Shown here piece by piece: positions 1 through 64,000 of a stretch of DNA of 64,000 bases; position 1 is the stretch's first letter, and every line of letters begins with the position of its first letter. Origin of the DNA: an uncultured Planctomycetia bacterium (GTDB lineage: Bacteria > Omnitrophota > Gorgyraeia > Gorgyraeales > Gorgyraeaceae); contig CAYPYS010000004.1 in the NCBI GenBank assembly GCA_964415355.1, positions 27,220 through 91,219 of the forward strand, read 5' to 3'. The notes beneath the pieces are model-generated. The model was not told where the DNA came from. It worked only from the letters and a program-made list of their open reading frames with translations, and did no database searches. The translations under genes were made by a program, and so were the position numbers.

Positions 1-2
1 TT

Positions 3-551
3 GGTTTTTTAGGAGTAGAGGATAGCGAACCTAACGCTGTCATGCATGAACTGGCAATCAAAGGAAGAATAAAGCTTGCGTTATCTGCCGCCTGGCAACA
101 TATCCTGAACCCCGCATATATAAACAGGTCTTTATTTGAAACTTTATTTGCTTACTGGACGACCTATTTAATACGATATAATTTTATCTACCTATGGCAC
201 TATATAGGATGGGAAGAAAATCATATAATATCTATATTAAAAAATGAATATGGTTGGGAGACTGAAAAAGATACGCTACTTACCTGGAGGACTGATGACG
301 GAACTTCTCCATTTTATAATTATATATATTGTACCGTAGCTGGCTTTACAGAAAATGACGCCTTTCGCAGCAATCAGATAAGAGAAGGCATGCTTACTAG
401 AGATGAGGCATTAAGGATCATATCGGAAGAAAACAAACCGCGCCATGACTCCATAAGACGCTATCTAGCAAAAATAGGACTTAACTATAACGAGGTAATG
501 GAAAAAATCAACGCTATCCCTAAGTTGTATAAAGAATCTTCTTATGAATAA
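3..551 (+). CDS. N-acetyl sugar amidotransferase family protein, C-terminal part (5' end lies outside the window)
   Basis: The reading frame is open back to the window edge. Its C-terminal motifs (LTRDEALRIISEEN, IRRYLAKIGLNYNEVMEKI) resemble the WbuX/PseA-type PP-loop amidotransferase C-terminus. Confidence 0.5.
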   Translation, partial: GFLGVEDSEPNAVMHELAIKGRIKLALSAAWQHILNPAYINRSLFETLFAYWTTYLIRYNFIYLWHYIGWEENHIISILKNEYGWETEKDTLLTWRTDDGTSPFYNYIYCTVAGFTENDAFRSNQIREGMLTRDEALRIISEENKPRHDSIRRYLAKIGLNYNEVMEKINAIPKLYKESSYE

Positions 552-1287
552 AACGCAAACAATCTATCTTTTAATTATTTTTATCTTTATGGGTCTGATA
601 TATTTTGCTACATCTTATTTTTCTCAACCTGAAGATATGCTTAAGGTTTACGGGGATATTTTCTACGATGATTACAATGGGGGCGATATCGTAATATTTT
701 GGCGTAAAGATTTAAAAAGAGGTAAACCTGTGGATAGAAATAACCCGTATATTGTCAATGGGCTTCCTGCTAAATATAAAATTTATGTTCCAAGATCTGT
801 TGGAAGTTTTTATGTGTCTGCCCGCTGTATACCGCCTAATAGCACTACCAAAAAATATTCCACTGCATATTTTGTCTCTGACCTGATAACTATTGGTCCT
901 AAAAATGACGGGGTCCATATTGATGTCCACTTAACGACAAGGAAGATGCTGATGGATTCCTACGCAGGCGCAAAGGTAAAAATATCAGGAAGGATCATAT
1001 ATGAAAACTATAAAAAGGGACAGATCGGTATTGCTGTAGAAAGTCCGGAGAATCATAAAAAAGTTTACCTGCCTCCTGATATAGCCCGTAAATTTTACCG
1101 CCTTCCAGGGGTTTATAGCATCGAAATCCCTATTAACGCTGGAGAGGTATATGTCAAGGCTCTGAATTATCCTGACCATAAAGAAATTGCAGGAGATACG
1201 CCGGGAGTTATTTATTCTAGCTATGAATATAACCCTATAAAAGTAGAATCATCTAATATTGAAAATATAGATATTACTCTAAAATAA
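544..1287 (+). CDS. secreted or membrane-anchored protein with two tandem beta-sandwich-like repeats (family A, member 1)
   Basis: It has an N-terminal hydrophobic anchor. It is a paralogue of the ORFs at 3782 and 6901, sharing motifs YDDY..G and ISGR/KISG...GxYxxxxP...V.xKALN that resemble CarboxypepD_reg/Cna-B-like folds. Confidence 0.55.
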   Translation: MNKTQTIYLLIIFIFMGLIYFATSYFSQPEDMLKVYGDIFYDDYNGGDIVIFWRKDLKRGKPVDRNNPYIVNGLPAKYKIYVPRSVGSFYVSARCIPPNSTTKKYSTAYFVSDLITIGPKNDGVHIDVHLTTRKMLMDSYAGAKVKISGRIIYENYKKGQIGIAVESPENHKKVYLPPDIARKFYRLPGVYSIEIPINAGEVYVKALNYPDHKEIAGDTPGVIYSSYEYNPIKVESSNIENIDITLK

Positions 1288-1333
1288 TGGCTAATTTATC
1301 AAAAATCAACAACATATCCCCCCGCGCATACCA

Positions 1334-2689
1334 ATGAAGGCAATATCCTTGAGACAAAAAATAGCCTTAATTCTATTCGGCCTGTATAGCTCCGTAATCC
1401 TTCTCGAACTAGGTCTGCGACTAGGGGGATTTCTATGCTTATCTTTACAAGAATATAGAAACAAGGTCTCCTTAACACAAGCTGGAACATACCGCATAAT
1501 GTGTTTAGGCGAATCTACCACTGCGGTTGGAAAAGAATATTCTTATCCCAGTCAGCTCGAAAATATTTTAAATCAGAGGAACATCGGCATAAAATTTGCG
1601 GTGATAAACAAGGGATTGAGCGGAACAACCACGGGAAGCATAGTATCGCACCTAGAAGATAATCTTAAAAAATATAGCCCTGATATGGTCATTACGATGA
1701 TGGGTATAAACGACGGCAGGCATATGCACGCAGACCGCGAGATAAACAATATGAAATATGAAAATCTTGATACCAAGAAAGTTTTATTGATATTCAGATC
1801 ATCAAGATTATACAAACTAATAAAACTCATCCAGCTTAACATTATACATAAATTAGGAGAAAAAAAAGGGACTGTTCCCCCAGAAGAGATTAAGTTAAAA
1901 AATCTTATAAATTACAAACAGGCAGAAAAAATGTATACGGAGATTATAGCAACGGATCCCGAAAACGACAGAGCGTGTTTCGAATTAGCGCAACTTTATA
2001 TGGATGATGAAAGATATGAAAAGGCCAGGGAGATGTGCGAAAGGGCCATAGAGATAAATCCTCGCAACGATTGGGCCTATTTAGTATTAGGGATCTGCTC
2101 TAAGAAAAAAATTCCGCATGAGGAAACGGCAAAGCTATTCAGAAAAACTTTGGAAATAAATTCAAGTAACTATAGGGCATATATTGAATTAGGGCTGTTG
2201 CATAAGGCTACTGGAGAATATTATAAATGCGAAGAGGTATTTAAAAAAGCTATAAAAATAAGGCCATGGGATGAATTTGCTTATGCAGCATTAATACAAT
2301 GCTATGAGGACCAAGGAAAACATAAGCTAGCCAAAGAATATTCTGGTCTGTTAGATATATTAGGATACGAGTATTATAATCCTGTAACCCACTATAATTA
2401 TCGCAAGCTTAAAGATATAGTAACCCACCACGGAATAAAGCTTGTGTGTGTACAATATCCGGTCCGTAGTTTAGAGTCTTTAAAAAAACTACTAGAACCA
2501 TATGAAAATATTATTTTCGTAGATAATGAAAAGATATTTAAAAATGCGATCAAAAAATCAAGCTACGATGAATATTTTATAGATATATTCGGAGGCAATT
2601 TTGGACATTGTACGCCCAAGGGGGATAGGCTTTTAGCCGAAAATATTGCAAATGCTATCTGTGAAGAAGTAGCCTTCATGAATGAATAA
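1334..2689 (+). CDS. SGNH/GDSL-like hydrolase with inserted TPR repeat array, N-terminal TM anchor
   Basis: SGNH-like blocks are visible (GESTT near the N-terminus, GINDG, C-terminal FGHCTPKGDRLLAEN). The central region has TPR-like helical repeats (AEKMYTEIIATDPENDRACFELAQLY...). Confidence 0.45.
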   Translation: MKAISLRQKIALILFGLYSSVILLELGLRLGGFLCLSLQEYRNKVSLTQAGTYRIMCLGESTTAVGKEYSYPSQLENILNQRNIGIKFAVINKGLSGTTTGSIVSHLEDNLKKYSPDMVITMMGINDGRHMHADREINNMKYENLDTKKVLLIFRSSRLYKLIKLIQLNIIHKLGEKKGTVPPEEIKLKNLINYKQAEKMYTEIIATDPENDRACFELAQLYMDDERYEKAREMCERAIEINPRNDWAYLVLGICSKKKIPHEETAKLFRKTLEINSSNYRAYIELGLLHKATGEYYKCEEVFKKAIKIRPWDEFAYAALIQCYEDQGKHKLAKEYSGLLDILGYEYYNPVTHYNYRKLKDIVTHHGIKLVCVQYPVRSLESLKKLLEPYENIIFVDNEKIFKNAIKKSSYDEYFIDIFGGNFGHCTPKGDRLLAENIANAICEEVAFMNE

Positions 2690-2771
2690 ATTTATTACAT
2701 TGCATAGCGATTTGGCGGTTGATACAATATAGGTAAGCTACAAATAGGAATAGAAAATTAAAAATTTAAGC

Positions 2772-3785
2772 ATGCTGGCAGATATAAACTTTATCTTATT
2801 CTTTATAGCCGTAACTCTGGCTGTAATTTTACTCGCGTTTCATTCCTATCTGACAAATGGTAAGCGGGTAACCTTCACCTTCTTCCTGTTTGCTTTCATC
2901 TGGGCTTTTATGAAAGAAAGCGCCCTGCCATTTTCTCCGATGTCTCCTTATGAATTTCTATTAGAAAATATTTCCATGACCCTGGTAATATTCACGGTTA
3001 TCTTTGGCTGGTTATTTACATTTTATATAAGCTGGCGTATAGCTGACAATATACTTGAAAGAATAGTATTTTTTAAAAAAAGTCTCTTTATGACATTGCT
3101 ATTGGGCATGTGGATTACAGCATCCATATCTTACGCGGTTGAATCAACGGGTATACATACTGATTGGTGGAAATGGAAAATAGACTGTTTAAAATTCTCA
3201 GATTTTCTCGTGCCAGCCTACAGCTATAATGCAGCGGGAGGTTGGATAGATTTTTTTATATATTTTATGTTAGCCTATTTTTTGATAGAGTGCTCAAAAT
3301 ATAAGACTGCCGCATGGAAATCTATATTCTTTTTAATGCCAGTGGCCTTTGTATTATTCTTGAGGGACGTTATCATGGCCAGAATGCTTGTGATTACCGC
3401 TGTAATTGTACTGGCTTTCTTAAATCCTCTGAAGTTATCCTATGAAAAAAATAAGACGAAAACCCTTGCCAAGTACTCGAGTATGATAGATTATCTGCCA
3501 CTAGCAATGACGGTTTTTATGATATTAATTATTGGACTTATAGACATCCTAGTAATAAAACAACCTTTGTTGCTTTTTTCTAAACTACCGATTGCATTTT
3601 GCGTCCTTTTTGCGATAAAAGAAATACCGTTTGTCGCCTTGGTTATATTATCCATTATTCTGCTTGCCCTTGGGGGCAAACTGGTTATTCCGGCTCTCAT
3701 TTTAACAATCTTTATTCTGTTATTAAAAATAATGGATTGGCTGCAAGTCCAGAAAAACAATCTATACGCTAAAATAATAAAGTGA
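2772..3785 (+). CDS. polytopic membrane protein, unknown family B (member 1 of 5)
   Basis: About 10 hydrophobic segments. Conserved motifs HSYxxxGxRxTFxFFLF, ATxxxxxWWxW, YFLIECSKYK, IFFLMP are shared with the ORFs at 23426, 24481, 25500 and 26498. Confidence 0.6.
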   Translation: MLADINFILFFIAVTLAVILLAFHSYLTNGKRVTFTFFLFAFIWAFMKESALPFSPMSPYEFLLENISMTLVIFTVIFGWLFTFYISWRIADNILERIVFFKKSLFMTLLLGMWITASISYAVESTGIHTDWWKWKIDCLKFSDFLVPAYSYNAAGGWIDFFIYFMLAYFLIECSKYKTAAWKSIFFLMPVAFVLFLRDVIMARMLVITAVIVLAFLNPLKLSYEKNKTKTLAKYSSMIDYLPLAMTVFMILIIGLIDILVIKQPLLLFSKLPIAFCVLFAIKEIPFVALVILSIILLALGGKLVIPALILTIFILLLKIMDWLQVQKNNLYAKIIK

Positions 3786-4246
3786 AAAATTTGTATATTC
3801 TTAAGCTAAAGTTACGTTTTATAAAAATTTTTTATACTATGTGCGTGTCTTTTTTAATTATCCTTTCACATTTCATATTGAGTCCGTATAATATTTTTAC
3901 ATTTTTAAGGTACGGCAGAGAAAAAATAACGATATCTGGAAAAGTCGTTTTTGACAACTACGCAAACGGTATAATAAAGATCGGAGCCTGGAGCAATGCG
4001 CTTAACAAAAGACAACCTATGCATCCGCCTGATATATCAAGAACAAAGATATTTAAACCCGGTTCGTTTCAACTCCCTGTCCCCAAGGATAGCGGGTTAA
4101 TCTACCTGTATGCTGTAAGCATGCCCAGGGAATTGCCTTTTTGGATAAGAGATCACCGACATAATTACCCTTTTGGTAGCTATAAAAATAACCCCTTGGA
4201 AGTCAAGGCATCTGATATAAAAGGGGTGCTTGTTGTAATAAAATAA
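3782..4246 (+). CDS. secreted single-repeat protein (family A, member 2)
   Basis: N-terminal hydrophobic segment. The ISGKVVFDNYANGIIKIGAW...GSFQLPVPKDSGLIYLYAV block is homologous to the repeats in the ORFs at 544 and 6901. Confidence 0.5.
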   Translation: MKNLYILKLKLRFIKIFYTMCVSFLIILSHFILSPYNIFTFLRYGREKITISGKVVFDNYANGIIKIGAWSNALNKRQPMHPPDISRTKIFKPGSFQLPVPKDSGLIYLYAVSMPRELPFWIRDHRHNYPFGSYKNNPLEVKASDIKGVLVVIK

Positions 4247-4257
4247 GGGAGATTTCA

Positions 4258-5439
4258 TTGAAACTATCAGTGCCTTTCAATGGCCAAAACGATCTTATAT
4301 CTAGGCTGAAAAAATATCCGGAGGTCACAGAACTCTATAGTAAATTAGCTTCTGATTTTATCGGAGGAGGAAAACATTCCTTCCAAATACCTTCTATATC
4401 CAAGAAAAAATTGGCCTGCAATATCAAGCAGGCTCATGAATACAAATTAAAATTTAACTATCTTTTAAACGCCAGCTGCCTCAATAACATGGAATGGACT
4501 ATTGCTGGCCAAAAAAAAATAACCCGACTCATCGAGTGGCTTGCCGGATTAAAAGTAGACGCGCTTACTGTGGCAACGCCCTACCTCTTGGAATTAATCA
4601 AAAAACGGTACCCTATGTTTAAAGTATGCGTCTCTGATTTAGCATATGTCAATTCCCTACAAAGGGCAAAACACTGGGAAAATTTAGGGGCGGATCGTAT
4701 CACCCTTTTTAACATCGATCTGAACAGGAATTTTACCCTACTTGAAGATATAAGAAAAAACATCAAGTGCGAATTAAAGCTCATTTTAAACGTAAATTGT
4801 CTATACGGGTGTCCTTTTTATATGTATCATGCAAACCTATCTTCCCATGCCTCTCAGTCCGAACATATTCTGAAAGGCTTTGTCATCGACTATTGCCGTA
4901 TAAAGTGTAGATATCAACAGATTATAGATCCAGTGGATTTTATACGAAGCACCTGGATAAGACCGGAGGATGTTGGCCATTATGAAAAAATAGGCATAGA
5001 CTTTTTTAAAATAATAGACCGTGGCATGACTACCCAAACGATAGCGTCCATAGTGAAAGCTTATATCAACAGAAACCACAGCGGCAACTTATTAGACCTA
5101 TTTCCTGATCCTTCAAAGAGCGTAATGTTTGCAAAAAAGGGACTGTCCACAAAAATTAAATATTTCCTGCGGCCGCTTACGGTTAATGTATTTAGATTGA
5201 GAAAATTTGCGAATCTATTCACAAATGCTATCTATATCGACAATAAAAAATTGGATGGTTTTATAGAAAATCTGAAAGATCAAAAATGCGGCAGGCAATC
5301 ATGCGAAGAATGCCAATATTGCCACGAGATGAGCAAAAAGGCGGTCTATATAAACGAAAAGGCCTGTAAAAAAATAAAAAAGCACTACGAAGCCTGTTTA
5401 AAAGACATTGTTTCAGGAAAGCTCTTCAGGTATTTCTAG
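4258..5439 (+). CDS. U32-family (UbiV/UbiU/RlhA-like) protein with Cys-rich C-terminus
   Basis: Probable TTG start. Motifs VTELY....GGG and AHEYKLKFNYLLNA resemble U32 TIM-barrel proteins. A C-terminal CGRQSCEECQYC cluster is present. Confidence 0.5.
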   Translation: MKLSVPFNGQNDLISRLKKYPEVTELYSKLASDFIGGGKHSFQIPSISKKKLACNIKQAHEYKLKFNYLLNASCLNNMEWTIAGQKKITRLIEWLAGLKVDALTVATPYLLELIKKRYPMFKVCVSDLAYVNSLQRAKHWENLGADRITLFNIDLNRNFTLLEDIRKNIKCELKLILNVNCLYGCPFYMYHANLSSHASQSEHILKGFVIDYCRIKCRYQQIIDPVDFIRSTWIRPEDVGHYEKIGIDFFKIIDRGMTTQTIASIVKAYINRNHSGNLLDLFPDPSKSVMFAKKGLSTKIKYFLRPLTVNVFRLRKFANLFTNAIYIDNKKLDGFIENLKDQKCGRQSCEECQYCHEMSKKAVYINEKACKKIKKHYEACLKDIVSGKLFRYF

Positions 5440-5453
5440 ATAAAATAAACTTT

Positions 5454-6923
5454 ATGAAAGTAATTTTAATAAATCCATTATCTGAATTGGCAGAAACAAG
5501 CGACGCTTATTATCATTCTGTTTCTCCGCTTCCACCTTTGGGGCTAGCCTATCTGTCTTCGGCTTTAAAAAATAACGGTTTCGAGGTCTCAGTAGAAGAC
5601 CAATACGCTAGCAGGTTGAGCAATGAGAGACTTATAAAAAAAATAAAAAATGCGTCCCCGCAAGTCGTAGGATTTTCCTGTCTCACAACAGCTATGGATA
5701 ATATAACAAGGTTTGCCAAAAAAATAAAAGCGTCTGATATAAAGACAAAGATCATTTTGGGAAATATCCACCCTACGATTTTCCCGGAGGAAACACTAAA
5801 AAGAGGAATAGCTGATATCGTCGTAAGGGGCGAAGGCGAGCAGACATTGACAGAGGCCATTGTCTCTCTGGATAAAGGGTATGACCTGGCTAATGTAAAG
5901 GGAATCAGTTATATCCGCAATGAGAAGATCATGCATAATCCTGACAGAGAAATTATTGAAGATTTAGACATGCTTTCGTATCCCGACTGGCATTCCCTGG
6001 ACTTAAGGAATTACAAAAACTACCCGCAATTGGGCATCTATAATAGGCTTGTTCTGCCTGTGCAGGCATCAAGGGGGTGCGCTTACGACTGCCTGTTTTG
6101 CTCACAAGATAAGATTTATAAAAAACCACGGTATAGAAATATAAAAAATGTAGTTAATGAAATAGAATATTACTATAAAGAATTCAAAATAGACTATATA
6201 GGTTTTAATGATGCCTATTTTCCTTTTTCGAAAACTTCCTGCTTAGAATTCTGCGATGAAATAATTCGGCGCAAACTGCATAAGAAGATAAAATGGTTCA
6301 CCGAAACACGGGTGGACATGGTTGATGTAGAATCTATCCGGCGTATGAAAGAAGCGGGTCTTTATTTAATTATGTATGGATTTGAAACAGGGAACCAAAA
6401 GGTTCTTGATGCTACAGGTAAAAAAACCACACTAATCCAAGCGAGAAAGGCCATAGAATACACCCGTAGATTTAAAATTCGCACTATGGGCCTATTTATG
6501 CTTGGGTTGCCTGCCGATACAAAAGATACATGCCGTGAAACTATTGGATTTGCCAAGGAACTTGATCCTGATATATGTAAGTTTAATATAGCTGTTCCAT
6601 ACCCGGGCTCTAAATTCTTTGATGAGCAGGATATTAAACTGAACAACATTTATAACGAAACCAATAGATACACAAGCTGGTCTGATTGGTCTTCCTATGA
6701 TGGCGAAATAATCTATAACCCGCCTTCGATGACTAAAAAGGAATTGCTAAATTTGCAAAGAAAAGGCATGTTTAGTTTTTATATGCGGCCCAAGATTATC
6801 TTAAGGTCACTTATTAAAAGAATCTTTTCTTTTCCTGATCTTTGGCATGGCGCTTGTCTTTTATTTAGAAACTATTTAAAAACACTGAAAGGAGGGAGAA
6901 ATGCAAAAAAATATCTTTCTTGA
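5454..6923 (+). CDS. B12-binding domain radical SAM protein (class B)
   Basis: N-terminal VILINP...PPLGLAYLSSAL Rossmann-like B12-binding region. Radical SAM cluster motif SRGCAYDCLFC. Confidence 0.85.
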   Translation: MKVILINPLSELAETSDAYYHSVSPLPPLGLAYLSSALKNNGFEVSVEDQYASRLSNERLIKKIKNASPQVVGFSCLTTAMDNITRFAKKIKASDIKTKIILGNIHPTIFPEETLKRGIADIVVRGEGEQTLTEAIVSLDKGYDLANVKGISYIRNEKIMHNPDREIIEDLDMLSYPDWHSLDLRNYKNYPQLGIYNRLVLPVQASRGCAYDCLFCSQDKIYKKPRYRNIKNVVNEIEYYYKEFKIDYIGFNDAYFPFSKTSCLEFCDEIIRRKLHKKIKWFTETRVDMVDVESIRRMKEAGLYLIMYGFETGNQKVLDATGKKTTLIQARKAIEYTRRFKIRTMGLFMLGLPADTKDTCRETIGFAKELDPDICKFNIAVPYPGSKFFDEQDIKLNNIYNETNRYTSWSDWSSYDGEIIYNPPSMTKKELLNLQRKGMFSFYMRPKIILRSLIKRIFSFPDLWHGACLLFRNYLKTLKGGRNAKKYLS

Positions 6924-7677
6924 TGCGCTTATCACTATAACAATTATTTTTATGAGCATCCAATTGTTTAATGCAAACATCGCTTGGTCTAAGCCAGTTC
7001 CTTCTGAAATCGCTGACAGCAAGACAATCACAGTCAAAGGCAGGATATACTATGATGATTATGATGAGCATAGAGGGGGATACATAATACTATATTGGGA
7101 GAGAATAGTGGGTCGTAGACCCATAGAGGAGAGCCAAGAGGGGGACCAGAAAAAGCCAATGGCAGGGCAGGACCAACCATTGGAAATAATAATCTTGACT
7201 GAACCAGGGGACTTTTCAATAGAAATCCCTAAAAATATGGGCATGGCATATCTAAGTGCCAAGTATCTAATAGATGAGGATTCCCCTGCAGAAGCTAGCG
7301 CTACTCATGAGATAATAGTAGGTTCAGACAACATGATAGTAGATCTACGGTTGGAAGAATGCAAAGAAATTGAATTTTATAAAGGACCCACGATAAAAAT
7401 TAGCGGCGAAGTTATCGTAAAGGATTATGAAATGGGCATTATACGCGTAGCATGCCCTGGCCTGGAGTTTCCAATCAAGCCTACAGATCTATTTGGCCCA
7501 GGGAAATATTCGCTAGAAGTACCTGTAGGAATTGGAAATGTAACGATTAAAGCTCTGAACATACCTGAGGATGATCCTGGTGAAGCAACCGGCGGTATGC
7601 CAGGTACACGCATAGGAACATATGATATATATGTAGAGACATATGATATCGACGGTGTAGATATCATGATAGAATAA
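6901..7677 (+). CDS. secreted protein with two tandem beta-sandwich-like repeats (family A, member 3)
   Basis: Signal/anchor, then VKGRIYYDDYDEHRGGYIILYW and ISGEVIVKDYEMGIIRVAC...GNVTIKALNIPEDDPGE. Clearly homologous to the ORF at 544. Confidence 0.6.
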   Translation: MQKNIFLDALITITIIFMSIQLFNANIAWSKPVPSEIADSKTITVKGRIYYDDYDEHRGGYIILYWERIVGRRPIEESQEGDQKKPMAGQDQPLEIIILTEPGDFSIEIPKNMGMAYLSAKYLIDEDSPAEASATHEIIVGSDNMIVDLRLEECKEIEFYKGPTIKISGEVIVKDYEMGIIRVACPGLEFPIKPTDLFGPGKYSLEVPVGIGNVTIKALNIPEDDPGEATGGMPGTRIGTYDIYVETYDIDGVDIMIE

Positions 7678-7705
7678 AACTAGAATTTAAAAAGGCTGCC
7701 AATAT

Positions 7706-9628
7706 ATGTGTGGGATTGCGGGTATATTATCGTTGGGGTCCTCTCTTCATAATAAAGATATTGAAGAAGCAAAAAATATGACAGAGATGCTTAAGCACAG
7801 AGGACCCGATAGTTCTGATATTTTCAAAGACCAAAAATGCATCCTAGGCAACACGCGGTTAAAAATTATTGATCTATCTGACAACGCCCGCTTACCTATG
7901 TCCAACGAAAACCAAAGCATATGGTTAAACTATAATGGCGAGGTCACTAATTTTAAAGACTTGAAAGAAGAATTCCGTCTGGAGCAAACACATAAATTTC
8001 GCTCAACTTCTGACGCCGAAGTCTTAATCCATTTATACGAGGAGCTTGGTATAAATTTTTTAAAATATCTAACCGGGATGTTTGCATTTTGTCTTTATGA
8101 TAAAAATATCGGGAAGGCCTATCTTGTAAGGGATTTTTACGGAATAAGGCCTTTGTTTTATTTAATTAATAAAAATAAATTCTATTTTGCGTCTGAAATA
8201 AAATCATTTTTAGACCTTTCCTGCTTTAATAACAAGATAGATCATGAAGCTATTTATCATTTTCTTTCTCTAGCATATATACCTGGTAAATTAACTCCGT
8301 TTGAAGATATACATGAAATAGAAGGCGGACATCTGTTAGAAATAGATCTAATAAAAGGGGCCTTTGAAGAAAAAGAATATTATAAAATTGATTATACGCC
8401 TGATTACTCTTTTTCAGAAGAGGCTACCGCTAAAAAATTACATGAAATCTTATTGGACTCTGTCTATAGAAATCTGATATCGGATAGACCAGTAGGATTG
8501 ACGCTCTCAGGCGGGTTTGATACAAGCACGCTTCTTAGTTTGACTAAAGAACTAGGGAAAAGTCAGGATATACATACATATTCTATCAAAATGGGCGAGT
8601 CAAGCTTTGACGAGTCGCACTATCAAAGATTAATGGTTGATTTTGCGAAACCAATACATCATGAAATCGCTGTAAATCCTCAGGATGTATTAGAAGACCT
8701 TGTAAGGCATATGGCTTACATGGATGAACCAAGTGGAGACGGCGCAGCCATCCCTTCTTTTATCTTGGCCAAAGAAGCAAAAAAACATGTCTCAGTTCTT
8801 CTCTCTGGCGAAGGAGGGGACGAGGTCTTTAATGCCTATGAAACGCACATGGCATATAAAATGCGCAAATATTATATCAAACATACAGCCCCCTGGCTAA
8901 GAAATGCAATCAAGGCATTTGCCGACAAACTACCTATTTCCTATAAAAAACTGAGCATTGACTTTCTTATGAAGCGTTTTACGGCCGGCTCGGAAAAGAA
9001 CATTCCGGAAGCGCATTTTTTTTGGCGACATGTGCTTTCTGAAGAAGAGAAAAAAAAATTAATGCCCAATTATTCTAATTTTAAAAAAACTGATTCTTTC
9101 TTTACGGAATTATTTGATTACTTAAGATTTGATGATGATTTAAACAAATTGTCTCTAATCGATATTAAATATTATTTTGTCGGTGACCTAATGGTGAAAA
9201 ATGACAGGACAATAATGGCACATTCTGTTGAAGCTAGATTCCCTTATATGGATAGATATGTTGTGGAATATGCCAGCAGGATTCCAACCAATATGAAGAT
9301 AAAAGGATTTAAGGGGAGGTATATACAGAAATTAGCCATGAAGAACCGTTTGCCTAAACAGATATTCTATAGAAAGAATATGGGATTAGAAATGCCTCAT
9401 TCGATATGGTTTCTCAATGAATTCAAGGATGTGGCTGAAAAATACTTTTCCAAAAAAAATGTAGAAAAGATCGGGGTCTTAGATCATGCAATAATAAAGT
9501 CTCTCTGGGAAGAGCACCTTGGTTTCCGGAGAGATAATGGACGGGCGCTATGGTGTATACTCAACCTCTTGATATGGTTTGATCTATTTATTCACAAAAG
9601 AGACTATAAAAAATATCTAACTCATTAA
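7706..9628 (+). CDS. asparagine synthetase (glutamine-hydrolysing) family amidotransferase, copy 1
   Basis: MCGIAGIL N-terminal nucleophile Cys. PP-loop LSGGFDTSTLL. Length 640 aa. Confidence 0.85.
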   Translation: MCGIAGILSLGSSLHNKDIEEAKNMTEMLKHRGPDSSDIFKDQKCILGNTRLKIIDLSDNARLPMSNENQSIWLNYNGEVTNFKDLKEEFRLEQTHKFRSTSDAEVLIHLYEELGINFLKYLTGMFAFCLYDKNIGKAYLVRDFYGIRPLFYLINKNKFYFASEIKSFLDLSCFNNKIDHEAIYHFLSLAYIPGKLTPFEDIHEIEGGHLLEIDLIKGAFEEKEYYKIDYTPDYSFSEEATAKKLHEILLDSVYRNLISDRPVGLTLSGGFDTSTLLSLTKELGKSQDIHTYSIKMGESSFDESHYQRLMVDFAKPIHHEIAVNPQDVLEDLVRHMAYMDEPSGDGAAIPSFILAKEAKKHVSVLLSGEGGDEVFNAYETHMAYKMRKYYIKHTAPWLRNAIKAFADKLPISYKKLSIDFLMKRFTAGSEKNIPEAHFFWRHVLSEEEKKKLMPNYSNFKKTDSFFTELFDYLRFDDDLNKLSLIDIKYYFVGDLMVKNDRTIMAHSVEARFPYMDRYVVEYASRIPTNMKIKGFKGRYIQKLAMKNRLPKQIFYRKNMGLEMPHSIWFLNEFKDVAEKYFSKKNVEKIGVLDHAIIKSLWEEHLGFRRDNGRALWCILNLLIWFDLFIHKRDYKKYLTH

Positions 9629-9663
9629 AATATACGGAACTATCTTATTTCTATAGTCTTGGA

Positions 9664-11121
9664 TTAAAAAAATGCCTTAAGTGCTAAATTTATAAGCTTG
9701 AATAAATTATTTATTCTTATTCTACGGAAATGTTTTATTATTTGGGATGGCCTTAGATAGAATTCTCTTTGCGCTTTCTTCTGGAGTCCCTTGATCTCTA
9801 AATAAGAGAGTCCCGGCGTAACCCATATCGGATTATTCTTAGTAAAAGATATATAAGACGAGTACCTTTCCCAAACTGAAATATCTACGCTTCCATCCTT
9901 TTTTATCCCGGTATCAAGTCGATTTTTTTCTGATAATTCTGTAAACAACGAAGAACCAGGGTATGGGACCAAGATACTAAATTGCGCCATATCCAAAGGC
10001 AGGCTTTTAGAAAATCGTATAGTCTGTAAAGAATCCTTATATGTCTCTCCGGGCAACCCTAGAATAAACAGACCAACTATATGAATTTTAGAGTATTTCC
10101 TTACTATATTGATGGATTCCTTTATCTGTTCGATCGTTATTTTTTTTCCCGCGCTATCCAATAATCTCTGGACACCTGATTCAATGCCAAAATCAAGAGA
10201 ATAGCAACCTGCTGATTCGATCTCTTCTACCAATCTAGGAGTTATATGATTAACATGGGCATCACAACCCCATTTAATGTTCAGCTGTCTCTTTCTGATT
10301 TCTGAACATATCCTGAGAATGCGGTCTCTATCGCCCATAAAAAGCGGATCTGTTATCGTTATATAAGAAGCCCTGTATTCCTTTTCTAACACCTCCATCT
10401 CATCTACCACTCTTCTGGCGCTGTTGAAACGCTGTTTGCCATTATTGCGCACAACACAAAATATACAGTCATAAAGACATCCCCTGGATGTCGACATCGT
10501 CTTGGATATAGTTCCTTTCTTCCCAACGTAAAACTGATTGCTAATCTCGATTAGATTATACAATCTCTGATTAACTAAATCCCGCGCTGGAAATGGTAAT
10601 GTCGTTAAATCCAGGGTAACTTCTCTATCCGGAATCCTGCAATACATCCTTCCATCGCGAACAAAGGATATCCCCGGAATATCTCTAAGCCCTAACTCTT
10701 TTTTACGAAATTGTATTATTTTCAAGAAGGCAAATTCTCCTTCTCCGTGCACAACAATATCACAGCATCTATTTTCCAAATATTGCTTTGCGTATACAGA
10801 TGCATGCACATTACCTAGAACAACGAGTGCTTCCGGAATATTATTTTTTAACCAGCTGCCTAAATCATAAACTATTGCTCCATTGCAAGTTAAGGTTGAA
10901 ATCCCCACAATATCTGGTTTATAATTTAATATTTGCGTCTTTAAATCAGCTATACGCAATCCTTCGGCATAGGCATCTATGACCGCAACATCATAGCCGT
11001 TTTCTCTGATCACCGCTGCTATATATAGCAAGCCGAGCGGCTCATATCTTTGAACGAACTCTTCCCCTGATCCTAACAAACGTCCTAATCCCGCCGGTGG
11101 ATTCACAAGAAGAACCTTCAC
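9664..11121 (-). CDS. B12-binding domain radical SAM protein (class B)
   Basis: MKVLLVNPP...EPLGLLYIAAVIR B12-binding-like N-terminus. SRGCLYDCIFC motif. Only minus-strand gene in the cluster. Confidence 0.85.
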   Translation of the reverse strand: MKVLLVNPPAGLGRLLGSGEEFVQRYEPLGLLYIAAVIRENGYDVAVIDAYAEGLRIADLKTQILNYKPDIVGISTLTCNGAIVYDLGSWLKNNIPEALVVLGNVHASVYAKQYLENRCCDIVVHGEGEFAFLKIIQFRKKELGLRDIPGISFVRDGRMYCRIPDREVTLDLTTLPFPARDLVNQRLYNLIEISNQFYVGKKGTISKTMSTSRGCLYDCIFCVVRNNGKQRFNSARRVVDEMEVLEKEYRASYITITDPLFMGDRDRILRICSEIRKRQLNIKWGCDAHVNHITPRLVEEIESAGCYSLDFGIESGVQRLLDSAGKKITIEQIKESINIVRKYSKIHIVGLFILGLPGETYKDSLQTIRFSKSLPLDMAQFSILVPYPGSSLFTELSEKNRLDTGIKKDGSVDISVWERYSSYISFTKNNPIWVTPGLSYLEIKGLQKKAQREFYLRPSQIIKHFRRIRINNLFKLINLALKAFF

Positions 11122-11235
11122 TTGACCTCCTTTAAATCTTTAATTTTATTGTATACCAAACTATGGGTCTTTTCAAGGCAAGCATTGCCGATGCCCCGGA
11201 CTATACAAGTTTAAGTTTTGTGCCACTATTACCTG

Positions 11236-11244
11236 TGCTATAAT
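11236..11244 (+). promoter_or_regulatory. extended -10 element TGCTATAAT in the divergent intergenic region upstream of the GT2 gene
   Basis: TGnTATAAT match about 36 nt upstream of the ATG at 11280. Confidence 0.3.
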
Positions 11245-11279
11245 ATAAGAAACACGATGTAACCTGGCTGAGGCAAAAA

Positions 11280-11981
11280 ATGGATAAATGTAAATATTCT
11301 GTGGTTATACCGATATATAACGAGTTTAATTCTATTTTGCCTTTATATAATAATCTATCTTATGAAATGAACAAGCTGCAAGATTCGTATGAGATAATAT
11401 TTGTCAATGATGGTTCTGTTCCTATGGAGGGTATGTGTCATTTAAAAAACAGCATGGATAAAAACATCTCTAAAATCGTAGATCTCCCAAAACGCATGGG
11501 CCAGACAAAAGCCCTGGCCGTAGGATTTAAAGAATCCCGGGGAGACATTATAATTTCCATGGATGGTGACCTGCAGGATAATCCAAAATATATCCCAAAT
11601 TTTATTGAGAAATTTTATCAAGGATTTGATGTCGTATGTGGCTATAGAATCAAGAGAAATTCCGGAAAAATGACGATAATCCTATCGCGCACAGGAAACT
11701 TTTTACAAAGAATGCTTTTTCATACTAAATTACACGATATCTCCTGTACATACCGTATATATAAAAAGGATTGCATTAAAAATCTAAGGCTTATAAGAAA
11801 GGGGTATCATAGATACATCCCGCTACTCTTAATTGCGAAAGGATTTAAACTAACGGAGATCCCTATTAAGCAGGGGAAAAGGCTTTATGGTCATTCGAAA
11901 TATAGTGTTTTTTTCAAAGTACCGAGAATTGTAACCAATCTCCTTCTATTATTATTCGATATAGCTACTAACAAAACATAA
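11280..11981 (+). CDS. family 2 glycosyltransferase, polyprenyl-phosphate sugar synthase type (DPM1/ArnC/GtrB-like)
   Basis: VVIPIYNE, IFVNDGS and MDGDLQDNP (DxD) motifs. 233 aa. Confidence 0.8.
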   Translation: MDKCKYSVVIPIYNEFNSILPLYNNLSYEMNKLQDSYEIIFVNDGSVPMEGMCHLKNSMDKNISKIVDLPKRMGQTKALAVGFKESRGDIIISMDGDLQDNPKYIPNFIEKFYQGFDVVCGYRIKRNSGKMTIILSRTGNFLQRMLFHTKLHDISCTYRIYKKDCIKNLRLIRKGYHRYIPLLLIAKGFKLTEIPIKQGKRLYGHSKYSVFFKVPRIVTNLLLLLFDIATNKT

Positions 11982-11988
11982 GAAGCCT

Positions 11989-13851
11989 ATGTGTAGTATA
12001 TTTGGTTATATAAATTTTGATTCCAAAAAAAATGCCCAAAAAGAAATATTGGTCAAAATGGGGCGATCTATCAAGCGCGGGGAAGCAAACAGTAGCGATC
12101 TTTATATTAAAGATAACGTTGCCTTAGCCCGCCAGCCTATATCAAATGAGGACGGAACAGTCTACCTCGTTCTAAACGGAGAAATATACAACCATGGATA
12201 TCTGTCAGAAGAATTAAAAAAAAGAGGGCACATATTTAAAAGCCGGTCAGACTCAGAGATATTGCTCCATCTTTATGAAGAGGAGGGGATAAAATTCCTT
12301 GATAGGATCCAGGGTATGTTTTCCTTCGCGCTTTGGGATATGAGAACAAAAGATTTTTTCTTAGTGCGTGACAGATTGGGCATAAAACCATTGTATTGCT
12401 ATGCTGGTAAAGATATATTGGTTTTTGCGTCAGAATTAAGGGCTATTCTGGCGCACCCTGCAACAGACAAGGAACTGGACCTTGTGCCCATGCATCACTA
12501 TTTCACCTATGGATATATCCCTGCTCCGATGAGTATTTTTAGAGATATAGAAAAAATACCACCTGCAAATTATTTACACCTTTACAAAAATTCTTTTTCC
12601 CTGAAAAGATACTGGTCATCTGTACCTATAGAAACAAATGGGTCTAAAGAAAAAAACTATGTTGAAAAAATGCTCTACCTATTGGAAAATTCTGTCAAGG
12701 AACAATTAACAGGCAATGTACCTTTGGGTATATTTTTAAGCGGGGGTATTGATTCAAGCATTATAAGCTATCTGGCAGCATCCCAGATGACAGACAACAA
12801 GATTAAAACATTCAATATATCCTCCGATGACCCTGAATACAGCGAATCTCAATATGCGAAATTAATCGCTAATTATTTGAATGTAGAGCATTTTACAAAA
12901 AGGATTTCTTCAAAAGAAATAATTAATAATGCCCGGGGAATTCTTGAGCTACTAGATGAACCCTTGGCAGATTCTTCCTTTATCCCTACATATTTATTAT
13001 CTTCCTTTGCGAGCGAACATGTAAAGGTCTGTTTGAGCGGTGACGGAGGAGATGAAATCTTTGCTGGATATCCGACATATCTGGCACAGCCGATAGCCGA
13101 CGGCTACAGAAAAGTGCCTTTTTTTATGCGAAAACACATCTTTGATAAATTAGCCAATGCTATCCCTATAAAAAATTCAAACAATAAAATTGATTTCTTA
13201 TTAAGGATTTTCCTCAAAGGTATAGATTATGAAGATGTTGAAAGGAATATAATATGGTTTGGGCCCTTTGCGCCACATGAAGCAGATAGCCTATTCAAAG
13301 AGAAAATAGTAGAATATCCAAACAATAATACTGTATTTACGATTGTAAAAGAATATGTAAAAAATAGCGGCGTCCTTGGGAGCTTGGAGAGGCAATTATT
13401 AGTAGACAGGCGATTTTATCTGGCAGGGGCCATGCTCACCAAAACAGGCCAGGCAAGCATGGCTAATTCTTTGGAAGTGCGGGTACCTTTTTTAGACCAT
13501 AGAATAGTTGAATTCTCTGATACACTGCCGAGAAATTTCAAACTGCGTCTATTTACAAATAAATATATTTTGAAAAAGGTATTTCATGGCAAGCTCCCAA
13601 ATAAGATTCTGTATCGCAAGAAACAAGGTTTTAATATTGCGATTGGAAAATTATTAAAACAGGGCCTATTGGATAAATTTATTGATCTTTTGGACAAAAA
13701 TGCTATAAAACGCCAAGGAATATTTGATTACGGTTATATTAAACAAGTGATTTCCGAGCATATGCGTTCAAAAAAAGATAATCGTCGGCAGATATGGGCA
13801 ATCATAGCATTCCAAGTTTGGTTTAACAAATATTTCAAATCGTTAAACTGA
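11989..13851 (+). CDS. asparagine synthetase (glutamine-hydrolysing) family amidotransferase, copy 2
   Basis: MCSIFGYI N-terminus. LSGGIDSSII PP-loop. 620 aa. Confidence 0.85.
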   Translation: MCSIFGYINFDSKKNAQKEILVKMGRSIKRGEANSSDLYIKDNVALARQPISNEDGTVYLVLNGEIYNHGYLSEELKKRGHIFKSRSDSEILLHLYEEEGIKFLDRIQGMFSFALWDMRTKDFFLVRDRLGIKPLYCYAGKDILVFASELRAILAHPATDKELDLVPMHHYFTYGYIPAPMSIFRDIEKIPPANYLHLYKNSFSLKRYWSSVPIETNGSKEKNYVEKMLYLLENSVKEQLTGNVPLGIFLSGGIDSSIISYLAASQMTDNKIKTFNISSDDPEYSESQYAKLIANYLNVEHFTKRISSKEIINNARGILELLDEPLADSSFIPTYLLSSFASEHVKVCLSGDGGDEIFAGYPTYLAQPIADGYRKVPFFMRKHIFDKLANAIPIKNSNNKIDFLLRIFLKGIDYEDVERNIIWFGPFAPHEADSLFKEKIVEYPNNNTVFTIVKEYVKNSGVLGSLERQLLVDRRFYLAGAMLTKTGQASMANSLEVRVPFLDHRIVEFSDTLPRNFKLRLFTNKYILKKVFHGKLPNKILYRKKQGFNIAIGKLLKQGLLDKFIDLLDKNAIKRQGIFDYGYIKQVISEHMRSKKDNRRQIWAIIAFQVWFNKYFKSLN

Positions 13852-13879
13852 TCATGGCATTCTTATCGAAGTCAATTTT

Positions 13880-15418
13880 ATGCGAAAAAATAATAAAATA
13901 ATACTGTTGTTTATTTTATTATACGGTACCTTTTTGAGACTATATTCTCTGGGCAGGGAAAGCCTCTGCGTACTTGAAGTAGTTACTGTGGATGAATCTG
14001 TACGTAGCATATCAAATCTAGTCAAATATTGGGCCTCGGTTGGACATTTTCCGCCTTATTTCCTCATGATGCATTACTGGATGAAATTATTTGGAAAGGG
14101 AGAGTTTATCGTACGTTTTCCCTGTGCAATATTTGGGATTATGTGTATCTATATCATGTTCCTCCTGGGAAAAAGCCTTTATAACAAAAAGACGGGCCTA
14201 TTGGCCAGTTACCTTCTTGCCGTGAGCACAATCAATATATATTATTCTCAATGGGCAGAAGAATACACTATGGCACTATTTTTTACCTTATTATCCTTTT
14301 TGTTTTTATCTGAGGCCTTAAAAAGGGGCATTAACTTGCTCTGGTTGGGTTATATATTATCTACTTTGCTTGCATTGTTTTCGAACCTATCTACCTTACC
14401 AATTCTTATATGCCAGATATTATATGTAATGTTACTATGGGTAAGGCATAAAAAGGATATTAATTTCAAACATATGTTTTTTGTATTTACATGCATTATT
14501 GTCATCTATTCCCCGGGTTTTCTATTCTTTCTCAAGCCTCAATTAAAAAATATACTGTCGTGGCTTTCCCTGCCTTCCTTTAATACTATCGTAAATATCT
14601 TCAATCTATTCGGGCCTAAGATATACACAGTTAATCCAAAATTTCCAATTGAATCGCGTCTAATTTTTCGCTATATCTTTAGCATCGCACTGTTTTTATT
14701 GTGCCTGACGGGGGCATATAATTCTTTTAAATTTAACAAAAAAAATAACGTCCGTTCTAAAGAAAATGGCTTTGAAGCAGGATTGTATCTATTATTATGG
14801 CTTGGCGCACCTATTGTTTTACTGTTTACTTTTTCATATCTTGTCACACCTGTATTTGGGCCGGTAAGATACGTATTATACGCCTCCTGCGCCTACTATC
14901 TACTGATCAGTAAAGGGATAATGTCGCTGAAAGGGAAAGCGCGGATCTTAATAATTGTCTTTGTCGTATTCATGGGGTCTCTGTTCCTGCGAGAATATTA
15001 TCACGTAGAGAAAAGGACAAATTGGATAAAGATATGTGGCTATATCAAAGAAAACATCAAGGATGACGAAAGGACAGCCTTTAAGATGAACGATTTTCTG
15101 CCCCTTTCATGGGTAGAACACAGGATGTTGCTATATTATTCGGCTCCTCGCATCATAGGAATAAACATACACGAAGATCCTGAAAAAATAATAGCGGATA
15201 CACCTTACAGCAGAACGTTAAAATCAGTAAAATGGGAATGGCATAATATAGAAGATCTAGATTTTGGTGGCATATGGCTGATTATAGCCGGTTTACGAGA
15301 TAGTCATAAAGATATCATAAAGATGTTCCAGGATAAATATATTCTGGTAGAGGAACGGGTATTTTATGACGTCAGTCTATACCATCTTCGATTAAATAAT
15401 AGTCGGCATTTTTATTAA
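13880..15418 (+). CDS. GT-C fold membrane glycosyltransferase (ArnT/PMT_2-like)
   Basis: Multi-TM N-terminal half with ArnT-like loop pattern, plus a large C-terminal soluble domain. Sits next to the GT2 donor-synthase gene. Confidence 0.5.
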   Translation: MRKNNKIILLFILLYGTFLRLYSLGRESLCVLEVVTVDESVRSISNLVKYWASVGHFPPYFLMMHYWMKLFGKGEFIVRFPCAIFGIMCIYIMFLLGKSLYNKKTGLLASYLLAVSTINIYYSQWAEEYTMALFFTLLSFLFLSEALKRGINLLWLGYILSTLLALFSNLSTLPILICQILYVMLLWVRHKKDINFKHMFFVFTCIIVIYSPGFLFFLKPQLKNILSWLSLPSFNTIVNIFNLFGPKIYTVNPKFPIESRLIFRYIFSIALFLLCLTGAYNSFKFNKKNNVRSKENGFEAGLYLLLWLGAPIVLLFTFSYLVTPVFGPVRYVLYASCAYYLLISKGIMSLKGKARILIIVFVVFMGSLFLREYYHVEKRTNWIKICGYIKENIKDDERTAFKMNDFLPLSWVEHRMLLYYSAPRIIGINIHEDPEKIIADTPYSRTLKSVKWEWHNIEDLDFGGIWLIIAGLRDSHKDIIKMFQDKYILVEERVFYDVSLYHLRLNNSRHFY

Positions 15419-15442
15419 AAATCGATATCTAATACGAAACAG

Positions 15443-16867
15443 ATGAAAGTCCTTCTTATAAATCCTAAAAATACACATGTAATTAAATCAAACTTTCCCG
15501 CAGAAATAGATAAAGAGACAGGGCCATTCGCCCCTCTTGGGCTTTTATACATTGCTGCCTTTTTAAAAAAAAGTTCTCGACACGCAGTAGACGTATTAGA
15601 TATGGAGATGGAAGATATTGATTTCTTCCATCTAGAAAATATTATAAAGGAAGATAAACCAGATATCGTAGGTATTTACACCACGACATTCACTTTGATA
15701 GACGTATATTTAACAGCACAGATAATCAAGGAAGCTGATAATACTATTCATATAACGCTTGGGGGGCCGCATATAAATATATACCCCGATGAATCTATAA
15801 GCAATAAAAACATTGACTCTATCATCCTGGGAGAAGGGGAAGTTGCCTTCTCGCGACTGGTTGACGCCTTGGAAAAAAAAATAGGCCTAGGTCACATAAA
15901 TGGCTTGGTGTATAAAGATAAACGCGGGGTAATAAAAACATCGGCCCCGAGACCGATTTATGATTTAGATGCCCTTCCATACCCTGATCGTACGATGATC
16001 TCTTACGAATCTTACGGCAACATATTAAGCCATGATCTACCTTCTGCTACTATGATCAGCGGCCGGGGATGTCCTCATAGCTGTATATTCTGTTATCATT
16101 CAAGCTTGGGAAAAGATGTTCGTTTACGCAGCGTTGATAACATTATATCTGAAATAGAAAACTGTTTAAACCTGGGCATAAAAGATATCTTTTTCTACGA
16201 TGATACATTTGTCCTGAATAAACAGAGAACAATTGATATATGCAATGCTATTATAGATCGCGGCTTCAAAATGCCCTGGGGAATCAGGACAAGAATAGAT
16301 AGCGTAAATAAAGATATACTTACAAAGCTAAAACAGGCGGGTTGCCAAAGAATCCATTTTGGAGTAGAGGCAGGTACTTCAAAAATACTATCTGTATTAA
16401 ACAGGCGTATGTCAATTGCTCAGATAAAAGAAGGCTTTAGATTGACCAGAGAGACTGGTATTAAAACCTTGGCCTATTTTATGATAGGCTCACCAACAGA
16501 ACAACTCGAAGATATACAGGAAACCATTGATTTTGCTATTATGCTAAAACCGGATTATGCCCATTTTTCTATAACTATGCCGCTTCCGGGTACGGATCTA
16601 TATAAAATGGGTTTGGAAACACGGCTCTTTAAAAATGATTTTTGGAAAGAATTCGCGATAAGTCCTAGCAATATATTCTCACCTCAGTTCTGGGATAAAG
16701 AGCTATCACAAGAAAAAATGAATCAACTCTTAAAATATGCTAATAGACGTTTTTATTTTAGACCTTATTATATTTTTAAAACACTGTTAAGAACAACTTC
16801 CTTAAGGGATCTAAGGAAAAAGATGAAGATGGGCCTGGGGCTTATCAAATTCATATCTAATTGTTAG
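15443..16867 (+). CDS. B12-binding domain radical SAM protein (class B)
   Basis: MKVLLINP...FAPLGLLYIAAFL. SGRGCPHSCIFC. Confidence 0.85.
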   Translation: MKVLLINPKNTHVIKSNFPAEIDKETGPFAPLGLLYIAAFLKKSSRHAVDVLDMEMEDIDFFHLENIIKEDKPDIVGIYTTTFTLIDVYLTAQIIKEADNTIHITLGGPHINIYPDESISNKNIDSIILGEGEVAFSRLVDALEKKIGLGHINGLVYKDKRGVIKTSAPRPIYDLDALPYPDRTMISYESYGNILSHDLPSATMISGRGCPHSCIFCYHSSLGKDVRLRSVDNIISEIENCLNLGIKDIFFYDDTFVLNKQRTIDICNAIIDRGFKMPWGIRTRIDSVNKDILTKLKQAGCQRIHFGVEAGTSKILSVLNRRMSIAQIKEGFRLTRETGIKTLAYFMIGSPTEQLEDIQETIDFAIMLKPDYAHFSITMPLPGTDLYKMGLETRLFKNDFWKEFAISPSNIFSPQFWDKELSQEKMNQLLKYANRRFYFRPYYIFKTLLRTTSLRDLRKKMKMGLGLIKFISNC

Positions 16868-16878
16868 GCAGGATAAAA

Positions 16879-18420
16879 ATGAATGCAAAATGGGTTTTGG
16901 TTTCTATTGTCGCTCTTGGATTTATATTGAGGGCTTTTTGCATTTTTCATCACTTGCCAGACTTTCCTCAGATAGAGGAAAATTTAGTACTAGGGAGCAT
17001 TTCGAATCTTAAGCCTTCGGATCTCAATCCTCATGATTTTATATACCCAGGGTTATTTTATTATTTACTCTTGCCTCTAGTTTCAGCTTGTAAGTTATTT
17101 TTATCATATCTTTCTATAAATTTGGTTAGTCCTGATATAATCATCGGTAGATGCGTCATTCTTACATTGTCGATATTCCATATAATTATTGTTTACATTA
17201 TTGGTAAAAGGCTTTTTGACTATAGATTAGGGCTCATTGCTGCTTTATTCTTAGCGCTAAACCCCTTGCACGCGTCTTTATCATATATCGCTAAACCGGA
17301 TATGTTGATGTCATTATTGATATCAATGGCTTTTTTATTTGCTTATAAATTATATGATAAAAAAACTCCGGAGAGCTGTGATTATATCATGGCTGGCTTA
17401 TTTGCTGGTCTGGCAGCCGCAGCAAAGTATAATGGGTTATTGGGGATAATGCCCCTCTTGGTCTCGCACTTCTTAAAATCTAACGGCAAGAGTCCCTTTA
17501 TAGGTAAAAATCTATTCTTGGCATTGTTTTCTTTAGGGTTAGTTTTTTTTCTCGCCAATCCTTTTATTATATTAGACTTTCAGCATTTTATTAAAGATAT
17601 TACAGGCGAGCTTAACGTATATCTATACGGATTTTTTAGAAATCCGTGGGCCAATAGGCAGGGGTGGATAAACTACCCCTTAGCGCTTAATAGCGTACTC
17701 GGCGCAGGAATCTTTATCTTATCAATTCCAGCATTAAGCCTGGCTATTTATAGACATTCAAAAAAAGATATCCTGATCTTATCTTTCCCTGTAGTTTATT
17801 ATATTATTATGGGAGCGAGCAAAAACAGTCCGGCGTGGTATCTGTTGCCTATAGTCCCTTTTATCCTACTCCTGGCAGCTAGATTCCTGATAATATTGGG
17901 TGACAAGGTCCATCGAATCATGCCGTTTAAAAAAATACGATACATAACCATTCCTTTATTATGCCTTATCTTTGGACTGCCATCGTTACATGACATTGCC
18001 CGATATAATAGGTGGGTCACTCAAAAAGATACACGCGTGGCGGCGCGCGAGTGGATCCTGAATAATATTAGTCCAGGAGAAAGAATCCTTATGGATGGGG
18101 TCAGCGGAGATATTCCTTTCATATTTGGAAAAAAGCGAGCCCATTACAACATAGATATCATTGATTGGGAAAAAGAAATTGATTACCAAAGCTTCTTTAA
18201 AGAAAACCGGTTCGATTTTATCATAATTGATTCGGACCTCAGGAATAAACCTAACAGCGTAATACCGCTATATGATTTTATAAACGATAAATTTGCTATA
18301 ATTCGAGAATTTATGCCTAGTATCGATAAGCCTAGGTCGCCTTTTATATATAATCCTTTATATCATCCTTATATAAAAATATATAACGGCAATGCTAACG
18401 TAAACATGAAATTCCTCTAG
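16879..18420 (+). CDS. GT-C fold membrane glycosyltransferase (ArnT/PMT_2-like)
   Basis: YPGLFYYLLLP, GKRLFDYRLGLIAALFLALNPLHASLSY. Start chosen at the ATG (MNAKW); the track's TTG at 16861 overlaps the upstream gene. Confidence 0.5.
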   Translation: MNAKWVLVSIVALGFILRAFCIFHHLPDFPQIEENLVLGSISNLKPSDLNPHDFIYPGLFYYLLLPLVSACKLFLSYLSINLVSPDIIIGRCVILTLSIFHIIIVYIIGKRLFDYRLGLIAALFLALNPLHASLSYIAKPDMLMSLLISMAFLFAYKLYDKKTPESCDYIMAGLFAGLAAAAKYNGLLGIMPLLVSHFLKSNGKSPFIGKNLFLALFSLGLVFFLANPFIILDFQHFIKDITGELNVYLYGFFRNPWANRQGWINYPLALNSVLGAGIFILSIPALSLAIYRHSKKDILILSFPVVYYIIMGASKNSPAWYLLPIVPFILLLAARFLIILGDKVHRIMPFKKIRYITIPLLCLIFGLPSLHDIARYNRWVTQKDTRVAAREWILNNISPGERILMDGVSGDIPFIFGKKRAHYNIDIIDWEKEIDYQSFFKENRFDFIIIDSDLRNKPNSVIPLYDFINDKFAIIREFMPSIDKPRSPFIYNPLYHPYIKIYNGNANVNMKFL

Positions 18421-18437
18421 AATTAAAATATTAATAT

Positions 18438-19934
18438 ATGGCTATACATAAAATCTCCACCTTTAAACCTAGGCCTGCATTATTGATTATCATAAGTGCG
18501 GTTCCGATATTCGGTTTATGTATCTGGATGATATCAGACACTGTGAAGGCAGGTATCCTGGACAGACAAATCCTTTATTGTGTCGATGAATTATTTAGAT
18601 ACAATTATATAGAAATGTCCCTTTATAATCCATATATACTATTAAATCCTTATCTAAAAGTGGGCTATGGGACATTACATGCGCTATTCTTGCATCTTTT
18701 GCCTCTGGGGATATCTTCATTGCGAACGCTCAATGCTATCTTTTCCATAGGAACGCTTCTTTTGATCTATAAGATAACGCAAAAGACGCGGCTTCCCGAA
18801 AGGGCCTCGGCATTTGCAATATTGCTGGCCTTTACCTTTCCTGTATATTTTCTTGTTTCTATCTCCACTTTGGCAGAAATTATATTTTGCTTTTTCCTTA
18901 TCCTAGCTATCTACCTAATATATTGCCAAAGGTATTTTTTATCCACTCTGGTGATAGCTTTTTTACCAACGGTTAGACAGGAGGGGATAATATTTTTAGC
19001 AATATGGCTTTTTTTGTTACCAAAAGGGCTTAAGGTCAAACATGGGTTGCTGCTTATCGCGCCATTTTTAACCTGGAGCATATTGAATAAGGTCTTGCTG
19101 GGGCATAGATTTCTTTACACTTTTTTCTGTAATCTGCCTGATAAGGCTCCTCCTTATTGTCTAGCGCCTGCCTCGCAATTCTTTCATACATTAGGACTCC
19201 TATGTCTTCACCCCATATTCCTGACCTGCCTTATAGGATTGGCCCTTAATCGCAGAAACCCTAAATATCGATATCTCTTTATCTGTTTTGTTTCTTATGT
19301 AACCATAATATTAATAGCCAATATCCTGCACCTTATAGATGCAAAGGCCTTTTCCCGAGAAATAAGGTTTTTGGTGCCATTGGTCCCTTTTATGGCAATC
19401 TACGGGGCTTCGGCAATAGAACATTTTTTAAGAAATAAAAAAACAAAAAAAAGTTTTTTTCTCTTTAGTATAACTACGCTTCTTGTCATCGGCGCATATC
19501 AGACGCAAGAATTACAGAAGGATCCCGAAATTCTTAAGGACTCTGTCTCTGCGGCGGAAGAACTGTCTATAAAAAGATTGGGGTCCTGGCTAAAAGATTT
19601 CATTGAAAAAGAAGACGTTGTGGATATTTATATCCCAGGAGAGAAATCAATAGATAAAATTTACCGCAGGCTGTGGGGGCATTTACCTGGTAATATAAAT
19701 TATTACGCCATAATTGGGACCATGGAATCATATCGATTAGACACTACGCAGCCCCTGGATATGGCTACATATACTATTGTGCCGTTCAAAAAAAATACAA
19801 AAGGCCTGTTTATTGCGTACGATAGATATGATAAGATCGGAAGCAGGCTAAACAATGTCGATTATAGACTCTTGAGGACAGAGCAGTCGTTATCTTTGTA
19901 TATTTACCTTATGGAATACGGTAATGATAAGTAA
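18438..19934 (+). CDS. polytopic membrane protein (family C, member 1), possible GT-C-like
   Basis: About 10 TM segments. Paralogue of the ORF at 28923 (DRQILYCVDELFRYNY versus DRYILFSMAETSRFNY). Confidence 0.45.
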   Translation: MAIHKISTFKPRPALLIIISAVPIFGLCIWMISDTVKAGILDRQILYCVDELFRYNYIEMSLYNPYILLNPYLKVGYGTLHALFLHLLPLGISSLRTLNAIFSIGTLLLIYKITQKTRLPERASAFAILLAFTFPVYFLVSISTLAEIIFCFFLILAIYLIYCQRYFLSTLVIAFLPTVRQEGIIFLAIWLFLLPKGLKVKHGLLLIAPFLTWSILNKVLLGHRFLYTFFCNLPDKAPPYCLAPASQFFHTLGLLCLHPIFLTCLIGLALNRRNPKYRYLFICFVSYVTIILIANILHLIDAKAFSREIRFLVPLVPFMAIYGASAIEHFLRNKKTKKSFFLFSITTLLVIGAYQTQELQKDPEILKDSVSAAEELSIKRLGSWLKDFIEKEDVVDIYIPGEKSIDKIYRRLWGHLPGNINYYAIIGTMESYRLDTTQPLDMATYTIVPFKKNTKGLFIAYDRYDKIGSRLNNVDYRLLRTEQSLSLYIYLMEYGNDK

Positions 19935-19946
19935 CAGGATAGGATC

Positions 19947-21002
19947 ATGAATATCGTAGCGCCTGTAAGCAGAATTAGCGATGTAATGGCTGTTATCGAA
20001 GCTGGTGCGGATGAAATATACTGCGGCCTTTTAACTAACGACCAGCTAGATAATTATACAAATATTAATTGTCTTAACCGTAGATCAGAACCATCATCCA
20101 ATATTACCAGTTATAGCGAGCTTAAAGAAGTCATAAAGATAGCTCGTTCGAAAAACATCCCTATCAATTTCACCTTAAACGAATTCTATAACCAAGAACA
20201 AACCACTATAGCCCTAAGGCAACTCGAAAAGATCCTGGAGTGCGGCATAAAAAGATTTATAGTATCGGATCTAGGGCTTCTACATGAAATAAGAAAAAGA
20301 AAATATCCCGATTTAAAACTGCACATAAGTTCCTGCGCCTCCATATTAAACTCTGAAGCCATGCGATATTACAAAGATTTCAACCCTTCAAGAATAATAT
20401 TAAACAGGCAGTTAAGTCTTTCGGAAATCGACCACATGCGACTACAATTCCCAACATTAGAAATGGAGGTGATTATTCTAAACGAAAGGTGTCATTACAT
20501 AGACGGGATGTGTGGTTTTCTTCATGGCAGACTGTCGCCCGCTTATAATCTTTTCGTACGCTCGATATTGGAAAAGATATCCAATAGAGATAAATATCCT
20601 ATCCCGCGTTTTCTATTAAAAAAATTGCACCTCTATGTGCTAAAAAATAATAATAGCTGCTGCTTTCCATACCATGTGCAATATTGTTCCACAAGAACCG
20701 TCCGAGGGAGAAAGACATCTAAAGAGAAGATATTTTTTAATAAGGCCGGGGTTTTTCTACAGGCCTGTGGTCTCTGTGCCATATACGATTTTTATAAGAT
20801 AGGGATAAAATATTTTAAGATCTCAGGACGATCCCTGTTGGCAGAAAAGACCATGGCCGTCAAACTAGTGAAAGAAGCCGCAAATATAGTGCGAGAAAAT
20901 TTAACAAAAAATGACTCTCAGGAAAGAATCAAGGATATTGCCCGAAATAAATATCGCAAGGCTTGCTCTCCAGAATATTGTTACTACTGCGATAACCTTT
21001 AA
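19947..21002 (+). CDS. U32-family protein (UbiU/RlhA-like)
   Basis: MNIVAPVSRISDVMAVIEAGADEIYCGL matches the U32 N-terminus (ELLAPAG..A...GADAVY.G). Cys motifs CHYIDGMCGF and LQACGLC are present. Confidence 0.6.
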   Translation: MNIVAPVSRISDVMAVIEAGADEIYCGLLTNDQLDNYTNINCLNRRSEPSSNITSYSELKEVIKIARSKNIPINFTLNEFYNQEQTTIALRQLEKILECGIKRFIVSDLGLLHEIRKRKYPDLKLHISSCASILNSEAMRYYKDFNPSRIILNRQLSLSEIDHMRLQFPTLEMEVIILNERCHYIDGMCGFLHGRLSPAYNLFVRSILEKISNRDKYPIPRFLLKKLHLYVLKNNNSCCFPYHVQYCSTRTVRGRKTSKEKIFFNKAGVFLQACGLCAIYDFYKIGIKYFKISGRSLLAEKTMAVKLVKEAANIVRENLTKNDSQERIKDIARNKYRKACSPEYCYYCDNL

Positions 21003-21012
21003 TAAAATTTAT

Positions 21013-21804
21013 ATGGAATATGCTATTTATTTTTCAAAAATCGACAAATTAAAGGCGTGCGATTTGGATAAATACGAAAGGGTATATTTTGGCAATGAAT
21101 TCTGCGACCAGTTGATACCGTCCATAGCGAAATTTGAGGATGCGCTTTCTTTTGTCAAAAAAATGGAGAAACGTATTAGTTTTGTTACATGCTACGTAAG
21201 TGAACATAACATAAAAAAATATCACCCCCTTATAGAATTATTAGCCAAAAATGCCCCGGACAGCGAGGTAATCATAAATGACTTGGGGCTATTGAGGATA
21301 TGTCTTCAAAACAATCTGACGCCTGTTCTAGGAAGATTGCTTGTAAAACAGAAGCGAGATCCCCGTATAGCCAAGTTTATAGGCTCCCTTTCTCCCAGGG
21401 AAAAATTACACATGCAACAGGCTGGCCTCAATAAGTATTTTATAGACTTTTTGAAACGAAAGAATATAAATAGGATAGAGCTAGACAATTTGCTGCAAAA
21501 CATAGATATAAATGAATTACAAGATTCTGGATTTTCATTCTCTCTTTATGTGCCATACGGTTATATAACCACTACCAGGTTGTGTCTCTTCCGCAATAAA
21601 AACAAAGAGGACAGCGGAAGGCTAGACCTCATGCCTTGTAACCGTGAGTGCGCCAGGGGACCGGTCAAGCTGCACAATAAACGGCTGAAAGAAATCTTAT
21701 TTATGAAAGGCAATACTATATTCTTCAAAAATACGTCCGAAGATCTCTTGCGACACAACTCAAAGATCGACAGAGTGATTCATCAACCAGAAATTCCAGA
21801 TTAA
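21013..21804 (+). CDS. U32-family-like protein (UbiV-like partner?)
   Basis: RVYFGNEFCDQ, INDLGLLR, and a C-terminal Cys group (LCLFRN...MPCNRECARG). Start taken at ATG 21013 rather than the overlapping 20911. Confidence 0.45.
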   Translation: MEYAIYFSKIDKLKACDLDKYERVYFGNEFCDQLIPSIAKFEDALSFVKKMEKRISFVTCYVSEHNIKKYHPLIELLAKNAPDSEVIINDLGLLRICLQNNLTPVLGRLLVKQKRDPRIAKFIGSLSPREKLHMQQAGLNKYFIDFLKRKNINRIELDNLLQNIDINELQDSGFSFSLYVPYGYITTTRLCLFRNKNKEDSGRLDLMPCNRECARGPVKLHNKRLKEILFMKGNTIFFKNTSEDLLRHNSKIDRVIHQPEIPD

Positions 21805-21807
21805 AAA

Positions 21808-23424
21808 ATGCGTACATCTATAAAACAACATAAAAATACAATATATATGCTCTTATTGGGGCTGGTGCTTCTTGTCGGATTATTTTTAAGATTATACAAC
21901 CTGGATTTTAAAAGTCTCTGGTTTGATGAAGCTGATGTGGTCCTCAGTTCTACAAGCATCTCTGATGCCTCTAAAATCCTGGACTATCACAATCCAATAC
22001 TCTTTTACCGAATATTCATTTTCTACTGGAGACATTTATCTCCTTATGCCAACGAGTGGCTCCTTAGGCTGCCCTCTGTTATTTTCGCATTAGGGGCGAT
22101 AATATTGATATACAAACTGACCTTCATTCTTTTTGGCAACAAACAAGTAGCTTTAATAAGCGCTCTGTTGCTTTGCATATCTCCGCTACATGTTTATTAT
22201 TCGCAAGAAGCGACCTGTTATTCTCTCATAGCCTTTCTTTCTCTGGCAACGGCGTATTGTTTTTTTAACCTGCCTAAGAGACGCGGGATTTATTTTTCCC
22301 TATATGTAGCATTGCATCTGATAGGCGCGTATGCCCATCCAATAATGCTGGTGGTTTTCCTGACACAAAATCTCTTTCTTGTAATCCGGAGAGAGAGATT
22401 CCAAAAGGTTATTGTAAAAATAATATTGTGCGATCTAGTAATAATATTATTATACAGCCCCGCCTTGTACTCAATCCTTTCAGGGCACGAATTTTTATTC
22501 ATCAAAGACCATTTTGCTTTTAAGCGGGCTTCTGTCTGGATACCCGTCCCCGCATGGAGAAGTCTTTTTTTCACTCTTAAAAATTTTACCATAGGGTACA
22601 ATAATCCTGGGTTTCTATATCCCGCAGCCGTGATTTTTTTTCTTGTATCCATCATCAAAGGGATCCTGAATTTAATAAAAAAAGAAAATGGCTTGATGAT
22701 ATTGATTTTTCTTTTAGCGCCGATCCTTTTTATATTTACCGTCGGGAAGATAACGACATTTTCATATTATGTGGATAGATATTTTTTATGTTGTCTTCCT
22801 TTTTTCTGCATGACAGTTGCCTATAGCATACATGCTCTAAATAAAAAATATCTTCAAATTGGGACAATATTTATTATCACGGCCATATCAGCCATCAACC
22901 TGAACAACTATTACCGCAATGTCATACCGGATGATGAGTGCAGGCGCCATCTAGGCGTTGTCGAGAGAAAGGATATAAAAAAAGCTGCCCAATATATCAA
23001 TGAACATCTCGGCCCAGGTGACACCCTGTTCCATACATGCCGCAATACAGCGCTGCCATTTGAGTATTATTTTGATTTTCATTTTAAGAAAACTACGGAC
23101 ATCTTTAAATATTACATTGAACGTACTGACAATAAACAAAAAATCCTATCCTATTTTCCTCAGACTAATAGTTTAAAAGTATACAAATACGCCGTGCTGA
23201 GCGAGGTCTTTCAGGATGAGATAATAGAATTGGATGATTACGAGATCCCGGATAATGGGATCTGGCTGGTTTTTTCATCTTGGCTCACCCCTCGTCCAGA
23301 TGACGCAGAGTCGAACACCCTTAGCTATATGGAAAAAAACTACGCAAAAATACGGGAAAAAAGATTCAAGGGCATCACGGTATATTTATATAGAAAAAAT
23401 AAGGCCTTTGATGATATGATATAA
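21808..23424 (+). CDS. GT-C fold membrane glycosyltransferase (ArnT/PMT_2-like)
   Basis: LGLVLLVGLFLRLYNL...WFDEADVV loop motif, ISPLHVYYSQEATCYSL. Confidence 0.6.
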   Translation: MRTSIKQHKNTIYMLLLGLVLLVGLFLRLYNLDFKSLWFDEADVVLSSTSISDASKILDYHNPILFYRIFIFYWRHLSPYANEWLLRLPSVIFALGAIILIYKLTFILFGNKQVALISALLLCISPLHVYYSQEATCYSLIAFLSLATAYCFFNLPKRRGIYFSLYVALHLIGAYAHPIMLVVFLTQNLFLVIRRERFQKVIVKIILCDLVIILLYSPALYSILSGHEFLFIKDHFAFKRASVWIPVPAWRSLFFTLKNFTIGYNNPGFLYPAAVIFFLVSIIKGILNLIKKENGLMILIFLLAPILFIFTVGKITTFSYYVDRYFLCCLPFFCMTVAYSIHALNKKYLQIGTIFIITAISAINLNNYYRNVIPDDECRRHLGVVERKDIKKAAQYINEHLGPGDTLFHTCRNTALPFEYYFDFHFKKTTDIFKYYIERTDNKQKILSYFPQTNSLKVYKYAVLSEVFQDEIIELDDYEIPDNGIWLVFSSWLTPRPDDAESNTLSYMEKNYAKIREKRFKGITVYLYRKNKAFDDMI

Positions 23425-23425
23425 A

Positions 23426-24484
23426 ATGATGGTTGTATTATTCGCCTTAACTATCTTTTTAGCATTTTACCTCCTCTTATCAATGCGACATTGTCACCTT
23501 AAAAGAGGAGGGAGGCTGACCTTCACCTTTTTCTTTTTTGGCTTCCTCTATATCTCAAGATGGGTAATAAAAAATATGGGGCCTTCGCCGGAATATTTAA
23601 AAACAGCTCGATGCTCGATCTTCTCCGCAAGGACAAGCTTATTGAGTACGCTGTCTAGCGCAAAAGACCCAGCGATAAATTTTATTCATGTGTTATTAGT
23701 GCATATTGTAATTATTATAGGCTGGCTTTGCCTATTCTACGCTGGTTGGTGGCTGGCAGAGAGGATTATGCGACATTTCGATATTTTGCAAAAGCGCCTT
23801 TTCCCTACCTTGCTGCTAAGTTCTTTTATAACCGCTAGCATCGCATATCCTATTGAAGCGACAGGGAGCAGTATTGGCTGGTGGTGGTGGCAATTGCCTG
23901 CTAAATCATTCGATATATTCTTCATCGGCTGCCCAGCACAACCCATGAGGGCTGAATTTTACTCTGTTCTTTTATTTCTGGCAGCGTATTTTTTAATCGA
24001 GTGCTCGAGGTTCAGGCATAAAAGTTGGCGGATGCTCTTTTTCTTATTACCGTTCGTGCATTTCTTTACCATAACTTTTTTCGGTCATGGTCTGCCAAGG
24101 GCCATCGAACGTCTCGGAATCTTTATAACAATCCTGATATTAACATTTTTTAGCAAACTATCCTTAGAAAATACAGGGGAAGATGACCTCTCCACGCTTA
24201 AGAGCGTGGAGGATTTATTGTCCATAGCATTGATTTCTCTGTTATCCCTGTCGTGCCTTGTGCATATATTTATAATCCAAAAGCCGCTATTAGTCTTTTC
24301 AGCATTGCCTGCTTTCTTTTTTTATTTACTGTCTATAAAAAAGGAGCTGTTTGTCCTGGTCCTGATTTTTAGCGTAGCATTGCTATTTTTAGGTAAAACT
24401 ATAGCAGCGCCTCTAATGGTGCCGATATCTATTTTTTTGGTGTTTAAGGCAAGTGACCATTATCAAAAAAGGGTGGCGAAATGA
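23426..24484 (+). CDS. polytopic membrane protein, family B (member 2)
   Basis: Family motifs HCHLKRGGRLTFTFFFF, GWWWWQLP, YFLIECSRFRHK, LFFLLPFVHFF. Confidence 0.6.
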   Translation: MMVVLFALTIFLAFYLLLSMRHCHLKRGGRLTFTFFFFGFLYISRWVIKNMGPSPEYLKTARCSIFSARTSLLSTLSSAKDPAINFIHVLLVHIVIIIGWLCLFYAGWWLAERIMRHFDILQKRLFPTLLLSSFITASIAYPIEATGSSIGWWWWQLPAKSFDIFFIGCPAQPMRAEFYSVLLFLAAYFLIECSRFRHKSWRMLFFLLPFVHFFTITFFGHGLPRAIERLGIFITILILTFFSKLSLENTGEDDLSTLKSVEDLLSIALISLLSLSCLVHIFIIQKPLLVFSALPAFFFYLLSIKKELFVLVLIFSVALLFLGKTIAAPLMVPISIFLVFKASDHYQKRVAK

Positions 24485-25506
24485 ACATATGGCCTGCGTT
24501 TTTAATATGCCTTTTGGGTATCTTGGTATTTATACTGCATTCTTATTCAAGACAGGGCCCGAGATTAACGTTTAATTTTTTCTTTTTTGCCTTCCTTGTC
24601 GCCATCATAAAAGAAGGGCCCATGCGCATAAATGGCTTATTAATGAAAAACCCTTCTATGCCGTATGAGTTTTTAATAAAAGGGGTGCCTGTGGTTGCCA
24701 GTACCACGTTAGTAATACTAGGCTGGGTCTTTACTTTCTATTTGGGCTGGTATATTGGGGGAAGGGTTTCGGAAAGATTGGGCGCATGGCAAAAGCGCAT
24801 CTTCCCGACACTGCTTTTGAGCGGTCTGGTAACAGCAAGCATTGGTTACTGCGTTGAGGCCACAGCAATGGGGCTCGGATGGTGGCACTGGACAATAGAA
24901 GATGCTAGATTAGCCCCTCTTTTAGTAGGCGCCCCTTTCATTGTCTTCGAGACCTGGGTACACTTCCCCACACAATATCTGCTTATGCCTTATTCTTTAA
25001 TAGAATGCTCGAGATTTAAAAGAATGTCCTGGAAGGGTATATTTTTTGTAATACCTTTTATTCACAGCCTTTCCACGCAAGCGCGATTAGAATCTGTAAG
25101 AATAGGGGTTGAGCATGCGGCATTAATGGTCCTGCTGGTCCTCGCCTTTACTAATCCATTACGCTTTGATTACTCAGGGATAAAAAAGCACGAAGGGGTA
25201 TCTTTTCTTAAACCAAAACTATTAGATCAATTGCCGATGGCGGTGATGATAATGTTATTATCTACGCTGGCCCTACTTGACGTGGCAAAGATACATGATG
25301 CGGGACTGGTTATATCGATACTTCCGGCAATGTTTTTTATCCTGCTCGCAATCAAGAGAATACCTTTTTATTGGATAGCGTCCCTTGCGCTTCTGTGCTT
25401 TCTGATATTACAAAAACAGGCGATTATAGCAACGGCTCCAGTCGCTATCGTATTGATTTTCAAAAGCGCGATGAAAATCACGTCTAATTTAAAAGGAGAA
25501 TGCTAA
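24481..25506 (+). CDS. polytopic membrane protein, family B (member 3)
   Basis: ATGA start/stop overlap with the ORF at 23426. Motifs HSYSRQGPRLTFNFFFF, GWWHW, SLIECSRFKRM, PFIH. Confidence 0.6.
   Translation: MNIWPAFLICLLGILVFILHSYSRQGPRLTFNFFFFAFLVAIIKEGPMRINGLLMKNPSMPYEFLIKGVPVVASTTLVILGWVFTFYLGWYIGGRVSERLGAWQKRIFPTLLLSGLVTASIGYCVEATAMGLGWWHWTIEDARLAPLLVGAPFIVFETWVHFPTQYLLMPYSLIECSRFKRMSWKGIFFVIPFIHSLSTQARLESVRIGVEHAALMVLLVLAFTNPLRFDYSGIKKHEGVSFLKPKLLDQLPMAVMIMLLSTLALLDVAKIHDAGLVISILPAMFFILLAIKRIPFYWIASLALLCFLILQKQAIIATAPVAIVLIFKSAMKITSNLKGEC
25111..25391 (+). repeat. 281-bp segment identical to 26100-26381 (copy 1, inside family B member 3)
   Basis: Read base by base: identical from GAGCATGCGGCATTAATGG through GCGTCCCTTGCGCT. 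Confidence 0.85.
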
Positions 25507-26501
25507 TGGTTACTATAAACTTCGTTATTCTTTGCGGTGTTGGAATAATTGCTTGCGTCTTACATTCCTATTTTAAGAGGGGAGGCGCCTTGACGCTGAA
25601 TTTTTTCCTGTTTTCATTCATGCTGACCTTCACCAGGGGTGGAGTACATATTTTCAAATTTATAAACTCATCCGGGCCAAGTTCTATTATAGTTAAGGCA
25701 GCGCTTTCTACATTAATATGGGTGCTCGCATTTTATCTTTCTGTATATATCGCCGAAAAGGTCGCTGACAGGTCGACTCAGATAAAGCACAGGATCTTCC
25801 CTGTGCTATTGTTCGCCGGAATAACTATCTCTGCTATCGCCTATGCCTTCGAGACCACAGCTACAAACATCGGCTGGTGGGCTATTCCCGTTACAGATGT
25901 CGACAGCGGGTTTTTGCTTACCCCTTTTTATGTAATAAGAAAATGGTTTTATTTTTATGTCTATTTTTTAGCTGCTTATTTCCTGATTGCCTGCTCAGAA
26001 TACAAGAGAAAAAACTGGAAGACAATCTTTTTTATACTGCCGTTCGTTCACGCCTGGATACCGCGATTCTTTGGAGAAGGGCTCCCCCAAATTATTGAAG
26101 AGCATGCGGCATTAATGGTCCTGCTGGTCCTCGCCTTTACTAATCCATTACGCTTTGATTACTCAGGGATAAAAAAGCACGAAGGGGTATCTTTTCTTAA
26201 ACCAAAACTATTAGATCAATTGCCGATGGCGGTGATGATAATGTTATTATCTACGCTGGCCCTACTTGACGTGGCAAAGATACATGATGCGGGACTGGTT
26301 ATATCGATACTTCCGGCAATGTTTTTTATCCTGCTCGCAATCAAGAGAATACCTTTTTATTGGATAGCGTCCCTTGCGCTGATATCTCTATTGCTATTAA
26401 AAAAACTGGCACTACCTATTATCGTACCTGTTGGTTTTTTGATCATTTTCTGTTCTATCGTAAAAACGCGTGCTAAAACAACAAACATACCGCTGAAATG
26501 A
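25500..26501 (+). CDS. polytopic membrane protein, family B (member 4)
   Basis: HSYFKRGGALTLNFFLF, GWWAIP, YFLIACSEYKRK, LPFVHAW. Confidence 0.6.
   Translation: MLMVTINFVILCGVGIIACVLHSYFKRGGALTLNFFLFSFMLTFTRGGVHIFKFINSSGPSSIIVKAALSTLIWVLAFYLSVYIAEKVADRSTQIKHRIFPVLLFAGITISAIAYAFETTATNIGWWAIPVTDVDSGFLLTPFYVIRKWFYFYVYFLAAYFLIACSEYKRKNWKTIFFILPFVHAWIPRFFGEGLPQIIEEHAALMVLLVLAFTNPLRFDYSGIKKHEGVSFLKPKLLDQLPMAVMIMLLSTLALLDVAKIHDAGLVISILPAMFFILLAIKRIPFYWIASLALISLLLLKKLALPIIVPVGFLIIFCSIVKTRAKTTNIPLK
26100..26381 (+). repeat. about 281-bp segment identical to 25111-25391 (copy 2, inside family B member 4)
   Basis: Same as above. Encodes the identical protein segment EHAALMVLLVLAFTNPLRFDYSGIKKHEG...RIPFYWIASLAL. 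Confidence 0.85.
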
Positions 26502-27532
26502 GCGTCTTTCATCTATTTTTCTTTGCGTTGATAGGCCTTGCCTTGCTTATAGTCCACTCATATTTCAAGAGGGGGTTCCGTCTTACTTTGAACTTTTTCT
26601 TATTAGCCTTTATCGTCGGATTAAGAAAAGAATCCGGTAGTTTTCTACAGCCCATGTCGGTCAGGACGCAGTACCCCACGCCTTTTATCCATGCCAATGA
26701 CTCACCATTACTTTTCAATGTGATCAATATAACTATAGGCTGGATAATCGTTTTTTATCTCTCCTGGTATATAGCTGAAAATATTATTAAAAAAATACCT
26801 CATGTTAAAGAAAAAATATTCCCTGCGGCATTATTCGCCGGGGTATCCATAGCCGCCTTTTCGTATGCCATCGAGGCGACGGCTATAAATATCGGGTGGT
26901 GGAGATGGATGTTTTTTGAAAAACAATTTTCCGGATTTCTGGTGGGCGGCGTTCATTTCTTTGCACTCAACGCCTGGTTCTCTTTTGGCCTTCACTTCTT
27001 AGTCCCTTTCTTTTTGATAGAGTGTTCGAAGTTTCGCAAGGCGAGCTGGAAATGCATATTCTTTCTCATCCCGTTCTCGAGGACATGCACCATGCTTTTT
27101 CTCGGCTCGCACATACATCGCAGTATACATGAATTCATCTTCTTTCTTGTATTAATAATACTGGTATTTATCCAACCATTACAGTTTAATTACCCGCAAT
27201 TTAAAACAAGATTGTCCGTACATCCTTTCCAGCGCAAATTGATCGAAGCCATCCCCTTAGCCGTAATCCTTATGATCCTGATTGTGCTGAGTTATGTCGA
27301 TCTGATACAGATAAAAAATGTCTACTTGCTAGTCAGTCTTCTTCCTTTTATTGTGCTTGTGTTTTTAGCTTTTAAAAAAATACCGCCGCTATTGATCTTG
27401 TTGTTCACTGCGGCAATATTGTTAAGTCTTGGCAAGGCAGGGATCCCCGCATGCATGCCTGCATTGGCAGTTTTGGGCCTTTTGGGGATAGGAAATCTTA
27501 TGGCCAGCAAAAAATACTCCAAGGCTATATAA
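26498..27532 (+). CDS. polytopic membrane protein, family B (member 5)
   Basis: ATGA overlap with the ORF at 25500. HSYFKRGFRLTLNFFLL, GWWRWMFF, FLIECSKFRKASWK. Confidence 0.6.
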   Translation: MSVFHLFFFALIGLALLIVHSYFKRGFRLTLNFFLLAFIVGLRKESGSFLQPMSVRTQYPTPFIHANDSPLLFNVINITIGWIIVFYLSWYIAENIIKKIPHVKEKIFPAALFAGVSIAAFSYAIEATAINIGWWRWMFFEKQFSGFLVGGVHFFALNAWFSFGLHFLVPFFLIECSKFRKASWKCIFFLIPFSRTCTMLFLGSHIHRSIHEFIFFLVLIILVFIQPLQFNYPQFKTRLSVHPFQRKLIEAIPLAVILMILIVLSYVDLIQIKNVYLLVSLLPFIVLVFLAFKKIPPLLILLFTAAILLSLGKAGIPACMPALAVLGLLGIGNLMASKKYSKAI

Positions 27533-27537
27533 AATAT

Positions 27538-28926
27538 ATGATGGCTAAGGCGTTATTAATATCTTTGGCGACAGATAGCACCAGCGGCCCAGACAAGGGG
27601 AGATTTTTATTTAAGGATTTGCAGCGCAGACCGCTTTTGGGTCTCTTGTATATCTCTTCAGCGCTCGAGTCCAGAGGGATAAAATGCGAGCTCCTAGACC
27701 AGTCTGTGTCTGATTTTTCTATTGACCGATTGATTGACCGGGTCAAAGAAAACAGGCATATCTTTGTCGGCTTCTACTCACAATTAGTAATAAAAGATAA
27801 GGTAAATGAATACATACGTACATTAAAAGTTGCATGCCCCGAGTCAACCATTGTCGTAGGGGGGCCTGGTTTTTTGTATTACAAAGAATTTTTAAATAAC
27901 GGCTGCGACATTGTTTGCCGAGGCGAAGGGGAATCGACCATTGTAGAAATTGTAGACCATTTAAAAGGAAATAGGCGGCTTAATGAAATAGACGGGATTG
28001 TTTATAGGAACAGAAAGACTGGGGCAATCTTTTATAATAAGGACCGAACGCTTGTCAAAAATCTGGATTCCTTGCCTTTCCCAGCCTGGAACAGCGTAAA
28101 TCTGGACCTATACTATGATTATTCCATATTGCCGATGAAGCGCCCTTTCGCCGTCATAATCACTTCGCGGGGGTGTCCGTTCAAATGCAGTTTTTGTAGC
28201 GGCCCTTATTTTTGGAACAATGTCTACCGCACCAGATCTGTAGAAAATGTCCTAAAAGAGATCGATCTTCTGGTATCAAAGCATGGAATCAGGTATCTTC
28301 TCTTTCAAGATGATGTATTTGGCCTGGACAATAATTGGCTTAGAGACTTCTGTCTCTCATTGATCAATAAGCGCTACAAAGACCTGCACTGGATGTGCAT
28401 CCTGCATCCTCTAGCCTTAAAACAAGATCCCTGTGGGCTTATTGGCCTGATGAAAAAAGCGGGGTGCGACCTGTTTGTCTTCGGCCTCCAATCAGCCAAT
28501 ACTAGTATCCTAGAAAAAATCTGCAGGCATCCGTGCGAGCCTGAGACATTGAAAGGCATAATTAAAATTGCGAACAAACTTGGCATCATGAGTTCCGTGG
28601 ATTTCATACTGGGACTGCCGGGCGAGAACAAAGATACTATCCGCGAAAACATGGATTTCGTATTAAAAGCGAGACCATATCTAGTTAACTTTCATGCCTT
28701 ACGATTAGAGCCTGCTTCAAAACTATCGGAGACCTATAAAGACAAAAAAATATGTAAATTTTCTGGGAACGAACTGATACGGCTGTGTCAAATGGCTAAT
28801 CAGAAATTCTATCTTAGGCCCCAAAACGCTATAAGGATTCTCGCGTTCATCCTTAAAAAGAATCCGGCCCTCTTTTTTAAAACGGCTAGGTTCTGCAACC
28901 ACAAGATGTTATCCGAGCTGTCATGA
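27538..28926 (+). CDS. B12-binding domain radical SAM protein (class B)
   Basis: TSRGCPFKCSFC, LLGLLYISSAL. Start placed at MMAKALL (27538) to avoid an 80-nt overlap with the upstream gene. Confidence 0.8.
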   Translation: MMAKALLISLATDSTSGPDKGRFLFKDLQRRPLLGLLYISSALESRGIKCELLDQSVSDFSIDRLIDRVKENRHIFVGFYSQLVIKDKVNEYIRTLKVACPESTIVVGGPGFLYYKEFLNNGCDIVCRGEGESTIVEIVDHLKGNRRLNEIDGIVYRNRKTGAIFYNKDRTLVKNLDSLPFPAWNSVNLDLYYDYSILPMKRPFAVIITSRGCPFKCSFCSGPYFWNNVYRTRSVENVLKEIDLLVSKHGIRYLLFQDDVFGLDNNWLRDFCLSLINKRYKDLHWMCILHPLALKQDPCGLIGLMKKAGCDLFVFGLQSANTSILEKICRHPCEPETLKGIIKIANKLGIMSSVDFILGLPGENKDTIRENMDFVLKARPYLVNFHALRLEPASKLSETYKDKKICKFSGNELIRLCQMANQKFYLRPQNAIRILAFILKKNPALFFKTARFCNHKMLSELS

Positions 28927-30407
28927 TAGATAAAATACGCCTTTTGGCAAAATCTATAACAAGGCGCACGGGCATGCCTTTGTATCTTATAATTATCTTT
29001 TCTTTGCTTCTCGCGATCCTTTTGATATTTGACTGGTTTGTTTCTGATCCTACGCGAGCAGCAAAAATAGATCGTTATATATTATTCTCTATGGCAGAGA
29101 CATCTCGTTTCAATTACGCAAAAGCTGCTATCTGTAATCCCCTTGTCTTTCTTAACCCAAACGCCAAACCGCTCTATATGATAATCGCCAGTATGTTTGT
29201 TTTTATTCTTCCGTTTGGCCTGATTTCCATTAAAATGCTAAATTCTCTGCTGGCAATAGGCATATTGGGGGTTACCTATAAACTGGTACGAAAAACAGGG
29301 TTAGATGATTTTCATGCCTCCATAGCATTAATACTAACATTGACCTCCCCAATGTTTTTCTTGCTTTCCATAGCGGCTTCTACAGAGCTACTGTTTTGTT
29401 TCTTTCTGCTTTTGGCTATTTGTTCCTTTTACGAAAAAAAATATTTTAATTCGGCTCTGCTAATATCTCTGTTGCCGCTTATACGGCAAGAAGGGGTAAT
29501 ATATTTCGCCATCTGTTCATATTTCCTTATAAAAGCAAAAAATGCAAAATACCTGTTTGTTTTACCAATCCCTCTGGCTATATGGATTCTTTTGAATCGT
29601 GTTCTATTGAGTCATTCTTTCGTTTACCCGTTTTTTGTCTTTGTGGATATGCCTGGACCGACCCCTGCTAGTTCAGTAATGTCCCTTGCAGAGCTAAAGA
29701 GCTTTTTGCCGCTGATATTTTGTCATCCTCTGTTTTTCTTATTCCCCATAGGGTTGATGTTTAAGGTGGCGGATAAAAACTATAGACCCATTGTCGTTTC
29801 ACTGATATTACACAGTATCTTCTTTATCGTCGCTGCTATTATACAGTATTTAACGATCAAGCACACATCTTACTATTTTCGCTATATCGTGCCTCTTGTC
29901 CCGCTTATGGCTATTATGGCAGCCACCCTTTTTAGAAAAGTCAAGGATAATGGTCTAAAAATCTCCCTTATTGTTTTAATATTTATTATTTCGCTTGGAA
30001 TGCTTGTCGCAAAAATTAACGCGTTCCAACAACATCCCAGAATTGTCAGCGAAAGCCTTGATGAGCAGGAAGAAAAATCCATCAAAGAAGCAACTGTGTG
30101 GCTGAACGATTATATGCAGAAAAACGGGCTTCGTCATATTTTTTATCCCGGGAACCTGGTAACGCATAAAATAATAAGGCGATTAAGCGTCTATCTGTCT
30201 TTTGGGGCAACAATGTATCCTGTTAAAGACTTTAAGGAGATTTACGACCCGATAACATTCAACGCCCTTGACAAAGACTTTGGAGATCCCGCATATAGAG
30301 GCGTGGTCCTGGTATTGGACCCTGAGAAGGAGGCGGGGTTGATTTCGGGCCAAAGAACGAGTTTCTTAAAAAAATTCCCCCTGGTTTCTATATATCTTCT
30401 TGAATAG
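28923..30407 (+). CDS. polytopic membrane protein (family C, member 2)
   Basis: Paralogue of the ORF at 18438. ATGA overlap with the upstream radical SAM gene. Confidence 0.45.
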   Translation: MIDKIRLLAKSITRRTGMPLYLIIIFSLLLAILLIFDWFVSDPTRAAKIDRYILFSMAETSRFNYAKAAICNPLVFLNPNAKPLYMIIASMFVFILPFGLISIKMLNSLLAIGILGVTYKLVRKTGLDDFHASIALILTLTSPMFFLLSIAASTELLFCFFLLLAICSFYEKKYFNSALLISLLPLIRQEGVIYFAICSYFLIKAKNAKYLFVLPIPLAIWILLNRVLLSHSFVYPFFVFVDMPGPTPASSVMSLAELKSFLPLIFCHPLFFLFPIGLMFKVADKNYRPIVVSLILHSIFFIVAAIIQYLTIKHTSYYFRYIVPLVPLMAIMAATLFRKVKDNGLKISLIVLIFIISLGMLVAKINAFQQHPRIVSESLDEQEEKSIKEATVWLNDYMQKNGLRHIFYPGNLVTHKIIRRLSVYLSFGATMYPVKDFKEIYDPITFNALDKDFGDPAYRGVVLVLDPEKEAGLISGQRTSFLKKFPLVSIYLLE

Positions 30408-30411
30408 GGCA

Positions 30412-30436
30412 AATCAGACTATCTTGGTCTGATTTT
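30412..30436 (+). terminator. candidate intrinsic terminator (AATCAGAC-loop-GTCTGATT followed by TTTT)
   Basis: 8-bp perfect stem with a 7-nt loop and a T-run, 5 nt after the stop at 30407. Confidence 0.3.
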
Positions 30437-30532
30437 ACGCTTCCGAAAAATGTCGCAAAGTGTAAGCTTATTTTATAGACTAAAAACGTGCACCGACCGT
30501 TCAAATAGGACATTTTTCTACCAAGATTTCTC

Positions 30533-30561
30533 TTGAATATACGACTTGCCCTTGTTATAAT
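30533..30561 (+). promoter_or_regulatory. consensus-like sigma70 promoter for dnaA (TTGAAT-17-TGtTATAAT), apparently leaderless
   Basis: -35 TTGAAT at 30533-30538. 17-nt spacer. Extended -10 TGTTATAAT at 30553-30561. The dnaA ATG lies at 30570. Confidence 0.4.
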
Positions 30562-30569
30562 GTGATGCC

Positions 30570-31907
30570 ATGACAGTCGACCTATCCAGTATCTGGGACA
30601 AAATTCTAGAAGAGACAAAGCAGGAAATAGGGGAGAGGGCGTTTGAAAATTGGTTCCGCCAGACAAAACTCTCGTCTATAACCGAGGAAAGCCTCGTGAT
30701 CGAGGTACCGTCTAATTTTTTCAAAGATTGGATCTATGACCACTATAGAGACACATTAAAGATAGCTATATTAAAGACTATCGGCAAGGTTATCCCTGTG
30801 CAGTTTGAAGTGAAAGAGCCGGCTGTTAAGCCCGGCCGCGCCGCTTCAAAGCAAACCACTGTCCCGGGAAAACCGATGCAGAAAAAACCTTTTTATCTAA
30901 ACCCCAGGTACACTTTTGAGGGGTTTGTAGTAGGACCGTCGAACCGGTTCGCCCACGCAGCAACCCTCGCGATCGCTGAATCGCCTGCAAAGGCATACAA
31001 TCCTTTGTTTATATACGGTGGGGTGGGGCTGGGTAAGACGCATCTAATGCAAGCTGCCTGTCATTACGTCTCTGATATGCATAAAAACATGAAACTGTTT
31101 TACACGACGAGTGAAAAATTCACCAACGAGCTCATAAGCGCCATACAGCACAGGACAACCGCTAAGTTCAGGGAGACATACAGGAATGTTGATGTATTGT
31201 TGATAGACGACATACACTTCATCGCTGGCAAGGAATCCACACAGGAAGAATTCTTCCATACGTTCAATTCACTTTACGACGCGCACAAACAAATAGTCCT
31301 GTCCAGCGACCGGCCGCCCAAAACCATACAGGGCCTCGAAGAAAGGCTAGTCTCCAGGTTTGAATGGGGGCTTGTCACGGATGTCCAGCCGCCAGACCTT
31401 GAGACCAGGATAGCCATACTAAAAAAGAAGGCCGAAAGAAATTCCGTTGCCCTGCCGGACGACGCCTTATACTTTATAGCTGAGAAAATAAAGACCAATA
31501 TAAGAGAACTGGAGGGCGCGCTTATCAAGGTAGTGGCTTATTCGTCCATGGAAAACAAGCCCGTGACCCTGGACTCTACAAAAGATATTCTTAAAGATAT
31601 ACTGGCGGAAGGCGACAAGAAAATATCCGTTGATCGGATACAAAAAAAAGTGGCCGGGTATTTTGACATCAAGGTCTCTGAGATGAAGGCGAAGAAAAGA
31701 CACAAGGAAATCGTCTACCCGAGACAGATCGCGATGTACCTGACAAGGGAGCTGACAACGCTGACCCTGCCTGATATAGGCGCGAGTTTCGGGGGGCGGG
31801 ACCATTCCACGGTCATACACGCCTGTGAAAAAATACAGAAGGATTTGAAGAAAAATCAAAATGTGAAGAACTTGATGAATCGCCTGATGACAGAGATAAA
31901 CAGCTGA
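30570..31907 (+). CDS. dnaA: chromosomal replication initiator DnaA
   Basis: AAA+ Walker A GGVGLGKTHL. Box VII/arginine finger region. C-terminal DNA-binding signature HSTVIHACEKI. Confidence 0.95.
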   Translation: MTVDLSSIWDKILEETKQEIGERAFENWFRQTKLSSITEESLVIEVPSNFFKDWIYDHYRDTLKIAILKTIGKVIPVQFEVKEPAVKPGRAASKQTTVPGKPMQKKPFYLNPRYTFEGFVVGPSNRFAHAATLAIAESPAKAYNPLFIYGGVGLGKTHLMQAACHYVSDMHKNMKLFYTTSEKFTNELISAIQHRTTAKFRETYRNVDVLLIDDIHFIAGKESTQEEFFHTFNSLYDAHKQIVLSSDRPPKTIQGLEERLVSRFEWGLVTDVQPPDLETRIAILKKKAERNSVALPDDALYFIAEKIKTNIRELEGALIKVVAYSSMENKPVTLDSTKDILKDILAEGDKKISVDRIQKKVAGYFDIKVSEMKAKKRHKEIVYPRQIAMYLTRELTTLTLPDIGASFGGRDHSTVIHACEKIQKDLKKNQNVKNLMNRLMTEINS

Positions 31908-32079
31908 GTTTTTGGTTATTTTGTAAATAAGTTTTATTTTTTGTGGATTATTTTATTTTTATAACTATAATTAAAGCAGGGGGTTTTGGAGTTTCCCACA
32001 TATAAACAGTTACTACTATTAAAACTACTAGTTTTCTATATAAAAGATAGTAATACAATAGAACCCCGGAGGAATGTGG
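31908..32079. other. candidate oriC segment (dnaA-dnaN intergenic): AT-rich DNA-unwinding stretch plus degenerate DnaA boxes
   Basis: TGTGGATTA at 31942-31950, TTTCCCACA at 31992-32000, TGTGGATGA at 32075-32083. Very AT-rich run TTATTTTATTTTTATAACTATAATTAAA. Confidence 0.35.
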
Positions 32080-33171
32080 ATGAAAATAAAAATACTAAAA
32101 AATAACCTCGTTGAAAATATACAAAACGTACAGAACGTAGTGTCTTCAAGAAGCAGCCTACCGATACTTTTAAATATACTTATAGAAGCGAATAAGGATG
32201 GGATTAGGTTAACAAGCACGGATCTTGACATAGGCGTGACGTCAAGGGTTTCATCGGAGGTCGAAGAAGAAGGGGCTCTTACAGTACCAGCTAAGAGATT
32301 TTACGAAATAGTAAAAGAATTACCAGATGAAGACATTACTATAAACACAATGAAAAACAACTCAATGTCAATAAGGTGCGGCAAATGTTTTTTTAAGATC
32401 CTGGGTTTACCAAAAGAAGATTTTCCAAAACTCCCTGAATTCGAAAACAAACCTCATATCACAATAGGACAGGGTGTTTTAAAGAAGATGCTGGCAATGA
32501 CTCATTTTTCAATGTCGCACGATGAGACAAGATACGTGTTAAACGGGGCTTTGTTTTTATTTAAAGACAAACAATTGACTATAGTTACAACAGACGGCAA
32601 GAGATTAAGCCTTGTAAAAAAAGAAATCAGCAGTGAACCGCTGGATAAAACAATTATCGTGCCTTCAAAAACCGTCTATGAGTTAAACAGGGCCCTCAAA
32701 GGCGAGGGCGAAGTAAAAATAATGCTTAGTGAAAACCAGGTCAAATTTGACGTGGAAAACACTACTATCATCTCCAGGCTTATAGAGGGCGAGTTCCCAA
32801 ATTATGAGCAGGTCGTGCCAAAAGAGGCAAAAGAAAAAATAGCCGTCAACAGAGAACAGCTTTTGCTTGGCGTGAAAAGGGCGGCGCTTTTAGCTACGCA
32901 GGATTCACAATCCATAAAAATAGATGTTTTGAAAAACAAGATGGTGGTTTCAAAATCCAGCCCGAATATTGGCGAGGCAAAAGAAGAGATAGAAACAGGT
33001 TATAAGGGCCCGGAGATAGCCGTTGGTTTTAACCCAACCTATCTTATGGATGTGCTGAAAGTCGTGCCAAAAGACGATCTGGAGATAGAGATCGCAGGAT
33101 CAGATAAGCCAGCGGTTTTAAGAATAGAGGACTGGTATACTTATCTTGTATTGCCCATGCAGTTGGCTTAG
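32080..33171 (+). CDS. dnaN: DNA polymerase III beta sliding clamp
   Basis: MKIKILKNNLVENIQNV...SSLPIL. Start chosen 7 nt after GGAGG; the track's start at 32074 has 1-nt spacing from that GGAGG. Confidence 0.9.
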   Translation: MKIKILKNNLVENIQNVQNVVSSRSSLPILLNILIEANKDGIRLTSTDLDIGVTSRVSSEVEEEGALTVPAKRFYEIVKELPDEDITINTMKNNSMSIRCGKCFFKILGLPKEDFPKLPEFENKPHITIGQGVLKKMLAMTHFSMSHDETRYVLNGALFLFKDKQLTIVTTDGKRLSLVKKEISSEPLDKTIIVPSKTVYELNRALKGEGEVKIMLSENQVKFDVENTTIISRLIEGEFPNYEQVVPKEAKEKIAVNREQLLLGVKRAALLATQDSQSIKIDVLKNKMVVSKSSPNIGEAKEEIETGYKGPEIAVGFNPTYLMDVLKVVPKDDLEIEIAGSDKPAVLRIEDWYTYLVLPMQLA

Positions 33172-33195
33172 TCACGAGGGAGCTGACTTGTTTTT

Positions 33196-33505
33196 ATGAG
33201 AAAGCGAAAAACTGCTCCGGCAGGCATAGGGAACATTCTTGATAAGGTAATAAAGAAGATAGAAAAAAAGGGGCCGGGGAAAAAAGAGAATGTGCTGGCT
33301 GCGTGGCAAAAGGCGGCTGGAAGTAAGGCCGCGGGCCATTCCAGGCCAGCGAACATAAGGCGCAGGGTACTGACAGTAGAGATAGATTCATCCACCTGGT
33401 TTTATGCGTTGAACTTAAAAAAGAGGGGTTTGTTGAAAAGGCTCAAGAAAGAGCTGGGCGAAGAGACCTTAAAAGAAATAAGATTTAGAATGGGCGACAT
33501 AACTT

Positions 33506-33507
<2 letters not shown>
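33196..33507 (+). CDS. DUF721/DciA-like small protein (putative replicative helicase loader class)
   Basis: W..AAG...A.HSRP......VLTVEIDSSTWFYALNLKKRGLLKRL...LGEETLKEIRFRMG pattern typical of DUF721. Sits in the position between dnaN and gyrB. Confidence 0.55.
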
Positions 33508-36035
<2,528 letters not shown>

Positions 36036-36037
<2 letters not shown>

Positions 36038-36070
36038 CTTTACATTTCAACAACGTTAAAGTGTAAAGTT
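36036..36070. repeat. REP/MITE-like element, copy 2 (form A)
   Basis: Overlaps the gyrB TAA stop. Confidence 0.9.
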
Positions 36071-36094
36071 AAGCTATTTTTTAGGAATAATAAT

Positions 36095-39000
36095 ATGTAC
36101 ACGCAGAATGAAAAACTGATACCGGTTTATATCGAAGATGAAATGAAGAATTCCTATCTTACTTACGCCATGAGCGTAATAGTAGGAAGGGCCCTGCCTG
36201 ATGTCAGGGATGGCTTAAAGCCGGTCCACAGGCGCATACTTTATGCCATGATGGACCTTGGCCTGGAGCATAATAAGCCGTATAAGAAATCAGCGAGAAT
36301 AGTCGGAGAAACTTTAGGTAAATACCATCCGCACGGGGATACTGCTGTTTATGATTCTCTTGTCAGGATGGTGCAGGATTTTTCTCTAAGGTATCCTTTG
36401 ATAGACGGCCAGGGTAACTTTGGCTCTGTTGATGGCGACGCCGCAGCGGCGATGCGCTACTGCGTCAGCGGGGATTCTCTTATAGTTACAGAAAAAGGAT
36501 TAGAGAGGATAGGAAAAATATCGCATCATTCGGAAGTTTCTTTTAAAACCTTATCCGCGAACAATAACATAAACCATGTTTCAGAATGGTTTGATTCAGG
36601 AAAGCACCCGACAAAAACAATAAAAACTTATAGAGGTCTTAGTTTGCGCGGAAGCCTTAACCACCCTATTCTCACCTGGCGGAAAGGGGAAAAAGGGAAG
36701 CCGCAGTTCGAGTGGGAATTATTAGGGAAGATTAAAGAAGGTGATTATGCCGTAATCAGCAGAAGCAGTTTATTGTTTCCAAGAAAAGACCCTTCTTTAA
36801 GATCTTATCATCCGCAATTAAAGAAGGCCTGTAAAGATCATAAGCTTCCTATGGCTATGAGTACAGACCTTGCTTTTCTTTTGGGGGCGATAGTCTCAGA
36901 AGGCAATGTTGGCAAAAAGCATATAGGTTTTTGTAACAACGACAGCATTTTCATCAAGAAATTTAAAGCGAGTTTTAAGAGAGTGTTCCCTGATTGCAGG
37001 CTTCACGAATTCGTTAGAAAACCCGCGGGCTACACAAGAAAAAGTTACACTTCTTTGGAAATCCACTCGCTTCATGTTTTGGAATTTTTGAGCAATCTTG
37101 GGTTAAAACCGAGCAGGGCAAAAGATAGAGTTGTGCCGGAAATAATATTTTCATCATCAAAGAAATCTGTTGCCTCTTTTATAAGAGGATATGCTGAAGG
37201 GGATGCCAGTGTATATATGTCCTCTTCTTTAAAGAATATAGAGATATCTTTTATATCGGCCAGCAAAAAGTTAATGCAAGAATTACAGGTTTTATTGTTA
37301 AGATTTGGTATAGATTCTTCTTATAGATGGCAAAGAACAAGAAGTATTTTTAAATTATTTATCCATGGGCACACAAATCTCGATATATTTAAAGACCAAA
37401 TAGATTTTATTACAGATAGAAAATGCAACAAACTGAGAGAGATTTGTAAAAGAAATGAAACCGGCTGGGTTATGTCAAAGACAGATTTTGTGCCATACAT
37501 TTCTGATTACATTAGAAGTAATGGATATGCAGAAAACAGGCAATGGCTTGAAAGGCATAATATTGATAGATATACAAAGATAGAGAAGCATTGGGGAAAC
37601 TTGCAAAAAATACTAAATGAAAAAGATAAACAGCTGTATCAAATGTTGATGGATAATAAATATATATTTGATCCCGTAGTTTCTGTAGAAGATACAGAAA
37701 CGAGCAAAGTTTATTCTATAAAGGTGGACAGCGCTTGTCATTCATTTGTGTCAAATGGCTTTATAAGCCATAACACAGAAGCGAGAATGGACGCCATAGC
37801 GGATGAGCTGCTCGACGACATAGAAAAAGATACGGTAGACTTTGTCCCGAATTTTGATGAGTCTTTGCAGGAGCCCAGTATATTGCCGGCGCGGCTGCCG
37901 AATCTTTTAATAAATGGTTCGAGCGGCATCGCAGTTGGCATGGCCACCAATGTCCCGCCGCACAACCTGACCGAGATAGTGGATGCTATTGTAAAAGTGA
38001 TCTCTGACCCGGACGTCTCCATAAAAGACCTGATGAAAATAGTGAAAGGTCCGGATTTCCCGACAGGCGGCATTATCTGCGGCAGGGACGGGATAAAAGA
38101 GGCGTATGAAAAAGGCAGGGGCAGGCTGAAGCTTCACGCAAAAGCAGCTATAGAACAACAAAAAGGAAACAAGGAATCCATTGTCATAACAGAGATCCCT
38201 TATCAGGTAAATAAATCAAAGCTCATAGAAAACATCGCTGATCTGGTGCAGGAGAAAAAGATCGAGGGCATATCAGACATAAGGGATGAGTCTGATAAAG
38301 AGGGTATGAGGATCGTCATAGATCTGAAGCGCGACCAGAATGCCCAGGTCATATTGAACCAGCTGTATAGACGCACGCAGATGGAGACTACCTTTGGCGT
38401 GATCACGCTAGCGCTTGTCGACGGGAAACCAAAGGTCTTAAATCTAAAAGAGGTCTTAGAGCAGTACATAAAACATAGAGAGGTGATAGTAAGGCGCAGG
38501 ACGCAGTTCGAGCTGGATAAAGCAGAGAGGCGCGCGCATATCTTAGAAGGTCTTAAGATCGCAGTGGACGCGATCAATAAAATCATAAAGACGATAAGGG
38601 AGTCAAAGGATGCCAAGATAGCAAAAGACAGATTGATGAAAAATTTTGACCTGAGCGATGTCCAGGCCCAGGCCATATTAGAGATGCAGCTCCAGAGGCT
38701 CACGGCGCTCGAAAGGAATAAAATAGAAAAGGAATACATGGAGCTGATCAAGAAGATAGAGATGTTCAAGTCTATTTTAAAGAGCGAGAAAAAGATTCTA
38801 GAGATCGTGAAGAACGAGGTCATGGAATTAAAGAAGGAATACGGTGATGAGCGCAGGACAGAGATCGTTGCAAAAGTAGAAGAGATGGAGATAGAAGATC
38901 TGATCGCAGAAGAGGACATGGTCATCACGATCAGCCACGCTGGTTACATAAAGCGATTGCCGATCGCAGCGTACAGGCGTCAGAAAAGGGGAGGCGTGGG

Positions 39001-39841
39001 CGTTACAGGCATTGACATGAAGGATGAAGATTTTGTCGAGCATTTATTCGTCGCCTCTACCCACGAATATATACTTGTATTCACGAATACAGGCAGGGTG
39101 CATTGGTTAAAAGTATATGAGATTCCTCAAGCGAGCCGCGCAGCCAGGGGCAAGGCAATAGTGAATCTGTTGCAGCTTGGCCAGGGCGAAAAGGTTTCTG
39201 CGTGCGTGAGGGTAAAGGATTTCGAAGAGGGCAAATTCCTCGTGATGGCGACAAAGAAAGGCCTGGTCAAAAAGACAGACCTGATGTCGTATTCGAATCC
39301 AAGAAAGGGCGGCATAATCGGCATTACCATTGAAAAAGACGACGAACTTATAGAGGTGAAGTGGACTGATGGCAAACAGGAGGTAATATTTGCCACCAAC
39401 CAGGGCAAGGCTATTCGTTTTCCAGAGGTTCAGGTCAGAGATATGGGCAGGGGCGCAAAAGGCGTCAGAGGGATAGGCCTCGGCAAAAAAGACGAAGTAA
39501 TAGCAATGGAGATCGCGAGAAAAGATGCGACAATTCTTACGGTTACATCGCAGGGGTTTGCGAAGCGCACGCCTGTCGAGCAATATAGAAAACAATCCCG
39601 CGGCGGCAAAGGCATAAAGAATGTAAGCGTAACAAAGAAAAACGGAGAAGCAGTAGGCCTTAAGATAGTCAATGATAAAGACGAGCTTATGGTCATGACC
39701 GAGAAAGGCATGATTGTCCGCTGCTCTGTTAAGGACATACGCACTACTGGCAGGGCTGCCCAGGGAGTTCGCATAATAAAGCTTGATTCAGGTGACAGGG
39801 TGTCAGCAATTGCCCGTGTTATCCCCGAAGAGACAGAGTAA
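36095..39841 (+). CDS. gyrA: DNA gyrase subunit A, intein-containing precursor (mature length about 810 aa)
   Basis: AAMRY active-site Tyr122 is followed by an inserted 438-aa element ending ...SHN|TEARM. The remainder is canonical GyrA including the C-terminal beta-pinwheel repeats. Confidence 0.95.
36461..37774 (+). mobile_element. GyrA intein with LAGLIDADG homing-endonuclease domain (438 aa, gyrA-a insertion site after the catalytic Tyr)
   Basis: Cys1 ([10 protein letters not shown]). Block B LNHPILT. Two LAGLIDADG-like motifs ([26 protein letters not shown]). C-terminal ...VSNGFISHN followed by +1 Thr. Confidence 0.85.
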
Positions 39842-39874
39842 CTTTACACTTTAACGTTGTTGAAATGTAAAGTT
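39840..39874. repeat. REP/MITE-like element, copy 3 (form B)
   Basis: AACTTTACACTTTAACGTTGTTGAAATGTAAAGTT. Overlaps the gyrA TAA stop. Confidence 0.9.
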
Positions 39875-39890
39875 AGGAGCTCATTTCTAC

Positions 39891-39968
39891 GTCCCCATCG
39901 TCTAGTCTGGCCTAGGACATCAGATTTTCGATCTGACGACACCGGTTCGAATCCGGTTGGGGACGCCA
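39891..39968 (+). tRNA. tRNA-Glu (anticodon UUC)
   Basis: Manual cloverleaf. Acceptor GTCCCCA/TGGGGAC. Anticodon stem TCAGA/TCTGA with loop TTTTCGA. T-arm ACCGG TTCGAAT CCGGT. Encoded CCA. Confidence 0.85.
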
Positions 39969-40110
39969 ATCTTTTAACCCTCTAAAATCCAACCAGTTAT
40001 ATCTTAAGTCTAATCAGAAGCAGGAATAGCGTTAATCGCCGATAGCATAGGCTACACATTTATTGTTTAGCTCTCTTTTGATGTGTTTAGATATTTTTAG
40101 ACGCGAAATG

Positions 40111-40127
40111 GTCACTATTTGGTCACT
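40111..40127 (+). repeat. GTCACTATTTGGTCACT direct-repeat motif, left copy (candidate arm-type recombinase site)
   Basis: An identical 17-mer recurs exactly 2100 bp downstream. Each copy contains GTCACT twice. Confidence 0.5.
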
Positions 40128-40310
40128 GGACGTTAGCCCCCCTGGCCTGTCTACATTATTTCAGTACTTAAACATCCATGGAATTTTAGCCATATGGACA
40201 CTTTTTGGACACCAAGACCTGTCTCTGGGAAAGAAGAATTAAACGCCACTTCCGTAACTTCTATAAATACATAGCATTATAAAAACTAATCTTCAAAATC
40301 TTACAGCCCG

Positions 40311-40337
40311 GACATCAGGCTAGATATCTGATGTCCA
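40311..40337. repeat. inverted repeat GGACATCAG-N9-CTGATGTCC built from the tRNA-Glu/att core sequence
   Basis: Its arms are identical to the first 9 nt of the 58-bp direct repeat. Confidence 0.5.
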
Positions 40338-40347
40338 GGATCTCCTT

Positions 40348-40376
40348 TGTGTATATCACAATAATATGATATAATT
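40348..40376 (+). promoter_or_regulatory. candidate promoter TTGTGT-17-TGaTATAAT for the islet MBL-fold gene
   Basis: Extended -10 at 40368-40376. Similar architecture to the promoter at 42428-42457. Confidence 0.35.
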
Positions 40377-40388
40377 ACTATATAAATA

Positions 40389-40444
40389 GACATTTAAGCA
40401 GCATAGCCTTGATAATAGGACAAGGCTATTTTTTTGGGTGGATT
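40389..40444 (+). promoter_or_regulatory. conserved leader with terminator-like hairpin (ATAGCCTTG-loop-CAAGGCTAT + T7), ending 8 nt before the ATG; copy A
   Basis: About 55 nt alignable with 42467-42525 (AATAGAyAT..AAG..ATAGCCTT..GGACAAGGCTATTTTTTTG-8nt-ATG). Confidence 0.4.
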
Positions 40445-42181
40445 ATGATAAAATGTGGAAAAGTAGCTATAATGGTTGTTGTAAGCACAGCCTTTTTATT
40501 TACAAGCACGCTGCATTCTAACATATCTGCAGATACCTTGCGCCTTGAAGTTGGTCAAGGGGACGATACATTAGGGCGAATGGAGAAACTTTTGAAAACA
40601 AGGACATACGCTTATCCTGCCGGTGGCTTTGATGTAAGAGTTCGCAATCCTAATAACAATTATTATAACACTTCTCAAGGAGCTGTTTCTGTCGGGTTAT
40701 CTATGCAACATAGGTTATTATATCCAGATGTTGCAGATTATCCCACCGTAATTATTGCACCTAACGGAGATTGGACCGGCAAAGACGGCACTAATTTAAT
40801 GCAGATTTATTTTGCCATAGCATGTAATTTCTTCTTTCACAAAAGAAATGGAGTGGATAATCCAAAAACCACAATTGTGTGTAGGGCTGACCAGAAAGAT
40901 AGGATAATTGAGTATTTAAAGCTAGGCAACCCTTATTATTTGCCTAATAAGGCTAATTACCCCGAAGAGTTGATTAAGAGATTTGAGCGGGAAGCTATCT
41001 ATTTAGCAGATAGGGCAGTTATAGATGGGCAAATGCAAATGGCGGCACCATATCCTGATATGGTTACATTTGAGACATTCGATGAGAATTTAAATGAAGC
41101 AAGCATTGGGGATGTAGTGATAACAGATAAAAGAAATGGTACGTTTGCAGTTAATGATAAAGGGGAAGCAGAAGGCATCTTGGATGGTAGAAACTTGACA
41201 GAGCTCGAGTTAGAACTAGTAGGCGTAGAGCCTCTTTCTGATATACCAGAATTAGGAGTCACGTTTTTAGGAACTAGCAGTGGGATGGATGCAAATGGAT
41301 TGAGTAGTAGCCAAATTGTATGGGCAGGCGACCATCAGGTATTAGTTGATTTAGGGATAGCTACTGTTGGTGGGCTTAGGGCATTAGGTTTAGCGCCTTC
41401 CGATATTAGTCATATAGCTATTACTCATATGCATGAAGATCATGTTGCAGGTGCATTGCAGTATTTCCATTGGTGTAAGAGTATCGGCCATCCAATTCGT
41501 TTAATAATTGAACCTGGCATCTATGAGTTGTTCAAGGAACAGGCAAAACAAATATTAAATAATGACTTAGAGTCTGTTTATGATGTCGAGCTTGTCCCAA
41601 TAAAATTTTATGCAGCTATTGAGCTAGGCAAAGGAAGTGAAAAAGTTACAATAGAAGCTATCCCTGGATTTCACGGTACACCAGTGATGATGAATCGCTA
41701 TACTTACAAAGGAAAAACAATTAGCCATTCTAGCGATACTACATTTGACCCAATTCGTTTTGATAAGATTTTAGAGAACGACATGCCCGATAATATAAGA
41801 AAAGACTTATCGAGAGAGCTCGGGGTTGATAAAAATGTTCGCGTGTTTAATAAAGCTAGAGCAGATGAGCTTGCAGGTGTATTATTTGGGAGCAATGCTA
41901 CTGGAAACATGCCGTCCATTGTTATTTATGAAGGGGGCAATGCTGCAGCCTTGGGAGAGAATGCAAGCAATCATACAACGCCTTTTGCCTTTCAGACATT
42001 GACAGAATATGAGCAGAGGACAATATGGGTGAATCATGCTGCCAAATTGCCTGGAGACCAAGAGTTTCTCGTTAAACATGCTGCCCCAATAAGTACCTTA
42101 GCAGTAGATCTTAGGGAACTTACTGTTCAAGATGTAAATGTTATGTTATCAAATACTAAGGAGCTGCAGAGAAGCCTGTAA
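40445..42181 (+). CDS. secreted metallo-beta-lactamase-fold protein with about 300-aa N-terminal domain of unknown function
   Basis: Signal peptide MIKCGKVAIMVVVSTAFLFTSTLHS. HxHxDH motif (ITHMHEDHVAGA). Start chosen at ATG 40445; the ORF track's TTG at 40409 lies within the leader hairpin. Confidence 0.6.
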   Translation: MIKCGKVAIMVVVSTAFLFTSTLHSNISADTLRLEVGQGDDTLGRMEKLLKTRTYAYPAGGFDVRVRNPNNNYYNTSQGAVSVGLSMQHRLLYPDVADYPTVIIAPNGDWTGKDGTNLMQIYFAIACNFFFHKRNGVDNPKTTIVCRADQKDRIIEYLKLGNPYYLPNKANYPEELIKRFEREAIYLADRAVIDGQMQMAAPYPDMVTFETFDENLNEASIGDVVITDKRNGTFAVNDKGEAEGILDGRNLTELELELVGVEPLSDIPELGVTFLGTSSGMDANGLSSSQIVWAGDHQVLVDLGIATVGGLRALGLAPSDISHIAITHMHEDHVAGALQYFHWCKSIGHPIRLIIEPGIYELFKEQAKQILNNDLESVYDVELVPIKFYAAIELGKGSEKVTIEAIPGFHGTPVMMNRYTYKGKTISHSSDTTFDPIRFDKILENDMPDNIRKDLSRELGVDKNVRVFNKARADELAGVLFGSNATGNMPSIVIYEGGNAAALGENASNHTTPFAFQTLTEYEQRTIWVNHAAKLPGDQEFLVKHAAPISTLAVDLRELTVQDVNVMLSNTKELQRSL

Positions 42182-42210
42182 TACGAGTTATTATTAAAGA
42201 ATTTTTACCA

Positions 42211-42227
42211 GTCACTATTTGGTCACT
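42211..42227 (+). repeat. GTCACTATTTGGTCACT direct-repeat motif, right copy
   Basis: Identical to 40111-40127. Lies 76 nt before the right-hand 58-bp repeat. Confidence 0.5.
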
Positions 42228-42302
42228 AGCGATAATCTCCAAAATCATTATTTCATATAACTCACTATAAAATAATAAGTTACAATAACACAATCTCGTA
42301 TA

Positions 42303-42356
42303 GACATCAGATTTTCGATCTGACGACACCGGTTCGAATCCGGTTGGGGACGCCAA
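42303..42356 (+). pseudogene. tRNA-Glu 3' fragment (displaced att repeat; 3' 53 nt of the tRNA, no 5' half)
   Basis: Identical to positions 39916-39968 of the intact tRNA-Glu. The upstream sequence is unrelated to the tRNA. Confidence 0.8.
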
Positions 42357-42375
42357 TCTTGCCAGCCCCATACTT

Positions 42376-42410
42376 AACTTTACACTTTAACGTTGTTGAA
42401 ATGTAAAGTT
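42376..42410. repeat. REP/MITE-like element, copy 4 (form B)
   Basis: Exact 35-mer flanked by TA. Confidence 0.9.
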
Positions 42411-42427
42411 AAGGGCTTATTTTTTGC

Positions 42428-42457
42428 TTGCCCAATACCCCGCTATTATGGTATAAT
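42428..42457 (+). promoter_or_regulatory. candidate promoter TTGCCC-18-TGgTATAAT for the giant ORF
   Basis: Extended -10 TGGTATAAT at 42449-42457. Predicted transcription start about 62 nt before the ATG, as for the islet gene. Confidence 0.35.
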
Positions 42458-42466
42458 TATCAACAA

Positions 42467-42525
42467 TAGATATAAGAACAATATAGCCTTTATATCAAGG
42501 ACAAGGCTATTTTTTTGCCTAGCTT
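42467..42525 (+). promoter_or_regulatory. conserved leader with terminator-like hairpin (ATAGCCTT-loop-AAGGCTAT + T7), ending 8 nt before the ATG; copy B
   Basis: Alignable with 40389-40444. Confidence 0.4.
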
Positions 42526-45500
42526 ATGTTAAACTTTAAAAAACTATTAACTTGTAAGATCGTATCAGCATTTTTGGCTCTAACATTATGCCTTACATCT
42601 ACATGCTATGGCATAGAGCTACCTAAAAGATCCCACCTAAGAGCCCCGATTATGGGGAATTCCGAAAAAGGCAGAGAAAGGCTAGAAGATACCCTATCTG
42701 TTGTTTCTGGGATAAAAGATGCGGCAGATGCGAAGATTATCAAGAAAGACATCAGGAAGATATTATTAATAAATGCTGCGCCTAGGGCAAAGGGGCTGGA
42801 TGTCCGGCCGCCTTTTTCTTTGTATGGCTTATACATGGTTTTAAAGAAAGAATTTGGCGACAGGGTAGAGATTAAAGTTTTGGATCTTGCTATACAAGAT
42901 GCGGATTTCAAGATAAAAGATTATCTTATTCAAGAAGGACCAGATCTCGTTGGGGTTTCGACCAGTTGTTCATTTTATGCTGGTTTTGCCGAAGAAATGT
43001 CAAGAGTGGCTAAAGAAGCTCTCCCTGAGACAGTGTTAGTTAATGGAGGCATTCATGCCTCAGTGGTGCCATTTGAGGTTGTCCAAGAGAGCCCGCTGGA
43101 TTTTCTTGTTCAGGGCGACGGAGAGATTGTTTTCCCTGAGGCATTAAGGGTCATCATGGATGGCGATGGCGATATAAGTAAAGTGGGGGGTATTTGGTAT
43201 ATAGATTCTAATGGTCAGCCAGCTAGCACCGGTAATCCTGTGTTCCCGTCCCTTGACGATTTACCATTGGGTGTCCCAGATATATTGGACGAGGTAATAG
43301 GGAAATACGATTTATCATCTCCTTATTTTGGAGGAGAAAAGGCCTGGCAGTTATTTTGCAGCCGCGGCTGCCCTGTGGGGTGTAAGTTCTGCGCTGTAGA
43401 GGCTATATCAGGTCAAAAAATCCGCGCGATGAGCCCTGAGAGGGTTGTTGCAGAAATAAAACATATTGTAAGAAGATATAATATACATAATTTTAATTTT
43501 ACCGACGACTTTTTCACATTCAATATAGAGCGGGCCAGAAAGATCAGCGAGCTAATTCTCCAGGATCAGGAACTTTCTAATGTGAAATGGAAGATCACCA
43601 CAAGGGCTGACAGGCTTCCTGAGGATTTGGTAGAGATCATGGCAAGGGCAGGCTTGATACATATTAGTTTTGGAATAGAGAGCCCAGATCCTACAGTTTT
43701 AAAAGCGATACAGAAGAGCGCATCAGTAGGTTCTTATAAAAAAGCCACAGCGTTAGCGCATAAATATGGGATAAGGGTAAGGCATCTTTTGATGGCGGGG
43801 TTGCCTGAGCAGGATGAGCAGAGCATTGATAAAACAATAGATTTTTTAGAAGAGGCTAGGCCTGATGAAATATTTGTCGCTATATATACACCTTTTCCCG
43901 GAAGCGAATATTCTAAAAACCCGGAGTTATACGGCTTTCTACCCACTCATATAAGTTATGAAGATATGATTATGAGGGAAGTTGTACAAGAAGGAGACAT
44001 TGTTAAGCCGGTCGTCGCTGTGCCAACAAGATGGATGACAGCCGAAGAAATTTTAAGAGCGCGAGACAAAATCGTCACGGCGTTTGAAGAAATACAGAAA
44101 AAGGATATCAGGGGTCTCTTGAAAAACTTAAGGAGTCCTGATATGGAGACCCGCAAGATAGCAGCGCGGAGATTGCGTTACGTTAGTAGCGCACAACCAA
44201 AAACGTGTGAAGATGTGCTTGAAGAAGCGTCCCAGGGTTTAGTGGAAAGATTTCGAGATAAAAACAGGTTGGTTCTCGCGCTGGCTGGCCCAGGGGCTTC
44301 TGGAAAATTTACATTATACGCAGAACGTTTTAAAGCTTTCTTCAGTAGGGCTCTTTCTGTAACGCCGGATTCCGTTGTTATGCTTACCGACAATAATTAC
44401 CTCCTGCCGATATCAGAACGAAGGGATTTAGATTACTTGAGCAAATTTGAGATAGATAGATGGTTTAAAAATATAAGACTTTTACAAGAAGGGGAGGCGA
44501 TTTATTCGCCGCTATACGACAGGCTCAGGAACGATCGTTTAAGGATAGATGAAGAGATTATTGCGGAAATACTACAGAACAGAGGGGGTGAGTTGCAAGA
44601 CGGGACAGAGCCTGTCTATAGATTTGAGATAGAGGGCATAGAGATGGAGGGCGAGGAACTGGAGGAGATATACATCGACATCAATCCCGCAAATAATAGT
44701 GTCCGGGGTGAATTTGACATTCTGGAGAAGATTGATCCAGAAGGAAAGATTATTGTTGTCAAGGCAACCATTTGCTTATTGGACCCAGAGATAAATGATG
44801 GATACGATGAGAGATTTTTCGTGCAGTCAGATTTCAGTACTAGATTGATTAGGGGCGTGAAGCGCTGGAGAAAAGGAATGGGCAGGCAGCCGAGAGAAGC
44901 TGAATACATAGATATTCTCAAAAAAAGGCGGGCTATAGAGGATGATCCATATATTCTCCCTACAAGGATGGCTGCCAGATTTGTGATAGAAAATAATATT
45001 ACAACCCTAGAGCTAGAAGAAGCGCTAAGGGACAGCAATCCAGAAGTACGACGAATAGCGAATGAATTATCGGCATCTATGTCATCGTTGCATGCCTCTG
45101 GCAAAACGTCTCCCAAGGAATCACGCAATATTTACAATCCTCTGGTATCCCTGCGCGAAAATCGCGACCTGGAAACTTTTATTGAAATATGGCTGACCAG
45201 GCGCTATGACTCTTGGGGGCTCCGCGAAGACTTAGCAAAAGATATACTAGAGACCCTTTTACGTTACGCAGAGGATCTGGAACAAGCCATAAATCGTTTA
45301 TATTCGGAGGTCATTGATTTTGAGACTGATGAGGCGTGGCAAGAAGCATATAGCCGCTATAAGGAAGAGGTGAAATACGCAGATACCTATAATCAGATGG
45401 ATGTATATCTCGGGGGCCTGCCGGATGACTCAGTCATTGTTGACGTTGGGGCCGGGAATAATATGCTAGGTAAACTAATCGCAACTAAGCACCCCGGTTT

Positions 45501-48500
45501 TTCTGTGATAGGGACGGATGCGTATGATTATCATGAAGAACATGGCCTTGAGAATCTTGTCTTTCTCGTTCAACCAAGGCCTTTAAATATCCCATTGGAC
45601 GATAGATCCGCGGATATCGTGATTATGAATGCGATGTTACATCATGTGTCTCCGGATGACATGGGGGCTTTTTTACAGGAAATTCGCAGAGTGCTTAAAC
45701 CGGGAGGAAAAGTGATTCTGGTCGAGGACACTTACTCAATAACCCTCCCAGTTGAAAATGAGGCAACTGATAGTGAACTAACCAGCGAATTCTTAGACCT
45801 AGTTCGAGAACATGGCGATGCATTTGCGAAGCAATTTTTTGTTTTTGATGATTGGTATAGTAATTTGGTGGTGCATAAATGGCTCGGCATGTCTGTTCCA
45901 TACAATTTCCATTCAATGGAAGAATGGCAGGAGATATTTCAGTCCCATGGATTTGAGTTGGCACATGCGCGTCATACTGGTTTTCCGCAGAGGTCATTTC
46001 ACAAGCCGAATGTCGGAGTTCTGTTGTTTACAAATACCCAGGGTATTGAGGCTGATGCGATTACAATGGCAGCAGAAGCTGTGGATGAGTTTTTGGGCAC
46101 AGGGGAGCAGTTTGCCAAGCTTGCGCAGAAATATCCTTACGTAATTAAGATTGCAACAGAGGCGCTAGATAGGTCTGCTGCTGAATTTGCCTACGGCCTG
46201 AAGATCCTGGGCTCTTCGCCTGGAGAATTGCGCAAAGGAGTTTTGGAACTCGATGCGCTTTTCGCAGAGAGTCTTGGTCTTTCTGAGCCAGACACAGTCG
46301 ATGCCCTTAGGGAGATCATGCAAGCGGTCTTTGATAAGGCAGATCCCAAAGATGGCTATTTCTTAAAAGAGGAAAAACTTCAGGAGCTCCTTTACGAGCA
46401 TCCTCCGTTGCAGTTGTTAAAAGATGCAGGAATGTCCCTGGATCAGGTAATCCAGGAATATGGGGTCTATGAGGTCTTCAGCGTTGTCAGGCTTACTGAG
46501 CCGCTTGAGCATCTCGAGAGACTCTTAGAGGCGTATAACGCGCTCACGCCAGAAGATTTTGAAAAAAGGCCTCTCAAGCTGTTCGCGTTTTCCAGAGACC
46601 GTTATCCGGCCGCGCTAAAGATACTTGATAAAAAATTGACGGTTTGCAACGATAAACTCGCAGGGACTGTTATAGCAGTTCCATATAGCCCGGACCATGA
46701 TGAGCAATACGCTGCGCGCACGCTTAGAATATTGGGGCGGACAGTACACTATCTTTATGAGGTAATGACGTATTCAGATTTTTATGAGTCGCTTGTCTTG
46801 CTGGACCGAGAACATTTTGGCGCGCGTCTGGCAGATGCGATGCGGGGATACGGCCATCTCTACGGCGACGACCTAACGCTTAAGTCATCTGTTGTGCCAT
46901 TTTTCCACCCGCATCATCTACAGGAGATCATGTGCTGGGAATCCAGCGTGGAGTTATTGCATGTGCTTGCTTCAGACATACCGGGGCTGGATGGAACTCT
47001 TGCGAAGTATCAGAATACGCTCAGGGCGCTGGAGTTTTTGTCAGGAGAACAAGAGGAGCGCCTTGTGTCATTGGGCCTCCTGGACCTGATCTCCATCGCC
47101 ACGAAATCCTATGACACCACATACCTTACTCGCGAGATGGTCCGCGCGGATATCTATGCGCGGGCTGTAGGCGACAAGGGAGAAGCCTACTTGCTTGTAA
47201 AGCACAATCTTGATAAATTTGACATAGCAGATCTTTTGTCGCCAGATTCTGTGCGCAATCCTGCAAATCCAGAAACGCAGATCTTTAAAGATGTTCTCAG
47301 GGCAGTAAAAGAAAAGGATTACGACTTTTTAAGAAAAACCATTCCTGCGCTTATGCAGATGATGGAAGAGGCTCTTAAAGAAGAAAATGAAAATGCTGCG
47401 CATGACATCTATACCCACCTGATATATTCTATACACGCGTTAGAGAGAAGAGATGGCAGAAAAGGGGTTGAAAGATTTCATGCCAGGGCCGCGGCTCTTC
47501 ATATAGAGTTAAGAGCTCTGGCTGAAAAAATAAGCGCATCTTCGGAGCCTGTCTCTATCGAAAGAATCAAAGAGCTTATCATCGAAAATTTTATAGGCGA
47601 GCGAGAGTTAAGCTATTGGTCTATAGCTGAAAAACTGGGGATCAAGACATTTTATGTTATGGAGGCAATGGATGCGCTTGCAAAGGAAGGAAGGCTTATT
47701 AAGAGAGAGACCGATGAGGCGATTACGTATATCTGGGCTATTTCCGGCGGGTCAGGGCAAGACCATGAACAGGAGGAAGTCAAGGGCTCTCCTCCGGCAG
47801 TATTTGGCGTGTTGTCTGATGGTAAGCCGCGCACCAAAGAAGAAATCGCCGCCGCATTGAACCGCGCTGTCCGCACGATCGAGCCGGATCTCTACTTTTT
47901 GCGCGACTCTATGCTGCTTGATATAGGCAAAAGGCAGGGGAAAAACACATACGCTGTTAAAGCAGGGTTACTTAAAGAGCAAGGACTGATAACGATAATA
48001 CAGGAGATCCTGGATAGGGAATTTCAACCCGGCAGCATAACGAAAAATCTCAGAAATAGAGACAGGAGAGAAAGAATCAAAGAAACAATATTAGATGAGA
48101 TTACATCTTTTGAAAGCCCGAATGTCCTGGGCGATTTGTTTTCCGAAGACAAGCAGGCGGTCTACGAGGTATTCAGCGACGAGAAAGAGCTGGGCGATAT
48201 AGCAGAGTCGAGCAGCAGTTATGTGAGCAGGGTCGAGGAGAAAAAGTTTTTTACGCCTGCGCCTTTAGAAGGGTTGGCGGAAAGACACATTATGTGGGAT
48301 TTTATCAGGAGCCCGTCAACTGATCTGACGCAGATAATAAAAAGACAGGATTTATTAGAGGCCCTGGAAAAATCAAGCTCATTGCAGCTTGCCACTGATC
48401 TGAAAAACAGGTCTTACCTTATTCATAAAGGCATCGAAGGGCTTTTTGCCCCGGTTGACGTGAGTGAATATCATCGGGAGCCGGCCTTATATGCATACAG

Positions 48501-51500
48501 GCACGGTCACGGCGATACGCATTATATAAGGCAGCATGTAATGGGATGTCTGGATAGTATAAAAGAGGGGAAAGATGCTTTAGGTGAACTTATCGAAACG
48601 CTCTCGGGCATAGATGCGGTAATTATTAAGGAAGTGGTCGGAGTCCTTGAAAAAGGCCTGGCGAGCGTCGAGTATTTGAATAATGATTATTTTCTTGATC
48701 AAGCATATGACGAGTGGGACGCCAAGCGTTTAAGCGGCGGACTTAATAATAATTTAATGCGCCTGGGCGCGATGATAGAATTCGCGAATATTATAGTGAA
48801 GGACGGATATTCTAGGGCTGATTTTCACGCTGACCAGGCTGCCGGATACAAAGGGGGCTGGAATTTTGTGAGAGAGAAAAAAGGCGATAAGCCGCAGTCT
48901 CTGAATGATTCACCAAAGGACACGCTTATAACTATCCTGTGCGGGGCGAATATGGGAGGAAAGTCCTTTCATCTCGCGCAGAATTTCTATATGCAGCTCC
49001 TGGCGCAGAGCTTCGGATACGTGCCTGCTAAAAAAGGCAACTTCAGGATATACGATTCATTTCTATATCTAGACAGGGCGTCTACAGAGTCTTATTATGA
49101 CCTGAGCGCCTATGGTGTTGATATCACGCACTGGGTGGCGGCATTGGAGAAGATGACGGGCAGGACATTTATGCTCGTCGACGAAGGCCTTTCTACCACT
49201 TCGGCAGAAGATCAGTATTATATGCTTATGGCCATAGCAGAATACCTTAAAGGCCGCGGCGGAAGGACGCTCCTGGCAACGCATAACGAGGCATTTATAA
49301 ATAATTACACGCAGGAGAAAGATGCGGGTATATATCATTTCCCATTTACGATCGAGGAAAAAGAAGACGACGGCAAAGAGATAAACTATTCTTATAAACT
49401 GACACAGGGCCCGGGTGATTCCAGGGCGCTGGATGTGGCAGAGGCGTTGGGCCTGCCCGAGGAATTGATAGAGCTGGCCGCGCAATATCTCCGAGACGCA
49501 GTTAAAGAGGTAAGGCCGCTGGTTGATTCTGAATGGAGAAATCCCGAGCGTTATACAGAAGAGGAGCGCCAGGCCTTAAAGAAACAAGGATACAGAACGA
49601 TTTTTGGCACAGAGAAGGAAGAAGAGGAAAAGGCATTTCAATTATTCAGCAAAGACCGTGAATTTCAGCATTCGTTTTTTACAGGGACTCACATTGAAAC
49701 AGGAGAGAGATTTGAGGATAGAAAGTTCGGAGGGTGGCGTTACGATGGCTCTATGCTGGGAGGCTCTTTGATCCTTCAGCTATTGACAGAGAATAAGAGG
49801 CTTGAGCCACAGGAGATCCTGGAGCGCCAGAGGATGTTCGGGGAATTGTCCGAGAATGACAGGTATGAAGAATTAAAAGACATAGGATATAAGCTTGTCT
49901 GGATGCTGGAATTTATACCTATGTATTATATGCTAACAGGCAACAGTGGATTTTTGGATTTTAACAGGGTATTAAAACCACAGAGCTCTGAGCTGCGTCC
50001 TGGCAACGAGCGCATGCTGAGCACGCTGGAATACTGCATTATGTTTCTGCGGATGAACCAGAAGATATTAGGCGAAGATTTCTCCGAGAGATTCACCGAA
50101 TTACTCAAGAGGCTTGAGAGAGGCAAAGAGCTTTTGCTCTCCTACGAAGAACATGTTGCGAATCAGGACATACTTGAGATACAGGCATTGCAAGCGGATG
50201 AGTATGACCGAGAGATAACCGACGAGGAAATAATCAGGGAGTATCTCGAGCTTGCCAGCGATGAACCTGACAGGGAAAAGTGGCAGGGCCGGCTGACGCG
50301 GCGCAGGATAAGAGAATATATGACGTGGCTCAAGGAACATGATAGAGAGAGATGGAGAGAGATAGAGTGGTGGCATTATGACGGGAACCATCCTCTGAGG
50401 GAGCTGATAAATAAAGTCATGCTGGGGTATAGTGCGATATCGGTTATGCATGATAGAGGAGGGGATTTTGACGCAGAGCAGGTAAGAGATGAATTTATTG
50501 CGCTCGCTGATGAAGAGCCGCTGGAGGCAAAGGAAAGGTGGGGGCACAGGATAACAGTCGGGAGGATCCAGGAATACCTGGATTTCCTACTGCAGAAGCA
50601 TGGTCACTATACGCGCGATGAGAATACAAAGGAAAAGATAAATACTGTCAATGATTTAAGGCATAATGTCTCTTCTACGCAGAGAGGGTTGGGCATCGAG
50701 GATAAAGAGATTCGCGCGATATTCGATTCTTTATTCGGCATAAAAGGCGATTACAATGACAGGGTGTTTGATGACAGGATATTTCGTTCCCTTACCGATC
50801 TTTTTCAGGCGTTTGAGCATATCAATAAAAAGATGCCTCCGAAGTCGATATTCGAATGCGATTTAGAATCTATCAAGGAAGAGATACGCTTTTTTGCGAG
50901 CTATTATAGAGAAAGATACAAAGAAGCAGATCTCGCGTATGACAGTAGATGGCCCAGGCCTCTGGTCCTTAGTTTTATTTTGGAGATGCTCGTGGAAGAG
51001 AAAGACTGGATCCGGGAATTTCTCGGCATATTAAGAAGCTATGACTCAGTGCATCTGCATCAGATGGCTGGTTCTCTCGAGGCAGGATTCAGGGATCTTC
51101 TATCAATAATCAAAGAAGACTGGTGGTTTAGAGAAAGCAAGGTGCTTTTTGGCTTTGAAGAAGAAACCCTGGTAGAGCTTATTAGAAATGATATAAAAGA
51201 GGCCAGGAGATATTTTAAAAGACAGAAAGAAAATATAGAGCCTTTATGTACAAGAGAGGAACTGGAGGCAATCGAGCTAGAATTAGAACAGGGTTCCAGC
51301 GAGAAATTGCTTAACCTGATCGACAGATTTAACGGCATGGGGCCCGAGGCATTGTATGAGATATTAAATTCAGTTTATGAAAGCCAGATGGAAGAGATGT
51401 TGCGTGATTACGCCGGTGTCTCGCGCGCATACAGCAGGATTTTTGCAGAGCACTATTTTCTGGGAAGCAGTGAAAGCGTCAAGTATATCAGGACTATCTT

Positions 51501-52758
51501 AAAAAGTCGGGGAACGACAGATTCTAGAAAGATACGCGATTTTGCCCAGAACTTTAGATGGCTTACCAACAGGGATTATGATGGCCGGTTGTTCCCCTAT
51601 CATGAGATCGAAAAGGACAAGTCAAAGAGGCAAAAGGAGGCAGAAAGCTTTAGGGTATTTTATCAGAGAGAGGTTATAGACACAGGCCTGATAGAGGAGA
51701 TAGAGGCAGCGTTAGGAGAGCTGGATGATGCATACAGGAAAGTAGAGGCCTTTGTCAGGAAATATAATATTAAATTCAAAGACCGCGAGGGCCGCAATGT
51801 AAATAAAGAGACGATGAAGAGAATCAGAAAAAATGGTGATCTGTATAGGCTCGAAGAGAAGGTATTTGGTATGTATGGAAATGCAATGTATTCGGTGCTT
51901 GATAGTTATAGCTTGCGAGATAAAGTGAAATCGCTTAATGGCGCCATATATGAGACCCAGGCCATTGCCCTTTTCGGTCACATGATAGCAACTCAGGGGT
52001 TTAATGCAGTGGATTTTAATTCAGACGGCTCAGTTGATATTAAGGGCATGTTCAGCATGTTCAAGCCCGGGTCTGAGCAGGAGCTGAATGACGTTCATTT
52101 TGGCGAGGATGAATACGCAAGGCTTATAGCTGCGCCAAATATGTCCGGTAAGACATTTTATCTAAAGGCGCTTGTAATGGCAATGCTCTCGGCGCTAAAT
52201 ACCGGATTTATCCCGGCAGAGTCTGCGACCATGCCGTTATTCGATTTCGTGATATATTTCGACAGGGTGACCGCAAAGCTGGACAGAAATCTGAGCGCAC
52301 TTGGAAACGAGGTCGAGCTATGGAAAAAGTTCTTTAATATCTTAAAAAGTGAAACGAGGGTCTTTGCCGCTGCTTGCGTTGACGAGGCGTTTTCTACTAC
52401 CTCTCCGGGGTATCAGGCGTCGCTTGTGTATGCGATAGTGATGGAGATGATAAGAAACGGCCAATACCTGGCAATCGCCACACACAATCATGATGTCCTG
52501 CAGGTCTTGAGGGAGCTGGAAAAGGATTTACTGAAGGCCTATACCCTGAAGATCCGCATCGATGAGGAAAGCGGCGGAGTAGATTTTAGCTATGAATTAG
52601 AGGAGCTCGAAGAAGGCGAGATGACATTTTCTGAGGCAATAGCAGTTGCCAGGACCCTGGGCATGCCTGAAGAGATCTTGCGTACGGCAGAGGAATTAAA
52701 GCTGAACGCAGAGGTCCAGTCACCTCTATACCACGTCGCACCCCAAACCGACCTCTAA
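42526..52758 (+). CDS. giant multidomain protein (3410 aa): N-terminal signal-like segment, B12-binding radical SAM, P-loop (uridine-kinase/PRK-like), class I SAM methyltransferase, long helical regions, two MutS-like (core + domain V ABC ATPase) modules
   Basis: Uninterrupted ORF. Radical SAM motif CSRGCPVGCKFC (aa 278-289). P-loop LALAGPGASGKFT and SPLYDRLRNDR. Methyltransferase motifs VIVDVGAGNNMLGK, ADIVIMNAMLHH, LKPGGKVILVED. First MutS-like module: GANMGGKS (aa 2140-2147), MLVDEGLSTTS, TLLATHN, GLPEELIELA. Second MutS-like module: APNMSGKT (aa 3203-3210), CVDEAFSTTS, AIATHN, GMPEEILRTAEEL. Confidence 0.8.
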   Translation: MLNFKKLLTCKIVSAFLALTLCLTSTCYGIELPKRSHLRAPIMGNSEKGRERLEDTLSVVSGIKDAADAKIIKKDIRKILLINAAPRAKGLDVRPPFSLYGLYMVLKKEFGDRVEIKVLDLAIQDADFKIKDYLIQEGPDLVGVSTSCSFYAGFAEEMSRVAKEALPETVLVNGGIHASVVPFEVVQESPLDFLVQGDGEIVFPEALRVIMDGDGDISKVGGIWYIDSNGQPASTGNPVFPSLDDLPLGVPDILDEVIGKYDLSSPYFGGEKAWQLFCSRGCPVGCKFCAVEAISGQKIRAMSPERVVAEIKHIVRRYNIHNFNFTDDFFTFNIERARKISELILQDQELSNVKWKITTRADRLPEDLVEIMARAGLIHISFGIESPDPTVLKAIQKSASVGSYKKATALAHKYGIRVRHLLMAGLPEQDEQSIDKTIDFLEEARPDEIFVAIYTPFPGSEYSKNPELYGFLPTHISYEDMIMREVVQEGDIVKPVVAVPTRWMTAEEILRARDKIVTAFEEIQKKDIRGLLKNLRSPDMETRKIAARRLRYVSSAQPKTCEDVLEEASQGLVERFRDKNRLVLALAGPGASGKFTLYAERFKAFFSRALSVTPDSVVMLTDNNYLLPISERRDLDYLSKFEIDRWFKNIRLLQEGEAIYSPLYDRLRNDRLRIDEEIIAEILQNRGGELQDGTEPVYRFEIEGIEMEGEELEEIYIDINPANNSVRGEFDILEKIDPEGKIIVVKATICLLDPEINDGYDERFFVQSDFSTRLIRGVKRWRKGMGRQPREAEYIDILKKRRAIEDDPYILPTRMAARFVIENNITTLELEEALRDSNPEVRRIANELSASMSSLHASGKTSPKESRNIYNPLVSLRENRDLETFIEIWLTRRYDSWGLREDLAKDILETLLRYAEDLEQAINRLYSEVIDFETDEAWQEAYSRYKEEVKYADTYNQMDVYLGGLPDDSVIVDVGAGNNMLGKLIATKHPGFSVIGTDAYDYHEEHGLENLVFLVQPRPLNIPLDDRSADIVIMNAMLHHVSPDDMGAFLQEIRRVLKPGGKVILVEDTYSITLPVENEATDSELTSEFLDLVREHGDAFAKQFFVFDDWYSNLVVHKWLGMSVPYNFHSMEEWQEIFQSHGFELAHARHTGFPQRSFHKPNVGVLLFTNTQGIEADAITMAAEAVDEFLGTGEQFAKLAQKYPYVIKIATEALDRSAAEFAYGLKILGSSPGELRKGVLELDALFAESLGLSEPDTVDALREIMQAVFDKADPKDGYFLKEEKLQELLYEHPPLQLLKDAGMSLDQVIQEYGVYEVFSVVRLTEPLEHLERLLEAYNALTPEDFEKRPLKLFAFSRDRYPAALKILDKKLTVCNDKLAGTVIAVPYSPDHDEQYAARTLRILGRTVHYLYEVMTYSDFYESLVLLDREHFGARLADAMRGYGHLYGDDLTLKSSVVPFFHPHHLQEIMCWESSVELLHVLASDIPGLDGTLAKYQNTLRALEFLSGEQEERLVSLGLLDLISIATKSYDTTYLTREMVRADIYARAVGDKGEAYLLVKHNLDKFDIADLLSPDSVRNPANPETQIFKDVLRAVKEKDYDFLRKTIPALMQMMEEALKEENENAAHDIYTHLIYSIHALERRDGRKGVERFHARAAALHIELRALAEKISASSEPVSIERIKELIIENFIGERELSYWSIAEKLGIKTFYVMEAMDALAKEGRLIKRETDEAITYIWAISGGSGQDHEQEEVKGSPPAVFGVLSDGKPRTKEEIAAALNRAVRTIEPDLYFLRDSMLLDIGKRQGKNTYAVKAGLLKEQGLITIIQEILDREFQPGSITKNLRNRDRRERIKETILDEITSFESPNVLGDLFSEDKQAVYEVFSDEKELGDIAESSSSYVSRVEEKKFFTPAPLEGLAERHIMWDFIRSPSTDLTQIIKRQDLLEALEKSSSLQLATDLKNRSYLIHKGIEGLFAPVDVSEYHREPALYAYRHGHGDTHYIRQHVMGCLDSIKEGKDALGELIETLSGIDAVIIKEVVGVLEKGLASVEYLNNDYFLDQAYDEWDAKRLSGGLNNNLMRLGAMIEFANIIVKDGYSRADFHADQAAGYKGGWNFVREKKGDKPQSLNDSPKDTLITILCGANMGGKSFHLAQNFYMQLLAQSFGYVPAKKGNFRIYDSFLYLDRASTESYYDLSAYGVDITHWVAALEKMTGRTFMLVDEGLSTTSAEDQYYMLMAIAEYLKGRGGRTLLATHNEAFINNYTQEKDAGIYHFPFTIEEKEDDGKEINYSYKLTQGPGDSRALDVAEALGLPEELIELAAQYLRDAVKEVRPLVDSEWRNPERYTEEERQALKKQGYRTIFGTEKEEEEKAFQLFSKDREFQHSFFTGTHIETGERFEDRKFGGWRYDGSMLGGSLILQLLTENKRLEPQEILERQRMFGELSENDRYEELKDIGYKLVWMLEFIPMYYMLTGNSGFLDFNRVLKPQSSELRPGNERMLSTLEYCIMFLRMNQKILGEDFSERFTELLKRLERGKELLLSYEEHVANQDILEIQALQADEYDREITDEEIIREYLELASDEPDREKWQGRLTRRRIREYMTWLKEHDRERWREIEWWHYDGNHPLRELINKVMLGYSAISVMHDRGGDFDAEQVRDEFIALADEEPLEAKERWGHRITVGRIQEYLDFLLQKHGHYTRDENTKEKINTVNDLRHNVSSTQRGLGIEDKEIRAIFDSLFGIKGDYNDRVFDDRIFRSLTDLFQAFEHINKKMPPKSIFECDLESIKEEIRFFASYYRERYKEADLAYDSRWPRPLVLSFILEMLVEEKDWIREFLGILRSYDSVHLHQMAGSLEAGFRDLLSIIKEDWWFRESKVLFGFEEETLVELIRNDIKEARRYFKRQKENIEPLCTREELEAIELELEQGSSEKLLNLIDRFNGMGPEALYEILNSVYESQMEEMLRDYAGVSRAYSRIFAEHYFLGSSESVKYIRTILKSRGTTDSRKIRDFAQNFRWLTNRDYDGRLFPYHEIEKDKSKRQKEAESFRVFYQREVIDTGLIEEIEAALGELDDAYRKVEAFVRKYNIKFKDREGRNVNKETMKRIRKNGDLYRLEEKVFGMYGNAMYSVLDSYSLRDKVKSLNGAIYETQAIALFGHMIATQGFNAVDFNSDGSVDIKGMFSMFKPGSEQELNDVHFGEDEYARLIAAPNMSGKTFYLKALVMAMLSALNTGFIPAESATMPLFDFVIYFDRVTAKLDRNLSALGNEVELWKKFFNILKSETRVFAAACVDEAFSTTSPGYQASLVYAIVMEMIRNGQYLAIATHNHDVLQVLRELEKDLLKAYTLKIRIDEESGGVDFSYELEELEEGEMTFSEAIAVARTLGMPEEILRTAEELKLNAEVQSPLYHVAPQTDL

Positions 52759-52780
52759 CTTCACACCTTAATTTTTTCAT

Positions 52781-52815
52781 AACTTTACACTTCAACAATG
52801 TTGAAGTGTAAAGTT
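52781..52815. repeat. REP/MITE-like element, copy 5 (variant; perfectly palindromic core), preceded by a degenerate half-copy at 52756-52769
   Basis: AACTTTACACTTCAACAATGTTGAAGTGTAAAGTT. Confidence 0.8.
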
Positions 52816-52844
52816 AGCGGGGGTCATTATTTTGCGTATCTAAG

Positions 52845-53519
52845 TTATTTCGGGCGGCGTTTTTCGTCTAAGTAGTCGAGGTCAGAAAGCGGCAGCACCA
52901 CAGACGAGGCGATATTTACTAGGTGCGCCACTATGCGCTTGAAATATCTTGCCGTAAGCGCGAAGCACACAGCCTCATTAACGGAGAGTTTGCTTTTTGC
53001 AGTCTTTTCTATGATCTCGTCGCAGCGTTTTCCGAGTTTTGCTTCATAGTCCCAGGACTCTTTGGCTATTGTTTCATCAGATTCTATAAAGGCTGCTTTT
53101 GTTTTTTTGAAGAGATCCGCGATTTCCTTGTCTATGCTATTAAACCATTCACTGTATAACTTTTTATCCGTGGGTTTTTGTAAATATCGCGATACCTCTA
53201 GTAAATTTTTAGAATAATCCCCCAGTCTCTCAGCGTCTTTTACAACGCTCATCAATAGAAGGCTCGTAGACATATCGACGGATGGTTGCATAGACAGATG
53301 CTCTACAATCCTTTTTCTGATGTCTCTCTGCAGCTCATTGACCTTTTTATCGATGGCATAAACATTCTTTTCCAGGCCAGGCTCTTCTTCGTTATATATG
53401 AGCCTTTTGCATACAGAGCCAAACATCTTTTCCGTGTCGTCCAGCATCTTTTTGAATTCGTCAAGCACCTGACTTAAAAAATCCTTGCCCTTCCAGAAGT
53501 GTAATAGATTTTTAAACAT
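52845..53519 (-). CDS. PhoU-like / DUF47 phosphate-transport-associated regulator
   Basis: 224-aa all-helical protein with DUF47/PhoU-like repeat pattern. Immediately downstream of the Na/Pi cotransporter on the same strand. Confidence 0.55.
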   Translation of the reverse strand: MFKNLLHFWKGKDFLSQVLDEFKKMLDDTEKMFGSVCKRLIYNEEEPGLEKNVYAIDKKVNELQRDIRKRIVEHLSMQPSVDMSTSLLLMSVVKDAERLGDYSKNLLEVSRYLQKPTDKKLYSEWFNSIDKEIADLFKKTKAAFIESDETIAKESWDYEAKLGKRCDEIIEKTAKSKLSVNEAVCFALTARYFKRIVAHLVNIASSVVLPLSDLDYLDEKRRPK

Positions 53520-53530
53520 TTTGCGCCTCC

Positions 53531-54655
53531 TTATTTGAATAATCTCGAGATAAATATCAGGATACCGGGTATCAAAAAGAACGCGGATGATACGTAGATG
53601 AACGCATACCTGCGCTTCTTTAATGCAAGATTACCTAAGCCTTTGGCCAGGGTTATCGGTATTTTTCTAAACAATGGTATGGGATAAAAGAAAACAGCGC
53701 CTATCGTGTTGAAAAGAAAATGCGTAAAGGCAACAGTAATCGCCGCGATGTTCCCTGTCGCGAATGAGGCCAGGATAGCAGTTACGGTCGTTCCTATATT
53801 TGCGCCCAGGACAATCGGAAAAATCGACTCGACTGTCAAGACGCCAGAGGCTACCAGGGGCACCATTAGAGAAGTAGTTATAGAGCTGCTTTGTACGAAG
53901 GCGGTGAACATAATGCTGGCAATGATAGCCAGGATGCCGTGTTTACCGAGCACATTGTTAAAAACGATTTCCACGCGGCCGATTATAATAGACTTCATCA
54001 GCCGCACAATGAAATAGAGGCAGATGAACAGCAGCGCTATGGACAAAATCAGGAGCAATATATAGACAATATTTTCCGGGATGCTCGTTTCCAGCAGAGC
54101 ATGTTTTATAAAATTTATAGGTGGCTTTGTGGCTGTTTTTAAAGGGCTGGTAAATTTCACTCCTCCGACATTGGAAAACAAAAAAGACATTTTAATCGCC
54201 AGTTTTTCCAGGAAACCAGTGGCGACCTGGAGAGGAAAGAGTACCGCGACGCACAGTATATTAAAAAAGTCATGCACTGTAGAGCCTGTGATGGCGCGCT
54301 TAAACTCTTCGCGTCGGGTCACGTGGGCCAGTGATACGAGAGCGGCTGTTACCGTGGTTCCTATATTTGCGCCCATGATAATGGGAATCGCATTTGAGAT
54401 CGTTATAACTCCGGAGCCCACCATTCCCACTACAATAGAGGTCGTCGTGGAAGAGGATTGCACTATGCTTGTCGCGAGGATGCCGATAAAGAGACCTATG
54501 AATGGATTTGATGTGGCCTTGATTAGATTTTCGGCGAATTCCTTGCCAAAACCCTTGAACGCAGTGCCCATCAAACCAATGCTTACGAGAAATAAATAGA
54601 CAAGGATTATTACGAGAAGTATTCTGCAGGATATGGTGATTATGTTTCTATGCAT
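53531..54655 (-). CDS. Na+/phosphate cotransporter (NptA/PF02690 family) with internal duplication
   Basis: Duplicated motifs ...SGVITISNAIPIIMGANIGTTVTAALVS... and ...SGVLTVESIFPIVLGANIGTTVTAILAS.... 11-12 TM segments. Confidence 0.8.
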   Translation of the reverse strand: MHRNIITISCRILLVIILVYLFLVSIGLMGTAFKGFGKEFAENLIKATSNPFIGLFIGILATSIVQSSSTTTSIVVGMVGSGVITISNAIPIIMGANIGTTVTAALVSLAHVTRREEFKRAITGSTVHDFFNILCVAVLFPLQVATGFLEKLAIKMSFLFSNVGGVKFTSPLKTATKPPINFIKHALLETSIPENIVYILLLILSIALLFICLYFIVRLMKSIIIGRVEIVFNNVLGKHGILAIIASIMFTAFVQSSSITTSLMVPLVASGVLTVESIFPIVLGANIGTTVTAILASFATGNIAAITVAFTHFLFNTIGAVFFYPIPLFRKIPITLAKGLGNLALKKRRYAFIYVSSAFFLIPGILIFISRLFK

Positions 54656-54794
54656 AAAATATGTAGGAGTTCAAGGTGAATTATAAATCAAGAATCACTT
54701 CGCGTCAAACAAAATCACGGTTATTTTATGATTGCATAAATATTTGTTTGACTGTAGAATAAGAGTAATCATAAATTCGCAAAAGAAAGGCTAG

Positions 54795-54911
54795 ATGAAG
54801 AGAAAAAAACACAGGTTTGTCAGGCTCAGCAAGGTCCGGGCCTACCTTTTGCTGAAGAGCATCAAAAGGCAGCTTAAGTCGCAGGAAAAAAAGCTCTCCC
54901 ATCACGCCTAA
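54795..54911 (+). CDS. possible 38-aa Arg/Lys-rich small protein (MKRKKHRFVRLSKVRAYLLLKSIKRQLKSQEKKLSHHA)
   Basis: The ORF ends in a TAA supplied by REP copy 6, like many real genes here. No strong Shine-Dalgarno sequence; it could be spurious. Confidence 0.2.
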   Translation: MKRKKHRFVRLSKVRAYLLLKSIKRQLKSQEKKLSHHA

Positions 54912-54944
54912 CTTTACACTTTAACGTTGTTGAAATGTAAAGTT
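54910..54944. repeat. REP/MITE-like element, copy 6 (form B)
   Basis: Exact 35-mer. Confidence 0.9.
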
Positions 54945-54970
54945 AGGACAGATTAGCCGTAAATTTCCCC

Positions 54971-54999
54971 TTTACAAAATGTTAGCAAGCTTGTATAAT
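54971..54999 (+). promoter_or_regulatory. consensus sigma70-like promoter TTTACA-17-TGtATAAT for hisG, apparently leaderless
   Basis: -35 TTTACA at 54971-54976. Extended -10 TGTATAAT at 54992-54999. ATG at 55009. Same geometry as the dnaA promoter. Confidence 0.4.
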
Positions 55000-55008
55000 G
55001 ATTTCGCT

Positions 55009-55884
55009 ATGAATAAGCTAAAACTAGGTCTACCTAAAGGTAGCTTGCAAGAAGCTACCACCCGGATGTTTAAAAAAGCAGGGTTTAATGTTTCTGTGGG
55101 CTCCAGGAGCTATTTCCCGTCAATAGATGATGAGGAGATAGGCCCGTTTTTGCTGCGCGCGCAGGAGATGGCAAGATACGTGGCTGACGGCGCCATTGAC
55201 TGCGGCATTACAGGCGCAGACTGGACAGCTGAAAGCGGCAGGGACGTGGTGAAGGTGGAGGAGCTTATCTACGGGAAGCAGGGCTTGAGGCCGGTGCGAT
55301 GGGTCCTGGCAGTGCCGAATGGCTCTAAGATCAGAAGCGCGAAAGACCTCAAGGGCAAAAGGGTCGCCACTGAGCTTGTGAACGTCACGAAAAAGTATTT
55401 TAAGAAAAAGAATATTAGCATAGATATAGAATTTAGCTGGGGCGCGACAGAGGCAAAGGTCGGGGCCGGGTTAGTGGATGCGATAGTGGAGCTTACTGAG
55501 ACAGGGGCGAGCCTGAAGGCAAATAATCTCCGCATAATAGATACCCTATGCGAATCCACGACGCTGTTGATAGCGAATAAGAGCGCCTGGAAGAACGCAT
55601 GGAAGAGAAAAAAGCTAGAAAGCCTCGCGCTCCTTTTGAGAGGCGCGCTGGCTGCAGAAGAAAAAGTCGGGCTGAAAATGAACGTGGAGCAAAAGAATCT
55701 GAAAAAGGTAATTTCCATTCTGCCAGCCATGAAAAAACCCACCATATCTACTTTGTCTCAAAAAGGCTGGTGTGCCATTGAGACGATAGTCGACGAGCGA
55801 ATCGTAAGAGTCATTATTCCAAAGCTAAAGCAAAGCGGGGCTCAGGGCATAATAGAGTACCCGTTGAATAAAGTAATAAGCTAG
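55009..55884 (+). CDS. hisG: ATP phosphoribosyltransferase, long form
   Basis: MNKLKLGLPKGSL N-terminus, with catalytic and C-terminal regulatory domains. Start at 55009 because the ORF-track start at 54979 lies inside the predicted promoter. Confidence 0.85.
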   Translation: MNKLKLGLPKGSLQEATTRMFKKAGFNVSVGSRSYFPSIDDEEIGPFLLRAQEMARYVADGAIDCGITGADWTAESGRDVVKVEELIYGKQGLRPVRWVLAVPNGSKIRSAKDLKGKRVATELVNVTKKYFKKKNISIDIEFSWGATEAKVGAGLVDAIVELTETGASLKANNLRIIDTLCESTTLLIANKSAWKNAWKRKKLESLALLLRGALAAEEKVGLKMNVEQKNLKKVISILPAMKKPTISTLSQKGWCAIETIVDERIVRVIIPKLKQSGAQGIIEYPLNKVIS

Positions 55885-55897
55885 GAGGTAGCAAGAG

Positions 55898-55987
55898 ATG
55901 CCGTGTGGTAGAAAGAGAAAAAGAAGAAAGATATCGACGCATAAAAGAAAAAAGAGAAGAAGAAGAGACAGGCACAAGAAGAAATAG
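55898..55987 (+). CDS. 29-aa highly basic peptide (MPCGRKRKRRKISTHKRKKRRRRDRHKKK), bS22-like ribosomal-type small protein?
   Basis: Perfect GGAGGT 7 nt upstream. Composition and pattern (RRK.IS.HKRKK) resemble short Arg/Lys-rich bS22-class peptides. Not in the ORF track (under 60 aa). Confidence 0.35.
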   Translation: MPCGRKRKRRKISTHKRKKRRRRDRHKKK

Positions 55988-56004
55988 TCGCTTAACCGCG
56001 CTCT

Positions 56005-56039
56005 AACTTTACATTTCAACAACGTTAAAGTGTAAACTT
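56005..56039. repeat. REP/MITE-like element, copy 7 (form A, AAACTT variant)
   Basis: AACTTTACATTTCAACAACGTTAAAGTGTAAACTT. Confidence 0.85.
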
Positions 56040-56069
56040 AGGAGGCGCGCTCGAGCGGTCTTTACATCG

Positions 56070-57611
56070 GTGGTAATGACTCCGAGATTTTTTGTTACAC
56101 TAGCAGTGGTAGGGATATCAGCTTTGTGTGTATCAGGTTGCGCGTCTACGCCAAGGCTTAAAAAGAGTGCTATACGTAGCCCCGGGCAAGAGATTTTAAA
56201 GATAGCGAAAACAAAATCAAGCCCTCCCTCAATTTCCCCTAAGGCCTACGCCCATTACTCGATGGGAATGATTTATGACAACGAGGGCAGGATCGACCAG
56301 GCAATAGAGGAATATCTTAAAGCTATTGAATTTGATTCGCAGGCCGCCCCGGTATATTACAGGCTGGGTTCGGCATATTTGAAACTGGGAGATGTTGAGT
56401 CGTCGATCTCCGCATTAAATAAGGCAGTTGAGCTTAATGAGGAAAACGCGCGAGCCAGGTTTCTCTTGGCCCTTGTATACACCTCTCAAAAAAAATACGA
56501 CGAGGCGGCAAAGGAATACGAGGAGATTTTAAAGAGCGAACCGAATGACCTTGCAACTCTTTCGTCTCTGGCTGACATTTATATTTTAGGCCAGAACGTC
56601 GAAAAGGCCATAGAAATATACGAGGGCCTTTTAGAGGAAAAAAGTGATTCGCCCGTCATCCATTTTAATCTGGGCATTGTTTATGCCAGGGCTGCCCGGC
56701 CGGATGACGCGAAGACTCAATTAGAAAAGGCAGTGGAGCTAAAGCCAGATTATCTTGAGGCGCATTTGGCTCTGGCTGTGCTCTTTGAAATGACAGATGA
56801 ATTGGACGAAGCAATAAAGCATTACAAGGAAGCCATCCGCCTTGACCCTGTAAATACAAAACTTTATCGACAGCTGGGGAGATTGTATTTTCAGAAAGAG
56901 GACACAGGAGAAGCAGAGCGGCAGTATAAGCTTTTATTGAAATTCGATCCAGAGGATGTGGTCGCATACATAGAACTGAGTTATCTATATGTCGCAGGGT
57001 CAAGAATAGACGAGGCGATAGAGATCCTGGAAGAGGCGTTGACCCTGGACAGAAGGCCGCAGGACGTATACATGGCCTTGGGTTTTTGTTATAACGAAAA
57101 AGGCGAAAAGGACGAGGCAATAAAGCAATACGAAAAGAGCATTGAGATCGACCCGTTCAATGCAAGGCCGCATTTTTATTTGGGCGCGATGCTTGAGGAG
57201 ATGGGAAAAAGAAAAGCCGCGATATTGCAGCTGGAGAGGGCGGTGGAGCTGAACTCTCAAGACCCGGAGGCATTGAATTACCTGGGGTATGTCTACGCTG
57301 AAGAAGGGACAAAGCTCGACGAGGCAGAAGCGCTTATCTCTAAGGCGCTTGAGATGGACCCAGACAATGGTGCGTACATAGATAGTCTGGGATGGGTTTA
57401 TTATAAAAAAGGCATGTTCGAAGAAGCAAGGGAGCAGCTTGAAAAAGCGCAGAAGTTAGTCGGAGACGACGCAGTTGTATATGACCATTTAGGAGACGCG
57501 CATTTTAAGGTAGGAAGCTTTGACAGTGCGAAGGAGGCCTGGCAGAAATCTTTGGAGATAGAGAATAATGACGAGGTAAGGAAAAAACTAGAGGAGCTAG
57601 GGAAAGAATAA
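56070..57611 (+). CDS. TPR-repeat lipoprotein
   Basis: Signal peptide with lipobox LCVSGC. More than 10 TPR repeats. Start GTG 56070 or ATG 56076. Confidence 0.7.
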   Translation: MVMTPRFFVTLAVVGISALCVSGCASTPRLKKSAIRSPGQEILKIAKTKSSPPSISPKAYAHYSMGMIYDNEGRIDQAIEEYLKAIEFDSQAAPVYYRLGSAYLKLGDVESSISALNKAVELNEENARARFLLALVYTSQKKYDEAAKEYEEILKSEPNDLATLSSLADIYILGQNVEKAIEIYEGLLEEKSDSPVIHFNLGIVYARAARPDDAKTQLEKAVELKPDYLEAHLALAVLFEMTDELDEAIKHYKEAIRLDPVNTKLYRQLGRLYFQKEDTGEAERQYKLLLKFDPEDVVAYIELSYLYVAGSRIDEAIEILEEALTLDRRPQDVYMALGFCYNEKGEKDEAIKQYEKSIEIDPFNARPHFYLGAMLEEMGKRKAAILQLERAVELNSQDPEALNYLGYVYAEEGTKLDEAEALISKALEMDPDNGAYIDSLGWVYYKKGMFEEAREQLEKAQKLVGDDAVVYDHLGDAHFKVGSFDSAKEAWQKSLEIENNDEVRKKLEELGKE

Positions 57612-57617
57612 TACGCT

Positions 57618-58442
57618 ATGACAAAAAAATCCGATGTTAAAAAATTAGAAAACATAGCAAGGGAAGTTCGCGTTGAGATTTTAAAGATGCTAGCGTGCGC
57701 CGGCTCTGGCCATACAGGAGGTTCTCTTTCAATGGTAGAGCTTTTGGTCGGCCTGTATTTTTATAAATTTAAATGCGAGCCTGAAAAGCCTTTATGTCAT
57801 ACCCGCGACATCTTTGTTCTATCCAAAGGACACGGCTGTCCTGCGCTGTATGCTGTTCTCGCGCATATGAATTTTTTTGACAAAGAGGAATTATGCACTC
57901 TGAGAAAAGTCGGTACCAGGCTGCAGGGTCATCCTCAGAGAGGTCTTCCTGGCGTAGAGGTCTCCAGCGGTTCTCTGGGTCAGGGACTTTCTATTGCGAA
58001 TGGTTTTGCGCTGGCAGCGAGACTGGATAAAGATAAGAATAAGAGCGTCTATTGCATGATGGGCGACGGAGAGCTCGACGAGGGCCAGATATGGGAGGCT
58101 GTTCTCACGGCGAGTCATTATAAATTAGACAATGTGTGCGGTATAGTTGATTACAATAAATTTCAGATAGACGGAAGGATCGAAGACATCAAGGGGCTTG
58201 AGCCTTTAAAGGATAAATGGGAGGCGTTTGGCTGGGAAGTCCTGGAGATCGACGGCCACGATATCGGAGAAGTGATAAACGCCTATGATAAGGCAGAGAC
58301 CATAAAGGGGAAGCCAACGCTTGTTTTGGCGCACACTGTAAAAGGCAAAGGTGTTTCATTTTTTGAAAATAAAAATAAGTATCACGGTGTGTCTCCGAGC
58401 AAAGAGGAATTAGACCGCGCCTTAAAAGAACTAGGCGCCTAA
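57618..58442 (+). CDS. transketolase, N-terminal (TPP-binding) subunit of split enzyme
   Basis: GSGHTGGSLSMVELL, GDGELDEGQIWEA motifs. 274 aa. Confidence 0.85.
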   Translation: MTKKSDVKKLENIAREVRVEILKMLACAGSGHTGGSLSMVELLVGLYFYKFKCEPEKPLCHTRDIFVLSKGHGCPALYAVLAHMNFFDKEELCTLRKVGTRLQGHPQRGLPGVEVSSGSLGQGLSIANGFALAARLDKDKNKSVYCMMGDGELDEGQIWEAVLTASHYKLDNVCGIVDYNKFQIDGRIEDIKGLEPLKDKWEAFGWEVLEIDGHDIGEVINAYDKAETIKGKPTLVLAHTVKGKGVSFFENKNKYHGVSPSKEELDRALKELGA

Positions 58443-58475
58443 CTTTACATTTCAACAACGTTAAAGTGTAAAGTT
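58441..58475. repeat. REP/MITE-like element, copy 8 (form A)
   Basis: Overlaps the TAA stop of the transketolase N subunit. Separates the two transketolase subunit genes. Confidence 0.9.
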
Positions 58476-58510
58476 AAACGATGCGCATGCATTTAGGGAG
58501 TTATAGATAT

Positions 58511-59452
58511 ATGGACAAAAAGCCGACTAGAGATGGATTTGGCGAGGGCATTGTAGAGTTGGGGGAGAAGAGAAAAGACGTGGTTGTGCTTTCAGCTGAC
58601 CTCACTGAATCTACGCGAGCAGCGTGGTTCAAGGAAAAGTTTCCTGAGAGATTTTTCGCAATGGGCGTGAGCGAACAGGATATGATCTGCACGGCTGCCG
58701 GTCTCGCGCTGTCAGGCAAGATTCCTTACGCATGTACCTTCGGCGTATTTGCTGCTGGCAGGGCATGGGACCAGATCAGGGTGTCGGTCGCCTATATGGA
58801 TTTGAATGTGCGAATAGTCGGGACACATGGCGGTATTTCAGTGGGTCCGGACGGGCCAACGCACCAGGCGATAGAAGAGATAGCGCTGATGCGCGTCTTG
58901 CCTAACATGACTGTAGTTGTTCCTTGCGATGCAATAGAGGCGAAAAAGGCAACCATTGCCAGTGCTTCTTACAAAGGACCGGTTTATTTCAGGCTGGGCA
59001 GAAGCAAGGTCCCCGTGATCACTAGTGACAAAGATGTTTTTGAAATAGGCAAGGCCAAGGTATTGAGAGATGGCGGAGATGTTGCGATCATAGCATGTGG
59101 TTACGAGGTCTACGAGTCGCTCGTTGCTTGCGATATTTTGAAAAAAGAAGGCATAGAGGCCAGACTTATTAATCTGCATACTATAAAACCGATAGATAGC
59201 GATGTCATTAAAGCTGCTGCCAGGGACACAGGTGCGGTTGTCACGGCAGAGGAGCATACGATAATAGGTGGCCTGGGTAGCGCTTGTAGCGAGGTATTGG
59301 CGCAGGAATTTCCAGTGCCGATGGAATTTGTTGGCGTAAAGGATAGATTCGGCGAGTCAGGTTCTCCGGATAAGCTTTTCGAGATCTTTGGACTGACAGC
59401 GAAACACATTGCTGCGGCAGCAAAGAGGGCAATCGCCCGCAAGAAAAACTAA
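58511..59452 (+). CDS. transketolase, C-terminal (pyrimidine-binding) subunit
   Basis: MDKKPTRDGFGEGIVELG start with RBS TAGGGAG. The ORF-track start at 58481 would begin inside the REP element. Confidence 0.85.
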   Translation: MDKKPTRDGFGEGIVELGEKRKDVVVLSADLTESTRAAWFKEKFPERFFAMGVSEQDMICTAAGLALSGKIPYACTFGVFAAGRAWDQIRVSVAYMDLNVRIVGTHGGISVGPDGPTHQAIEEIALMRVLPNMTVVVPCDAIEAKKATIASASYKGPVYFRLGRSKVPVITSDKDVFEIGKAKVLRDGGDVAIIACGYEVYESLVACDILKKEGIEARLINLHTIKPIDSDVIKAAARDTGAVVTAEEHTIIGGLGSACSEVLAQEFPVPMEFVGVKDRFGESGSPDKLFEIFGLTAKHIAAAAKRAIARKKN

Positions 59453-59485
59453 CTTTACATTTCAACAACGTTAAAGTGTAAACTT
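59451..59485. repeat. REP/MITE-like element, copy 9 (form A, AAACTT variant)
   Basis: Overlaps the TAA stop of the transketolase C subunit. Confidence 0.85.
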
Positions 59486-59507
59486 AGAGAATGCGGACGC
59501 TGAGATC

Positions 59508-60389
59508 ATGCGTGAATTCACAGTTATTGCGCCGGCAAAGTTGAATTTATATCTGGATGTTTTGGAAAAAAGGCCTGACGGCTATCATAATATAGAAACG
59601 CTCTTTGAAAAAATAGACCTGAAGGATGAGCTAATCATAAGAGAGGCGAAAAAAGGCGTTGATGTAAAAGTTGAGCCGCGTCTTTGTCCTGAAGGAAAAA
59701 ATAATATAGTCTATAAGGCAGTCCAGGCACTTTTTAAAGCTAGCAACGCGAGTTTTGGCCTGGACATTGTTATCAAAAAAGGAATTCCAGTGGCAGCTGG
59801 TTTAGGCGGCGGCTCTAGTGATGCAGCATCAGCACTGCGTTCGATAAATGATAAGTTCGAACTGGGCGTGTCGTCCGAAGAACTTTTTTCTATAGCGGAA
59901 GACATAGGAAAAGATGTCCCATTTTTTATGTCGGATGAACCTTTTGCAATAGCTAAGGGTGCGGGCGAACTTCTAGAACCGATAAAGACCGAATGTGCTC
60001 TTTCGCATATTGTAATAAAGCCAGAGATATCAGTTTCAACTGCTGAGATGTATAAGAGGCTCGATGAATCTAGCGGCGCCAGGAAAAATAATCTAGGGAA
60101 ATTGGTTTCAGCGCTTAAAGCGGGAGACGTAGCTTCCTTAGAAGCATGTTGTTATAACGCATTTGAAAAAGTTTTAGGCAATTACAGCTCGCATATAAAT
60201 GAGGCAAAGTCTTTATTATCAAGAGTGACCAAGCGAGTGTGTTTTTTGTCTGGGAGCGGCCCATCGGTCTTCTGCACAGCGAAAAACAGAGAGGAGGCGG
60301 TCAAGATCAGGCAGGATTTAACTGCAGCAGGCGCTGTGGATGTTTTTTTAGCTGCAACTTACAAAGGAGGCATCTATGGAGATAACTGA
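59508..60389 (+). CDS. ispE: 4-diphosphocytidyl-2-C-methyl-D-erythritol kinase
   Basis: GHMP kinase motifs (PVAAGLGGGSSDAASAL). N-terminal APAKLNLYLDV. Confidence 0.85.
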   Translation: MREFTVIAPAKLNLYLDVLEKRPDGYHNIETLFEKIDLKDELIIREAKKGVDVKVEPRLCPEGKNNIVYKAVQALFKASNASFGLDIVIKKGIPVAAGLGGGSSDAASALRSINDKFELGVSSEELFSIAEDIGKDVPFFMSDEPFAIAKGAGELLEPIKTECALSHIVIKPEISVSTAEMYKRLDESSGARKNNLGKLVSALKAGDVASLEACCYNAFEKVLGNYSSHINEAKSLLSRVTKRVCFLSGSGPSVFCTAKNREEAVKIRQDLTAAGAVDVFLAATYKGGIYGDN

Positions 60390-60768
60390 AGTCAGGATTT
60401 TTCCAAAAGAAGGGCTTAACAATAAACTAAAGGCCTATGCCACCATAACTATCGAGAATGCATTTGTCGTGAGGAATATAAAGGTCATAGAGGGCAAAAA
60501 CGGTCTTTTCGTTGCGATGCCGTCGCGCAAGATGAAAGACTCTTGTCCAAAATGTCACCATAAAAACGAAGTGAGAAGCAAGTTTTGCAATGAATGCGGC
60601 ACAGGCCTGCCTCCTAAAAAAGAAGAACCTGTGACGCCTGAGGCGCAGCACGACGCTCGTCAATCAGAGCACAAAGACATTGCCCATCCTATAAGCGCTG
60701 AGTGTCGTGAATATATACAGACAAAGGTCTTGCAGGCGTATGAGTCAGAAAAAGGAAAACCCGCTTAA
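60376..60768 (+). CDS. spoVG: SpoVG-family protein with inserted zinc-ribbon segment
   Basis: MEITEVRIFP...ATITIENAFVVRNIKVIEGKNGLFVAMPSRK. Then inserted CPKCHHKNEVRSKFCNECG. Then DIAHPISAECREYIQTKVL. Strong RBS AAGGAGG. Confidence 0.8.
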   Translation: MEITEVRIFPKEGLNNKLKAYATITIENAFVVRNIKVIEGKNGLFVAMPSRKMKDSCPKCHHKNEVRSKFCNECGTGLPPKKEEPVTPEAQHDARQSEHKDIAHPISAECREYIQTKVLQAYESEKGKPA

Positions 60769-60801
60769 GTTTACATTTTAACGTTGTTAAAGTGTAAACT
60801 T
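60767..60801. repeat. REP/MITE-like element, copy 10 (divergent variant)
   Basis: AAGTTTACATTTTAACGTTGTTAAAGTGTAAACTT. Overlaps the spoVG TAA stop. Confidence 0.7.
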
Positions 60802-60805
60802 AGCT

Positions 60806-60840
60806 AACTTTACATTTCAACAACGTTAAAATGTAAAGTT
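60806..60840. repeat. REP/MITE-like element, copy 11 (form A, AAAATG variant), in tandem with copy 10
   Basis: AACTTTACATTTCAACAACGTTAAAATGTAAAGTT. Confidence 0.85.
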
Positions 60841-60849
60841 AGGATACAT

Positions 60850-60923
60850 TGGGACGTCGTCCAATGGTAGGACGCAAGATTTTGGATCTTGTTATTGTGG
60901 TTCGAATCCACACGTCCCAGCCA
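60850..60923 (+). tRNA. tRNA-Gln (anticodon UUG)
   Basis: Manual cloverleaf. Acceptor TGGGACG/CGTCCCA. D-arm GTCC AATGGTA GGAC. Anticodon stem CAAGA/TCTTG with loop TTTTGGA. T-arm TGTGG TTCGAAT CCACA. CCA encoded. Confidence 0.8.
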
Positions 60924-60945
60924 ACATATGAAAACGGAGTTTAGT

Positions 60946-62208
60946 ATGGATAATATAATATGTGTGGTTCTTGCTGCTGGCGAAGGAACGAGGATGAAGT
61001 CAACTCTTCCAAAGGTGCTTCATCCTATCTGCGGCAGGCCAATGATCGAGTATCTGATCGAAAGCATAAATTCCATTGGTGTTAGAAAAATAATAGTTGT
61101 CGTGGGGCACAAAGCAGATCTGGTCAAAAAGAATTTGCAAGGCGTGAAATTCGTAACACAGGACAAACTGCTCGGGACCGGAGACGCTGTATCCAGGACA
61201 AAGAAGTTAATCTTGAAAGATACCAAAATCGACGCTGTTATGGTCCTCTACGGAGACGTGCCTCTTTTGAGCAGAACTACGCTAAAAAAGATCTTAGACA
61301 GGCATTTTGCAACTCGAGCCGGATGCACGCTTTTGACATCACATTTGAAGAATCCTACTGGCTATGGCCGGATTTTACGCGGCTCAAACAACAAGATCGT
61401 TAAAGTTATCGAGGAGCTCGAGGCGAGCATATATGAAAAGGTGATAGAGGAGATCAATGTCGGAGTTTATTGTTTTAGCAAAACCGCACTTTTTGATTCC
61501 CTCGGGAAGATAAAGACCGCCAATAGAAAAAATGAGAAATACCTTACAGATGCGATAGAGATTTTGGCAAAGTCGAACATCGCTATAGATTCGGTTTCTA
61601 CGGATGATCCTGAGGAATTTCTCGGGGTGAATACGCGCAATGATCTAATGCGCGCGGGCAAGGTTTTAAATAAAAGGATCATATCGAGGCTTATAGACAA
61701 AGGCGTGACCGTAATCGACCCTGATAACACCTATATTGAAGAAGGTGTCCAGATCAAAAAAGACACAATAATATATCCCTATACTTTTATAGAAAAGGGT
61801 GTTAGAATAGGTCCCGGATGTAGCATTGGCCCGCTTGCGAGGCTCAGGTCTGGCACTGTATTGGCAGACGAAGCTAGTATAGGTAATTTTGTCGAAATAG
61901 TGCGCTCCAGCATAGGTAGCCGTACCAAAATAAGACATAAATGCTATATAGGCGATACTGTGATTGGCAAAGATGTCAATGTCGGCGCTGGCACCATCAT
62001 CGCCAATTATGACGGGAAGCGCAAACATAAGACTGTCATAGAAGACTCTTGTTTTATCGGAACCGGCACGATTTTGATAGCGCCTGTAAAAATAGGCAAG
62101 GGCGCTACGACCGGTGCCGGCAGTGTTATTACCAAGAACAAAAATGTCCCTGCAGGAAAGACCGTAGTGGGCGTGCCTGCTAGGATACTCAGGAAGAAAC
62201 AGAGATAA
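60946..62208 (+). CDS. glmU: bifunctional UDP-N-acetylglucosamine pyrophosphorylase / glucosamine-1-phosphate N-acetyltransferase
   Basis: VVLAAGEGTRMKS nucleotidyltransferase motif. C-terminal left-handed beta-helix hexapeptide repeats. Start at the ATG preceded by GGAG; the track's earlier start overlaps the tRNA. Confidence 0.9.
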   Translation: MDNIICVVLAAGEGTRMKSTLPKVLHPICGRPMIEYLIESINSIGVRKIIVVVGHKADLVKKNLQGVKFVTQDKLLGTGDAVSRTKKLILKDTKIDAVMVLYGDVPLLSRTTLKKILDRHFATRAGCTLLTSHLKNPTGYGRILRGSNNKIVKVIEELEASIYEKVIEEINVGVYCFSKTALFDSLGKIKTANRKNEKYLTDAIEILAKSNIAIDSVSTDDPEEFLGVNTRNDLMRAGKVLNKRIISRLIDKGVTVIDPDNTYIEEGVQIKKDTIIYPYTFIEKGVRIGPGCSIGPLARLRSGTVLADEASIGNFVEIVRSSIGSRTKIRHKCYIGDTVIGKDVNVGAGTIIANYDGKRKHKTVIEDSCFIGTGTILIAPVKIGKGATTGAGSVITKNKNVPAGKTVVGVPARILRKKQR

Positions 62209-62241
62209 CTTTACACTTTAACGTTGTTGAAATGTAAAGTT
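62207..62241. repeat. REP/MITE-like element, copy 12 (form B)
   Basis: Overlaps the glmU TAA stop. Contains TTGAAA positioned 17 nt upstream of TATAAC ahead of prs. Confidence 0.9.
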
Positions 62242-62268
62242 AGAGCCATTATAACAAGGAGCGTATAT

Positions 62269-63207
62269 ATGAATAAGACTGCTGCTATTTTTACTGGTAA
62301 TTCCAATCCGGTGCTGACTAAAGAAATAGCCAGATGCTTGAAGATGCCTATGGGCAAGGCTTCGGTTGGGGCCTTCAGCGAGGGAGAGATAAAGGTAAAG
62401 ATAGAAGAGAATACCAGGGGCAAAGATGTCTTTGTGGTGCAGTCTACATGTCCGCCTCCAAATAGGAATCTGATGGAACTTTTGATCTTGATTGACGCGC
62501 TCAAGAGGGCATCTGCGAAGAGGATTACAGCGGTGCTGCCTTATTTTGGATATGCAAGGCAGGATCGCAAGGACCAGCCTCGCGTCCCGATCACTGCAAA
62601 ACTCGTGGCAAATCTATTGACGACTGCAGGTGCGGACAGGGTGCTGACAATAGACCTGCACGCAGGTCAGATCCAGGGATTTTTTGACATACCTTTGGAT
62701 CATTTATTTGCGATTAACGTTTTTGTAGATTATTTCAAAGAGCTCAAAGTGAAAAACATAGTGCTGGTTTCTCCTGATGTAGGAGGCATAAAGACGGCGA
62801 GGGCCTACGCAAAGAGGTTTAAAGCACCCCTGGCTATAGTTGATAAACGCAGGGTTTCGACGGATGACATAGAGGTGATGAATATATTGGGAGAGGTTAA
62901 AGGTAAAAACGTTGTAATAGTAGATGATCTCGTGGCAACTGCAGGATCTCTGGTGGAAGCTGCAAGCGCATTGAAAAAGGCCGGGGCTAAAGATATATAC
63001 GCGACTGTGACGCACGCCGTGCTTTCAGGTCCTGCAATAAAACGCATTGAAAATTCTCCTATAAAGAAGTTATTCGTGACAAACACTATTCCCGTAGAAG
63101 ACGGGAAGAAGCATAAAAAGATAAAGGTGCTTTCTATAGCACCTCTTTTGGCTGATGCAATAAAAAGGATCCACAACGAAGAGTCAGTAAGTTGTTTATT
63201 TGACTAA
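62269..63207 (+). CDS. prs: ribose-phosphate pyrophosphokinase
   Basis: RBS AAGGAG. MNKTAAIFTGNSNP.. PRPP-binding motif VVIVDDLVATAGS. Confidence 0.9.
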   Translation: MNKTAAIFTGNSNPVLTKEIARCLKMPMGKASVGAFSEGEIKVKIEENTRGKDVFVVQSTCPPPNRNLMELLILIDALKRASAKRITAVLPYFGYARQDRKDQPRVPITAKLVANLLTTAGADRVLTIDLHAGQIQGFFDIPLDHLFAINVFVDYFKELKVKNIVLVSPDVGGIKTARAYAKRFKAPLAIVDKRRVSTDDIEVMNILGEVKGKNVVIVDDLVATAGSLVEAASALKKAGAKDIYATVTHAVLSGPAIKRIENSPIKKLFVTNTIPVEDGKKHKKIKVLSIAPLLADAIKRIHNEESVSCLFD

Positions 63208-63219
63208 CTGCAAAGCCTT

Positions 63220-63254
63220 AACTTTACACTTTAACGTTGTTGAAATGTAAAGTT
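63220..63254. repeat. REP/MITE-like element, copy 13 (form B)
   Basis: Exact 35-mer, 13 nt after the prs stop. Confidence 0.9.
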
Positions 63255-63277
63255 AAGTTTAGGGGGAGTGAGAGGCA

Positions 63278-63991
63278 ATGGATTTCGTAGATCTTAATGT
63301 TAGTTTGAGAGAAGGAACAGGAAAAGAGTCCAACAAAAAGCTTAGAATCGCTGGTCTTGTCCCGGGGGTTGTTTACAAAAAAGGCGAACCCACCGCAAGC
63401 CTGAATGTGGATAGAAAGAATTTTTCAAAGGCTATTCACACTGAGGCAGGAGAGAACGTCATTATAAAACTCCATATGGACGGGGCAAAGAAGAGGAAAG
63501 AGCGTACGGTTATAATAAAAGAGATACAGAAAGATCCGGTGAAGGATCACTTTTTACATGTTGATTTTCAGGAGATCTCTTTAACCGAAACTCTTAAGGT
63601 AAAGGTGCCGATAGAAGGAAAAGGCGAAGCCATTGGCGTGAAACAGGATGGCGGCGTATTGCAACATGTGATGTGGGAGACAGAAATAGAATGTCTTCCG
63701 ACCGATATTCCTGAGAAGATAGAGGTGGATGTCGCAAATCTTAAAATCGGAGATTCGTTGCACGCGAAGGATCTGACGCCGCCTGCTGGCGTAAATATAT
63801 TGGCTGATCCTGAGGCAGTAGTGTTTAGCGTAGAACATCCTAAGACAGTCGAAGAAGCAGTTGCGGCGCCTGCAGAAGGAGAAATGACAGAGCCGGAAGT
63901 TATAAAGGAAAAGAAGGAAAAGGAAGAGGAAGCGCCGGCTGAAGAGCCTGAGAAAAAACCCGCTCCCGAGAAGAAAGAAGAAGGAAAATAA
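63278..63991 (+). CDS. rplY: 50S ribosomal protein bL25 (Ctc/general stress protein form) with Glu/Lys/Pro-rich C-terminal tail
   Basis: Conserved bL25 N-domain (LNVSLREGTGKESNKKLR..G.VPGVVY) and Ctc beta-barrel. Low-complexity tail EEKKEKEEEAPAEEPEKKPAPEKKEEGK. Confidence 0.8.
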   Translation: MDFVDLNVSLREGTGKESNKKLRIAGLVPGVVYKKGEPTASLNVDRKNFSKAIHTEAGENVIIKLHMDGAKKRKERTVIIKEIQKDPVKDHFLHVDFQEISLTETLKVKVPIEGKGEAIGVKQDGGVLQHVMWETEIECLPTDIPEKIEVDVANLKIGDSLHAKDLTPPAGVNILADPEAVVFSVEHPKTVEEAVAAPAEGEMTEPEVIKEKKEKEEEAPAEEPEKKPAPEKKEEGK

Positions 63992-64000
63992 ATCTTAACT

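Follow-up and report, generated by a model that had tools for sequence, protein, structure and literature searches.

A radical SAM- and glycosyltransferase-rich gene cluster with a new membrane protein family beside dnaA in a Candidatus Omnitrophota genome

The analyzed stretch of DNA (64,000 nucleotides, the window) comes from a Candidatus Omnitrophota genome, since every named close relative of its DnaA belongs to Omnitrophota (74-80% identity). Its positions 1-30407 form the right-hand part (30 kb) of a locus that exceeds 40 kb and runs at least 10 kb further left of the window start. This upstream part carries another B12-binding radical SAM (rSAM) gene, a GT2 gene and PMT_2 genes, and it also encodes a further SGNH-like protein, a glutaminase, a carbamoyltransferase of NodU type and a polysaccharide deacetylase resembling those of XrtA systems. 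The ORF layout of 1-30407 comprises 25 tightly packed ORFs, not the 26 genes counted in an earlier sequence-only reading, with 9664-11121 (g10) as the sole ORF on the minus strand. The co-directional and overlapping arrangement described in that reading was confirmed: many neighboring ORFs overlap by 4-8 nt, and only four intergenic gaps within the cluster are 37 nt or longer. This tight coupling, with 24 of the 25 ORFs on the plus strand, suggests co-transcription. The features are as follows.

1..551, +, g01, WbuX-like N-acetyl-sugar amidotransferase, C-terminal part (TIGR03573 match over this part)
544..1287, +, g02, "bsand" family, N-terminally anchored (family alignment; no Pfam or NCBIfam match)
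1334..2689, +, g03, membrane-anchored SGNH/GDSL hydrolase with TPR repeats (Lipase_GDSL_2, several TPR families)
2772..3785, +, g04, memA paralogue 1, new polytopic membrane family (family alignment; no Pfam match)
3782..4246, +, g05, bsand family, short member (family alignment)
4258..5439, +, g06, U32-family Fe-S protein, kept beside g07 and memA (PF01136)
5454..6923, +, g07, B12-binding rSAM enzyme (PF02310, PF04055)
6901..7677, +, g08, bsand family member (family alignment)
7706..9628, +, g09, AsnB-type glutamine amidotransferase (GATase_6/7, Asn_synthase)
9664..11121, -, g10, B12-binding rSAM enzyme (domain and family matches)
11280..11981, +, g11, polyprenyl-phosphate sugar synthase-type GT2 (PF00535)
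11989..13851, +, g12, AsnB-type glutamine amidotransferase (GATase, Asn_synthase)
13880..15418, +, g13, GT-C (PMT_2) polytopic glycosyltransferase (PF13231)
15443..16867, +, g14, B12-binding rSAM enzyme (domain and family matches)
16861..18420, +, g15, GT-C (PMT_2/PMT) glycosyltransferase (Pfam matches)
18438..19934, +, g16, memB paralogue 1, polytopic (weak match to the LA_3751/LA_3752 putative glycosyltransferase family)
19947..21002, +, g17, U32-family Fe-S protein, UbiU-like (PF01136)
21013..21804, +, g18, UbiV-like partner of g17, 263 aa (predicted fold, four conserved Cys, position)
21808..23424, +, g19, GT-C (PMT_2) glycosyltransferase (Pfam matches)
23426..24484, +, g20, memA paralogue 2 (family alignment)
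24481..25506, +, g21, memA paralogue 3 (family alignment; AF2 model)
25500..26501, +, g22, memA paralogue 4 (family alignment; repeat shared with g21)
26498..27532, +, g23, memA paralogue 5 (family alignment)
27538..28926, +, g24, B12-binding rSAM enzyme (domain and family matches)
28923..30407, +, g25, memB paralogue 2 (paralogy with g16; orthologues found)
30570..31907, +, dnaA, right-hand boundary marker outside the cluster (Pfam matches)

HMM searches bore out the domain content proposed earlier, with four B12-rSAM enzymes, two AsnB proteins, one GT2, three PMT_2 GT-C proteins and the SGNH-TPR protein. Three further families, present in five (memA), two (memB) and three (bsand) copies, have no Pfam match in 1-30407; alignments agree with the five and two members previously counted for the two membrane protein families.

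All four rSAM proteins (at 5454, 9664 on the minus strand, 15443 and 27538) combine PF02310 and PF04055 with a C-x3-C-x2-C motif. The top NCBIfam model for g07 is BchE (233 bits, below the 481-bit cut-off), its closest solved relative is AprD4, and its orthologues share 55-68% identity. In the longer ORF of g24, the alignment with orthologues (55-64% identity) starts at residue 31; on L002 the gene was called as 462 aa. At the level of the family, these enzymes are putative radical C-methylases.

Peptidase_U32 matches are restricted to g06 and g17, whereas three U32 proteins had been proposed; the third, g18 (20911-21804), gave no U32 sequence signal. The g06 protein scored 40 bits with PF01136 (cut-off 22.4 bits) and matched the g17 profile with an hhalign probability of 97.6%. 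It has eight invariant Cys, and its orthologues (39-60% identity) occur in the related loci L008, L011, L014 and L015. The g17 protein scored 97 bits with PF01136 and 88 bits with the UbiU model, below the 440-bit cut-off, and its invariant Cys include a C-x6-C pair. The true start of g18 is 21013 (the ORF was called from 20911). We judge it to be a UbiV-like Fe-S TIM-barrel partner on the basis of its predicted fold, four conserved Cys and fixed place after a U32 gene: the predicted barrel matches the U32 protein Mk0906, and genes of the g18 family come after a U32 gene in bacteria as well as in archaea. A prephenate-dependent hydroxylation is the general proposal for U32 proteins, and the substrates known for them are not sugars but rings of aromatic or heteroaromatic type (precursors of ubiquinone, bases of rRNA and tRNA) (PMC10990095). 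As family members, the cluster proteins may likewise be hydroxylases.

The reading frame of g01 is open from base 3, and the amidotransferase previously described as truncated is cut only by the window edge: the full-length WbuX-like gene on another contig, L016, encodes 352 aa (142 bits with TIGR03573, below the 203-bit cut-off). Both AsnB proteins exceed the TIGR01536 cut-off; g09 scored 411 bits with this model (cut-off 267) and 422 bits with TIGR03108, below the cut-off of 817.

The closest solved relatives of g11 are ArnC (E = 1.5e-26), then DPMS and GtrB, and it resembles the ArnC and PgfS family models with scores below their cut-offs. The GT-C proteins g13, g15 and g19 have approximately ten TM-like segments each, and g19 has orthologues in L006 and L007 (44-47% identity). 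The two memB proteins share 34% identity; g16 matches NF047440 below its cut-off (E = 1e-9) and has an orthologue in L006 (60% identity). The domain searches of 1-30407 found no gene for nucleotide-sugar synthesis, no initiating phosphoglycosyltransferase, no Wzx/Wzy/Wzz and no ABC exporter.

The five memA paralogues share 30-56% identity with one another, and represent a new polytopic family with a predicted fold unlike any solved structure. The AF2 model of g21 (pLDDT 88, pTM 0.89) has no structural relative in the PDB; among flippases, GT-C proteins, O-antigen ligases and all other folds solved so far, none resembles memA. Certain members of the family carry a fused domain, either TPR or a sulfatase fold of periplasmic type, and in L013 a memA gene adjoins two sulfatase genes. 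The membrane-anchored bsand proteins (154-258 aa), the putative beta-sandwich proteins of the sequence-only reading, share 29-34% identity, with one N-terminal hydrophobic segment each in g02 and g08; g03 also has an N-terminal TM-like segment. Homologues of g02 lie beside memA in L008, L013 and L014, and a g05 homologue in L015 is located between rSAM and memA genes.

Ten homologous syntenic loci were found, eight of them in Omnitrophota MAGs, with amino acid identities of up to 60-68%. Their recurring core, in syntenic order, consists of memA arrays, memB, g06-g07, g17-g18, g24 and g19. Glycan genes beside the homologous loci encode DegT, GT2 and GT4 proteins, a transferase of the WecA family, a GH44-like protein, sulfatases, a polysaccharide deacetylase and a carbamoyltransferase. 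In three relatives, rnpA-yidD-yidC-jag-parAB lies upstream of dnaA in place of the cluster, and the position next to dnaA is lineage-specific. The GC content is 36.7% in 1-23425, 41.0% in 23426-30407 and 44.2% downstream, with GC3 values of 0.367, 0.451 and 0.479, respectively. GC3 of the whole cluster differs from that of the downstream genes (Mann-Whitney p = 5e-5), whereas that of its last six genes does not (p = 0.18). This composition check restricts the AT-richness claimed for 1-30.4 kb to 1-23.4 kb. The absence of the REP element from the cluster was confirmed: all 13 copies of this 37-nt palindrome lie between 33505 and 63255, and shuffled sequence gave 0 matches. The cluster itself offers just the four intergenic gaps of at least that length. 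The horizontal acquisition suggested by the sequence-only reading is in line with the lineage-specific place and the deviant 1-23.4 kb, but eight of the ten syntenic loci and the host are Omnitrophota, and the GC step at ~23.4 kb falls inside a block syntenic in L006. Thus, the cluster looks like a phylum-typical Omnitrophota system that has moved or recombined, and not like a foreign island.

On balance, if only just, we consider it probable that the locus works under anoxic conditions to build and tailor a glycoconjugate of the cell envelope, starting from sugars linked to polyprenyl phosphate. The verified domain content and the glycan genes beside the homologous loci support this class, as in the anaerobic surface-glycoconjugate pathway proposed earlier, of which the methylation and hydroxylation steps are family-level predictions. 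No cluster protein reached a specific equivalog cut-off among the NCBIfam models, and substrates were therefore not assigned; for substrate types, order of steps, acceptor and memA role, we infer the following scheme. On the cytoplasmic face, the ArnC/DPMS/GtrB-like GT2 proteins (g11 and an upstream paralogue) would load sugars onto polyprenyl phosphate. Soluble enzymes would then tailor the sugar or lipid-linked intermediate: AsnB-type amidotransferases may convert a carboxylate to an amide, and the WbuX-like enzyme, probably with the stand-alone glutaminase, may form an amidine, joined by the deacetylase and carbamoyltransferase encoded upstream of the window. The B12-rSAM enzymes would catalyze radical C-methylation or related chemistry, and the U32 Fe-S enzymes (g06 and the UbiU/UbiV-like g17/g18) O2-independent, probably prephenate-dependent, hydroxylation. 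After translocation, g13, g15, g19 and probably both memB proteins would pass sugars to a periplasmic acceptor (possibly LPS, a surface protein or a polymer), with the SGNH-TPR and anchored bsand proteins working on the periplasmic side. The probable task of the five memA proteins is to handle the lipid-linked intermediate, whether by moving it across the membrane, as a transferase or as a scaffold on which the U32 and rSAM enzymes act.

Several points speak against the glycan reading: many class B radical SAM enzymes use lipids, the known U32 substrates are not sugars, memA has no counterpart among solved folds, and the synthesis, initiation and export genes named above were not detected in 1-30407. 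It is conceivable, although unlikely, that the memA/U32/B12-rSAM core modifies a lipid (of the membrane, polyprenyl or quinone-like type) through C-methylation, the forming of C-C bonds and hydroxylation without O2, with memA as a membrane-embedded enzyme or substrate-presenting scaffold, and with GT2 and GT-C proteins that only glycosylate this lipid or belong to a neighboring system. Where related loci are long enough for neighbors to be visible, memA genes in most of them adjoin U32 and/or B12-rSAM genes. The invariant memA positions are mainly aromatic plus one Glu, and a memA-sulfatase fusion lies beside UbiA-family and radical SAM genes. The cluster rSAMs also score on the lipid-related models HpnJ, HpnR and TIGR04072, but below cut-offs and no better than on BchE, RiPP or phosphonate methylase models. 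For the characterized pair UbiU-UbiV, the hydroxylated substrate is a polyprenylated ring (PMC6747719, PMC10990095). However, fatty-acid, isoprenoid, squalene and quinone biosynthesis genes are absent from the window, as is an SCP2/UbiT-like protein in its Pfam search, and the genes nearby, both in this genome and in its relatives, have overwhelmingly to do with glycans.

None of the ten related loci carries a homologue of the AsnB proteins, so the window may join a conserved core to variable modules and not encode one linear pathway. Somewhat less likely still, the 30 kb would be a recombination-prone surface-glycan region specifying several independent modifications, with g04-g08 and g16-g25 as the conserved Omnitrophota core and g09-g15 and the upstream genes as strain-specific modules. 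Gene order varies between the homologous loci, several assemblies end inside the cluster, GC3 steps from 0.37 to 0.45 at ~23.4 kb, and g21 and g22 share a 300-nt tract at 97% identity. Across the window's first 3.6 kb, the identity to a co-occurring strain is 99.97%, and overall identity to L016 drops to 97.8% once the adjoining upstream 1.9 kb is counted. Against this stand the suggested co-transcription and the location of the GC step inside the L006-syntenic block; a mosaic would also be compatible with the envelope-glycan assignment rather than opposed to it.

It is highly improbable that the locus is a RiPP or natural-product cluster, in which rSAMs and lasso-cyclase-like AsnBs would act on a peptide, with the small secreted proteins as precursors or carriers. 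Omnitrophota MAGs from one anoxic marine basin were reported to contain and express biosynthetic gene clusters (PMC9902471). The rSAMs score on RiPP methylase models such as ApyD and TIGR03975, and the lasso cyclase model matches the AsnBs, in every case below the cut-off. However, the AsnBs have far better scores with the models for asparagine synthase and EPS amidotransferase, and neither a precursor peptide nor a leader peptidase nor an ABC exporter was detected. In addition, the membrane proteins include seven of GT-C or GT-C-like type plus five memA, and the size and anchors of the bsand proteins are unlike those of precursor peptides.

For the cell-envelope glycoconjugate locus favored here, no description of the cluster was found in the searchable literature, and none of the classical loci (O-antigen, capsule, Arn, hopanoid, PEP-CTERM) fits, in agreement with the earlier statement that no known cluster matches. 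Among characterized proteins, UbiV has a four-Cys pattern which the pattern of g18 resembles (PMC6747719).

The cluster upstream of dnaA is a probable envelope-glycoconjugate locus that holds two novel components, namely the polytopic membrane family memA and a family of UbiV-like proteins represented by g18, here in a non-quinone context. The locus comprises 25 ORFs (g01-g25) within 1-30407, with 24 of them on the plus strand and many boundaries overlapping by 4-8 nt, which bears out the co-directional, tightly packed layout described in the sequence-only reading with the ORF count at 25. The landmarks with fixed coordinates are as follows.

5454, plus strand: g07, B12-binding radical SAM protein
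9664-11121, minus strand: g10, B12-binding radical SAM protein and sole minus-strand ORF
15443, plus strand: g14, B12-binding radical SAM protein
21013, plus strand: true start of g18 (263 aa), as set by its homologues
27538, plus strand: g24, B12-binding radical SAM protein
30570: start of dnaA, the right-hand boundary marker

Annotation with Pfam and NCBIfam HMMs confirmed most of the earlier motif-based assignments. All four radical SAM proteins scored above both Pfam cut-offs for an N-terminal cobalamin-binding domain (PF02310) followed by the radical SAM core (PF04055), and their translations contain the C-x3-C-x2-C motifs SRGCAYDCLFC, SRGCLYDCIFC, GRGCPHSCIFC and SRGCPFKCSFC. Among the subfamily models tested (BchE, HpnJ, HpnR, PhpK, TIGR04072 and others), the top score was 233 bits for BchE versus a cut-off of 481, and the rest were relatively lower. 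The four proteins resemble the class B enzymes BchE, HpnJ/HpnR, PhpK, GenK and AprD4 in their B12-binding domain and C-x3-C-x2-C core, but unlike them reach no curated equivalog cut-off, and they may catalyse methylation or some other radical chemistry.

The two AsnB-type amidotransferases (g09 and g12) are of the full-length type; both start with MC, match PF13522/PF13537 (class II GATase) and PF00733, and exceed the TIGR01536 cut-off. The single DPM1/ArnC-like GT2 protein, g11, matches PF00535, and its top solved relatives over residues 5-221 are ArnC (E = 1.5e-26), DPM synthase (DPMS, 6e-18) and GtrB (2e-17), with the ArnC-specific equivalog giving 114 bits versus a cut-off of 529. The three GT-C transferases (g13, g15 and g19) are PMT_2-type proteins with ~10 TM-like segments and scores above the PF13231 cut-off, and the SGNH hydrolase g03 combines its SGNH domain with TPR repeats. 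The WbuX-like amidotransferase g01 had been called truncated, but the gene is simply cut by the window edge: its frame is open from base 3 and encodes 352 aa on another contig. An Rfam scan of the cluster revealed no riboswitch, including the cobalamin type, and a promoter consensus scan gave counts at background, with terminator-like hits mostly intragenic.

The two membrane families without a Pfam match proved to be genuine paralogue sets, with five members in memA (g04 and g20-g23, 30-56% identity) and two in memB (g16 and g25, 34% identity). The three putative beta-sandwich proteins (g02, g05 and g08) share 29-34% identity, are N-terminally anchored and also lack a Pfam match. Against GT-C models, the memB proteins produced a weak sub-threshold match to NF047440 (E = 1e-9) and PMT_2 at E = 1, and a search of PDB sequences found no memB relative with a solved structure. 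PDB sequence and profile searches with g16, g17, g18 and g19 gave nothing useful. The memA proteins tested negative for membership of the GT-C group (PMT_2; ArnT, PMT-like).

An exhaustive HMMER search returned only 255 cluster representatives of memA among 1.84 billion. No precomputed Pfam domains were found on the members returned by an indexed search, and two of the memA paralogues of the window had no Pfam match even at E <= 10. About 11 helices are predicted for the memA domain, and its predicted fold is unlike that of any solved membrane domain. From the model helices and the positive-inside rule, we infer two conserved patches, a probably periplasm-proximal one (W82, Y87, W90, Y123-x2-E126 and W134-W135) and a probably cytoplasm-proximal one (L-I-E-C-S-x-F-K-x2-S-W-K through H195). 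In longer members of the family, the memA domain is fused to a C-terminal sulfatase-fold domain (PF00884) or to TPR repeats, and at the related locus L013 two sulfatase genes come after a memA gene. These fusions and neighbours point to the handling of a lipid-linked envelope intermediate. On contig L047 (Logan SRR22388063_16641), an 836-aa memA-sulfatase fusion is encoded divergently to UbiA-family prenyltransferase, radical SAM and uncharacterised genes grouped in one block.

Within the memA array, a 300-nt tract is 97% identical between g21 (25111-25410) and g22 (26100-26399), the two proteins being otherwise ~56% identical, which suggests a recent gene conversion between tandem paralogues. 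An assembly artefact was rejected as the source of this repeat: an apparent g22 (331 aa, 55% identical to g21) is found on three NCBI and ENA contigs. The initial 3.6 kb of the window are 99.97% identical in a co-occurring strain, and overall identity to contig L016 drops to 97.8% once the adjoining upstream 1.9 kb are included. The tract and this strain divergence are signs of ongoing recombination.

Three U32 proteins had been proposed, two of which hold: g06 and g17 match Peptidase_U32 (PF01136) with 40 and 97 bits, respectively (cut-off 22.4), are related to each other (hhalign probability 97.6%), and are both rich in invariant Cys residues, with a C-x6-C pair among those of g17. The third, g18, was negative as a U32 protein by BLASTP, by hhalign with four-sequence profiles (7% probability) and by Pfam at E <= 10. 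It belongs to a widespread, unannotated family of ~263-aa proteins (249 hits, including Bathyarchaeia, Desulfomonilia and Chloroflexota MAGs), in which C31, C191, C209 and C213 are conserved in 28-30 of 30 sequences. Their pattern, C-xn-C-x17-C-x3-C, can be compared with C-xn-C-x12-C-x3-C of UbiV (PMC6747719), and the predicted TIM-barrel fold of g18 matches a U32 structure. In two of the three contexts inspected, a g18-family gene lies directly after a U32 gene, and in the third (related locus L024) two genes after one. The g17-g18 adjacency is kept at the related loci L006, L008 and L014, and the partner is also found directly behind the U32 gene in archaeal and Desulfomonilia MAGs.

Because of the Cys pattern of g18, its predicted fold and its position after a U32 gene, the three lines of evidence that carry this assignment, we read g17 and g18 as a UbiU/UbiV-like pair. 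As in UbiU-UbiV, a U32 Fe-S protein (g17) is followed ~10 nt downstream by a smaller partner, with four conserved Cys residues in each. In contrast to UbiU-UbiV, g17 remains below the UbiU cut-off (88 versus 440 bits), g18 lacks a PF01136 signal, the cluster proteins include no SCP2/UbiT partner or ubi gene, and the g18 family also occurs widely among archaea and anaerobic bacteria with other gene neighbours. In the Bathyarchaeia and Desulfomonilia MAG contigs L020-L022, the g18-family gene and its U32 partner adjoin FAD_binding_4/FAD-oxidase_C, CCG-domain and ETF genes, another setting for the same U32 pair and one no better characterised. The locus L024 (ENA ERZ27253378 k141_748423) unites memA, two U32 genes, a B12-radical SAM gene and a g18 homologue, and also encodes a 963-aa GT2/radical SAM/SPASM fusion, a 907-aa ABC protein and a PEMT-like protein.

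The same sequence is present in several JGI and ENA metagenome assemblies, and the closest named relatives of its DnaA are all from Candidatus Omnitrophota (74-80% identity). On contig Ga0118720_1000061, the cluster runs at least 10 kb further to the left, which takes the length of the locus beyond 40 kb. This extension contains the following genes.

An additional B12-radical SAM gene and GT2, more PMT_2 genes and a second SGNH-like protein
A stand-alone class II glutaminase, a NodU-like carbamoyltransferase and a polysaccharide deacetylase (best model of the XrtA-system type)

The left border was also sought through the yidC gene of this organism, but one metagenome scan with the YidC of a relative with 84% DnaA identity gave other organisms only.

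A genome scan by memA alignment, a pattern scan reaching fairly close relatives only, identified ten loci with memA, eight of them from Omnitrophota MAGs, one labelled Planctomycetales and one Paceibacterota (labels as recorded). Mapping by tblastn and ORFs revealed a recurring core composed of tandem memA arrays, memB, g06 with g07, g17 with g18, a g24-type radical SAM protein, a g19-type GT-C protein and often a member of the putative beta-sandwich family, with identities of up to 60-68%. At L006, this core forms the block g16-g17-g18-memA(x4)-g24-g19-g25. In relatives, the core is flanked by glycan genes (DegT, GT2, GT4, a WecA-family transferase seen only beside L008, a GH44-like protein and sulfatases). 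No AsnB homologues were found in the ten related loci, which marks a part of the window as variable. The description of the cluster as a mosaic, with variable modules beside a conserved core, is likely to be true in part.

The GC content is 36.7% in 1-23425, 41.0% in 23426-30407 and 44.2% downstream, and the corresponding GC3 values are as follows.

g01-g19: 0.367
g20-g25: 0.451
18 downstream genes: 0.479

Compared with the downstream genes, GC3 of the whole cluster differed (Mann-Whitney p = 5e-5), but that of the last six genes did not (p = 0.18). Since the GC content is also 37% over at least 10 kb further upstream of the window, the claim of low GC stands for the first 23 kb and this upstream sequence, and not for the last part of the cluster. 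The reported lack of a REP element in the cluster was reproduced (none of the 13 copies lies within 1-30407), but by itself this is weak evidence because only four intergenic gaps there reach at least 37 nt. This REP-like element is a 37-nt perfect palindrome (TAACTTTACAYTTYAAC..GTTRAARTGTAAASTTA) with all copies in 33505-63255, each starting at or within ~75 nt of a gene end, and with two copies back to back at 60766 and 60805, directly before tRNA-Gln. Shuffled sequence gave no matches.

In three relatives (DnaA 77-84% identical), the genes rnpA-yidD-yidC-jag-parA-parB-ndk occupy the opposite strand upstream of dnaA, and dnaN-dciA-gyrB-gyrA follow downstream as in the window. In one relative, L027, hisG and a 513-aa gene come next, also matching the window. 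The position of the cluster directly upstream of dnaA is therefore lineage-specific. The proposal that the cluster was horizontally acquired gains from this absence at the same position in three relatives and from the deviant composition (1-23.4 kb only, versus the 34 kb downstream). Against it, 1-30407 encodes no integrase or transposase domain, and eight of the ten homologous loci from the pattern scan, which reaches fairly close relatives only, come from Omnitrophota MAGs. The cluster itself looks typical of Omnitrophota, and the GC step at 23.4 kb lies inside the block whose synteny is kept in L006. A move or recombination inside the phylum explains this better than entry from another lineage.

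Over 1-34000, the cumulative GC skew is flat across the cluster, has a local minimum at ~30-31 kb, and rises steadily from dnaA on. If oriC adjoins dnaA, 24 cluster genes would be transcribed towards the origin, head-on to replication; the upstream genes of the relatives are on the other strand. A DnaA-box search for oriC gave 24 near-matches versus ~17 expected, with no clustering.

Several further features lie downstream of dnaA. The 1248-aa GyrA (36095-39841) is interrupted by an intein that carries a LAGLIDADG homing-endonuclease domain; inteins are present in both GyrB and GyrA in the related contig L026, and in neither L027 nor L028. An exact copy of the 3' 58 nt of tRNA-Glu (39891-39968) lies at 42303-42360, overlapping a degenerate tRNA (42279-42352) that scores 31 bits. 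Between the two repeats is a 590-aa metallo-beta-lactamase-fold ORF (40409-42181) with low GC3 (0.32), an arrangement that looks like an insertion at tRNA-Glu; no integrase was seen. A 3410-aa ORF (42526-52758) combines B12-binding and radical SAM domains, a SAM methyltransferase domain and MutS domain V, and is missing at the corresponding position in L027. This multi-enzyme giant fits the very long proteins reported for Omnitrophota (bioRxiv 10.64898/2026.06.07.730766).

The data establish family membership, synteny and position, and the earlier envelope-tailoring interpretation is partly supported; substrates, product, acceptor and the role of memA are inferences. The best-supported reading is a polyprenyl-phosphate-sugar-based, periplasm-facing locus for envelope-glycan assembly and tailoring. 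In such a pathway, the GT2 enzymes would make lipid-linked sugar donors, which the GT-C enzymes would transfer, and the amidotransferases, radical SAM and U32 enzymes would tailor intermediates in the cytoplasm. In the main competing explanation, it is a membrane lipid that the memA/U32/radical SAM core tailors. U32 proteins have been proposed to be prephenate-dependent, O2-independent hydroxylases, and most of their subfamilies are without known function (PMC10990095). All known U32 substrates are aromatic or heteroaromatic rings (PMC10990095), which weakens hydroxylation of a sugar and leaves room for a lipid or other substrate.

A more specific proposal, which we regard as rather improbable, is that the memA arrays, g06-g07, g17-g18, g24 and memB constitute a previously undescribed membrane-embedded enzyme system, in which memA with U32 hydroxylases and cobalamin-dependent radical SAM proteins would produce an envelope lipid or glycolipid of an undescribed kind, C-methylated and hydroxylated without O2. 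This core has so far been found almost only in Omnitrophota MAGs. If true, U32 enzymes would gain their first substrate class outside quinones and RNA.

The locus offers testable candidates for the anaerobic tailoring of glycans or lipids by cobalamin radical SAM and U32 Fe-S enzymes. Further candidates are the widespread unannotated UbiV-like partner family, also found in Bathyarchaeia and Desulfomonilia MAGs, and memA, which has a confident predicted structure with no solved-fold match and five paralogues in one locus. We know of no work on Omnitrophota envelope chemistry. These bacteria are uncultured, ultra-small and possibly predatory or parasitic (PMC10066038). Should the product be a heavily modified surface polymer, it could affect attachment to hosts or prey and could serve as a chemical biomarker for Omnitrophota in anoxic waters.

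No known cluster had been recognised as a match to this gene combination, and none emerged from comparison with the Arn, Wzx/Wzy or ABC O-antigen/capsule, PEP-CTERM exopolysaccharide, hopanoid and ladderane-type systems, and literature searches found no paper describing the combination. Hopanoid, ladderane-type, Arn, O-antigen and PEP-CTERM loci were rejected, their defining components being missing or below cut-offs. The HpnP/HpnR/HpnJ equivalogs gave 68-183 bits versus cut-offs of 578-650, and the cluster has no squalene-hopene cyclase. Pfam hits of the 25 ORFs include none of the classical O-antigen or capsule parts (initiating phosphoglycosyltransferase, flippase, polymerase, ABC exporter and nucleotide-sugar genes).

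The XrtA/PEP-CTERM system is echoed in the best NCBIfam models of both AsnB proteins (TIGR03108) and of the upstream deacetylase (TIGR03006), which are XrtA-system versions. However, the scores are 422 and 481 versus 817 bits for TIGR03108 and 222 versus 276 for TIGR03006, with no exosortase or PEP-CTERM match. LtaS, EptA and OpgB are membrane-anchored sulfatase-fold transferases, and some memA proteins likewise carry their PF00884 domain behind a polytopic domain. Unlike in these enzymes, the membrane domain of memA resembles no solved one, and the memA proteins of the window have no fused sulfatase domain.

With the Arn, Gtr and Pgf systems, the cluster shares a GT2 protein (g11) homologous to ArnC, DPMS and GtrB and with PgfS as its second-best NCBIfam match, several PMT_2 GT-C proteins, and a PF01522 deacetylase upstream of the window, the family to which ArnD belongs. 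ArnA, ArnB and the small flippase of the Arn system were not detected. In contrast to the single GT-C gene of Arn, Gtr and Pgf, the locus has at least five, together with two memB genes, and adds to this common plan B12-radical SAM, U32, AsnB and memA proteins.

Follow-up and report, generated by a model that had tools for sequence, protein, structure and literature searches.

A family of CruF-like membrane proteins beside B12-radical SAM and glycosyltransferase genes: candidate enzymes of anaerobic lipid tailoring

What might an Omnitrophota-type bacterium do with five paralogous membrane proteins encoded among glycosyltransferase and radical SAM (rSAM) genes? The question arises from the window, by which we mean the whole stretch of 64,000 nucleotides analysed here, in which gene 1 is a separate ORF (2772) and genes 2–5 form a four-gene tandem array (23426–27532). 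A first-pass annotation had assigned these proteins to no known family and proposed roles as glycan polymerases, ligases or flippases. Transitive and profile–profile searches place a core of seven transmembrane helices (TM) in the PF04240/CruF-like superfamily, and together with the gene neighbourhood this relationship tentatively favours lipid chemistry.

Five paralogues and an identical tract

All five ORFs of about 340 aa carry the motifs that had been quoted for them, and their polytopic nature is borne out. Aligned end to end, the five paralogues show pairwise identities of 30–33% with 34 invariant columns, and have in common the motifs HSY..RG, E.T...GWW.W, LIECS and IFF..PF. A family HMM searched against all six-frame ORFs of the window retrieves exactly these five (E 1e-80 to 1e-158) and no sixth at E<=10; retrieval of just these ORFs at such small E-values puts their paralogy far beyond chance. 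An exhaustive profile search recovered 255 relatives.

The tandem genes are tightly coupled, as had been proposed, but the ATGA or 4-nt overlaps claimed for all of them hold only for the junctions of genes 2/3 and 4/5, where ATGA is found. For genes 3 and 4 the overlap depends on where gene 4 begins: ATG 25500 gives 7 nt, ATG 25506 gives 1 nt (TAATG). The latter start seems more likely; it stands 7 nt past an AAGGAG motif and agrees with a database protein of 331 aa (P0013). Gene 2 begins 1 nt past the stop codon of the GT-C gene upstream.

Genes 3 and 4 contain an identical tract whose length is 281 nt, as first described, although its second copy ends at 26380 rather than at 26381. In both genes the tract is read in frame 0; in gene 3 it spans the end of TM7 to the start of TM10, outside the conserved core. 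Identity in the flanks falls at once to 20–45%, the left boundary being sharp and the right one graded. The tract sequence resembles gene-3 orthologues, which makes gene 3 the likely donor. The earlier suggestion of recent gene conversion agrees with this form, that is, with sharp in-frame boundaries and a gene-3-like sequence; most simply, the tract would reflect a recent conversion of gene 4 by gene 3 within the non-catalytic extension.

An artefact of assembly or polishing appears quite improbable. A separate public ENA scaffold of 4,234 bp (L016) is 100% identical to window positions 23011–27244, both tract copies included, and this scaffold and the 91-kb contig, which come from different assemblies, resolve the two copies alike with distinct flanks. 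Both ORFs are intact and in frame, the sharp left and graded right boundaries are those expected of conversion, and a collapse would normally break the contig or lose a copy, not make two. It is important to point out that two short contigs from other assemblies (P0180 and P0181) are hybrids that join a gene-3 N-terminus across the tract to a gene-4 C-terminus, which indicates that assemblers struggle at the tract and speaks for an artefact; these hybrids may represent either a true conversion or unequal crossover, or an assembler jump across the repeat.

Table 1. Features of the window discussed in the text (TM, transmembrane; coordinates are window positions)
Feature	Coordinates	Strand	Remarks
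Family member 1	2772..3785	+	337 aa; CruF-like 7-TM core + 4-TM extension; HMM + alignment
Family member 2	23426..24484	+	352 aa; HMM + alignment
Family member 3	24481..25506	+	341 aa; AF2-modelled; likely tract donor; HMM + alignment
Family member 4	25500..26501	+	333 aa (331 aa from ATG 25506); likely tract recipient
Family member 5	26498..27532	+	344 aa; HMM + alignment
Identical tract, gene 3 copy	25111..25391	+	281 nt; aa 211–304
Identical tract, gene 4 copy	26100..26380	+	281 nt
TM-anchored protein, two copies of the periplasmic beta domain of 3782	544..1287	+	sequence comparison
GDSL-lipase/acylhydrolase + TPR protein	1334..2689	+	similar GDSL-TPR protein in L001
TM-anchored periplasmic beta-domain protein	3782..4246	+	154 aa; overlaps member 1 by 4 nt
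U32a, U32-family, related to O2-independent hydroxylases TrhP/UbiU	4258..5439	+	kept in L005, L007, L015
B12-binding radical SAM (class B)	5454..6923	+	Pfam B12-binding + Radical_SAM
TM-anchored protein, same beta domain as 3782	6901..7677	+	sequence comparison
AsnB-type glutamine amidotransferase	7706..9628	+	
B12-binding radical SAM	9664..11121	-	
GT2, ArnC-like polyprenyl-phosphate sugar transferase	11280..11981	+	
AsnB-type glutamine amidotransferase	11989..13851	+	
GT-C (PMT_2)	13880..15418	+	
B12-binding radical SAM	15443..16867	+	
GT-C (PMT_2/PMT)	16861..18420	+	
GT-C-like (LA_3751/LA_3752 family)	18438..19934	+	hhalign 96% to PMT_2 group
U32b (UbiU-like, 351 aa) + overlapping 297-aa partner	19947..21804	+	pair kept in L005, L007, L015
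GT-C (PMT_2), directly 5' of tandem array	21808..23424	+	
B12-binding radical SAM, directly 3' of member 5	27451..28926	+	start probably ATG 27538
GT-C-like (LA_3751/LA_3752 family), last gene before dnaA	28923..30407	+	

A core related to PF04240

The five window proteins have no direct match in Pfam, NCBIfam or PDB. Against PF04240 (Caroten_synth), which we take to include the canonical CruF enzymes, none of the five scores at E<=1 or passes the Pfam gathering cut-off of 25 bits, and neither the family consensus nor the distant long members score at E<=10. Short relatives of about 250 aa provide the bridge: P0150, P0111 and P0158 reach 36.4, 30.6 and 26.8 bits against PF04240, covering nearly the whole model, and match the window-family profile with E-values of 8e-16, 1.6e-22 and 7.9e-15, respectively; relatives of about 245 aa span positions 4–235 of that profile. 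Aligned with the PF04240-annotated group by hhalign, the window subfamily yields a probability of 99.2% in local mode (E 3.4e-19) and of 99.5% over 239 columns in global mode. Identical in this alignment are H20, G26, K44-E45, P61, G81-W82, Y87, F108, E126, GWW.W (W135, W137), P152 and W159. A PF04240-annotated protein of locus L014 also finds window member 1 in blastp (E 3e-14), and the AF2 model of member 3 (pLDDT 86.8, pTM 0.89) has the same TM1–7 helix and beta-loop order as short, PF04240-annotated P0150.

The 7-TM core thus appears, by a transitive link, to be a divergent, expanded branch of the PF04240/CruF-like 'carotenoid biosynthesis protein' superfamily, contrary to the initial impression that the family could be assigned nowhere. 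That sensitive profile searches might lead to a well-characterised superfamily had been foreseen; PF04240 is a known family but, to our knowledge, function within it has been shown only for its CruF members. The transitive nature of the link counts against reading the five window proteins as hydratases.

The architecture consists of a CruF-like 7-TM core of about 235 aa followed by a C-terminal 4-TM extension. The predicted topology places the N-terminus outside and the C-terminus inside, with K+R counts of 17.9 in predicted cytoplasmic loops versus 5.5 in predicted periplasmic loops. H20, G81, E126, W135, W137 and W159 are invariant in the wider family. E126 is in TM4, close to its periplasmic end. 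The invariant H20 maps to the predicted cytoplasmic face, well away from E126, and the hydratase reading does not account for it. The Cys of the IECS motif, once considered a candidate catalytic residue, does not qualify: C176, which the topology prediction puts at the cytoplasmic end of TM5, is not kept in the wider family, nor is H195, and both positions are Phe in the PF04240-annotated group.

In other genomes, family members are fused via one extra helix, which follows a basic stretch, to periplasmic TPR, sulfatase-like or beta domains, an arrangement in keeping with the predicted topology. Eight of the 92 relatives scanned pair a polytopic N-terminal domain with a periplasmic sulfatase-fold domain C-terminal to it, and in P0125, the one fusion whose active-site stretch was read, Thr occupies the formylglycine position. 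The product of ORF 3782..4246 is 47% identical over 147 aa to residues 340–483 of the fused member P0029 and, as judged by this match, is a split copy of the C-terminal beta domain of fused family members. We know of no hydratase with such periplasmic fusions, and they fit a transferase, scaffold or transporter better.

Gene neighbourhood and candidate functions

The proposed link to GT-C and radical SAM genes recurs in five syntenic Omnitrophota-type loci, each with 3–4 paralogues and B12-rSAM, U32 and GT-C genes. Across phyla the family is accompanied by multiple B12-rSAM genes. In locus L014 (from a genome of 58% GC) a single operon encodes a GT2, six B12-rSAM enzymes, a methyltransferase and one family member, and in L013 two B12-rSAM genes adjoin a member; an rSAM gene directly adjoins a family gene in the window and in L013, L014, L008, L001, L005 and L015. 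The rSAM enzyme encoded 3' of member 5 has a 460-aa orthologue in L001 (47% identity). That encoded at 5454..6923 scores below the cut-offs for BchE, HpnJ and the remaining named models; the NCBIfam matches of the rSAM genes are all sub-threshold. In the window, carotenoid and isoprenoid-synthesis genes are absent, which weighs against the hydratase reading; isoprenoid genes were found only at two distant loci. At one of these, L008, a family member is accompanied by two UbiA genes, a GGPP-synthase-like gene, a B12-rSAM gene and other rSAM genes; the other, L003, shares with L008 a variant rSAM and a UbiA, which are 42% and 35% identical, respectively.

The CruF relationship, combined with neighbours of the B12-rSAM, O2-independent hydroxylase-like and glycosyltransferase types, suggests that the locus encodes an as yet undescribed system for the anaerobic tailoring of lipids or glycolipids, and not polymerases or flippases of glycans. 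Arguing by analogy, we tentatively prefer to see the five genes as encoding CruF-like lipid C=C hydratase-like enzymes that work with radical SAM enzymes, and put the chances of this somewhat short of even. CruF is a cofactor-free carotenoid 1',2'-hydratase. By this analogy, a C=C bond in an isoprenoid or alkyl lipid tail would receive a proton from the invariant intramembrane Glu126, the resulting carbocation would be stabilised by the invariant aromatic residues W82, Y87, W135, W137, W159, F34 and F108, and addition of water would yield a tertiary alcohol. Paralogues could be regio- or substrate-specific variants. The co-clustered B12-rSAM enzymes may methylate or desaturate inert lipid tails, with U32 hydroxylase-like proteins acting alongside them and the paralogues, and the ArnC-like GT2/GT-C glycosylation machinery might afterwards modify the hydroxylated lipid on the periplasmic side. 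Homology, architecture, the logic of the topology, the fusions and the conserved neighbourhood are thus results of the analysis, whereas chemistry, substrate and the sequence of steps are inferred.

Alternatively, proteins of this CruF-like fold could have no catalytic role and serve to bind a lipid, or an intermediate linked to one, or to carry it across the membrane, a possible but rather unlikely reading. One option would be the missing polyprenyl-phosphate-sugar flippase of the ArnC-like GT2/GT-C system, another a membrane dock that passes lipid from cytoplasmic radical SAM enzymes to periplasmic modules, or back. Conserved residues are indeed found on both faces (H20-S..RG and basic loops inside, E45, E126, GWW.W and W159 outside), and the fusions and split pairs suggest periplasmic partners, but carbocation chemistry typically involves a buried Glu and a set of Trp/Tyr residues such as are invariant here, and the sole characterised relatives, the CruF proteins, are enzymes. 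In favour of this reading, an ArnC-like GT2 and five GT-C proteins, as many as there are paralogues, are encoded in the window, and no GtrA, Wzx or ArnE/F flippase is recognisable among the tightly packed genes. Against it, GT-C is missing from the L014-type operon, which encodes GT2 and rSAM proteins, and GT2/GT-C genes are missing from L008 and L003, where isoprenoid genes occur. The numbers of paralogues and rSAM genes are not one to one either (5:4 in the window and 1:6 in L014), which also counts against a non-catalytic role.

It seems decidedly unlikely that the proteins are CruF-superfamily enzymes with another proton-initiated chemistry, namely cyclisation or isomerisation of an isoprenoid chain in place of its hydration, perhaps as heteromers of short and long subunits. 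The invariant Glu and aromatic set would suit cyclases equally, and the adjacent pairs of short (222–249 aa) and long paralogues that recur in L001, L005 and L015 recall CrtYc/CrtYd, the heterodimeric membrane lycopene cyclases; the GGPP-synthase-like/UbiA context of L008 and the UbiA context of L003 point the same way. Against this, no sequence link to lycopene-cyclase-domain families is detectable in any Pfam scan.

The weakest alternative, Wzy-, WaaL- or GT-C-like polymerases, ligases or transferases with one substrate-specific variant per glycan, is highly improbable even though the genes adjoin GT2/GT-C genes and periplasmic TPR domains are often fused to the C-terminus of GT-C and Wzy_C proteins (such as the Wzy_C+TPR protein of L004): hhalign gives 0.2% against both window GT-C groups (positive control between these groups, 96.1%), no scan matches Wzy_C (PF04932), PMT or another GT-C family, L001 carries its own separate Wzy_C gene, as does L004, the predicted N-out topology with a short first loop is unlike GT-C, and the positive homology is to PF04240 instead. 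With no GtrA or Wzx signal either, homology lends no support to the polymerase, ligase or flippase roles first proposed.

Taken further, the hydratase reading could be extended to an undescribed O2-independent pathway of Omnitrophota and several unrelated anaerobes in which B12-rSAM enzymes, CruF-like hydratases, U32 proteins and GT-C enzymes jointly produce glycolipids, a wider proposal that is doubtful as it stands. If it were true, class-B rSAM enzymes would introduce methyl groups or double bonds into the inert tails of membrane lipids or polyprenyl compounds, and an expanded set of CruF-like hydratases, possibly as short-plus-long heteromers, would hydrate the resulting double bonds to tertiary alcohols in the outer leaflet. 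Further hydroxyl groups would come from U32-type hydroxylases, GT-C enzymes would glycosylate those positions in the periplasm, and glycolipids of a new class, polyhydroxylated and methylated, would result.

Comparison with known systems

The sulfatase-fold fusions, absent from the window members of the family, resemble the EptA/MCR-1 and LtaS transferases in joining a polytopic domain to a periplasmic sulfatase-fold domain. However, the TM domains are unrelated (11+1 TM, CruF-like, versus 5 TM), and the sulfatase domain of the family fusions is nearer to arylsulfatases and choline sulfatases by sequence. The three-component periplasmic glycosylation systems (ArnC/GtrB GT2, flippase and ArnT/Gtr GT-C) are matched by the ArnC-like GT2 and several GT-C proteins of the cluster, whereas the family is homologous to none of the three components and, by analogy, might take the place of the flippase at most.

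With CruF and PF04240 the family has in common a homologous 7-TM core of about 210–235 aa in which the invariant H, E and W residues align. CruF is a carotenoid 1,2-hydratase, the tertiary-alcohol product of which is glycosylated and acylated (PMC6013536, PMC7414004). CruC/CruG follow CruF, and a glycosyltransferase gene is likewise found near the window family. The window proteins differ in their additional 4-TM extension, in occurring as 3–5 paralogues per locus, in the periplasmic TPR, sulfatase-like or beta domains fused to the family in other genomes, and in their Omnitrophota-type host, in whose window carotenoid genes are lacking. Their neighbours are B12-rSAM, U32 and GT-C genes, not crtB/crtI/lyeJ; no crtB/crtI/crtD/lyeJ or cruC/cruG neighbourhood occurs in the window or the syntenic loci.

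A parallel in gene logic comes from archaea. Ted is a B12-rSAM tetraether desaturase of archaea, the gene of which overlaps that of the hydratase Hgs, a member of the AttH/CrtC-type, the other carotenoid-hydratase family; together, Ted and Hgs give rise to hydroxylated membrane lipids (hydroxy-GDGTs) anaerobically (bioRxiv 10.1101/2025.10.20.683597). The window family is CruF-like and membrane-embedded instead, family scans yielding no AttH- or CrtC-type Pfam model and PF04240 as the sole match, in short relatives; moreover, its hosts are bacteria, and it comprises many paralogues beside GT-C, U32 and AsnB genes. In both cases, B12-rSAM genes adjoin or overlap a gene of a carotenoid-hydratase family, as member 5 is followed by an rSAM gene in the window, and the pairing that in Ted/Hgs stands for O2-independent functionalisation of lipid tails is matched by the gene logic of the window family.

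Five paralogues and a shared tract

The five-member family of membrane proteins described in the first-pass annotation is real: its members (see table) align over their full length with pairwise identities of 30-33% and 34 invariant columns, and the motifs quoted for them (HSY..RG..LT.NFF, E.T...GWW.W, LIECS and IFF..PF) are all found in that alignment. A family HMM run against all six-frame ORFs of the window retrieves the five at E-values of 1e-80 to 1e-158, with no sixth member and nothing further at E<=10. The overlaps proposed to couple the tandem genes translationally hold as ATGA at genes 2/3 and 4/5, whereas genes 3 and 4 overlap by 7 nt if gene 4 starts at ATG 25500 or by 1 nt if it starts at ATG 25506; the latter start is better spaced after AAGGAG and agrees with the database protein P0013. 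The B12-binding (class-B) radical SAM (B12-rSAM) ORF that follows member 5 overlaps it by 82 nt when read from ATG 27451; an in-frame ATG at 27538, 5 nt past the member 5 stop, gives a 462-aa version that agrees with a 460-aa orthologue in L001, a locus carrying relatives.

Family members and other features of the window with their positions
Feature	Position	Strand	Remark
Member 1	2772-3785	+	ORF listing
Member 2	23426-24484	+	ORF listing
Member 3	24481-25506	+	ORF listing
Member 4	25500-26501	+	ORF listing
Member 5	26498-27532	+	ORF listing
Beta-domain gene	3782-4246		overlaps member 1 by 4 nt; 47% identity over whole length to C-terminal part of fused relative P0029
Beta-domain ORF	544-1287		same domain as product of 3782-4246
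Beta-domain ORF	6901-7677		same domain as product of 3782-4246
UbiU-like U32 protein (U32b) and overlapping 297-aa partner	19947-21804		pair conserved in L005, L007, L015
gyrA	36095-39841		1248 aa; split by intein with LAGLIDADG homing-endonuclease domain
Giant ORF	42526-52758	+	3410 aa

The identical stretch reported for genes 3 and 4 is likewise confirmed in the sequence, at exactly 281 nt (25111-25391 = 26100-26380, a one-base correction at its end). It is in frame within both genes, and immediately outside it their identity falls to 20-45%. The tract covers residues 211-304, between the end of TM7 and the start of TM10, within the less conserved extension and outside the core. Because gene-3 orthologues from other samples (P0002-P0006) match the tract about as well as the remainder of gene 3, gene 3 is the likely donor. 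Recent gene conversion is the best reading and a probable one. The identity may alternatively be an artefact of assembly. An ENA scaffold of 4,234 bp (L016), identical to window positions 23011-27244, contains both copies. In two database proteins (P0180 and P0181), from 1929-bp and 1343-bp contigs of other assemblies, the N-terminus of gene 3 runs through the tract into the C-terminus of gene 4 as an exact hybrid; these are either segregating unequal-crossover deletion variants or the result of an assembler jump over the 281-nt repeat.

A branch of the PF04240 superfamily

The first-pass inability to assign the proteins to a known family is matched by direct searches and lifted by profile comparison. 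Pfam and NCBIfam scans gave no membrane-family match for the five proteins, consensus sequences or distant long members, a PDB sequence search with two profiles returned noise only (LIP1 and a designed 'Tet4 variant'), and Foldseek against the PDB found nothing significant for either AF2 model (best E-values 0.6 and 0.7). A mycobacterial Insig homologue, considered as a structural match, was not significant (Foldseek prob 0.75, E 0.86). The names of clusters and of members with checked source names are all 'hypothetical' or 'uncharacterized membrane protein'.

Profile comparison, by contrast, reaches PF04240 (Caroten_synth, 'Carotenoid biosynthesis protein'; gathering cut-off 25 bits). A weak precomputed match to this model was seen for the short relative P0111 in a context look-up, and three of ten short members scanned exceed the cut-off with near end-to-end coverage of the model: P0150 (36.4 bits; E 8e-16 against the window-family profile), P0111 (30.6 bits; E 1.6e-22) and P0158 (26.8 bits; E 7.9e-15). 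All 12 of 12 close relatives of P0150 carry the PF04240 annotation. Aligned by hhalign with this annotated group, the window subfamily scores 99.2% locally (E 3.4e-19) and 99.5% globally over 239 columns, with H20, G26, K44-E45, P61, G81-W82, Y87, F108, E126, GWW.W, P152 and W159 identical. A PF04240-annotated protein finds window member 1 by blastp at E 3e-14, and the AF2 model of P0150 repeats the order of TM1-7 helices and beta loops of the window member; a tblastn search with a PF04240-like member against plasmids for annotated CruF gave no match. Judged by sequence comparison, the family is a divergent, expanded and extended branch of the CruF-like PF04240 superfamily and no longer an orphan. 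We take the CruF enzymes to be the characterised members of PF04240/IPR007354; to our knowledge, carotenoid hydration is the only role known for CruF-type proteins. In the literature, PF04240 is listed among terpene-cluster domains as 'carotenoid synthase' (PMC8692599), and IPR007354 is described as a 'carotene biosynthesis associated membrane protein' (PMC6016940).

The apparent size of the family depends on the search. A word-indexed search yielded 21 relatives only, one labelled Candidatus Omnitrophica, its profile version with the diverse core alignment gave close relatives only, and locus scans of genomes and metagenomes returned 3 + 1 loci only; an exhaustive profile search recovered 255 relatives (cluster representatives at 50% identity), including 65 with E-values below 1e-30. 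A length of only about 245 aa, spanning profile positions 4-235, is common among the relatives, which identifies TM1-7 as the conserved core. The AF2 model of a window member (pLDDT 86.8, pTM 0.89) has 11 helices and small beta elements in two loops; no internal duplication or repeat was detected within the family protein. Positive-inside counting with AF2 helix boundaries (K+R of 17.9 in predicted inner loops versus 5.5 in outer) agrees with a predicted topology of 11 TM with the N-terminus out and the C-terminus in.

C-terminal TPR repeats are appended in 33 of 92 scanned relatives and a sulfatase-fold domain in eight of the 92; a TM-anchored beta domain makes up the third kind of appended module. 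In all examined fusions a basic stretch and then one extra hydrophobic helix separate the family domain from the soluble domain, which places the end of the family domain in the cytoplasm and the appended domains in the periplasm. Invariant residues in the diverse core alignment are H20, G81, E126, W135, W137 and W159, with G26, F34, Y62, W82, Y87 and F108 nearly so. The IECS cysteine, which had been suggested to form part of a catalytic or ligand-binding site, is conserved neither in this alignment (nor is H195) nor in the wider family, and is rejected as a catalytic residue on that ground.

Several further features of the relatives were observed. The beta domain of the three window paralogues has no Pfam, NCBIfam or PDB match and, in other genomes, forms the C-terminal part of fused family members (P0029, P0049). 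The sulfatase-fold domain of P0125 reads T-V-P-A-H at the S1 sulfatase C/S-x-P-x-R position; going by this motif, its nucleophile would be Thr, as in the phosphotransferases EptA/LtaS, and not formylglycine. For P0096, another sulfatase-fused relative, the sequence examined stops just short of this region; a conserved 298-aa gene lies divergently upstream of both genes (loci L009 and L003). Orthologues of genes 2 and 4 in L001, L005 and L015 are often short (222-249 aa, the 7-TM core only) and sit directly before a long paralogue, an arrangement seen in several Omnitrophota-type loci, while all four tandem genes of the window are long; this suggests short+long paralogue pairs.

Genomic neighbourhoods

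The first 30 kb of the window form one envelope island that ends at dnaA. Besides the five family members it holds a WbuX-like fragment, a GDSL-lipase/TPR protein, three beta-domain proteins, three U32-family proteins or partners (one UbiU-like with an overlapping 297-aa partner), four B12-rSAM genes, two AsnB-type amidotransferases, an ArnC-like GT2 and five GT-C proteins (three PMT_2, two LA_3751-like). Since dnaA-dnaN-dciA-gyrB-gyrA follow from 30570, the island abuts the likely replication origin. Its G+C content is 0.34-0.41 (1-31000) versus 0.39-0.48, mostly 0.43-0.48, downstream (31000-64000), and the cumulative GC skew stays level up to ~30 kb and then climbs steadily. A scan of 11000-30900 found promoter-like sites no more often than chance and placed terminator-like sites within genes, and is therefore uninformative on operon limits. 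The 297-aa partner reaches only 44% to U32 in hhalign, and a PDB sequence search with it and a 247-aa neighbour returned nothing; the pair may be a UbiU/UbiV-like two-subunit O2-independent hydroxylase. Downstream, the gyrA intein matches Pfam Intein_splicing and LAGLIDADG_3 (residues ~148-560), and a giant ORF is present; very long proteins have been reported from Omnitrophota (bioRxiv 10.64898/2026.06.07.730766).

The linkage to GT-C and radical SAM genes, whose co-occurrence was proposed as a check at first pass, recurs: five other Omnitrophota-type loci (L001/L002, L005, L006, L007, L015) have in common a core of 3-4 family paralogues and 2-3 B12-rSAM genes, together with U32a (4258..5439 in the window), the U32b-partner pair and GT-C genes of both types. 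The 16-kb cluster of L005 (JAVHQB010000093.1), labelled Candidatus Paceibacterota, is syntenic gene-for-gene with the Omnitrophota clusters at protein identities of up to 68%, which suggests mis-binning or lateral transfer. Beyond the Omnitrophota-type loci, in L014 (3.17-Mb genome, GC-58%), a short member shares one operon with a GT2, six B12-rSAM genes, a SAM methyltransferase and a small TM ORF; in L013, two B12-rSAM genes adjoin a member. In both of these unrelated GC-rich genomes a small hydrophobic ORF overlaps the start of the short PF04240-like gene (L013 2245-2550, 101 aa; L014 9772-10020, 82 aa) and may encode a small membrane subunit. The member in L008 is followed by a GGPP-synthase-like gene, a 'variant rSAM' and two ChlG/DGGGPS-like UbiA prenyltransferases, with a B12-rSAM and an rSAM/SPASM gene also present, and in L003 a sulfatase-fused member lies beside an L008-type variant rSAM (42% identity) and UbiA (35% identity). 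C20-type isoprenoid machinery thus accompanies the family in two lineages. Contexts are uninformative for some of the fusion proteins (L004, L009) and for some short contigs; across the loci, class-B radical SAM is the most consistent partner.

A candidate route to modified lipid tails

Homology, architecture, topology logic and gene linkage are the observed ground for a reading of function. CruF is a cofactor-free carotenoid 1',2'-hydratase that adds water to an isolated isoprenoid double bond, giving a tertiary alcohol to which sugar and acyl groups are then attached (PMC6013536, PMC7414004). In the present family, a Glu in the outer-leaflet part of TM4 is invariant, as is the Trp/Tyr/Phe set surrounding it. 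We infer the chemistry, substrate and order of steps as follows: radical SAM enzymes would act on inert lipid tails, the CruF-like proteins would add water across C=C bonds or perform a related proton-initiated reaction, and in Omnitrophota the U32 hydroxylase-like proteins and GT2/GT-C machinery would elaborate the product, with the paralogues as putative regio- or substrate-specific variants.

Some features are unexplained by the hydratase model: the invariant H20 at the predicted cytoplasmic face, the fusion or pairing with periplasmic TPR, sulfatase-like and beta domains, and a window devoid of isoprenoid-synthesis genes. These keep alive a non-catalytic role as lipid binder or flippase, which we consider unlikely although worth weighing, and the GT2/GT-C system of the window has no recognisable flippase. 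Cyclase or isomerase chemistry appears rather improbable. The polymerase or ligase role proposed at first pass is disfavoured and very improbable, with hhalign giving 0.2% against the window GT-C proteins (96% between two GT-C groups as positive control) and positive homology to PF04240.

The PF04240 homology takes away part of the family's mystery and leaves a deep, unannotated branch of the CruF superfamily, which is expanded within single loci, carries periplasmic domain fusions and shows a consistent link to B12-rSAM genes with no carotenoid pathway genes alongside. That pairing is a specific, testable lead to unknown lipid chemistry, and the family supplies candidate genes for unknown bacterial lipids and helps to annotate a large, conserved envelope island beside the Omnitrophota replication origin. 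Because function is deduced here by comparison, the practical value lies in a testable hypothesis and a family definition rather than in a demonstrated pathway.

In archaea, hydroxy-GDGTs are made anaerobically by the B12-rSAM desaturase Ted with the hydratase Hgs of the AttH/CrtC family, whose gene the Ted gene overlaps (bioRxiv 10.1101/2025.10.20.683597). The most economical reading, by analogy, is that the family and its B12-rSAM partners would constitute a comparable module. Taken together with Ted/Hgs, this suggests a general anaerobic strategy in which a radical SAM enzyme paired with a carotenoid-type hydratase functionalises hydrocarbon lipid tails: both systems join a B12-rSAM to a gene of a carotenoid-hydratase family, CruF-like here and AttH/CrtC there.

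Follow-up and report, generated by a model that had tools for sequence, protein, structure and literature searches.

A 2.3-kb gene cassette behind tRNA-Glu in a Candidatus Omnitrophota genome, bounded by predicted recombination sites that recur at the same tRNA phylum-wide

The window analysed here, a stretch of 64,000 nt from a Candidatus Omnitrophota genome, contains an intact tRNA-Glu(UUC) gene with an encoded CCA end at 39891-39968 on the forward strand (ARAGORN; Rfam tRNA, 60.5 bits), which is the presumed integration target. Its 3' part, from the anticodon stem to the CCA together with the following ATCTT (39916-39973, + strand), recurs with 100% identity at 42303-42360 (+ strand). As a preliminary description of this DNA had proposed, these two 58-nt copies, here called attL and attR, bracket 2.33 kb; they are also the only places in the window where the 25-nt 3' end of the tRNA is found. 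The attR copy is not a gene because it lacks the acceptor and the 5' parts of the D-arm. ARAGORN does not call it, and it reaches 31.2 bits with Rfam only because unrelated upstream sequence is aligned in. The anticodon arm of the intact tRNA, GGACATCAGA-TTTTCGA-TCTGACGACA (39915-39941, + strand), fits the core pattern CATCAG-N9-CTGACG and is presumed to be the core-type site.

Between the repeats lie three paired repeats of the GTCAC type and one palindrome, all confined to the islet within the 64 kb. A left-end spacer (39974-40109, + strand) shows weak similarity to left ends of 'type A' in other islets of the family (loci L016, L023, L034 and L041). It is followed by arm pair 1, GGTCACT-ATTT-GGTCACT (40110-40127, + strand), whose two 7-mers are 11 nt apart and which lies 194 nt past the core start; the motif is also present in the left ends of L039, L016, L023, L021 and L040. 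The third, variant pair, arm pair 2 (GGACACTTTTTGGACAC, 40196-40212), opens a right-module-like stretch (40196-40309, + strand) and is followed by about 97 nt that include TATAAAAAC. This stretch measures 115 nt from the arm start to GACATCAG, has homologous units in L034 (1603-1716, 113 nt) and L013 (1482-1569), and ends at the palindrome GGACATCAG-GCTAGATAT-CTGATGTCC (40310-40336, assigned to neither strand), in which the left half-site from the anticodon arm of the tRNA appears twice in inverted orientation. The inverted repeat derived from the start of the att repeat was thus correctly recognised at the outset and is conserved in relatives; only its position, first given as 40311-40337, shifts one base to the left. 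At the far end, the right-end module (42210-42302, + strand) is exactly 93 nt long, begins with arm pair 3 (AGTCACTATTTGGTCACT), continues with AGCGATAA, CAAAAT and TATAAAATAATAAGTTACA, and abuts attR. The islet therefore retains attL and attR (58/58 nt) and has arm pairs at both ends. The 17-mer GTCACTATTTGGTCACT, described earlier as an exact direct repeat, starts at 40111 and 42211 and has no other copy in the window when up to three mismatches are tolerated (shuffles predict 0.06 copies). A looser arm pattern matches three times in the 64 kb, each time within the islet and on its + strand, against a shuffle expectation of 0.96 for both strands; it has no match in a further 20 kb of flank on each side.

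The sole gene of the islet (40445-42181, + strand) encodes a 578-aa secreted-type protein with a signal-peptide-like N-terminus, in agreement with its first annotation. The N-terminal 270 aa or so form an uncharacterised domain, and the C-terminal part has a metallo-beta-lactamase (MBL) fold of the RNase Z/Apyc1 kind with an HxHxDH motif (Pfam Lactamase_B, 2.4e-09; Apyc1 in the PDB, 3.5e-09; NCBIfam RNase Z, 3.5e-14 but under the family cut-off). The protein family is tiny, with six clusters. Ahead of the gene is a leader (40403-40444, + strand; repeat family D4) composed of a hairpin, ATAGCCTTG/CAAGGCTAT, a T-run and GGGTGGATT, after which comes the ATG. The same leader precedes the giant gene (42484-42525) and the first post-tRNA genes of L007, L019, L025 and L033. 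The cargo accompanies islets of this type: a homologue of the MBL gene lies directly past tRNA-Leu(CAA) in L007, and another, in L009, lies inside an islet at tRNA-Glu(CUC) that has a 28-nt att repeat, its own tandem arm repeats, an HTH_17 excisionase-like ORF and, immediately 3' of the MBL gene, a 55-aa C-terminal remnant of an integrase.

Comparison with related loci showed that the ends of the islet belong to a family. In the right module the paired repeat (AGTCACTATTTGGNCACT) always lies exactly 93 nt ahead of the partial tRNA; this spacing is kept in at least 10 modules, and the module was found in at least eight genomes. The copy in the window aligns without gaps with six other tRNA-type and two palindrome-type modules (nhmmer E = 9e-18). 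In pairwise comparison the right modules are 62-92% identical, no less than the 3' coding sequence of gyrA (70-79%), and a (C/A)AAAAT hexamer is conserved 12 nt past the pair. At the left ends the core start is 125 nt (type B) or 158 nt (type A) from the arm, and left arm pairs are absent from L025, L027 and L019. All arm motifs lie on the tRNA strand. The arm-site role first suggested for the 17-mer gains support from its place at the opening of a conserved module, its fixed distance from the core, its constant orientation and its recurrence beside an integrase gene (see below), and we infer that the GTCAC-type repeats are integrase arm sites.

The tRNA itself marks a hotspot. At about 29 Omnitrophota loci with tRNA-Glu(UUC), the gyrA-tRNA-Glu synteny is conserved, with a spacer of about 5 to about 110 nt, and is followed by a hypervariable slot. 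Empty sites of the sort foreseen in the preliminary description exist: backbone genes directly follow the tRNA in L029 and L030 (hisG) and in L020 and L031 (PEPCK). Elsewhere the slot is occupied by islets with GmrSD, MmeI-like, AbiE, RM, LexA, lipase or giant genes, and seven islets with unrelated cargo have the same right module and partial tRNA (L025, L027, L019, L039, L014, L013 and L040). In L040 and L013 the right module and partial tRNA run directly into the left end of the next element; for L013, either an attP junction or a tandem one is conceivable. Within one species (L019, L021, L023 and L037) gyrA is 98.8-99.8% identical, yet three arrangements are found after the tRNA. These comparisons support the earlier reading of the repeats as a footprint of integration by a tyrosine recombinase. 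The ancestral order proposed with it, gyrA-REP-tRNA-REP-giant gene, has to be refined: the deeper ancestor was probably gyrA-tRNA-Glu-hisG, so that the giant gene would also lie within the variable slot.

The islet is fixed and clonal in the sampled population of the window's own species. A search for an empty site or a variant, run via DciA-bearing contigs, returned neither, and contigs from at least 10 samples were 100% identical across 36095-43507. Contigs that end at the 58-nt repeat, L100 among them, were rejected as evidence of polymorphism, as a repeat of that length would break contigs unaided; L098, which ends in a REP sequence, was set aside as well.

The palindrome gives the islet a composite structure. 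It occupies the core position after a right-module-like stretch, where a partial tRNA would otherwise sit, and palindromic cores also follow right modules in relatives (L022 at 694; L034 at 1557, 1716 and about 6121; L021/L022), a pattern for which an arithmetic estimate of chance gives about 0.1 sites in 284 kb. On this positional evidence the palindrome appears to be a second kind of core, and what had been described as one segment, although real, would consist of two units: a gene-less one (unit 1, 39974-40336) closed by the palindromic core, and one with the MBL gene (unit 2, 40337-42360). The 9-nt spacer differs in every palindromic core, and simple recombination among these cores, or with the tRNA loop, does not explain them.

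Neither the window nor any tRNA-Glu(UUC) locus yielded a tyrosine recombinase or a remnant of one, either by phmmer with the L006 integrase or with a custom HMM built from four seeds and run on six-frame segments, and the lack of an integrase reported at first thus extends to every related locus examined. These loci are 8-kb blocks or short contigs, and for some an integrase could lie deeper inside a large element. The custom HMM does detect the 55-aa remnant in L009 and has no other match. Pfam searches of about 70 island ORFs likewise gave no integrase besides that remnant, six-frame translation of the non-coding parts of the islet gave no integrase remnant, and the window with its 20-kb flanks contains no recombinase and, beside the array, no IntI, attI or Pc.

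An integrase does accompany the arm sequence in L006, an unrelated high-GC viral contig. There two copies of the identical 16/17-mer stand on either side of a 3' tRNA fragment, and a Phage_integrase gene (7e-32) abuts one of them. The order is arm, about 100 nt, the expected anticodon loop, about 107 nt, arm; the corresponding distances in Omnitrophota type B ends are 105 and 113 nt. This shared sequence and similar geometry beside a tyrosine integrase support the interpretation of the repeats as arm sites. IMG/VR was searched for a helper element or attP with 53 nt of the tRNA, with the 17-mer and a degenerate 16-mer, and with the motifs of both left ends and the palindromic core. L006 was the only relevant match, the others falling in coding sequence or arising by chance. 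The arm motif is absent from the annotated attP region of D3/PMG1, the closest phage relatives of the L006 integrase (43% identity), and a literature search gave no match to the arm sequence.

These observations suggest that 39974-42360 is a non-autonomous, CIME-like integrative islet that recombined in the manner of tyrosine-recombinase elements at the anticodon arm of tRNA-Glu(UUC), a reading that we consider likely. The incoming DNA would have been a circle whose attP held an arm pair, 93 nt, a tRNA-derived core from the anticodon stem to the CCA and a left end with one or more arm pairs. Crossover with the chromosomal tRNA, presumably in the anticodon loop, would regenerate an intact tRNA at attL and leave the displaced partial tRNA behind the right module at attR. 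The inserted DNA would comprise unit 1, gene-less and with a palindromic core built from the same half-site, and unit 2, with its one gene, a self-promoted and probably secreted RNase Z/Apyc1-like metallo-hydrolase. Since the islet encodes neither an integrase nor an excisionase, excision or transfer would take place only with a cognate integrase supplied in trans, whether by a helper element or by another part of the chromosome. Cassettes of this type form a phylum-wide family and, with secreted proteins and defence genes as cargo, occupy the variable slot near the origin that follows gyrA-tRNA-Glu and precedes the backbone genes.

The preliminary description had offered two possibilities, that the element is decayed or that it is mobilised in trans, and the evidence narrows this choice without deciding it. 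An integrase-bearing element may have integrated and then lost its integrase and most of its genes, to become an immobile scar with one useful gene; the conservation of the end modules would then reflect recent arrival from a mobile pool and not selection in place. Partial tRNAs form a series of decay (58/58, 53/53, 52/53, about 46/53 in L025 and about 45/53 in L039), and arm pairs are degenerate in L039 and in L034 at 6028. The visible decay of L039 and L025, which extends to their right modules, indicates that integrated copies are not generally kept intact and that many are fossils. In L009 the MBL gene sits where the body of an integrase would be expected, with the C-terminal 55 aa left; L019 contains an IS3 fragment; and the islet is invariant in its own population. 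Against such a history, the integrase would have to have been lost independently and totally, with no detectable remnant, from each of more than 10 islets, among them the ones whose att sites are perfect. In several cases (the window, L025, L027 and L039) the islet measures just 1.6-2.3 kb and both its ends are intact, and the slot turns over within one species at 99% gyrA identity. We regard an inert fossil as possible, on the unlikely side.

Cargo might instead be exchanged between strains by homologous recombination after DNA uptake, with the tRNA on one side and the right module and partial tRNA (about 150 nt) on the other as homology arms, and with no site-specific recombination today. 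Conserved flanks with sharp boundaries around wholly unrelated cargo, the absence of a recombinase gene and the location of the hotspot between conserved backbone genes would all agree with this. Such exchange accounts neither for the origin of the partial tRNA and module nor for the invariable 93-nt distance, the arm pairs on a single strand at either end, the palindromes in core position and the parallel in L006, and between-species module identity of 62-92% is low for efficient homologous recombination. We find it improbable. The GTCAC pairs could also be transcription-factor operators and not arm sites: their layout, with two 7-mers spaced at 11 nt and a -10-like hexamer that follows after 12 nt, resembles a Pho box, and this hexamer is the (C/A)AAAAT conserved in right modules. 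Pairs with no following core stand ahead of genes in L027 (1434) and L040 (3165), and the modules of L014, L027 and L040 also have an outward-facing TTGTAA-N17-TATAAT. That the pairs keep fixed distances from partial tRNAs or palindromic cores, and flank a tRNA fragment beside an integrase in L006, makes a purely regulatory role very unlikely, and the two functions could coexist. Nothing beyond the repeat itself speaks for an old duplication of part of the tRNA gene, or for a dispersed repeat, with no mobile DNA involved. Such an origin can hardly explain a perfect repeat that has just two copies in the 64 kb, occurs in public contigs only as the tRNA or behind a right module, is preceded by the 93-nt module at every partial copy in 29 other loci, and has empty counterparts. 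Transposon ends were rejected, all repeats being direct and terminal inverted repeats absent, as was an oriT or iteron origin, the palindrome being positionally interchangeable with the tRNA core.

A CIME-like, non-autonomous islet can be set against several known systems. In lambda-type attP sites the core is flanked by arm-type sites that the N-terminal domain of the integrase binds, and Williams is said to have described in 2002 integration at an anticodon-loop sublocation of tRNA genes. The islet matches both in its direct-repeat arms at fixed distances on either side of the core and in an identity block that extends from the anticodon stem as far as the 3' end; AGTCACTAT presumably resembles the lambda arm consensus, and L006 uses the same 16-mer beside a real integrase. 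Unlike lambda, the islet has no int or xis adjoining its arms. Integron cassettes (attC) are similarly small units of one to few genes with the recombinase encoded outside, arranged head to tail in one orientation from a fixed chromosomal entry. Each ends in a recombination site with a palindromic core, to which the ends of the units here, a module with either a palindromic or a tRNA-derived core, may be comparable. The islet array differs in having no adjacent IntI, attI or Pc; its sites combine a core taken from a tRNA with arm repeats like those of lambda and do not resemble attC in sequence, and its cassettes have their own promoter-like sequences and leaders. Pseudo-SCC elements, the ccr-less SCC-like elements at the end of staphylococcal rlmH/orfX, are recombinase-less, bounded by direct repeats, stacked and mobilisable in trans by serine recombinases. 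The islets would correspond to them in lacking a recombinase, in their direct-repeat boundaries, in stacking at one site-specific entry and, by analogy, in being mobilised by recombinases in trans; pseudo-SCC elements differ in the class of recombinase, in the target and in the absence of arm-type sites.

The CIMEs of Streptococcus ICE/IME islands are alike in that attL and attR, located in the 3' portion of a tRNA gene, enclose no genes for integration or transfer, that further elements can be stacked beside them at one site (L040 and L013 here) and that they are expected to move only with the recombinase of another element. CIMEs derive from autonomous elements by deletion and are mobilised by accretion, together with or by an incoming element that integrates beside them. 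The islet has no known ICE or IME relative or conjugation context, and no remnant of lost genes of the kind that an origin by deletion would leave; the L009 MBL islet keeps an excisionase-like ORF and an integrase C-terminal remnant. Moreover, the lack of an integrase is universal among the islet relatives seen and not occasional, and palindromic cores and gene-less units are additional to the CIME plan. The tRNA-linked islands and tycheposons of Prochlorococcus (10.1101/2020.12.28.424599) also belong to a small streamlined genome in which repeated integration builds a tRNA-proximal island with partial tRNAs between successive elements, degenerate remnants, and niche and defence cargo. In tycheposons there is a recombinase of the tyrosine (or serine) class, often along with a replication module, and the islet has neither; a further difference is the strong conservation and strict spacing of the end modules of the islet.

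A broader and rather doubtful extension is that tRNA-Glu(UUC) serves in Omnitrophota as an origin-proximal platform for gene capture, integron-like but with lambda-type sites. Small integrase-less cassettes of secreted effectors or defence genes, with strictly spaced arm-plus-core ends, would be inserted and stacked by a recombinase encoded elsewhere, possibly a domesticated chromosomal one, using two interchangeable kinds of core, one tRNA-derived and the other palindromic, each palindromic core with a spacer of its own. The locus offers an entry point defined by sequence: a single tRNA, the conserved module of 93 nt and a defined core show the place beside the replication origin at which defence systems, neighbours of the giant gene and secreted proteins are swapped. 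If a recombinase in trans moves the cassettes, gene capture would have a second solution of the integron kind; should the islets be no more than fossils, they amount to an ordinary island footprint, if an unusually clean one. The 93-nt module provides a search key for cargo and for the missing enzyme in complete genomes. The Omnitrophota are uncultured and often host-associated, and recent preprints note the mobility of their genomes, with the mechanisms unresolved (10.64898/2026.05.20.726742; 10.64898/2026.06.07.730766).

Extension of the window by 10 kb on each side added just housekeeping and glycan genes. The SAG contig from which L034 derives encodes a 524-aa protein, the product of a conserved backbone radical-SAM gene, and the contig stops 180 nt later. 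The REP copies reported on either side of the islet are present, each starting one base to the left of its first placement (39839 and 42375, not 39840 and 42376). We reject them as parts of the islet: the REP is a 37-nt palindrome with 12 copies in the window, a dispersed element of the host.

The segment behind tRNA-Glu(UUC) is probably a site-specifically integrated, non-autonomous cassette. The gyrA gene, which contains an intein, ends at 39841, and a 37-nt palindrome stands between it and the tRNA (39891-39968). Next come a gene-free stretch of 470 nt, a gene of 578 aa (40445-42181), 120 nt more, the partial tRNA, a second copy of that palindrome and a gene of 3410 aa. The preliminary description had reported a 58-nt copy of the tRNA 3' part 2.3 kb on, and this repeat has no mismatch (39916-39973 = 42303-42360); it is not a common dispersed repeat in the window, where the tRNA 3' end occurs at no further place. 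The direct pair of 17-mers 2100 nt apart was also borne out: GTCACTATTTGGTCACT occurs twice where shuffles predict 0.06 copies, and a variant arm pair, GGACACTTTTTGGACAC, lies at 40196. The tRNA-derived inverted repeat, GGACATCAG-N9-CTGATGTCC, is present too, at 40310-40336, one base to the left of its first placement. Relaxed patterns for the arm and for the core match only within this 2.5-kb stretch of the 64 kb, and have no match in a further 20 kb of flank to either side. The putative arm-type site is GGTCACTATTTGGTCACT and the putative core half-site GGACATCAG; the excised islet is expected to have the circle junction ...CACAATCTCGTATA + 58-mer + TTAACCCTCTAAAATCC, and the empty site the junction GTCTGGCCTAG + GACATCAG...CCAATCTT + GCCAGCCCCATACTTAAC.

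An exact-match scan with the tRNA 3' part found 12 metagenome and 17 genome loci, all Omnitrophota-like and given L numbers here, in which the gyrA-tRNA-Glu synteny is kept and the sequence 3' of the tRNA varies. Empty sites, for which a search had been proposed, exist in related genomes: the tRNA is followed by hisG in L029 and L030 and by PEPCK in L020 and L031. In other loci it is followed by a GIY-YIG gene and a giant gene (L018), GmrSD (L016), an MmeI-like methylase (L023), AbiE and Schlafen (L015), LexA with AlwI restriction-modification (L024), a lipase (L022), AbiE (L039) or other secreted proteins (L025, L033). L019, L021, L023 and L037 have gyrA genes that are 98.8-99.8% identical, yet show three arrangements after the tRNA. 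The L019/L021/L023/L013 population comes from JGI Ga0222666, Ga0222667, Ga0222697 and Ga0207996. In the window hisG lies at 54979, and by comparison with L029 and L030 the variable slot would take in all 15 kb that hold the islet, the giant gene and the opposite-strand phoU/Na-Pi genes. The giant gene (42526-52758), whose 3410-aa product combines a B12-binding radical SAM domain with a methyltransferase and MutS domain V, falls inside the slot; the deeper ancestral order is probably gyrA-tRNA-Glu-hisG, where gyrA-REP-tRNA-REP-giant gene had been suggested. Arm and core patterns and a right-module profile detected no att remnant past it.

The nearest named relative of the cargo protein comes from Candidatus Omnitrophota, and the islet region adjoins dnaA-dnaN-dciA-gyrB-gyrA. 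The source metagenomes are ENA SUTE22-1 (SAMN10231893-914) and JGI 3300009373-5, 3300009128 and 3300009008. Contigs from at least 10 samples are 100% identical over 36095-43507, so the islet is fixed in a clonal population; the empty site also sought in this species did not appear among those contigs. Contig ends at the 58-nt repeat (L100 included) were considered as signs of polymorphism and set aside, because a repeat of such length alone would break contigs; the end of contig L098 lies in the REP and not in the 58-nt repeat.

The same module precedes each of seven partial tRNAs (window, L013, L014, L019, L025, L027 and L040), measures exactly 93 nt in each and begins sharply at (C)TAGTCACTATTTGGNCACT, while the cargo 5' of it is unrelated between loci. 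Its pairwise identity (62-92%) equals or exceeds the 70-79% of the gyrA 3' coding sequence in the same genome pairs. A profile search with this right module returned more copies, all on the tRNA strand; one closes the AbiE islet of L039, before a decayed partial tRNA (~45/53), and another a four-gene unit of L034. Left ends are of at least two types: the arm pair lies 125 nt past the core start in type B, 158 nt in type A and, in the window, 194 nt. The arm motif was absent from the opposite strand in the loci examined. A third left-end family at the same tRNA (L015 ~1340-1860 and L035 ~200-760, oriented) has TTTTGGTGGTGA twice, then a conserved 150-aa ORF without a Pfam match, and the cargo behind it is defence-related (AbiE, Schlafen-like; Eco57I/type I RM). 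Some right modules (oriented: L014 ~2355-2392, L027 ~2225-2262, L040 ~1735-1772) contain a near-consensus promoter, TTG(T/C)A(A/C)-N17-TATAAT, ~10 nt before the partial tRNA, facing outward to the latter and to the host gene beyond; the window module has a degenerate form of it. Beside the right module of L014, the cargo at 1-1750 has long overlapping frames on both strands, like G+C-rich DNA, and an ORF batch including three L014 ORFs gave RlaP-like and R2K ATP-grasp matches that are not assigned to single members.

In L040 and L013 a right module with its partial tRNA runs into another element's left end. L040 comes from a single-cell genome whose intact tRNA lies on L034, and these junctions record tandem accretion or, for L013, possibly a circle. 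Partial tRNAs range from perfect to ~85% identity, so integrated copies decay; the window copy stands at the pristine end of the range.

The pattern C[AG]TCAG-N9-CTGA[CT]G matches the tRNA anticodon arm. Outside tRNAs it matches five more sites in 284 kb of loci, against ~0.1 expected, and a sixth, slightly degenerate copy lies at ~L034 6121. These cores lie 93 nt after an arm pair in L022 (601 to 694) and L034 (1464 to 1557; ~6028 to 6121), 113-115 nt after one in the window (40196 to 40311) and L034 (1603 to 1716), and 25 nt after one in L021/L022. Their half-sites are inverted copies of the left (GGACATCAG) or right (TGTCGTCAG) half of the anticodon arm. By its position, the palindrome is a second kind of core. 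The 9-nt spacers all differ, which argues against simple recombination between palindromic cores or with the tRNA loop. Because its palindromic core sits at the core position after an arm pair, the window islet consists of two units, one without a gene (39974-40336) and one with the MBL gene (40337-42360). In L034 (~6121-6175, oriented), AGTGTGCCAAAAGTGTGCCA, an arm of the type seen in the L009 islet family, lies no more than 20 nt past a GTCAC-type right module with its palindromic core, so that two arm families meet in one array.

The absence of an integrase from the islet, already remarked on, was upheld by phmmer, Pfam and a custom HMM, and extends to the rest of the window and every tRNA-Glu(UUC) locus for tyrosine recombinases; none of 14 element ends inspected has an integrase beside it, and searches for a helper element found none. 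The only meaningful viral match to the 17-mer is contig L006, from a high-GC host, in which a tRNA 3' fragment lies between two copies of the 16/17-mer and a Phage_integrase gene (431 aa, 7e-32) ends 5 nt from one of them. Its arms stand ~100 and ~107 nt from the expected anticodon loop; in the reconstructed Omnitrophota type B site they are at 105 and 113 nt. Because these repeats flank a tRNA fragment beside an integrase at similar spacing, there is good indirect evidence that a lambda-like integrase uses the GTCAC pairs as arm-type sites and that crossover takes place in the anticodon loop. Such a crossover fits the 5' limit of the identity block, which falls at the D-stem/anticodon-stem junction. 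AGTCACTAT presumably resembles the lambda arm consensus.

By the published definition, att sites retained and integration genes absent, the islet would count as a CIME (PMC5704250). The locus is like tycheposon-built tRNA islands (10.1101/2020.12.28.424599). The islet lacks the integrase that both autonomous classes have, and the IntI and attI of integrons. It is unlikely to reflect a true integron-like capture system. What is new to the known picture is the lack of a recombinase in any member seen, the conserved, strictly spaced module, and the palindromic cores with gene-less units.

The REP copies said to flank the islet are present (39839, 42375), but they belong to a set of 12 in the window and are a host feature. 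The 37-nt palindrome TAACTTTACACTTTAACGTTGTTGAAATGTAAAGTTA also lies at 33505, 36035, 52780, 54909, 56004, 58440, 59450, 60805, 62206 and 63219, mostly at gene ends, with the TAA of the repeat as stop codon; in a related species the palindrome at this spot past gyrA has the same ends and another middle, and the copies probably form a terminator-like REP family. The copy at 60805 is just upstream of a second tRNA, tRNA-Gln(UUG) (60850-60923), near which there are no arm or core motifs. The gyrA gene (36095-39841) reaches 1248 aa because of its intein, which includes a homing-endonuclease domain of the LAGLIDADG kind (Pfam Intein_splicing, LAGLIDADG_3); gyrA is also long in L025, L032 and L041, and encodes 809 aa in most others.

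The cargo protein has a signal-peptide-like N-terminus, a ~270-aa domain of no known kind and an MBL domain whose nearest matches are RNase Z and Apyc1 phosphodiesterases, and its family has six clusters only. A homologue follows tRNA-Leu(CAA) in L007, and another lies in an islet at tRNA-Glu(CUC) (L009 452-4117; also L008, L010) with its own 28-nt att repeat and tandem GTGTGCCA (AAAGTGTGCCA) arm repeats at both ends. Besides the MBL homologue, that islet has an excisionase-like ORF (HTH_17) and a MauJ-like gene; the custom HMM did pick up an integrase remnant there, the C-terminal 55 aa, which overlaps the stop codon of the MBL gene. The latter seems to have taken the place of most of the integrase gene. 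In the cargo leader a G+C hairpin comes first, then 5-7 T in a row and ~10 nt (often GGGTGGATT) up to the ATG. It precedes both the cargo gene (40403-40444) and the giant gene (42484-42525), and recurs in L007 (430-455), L019 (~2700-2740) and, before the first gene past the tRNA, L025 and L033. Products of leader-bearing genes have an N-terminal signal peptide and then an [ED]TLR[VL] motif, and the leader may be a lineage-specific attenuator plus sorting signal for secreted and giant proteins. In L012 a 99-nt direct repeat (82%; 12133-12231 / 13044-13142) of the prfB 5' end, in which the programmed frameshift site is contained, encloses a toxin-antitoxin-like module (93 aa + PIN). Directly upstream there are an MBL homologue and an ORF6N gene, and the arrangement looks like the footprint of an integration into the 5' end of prfB.
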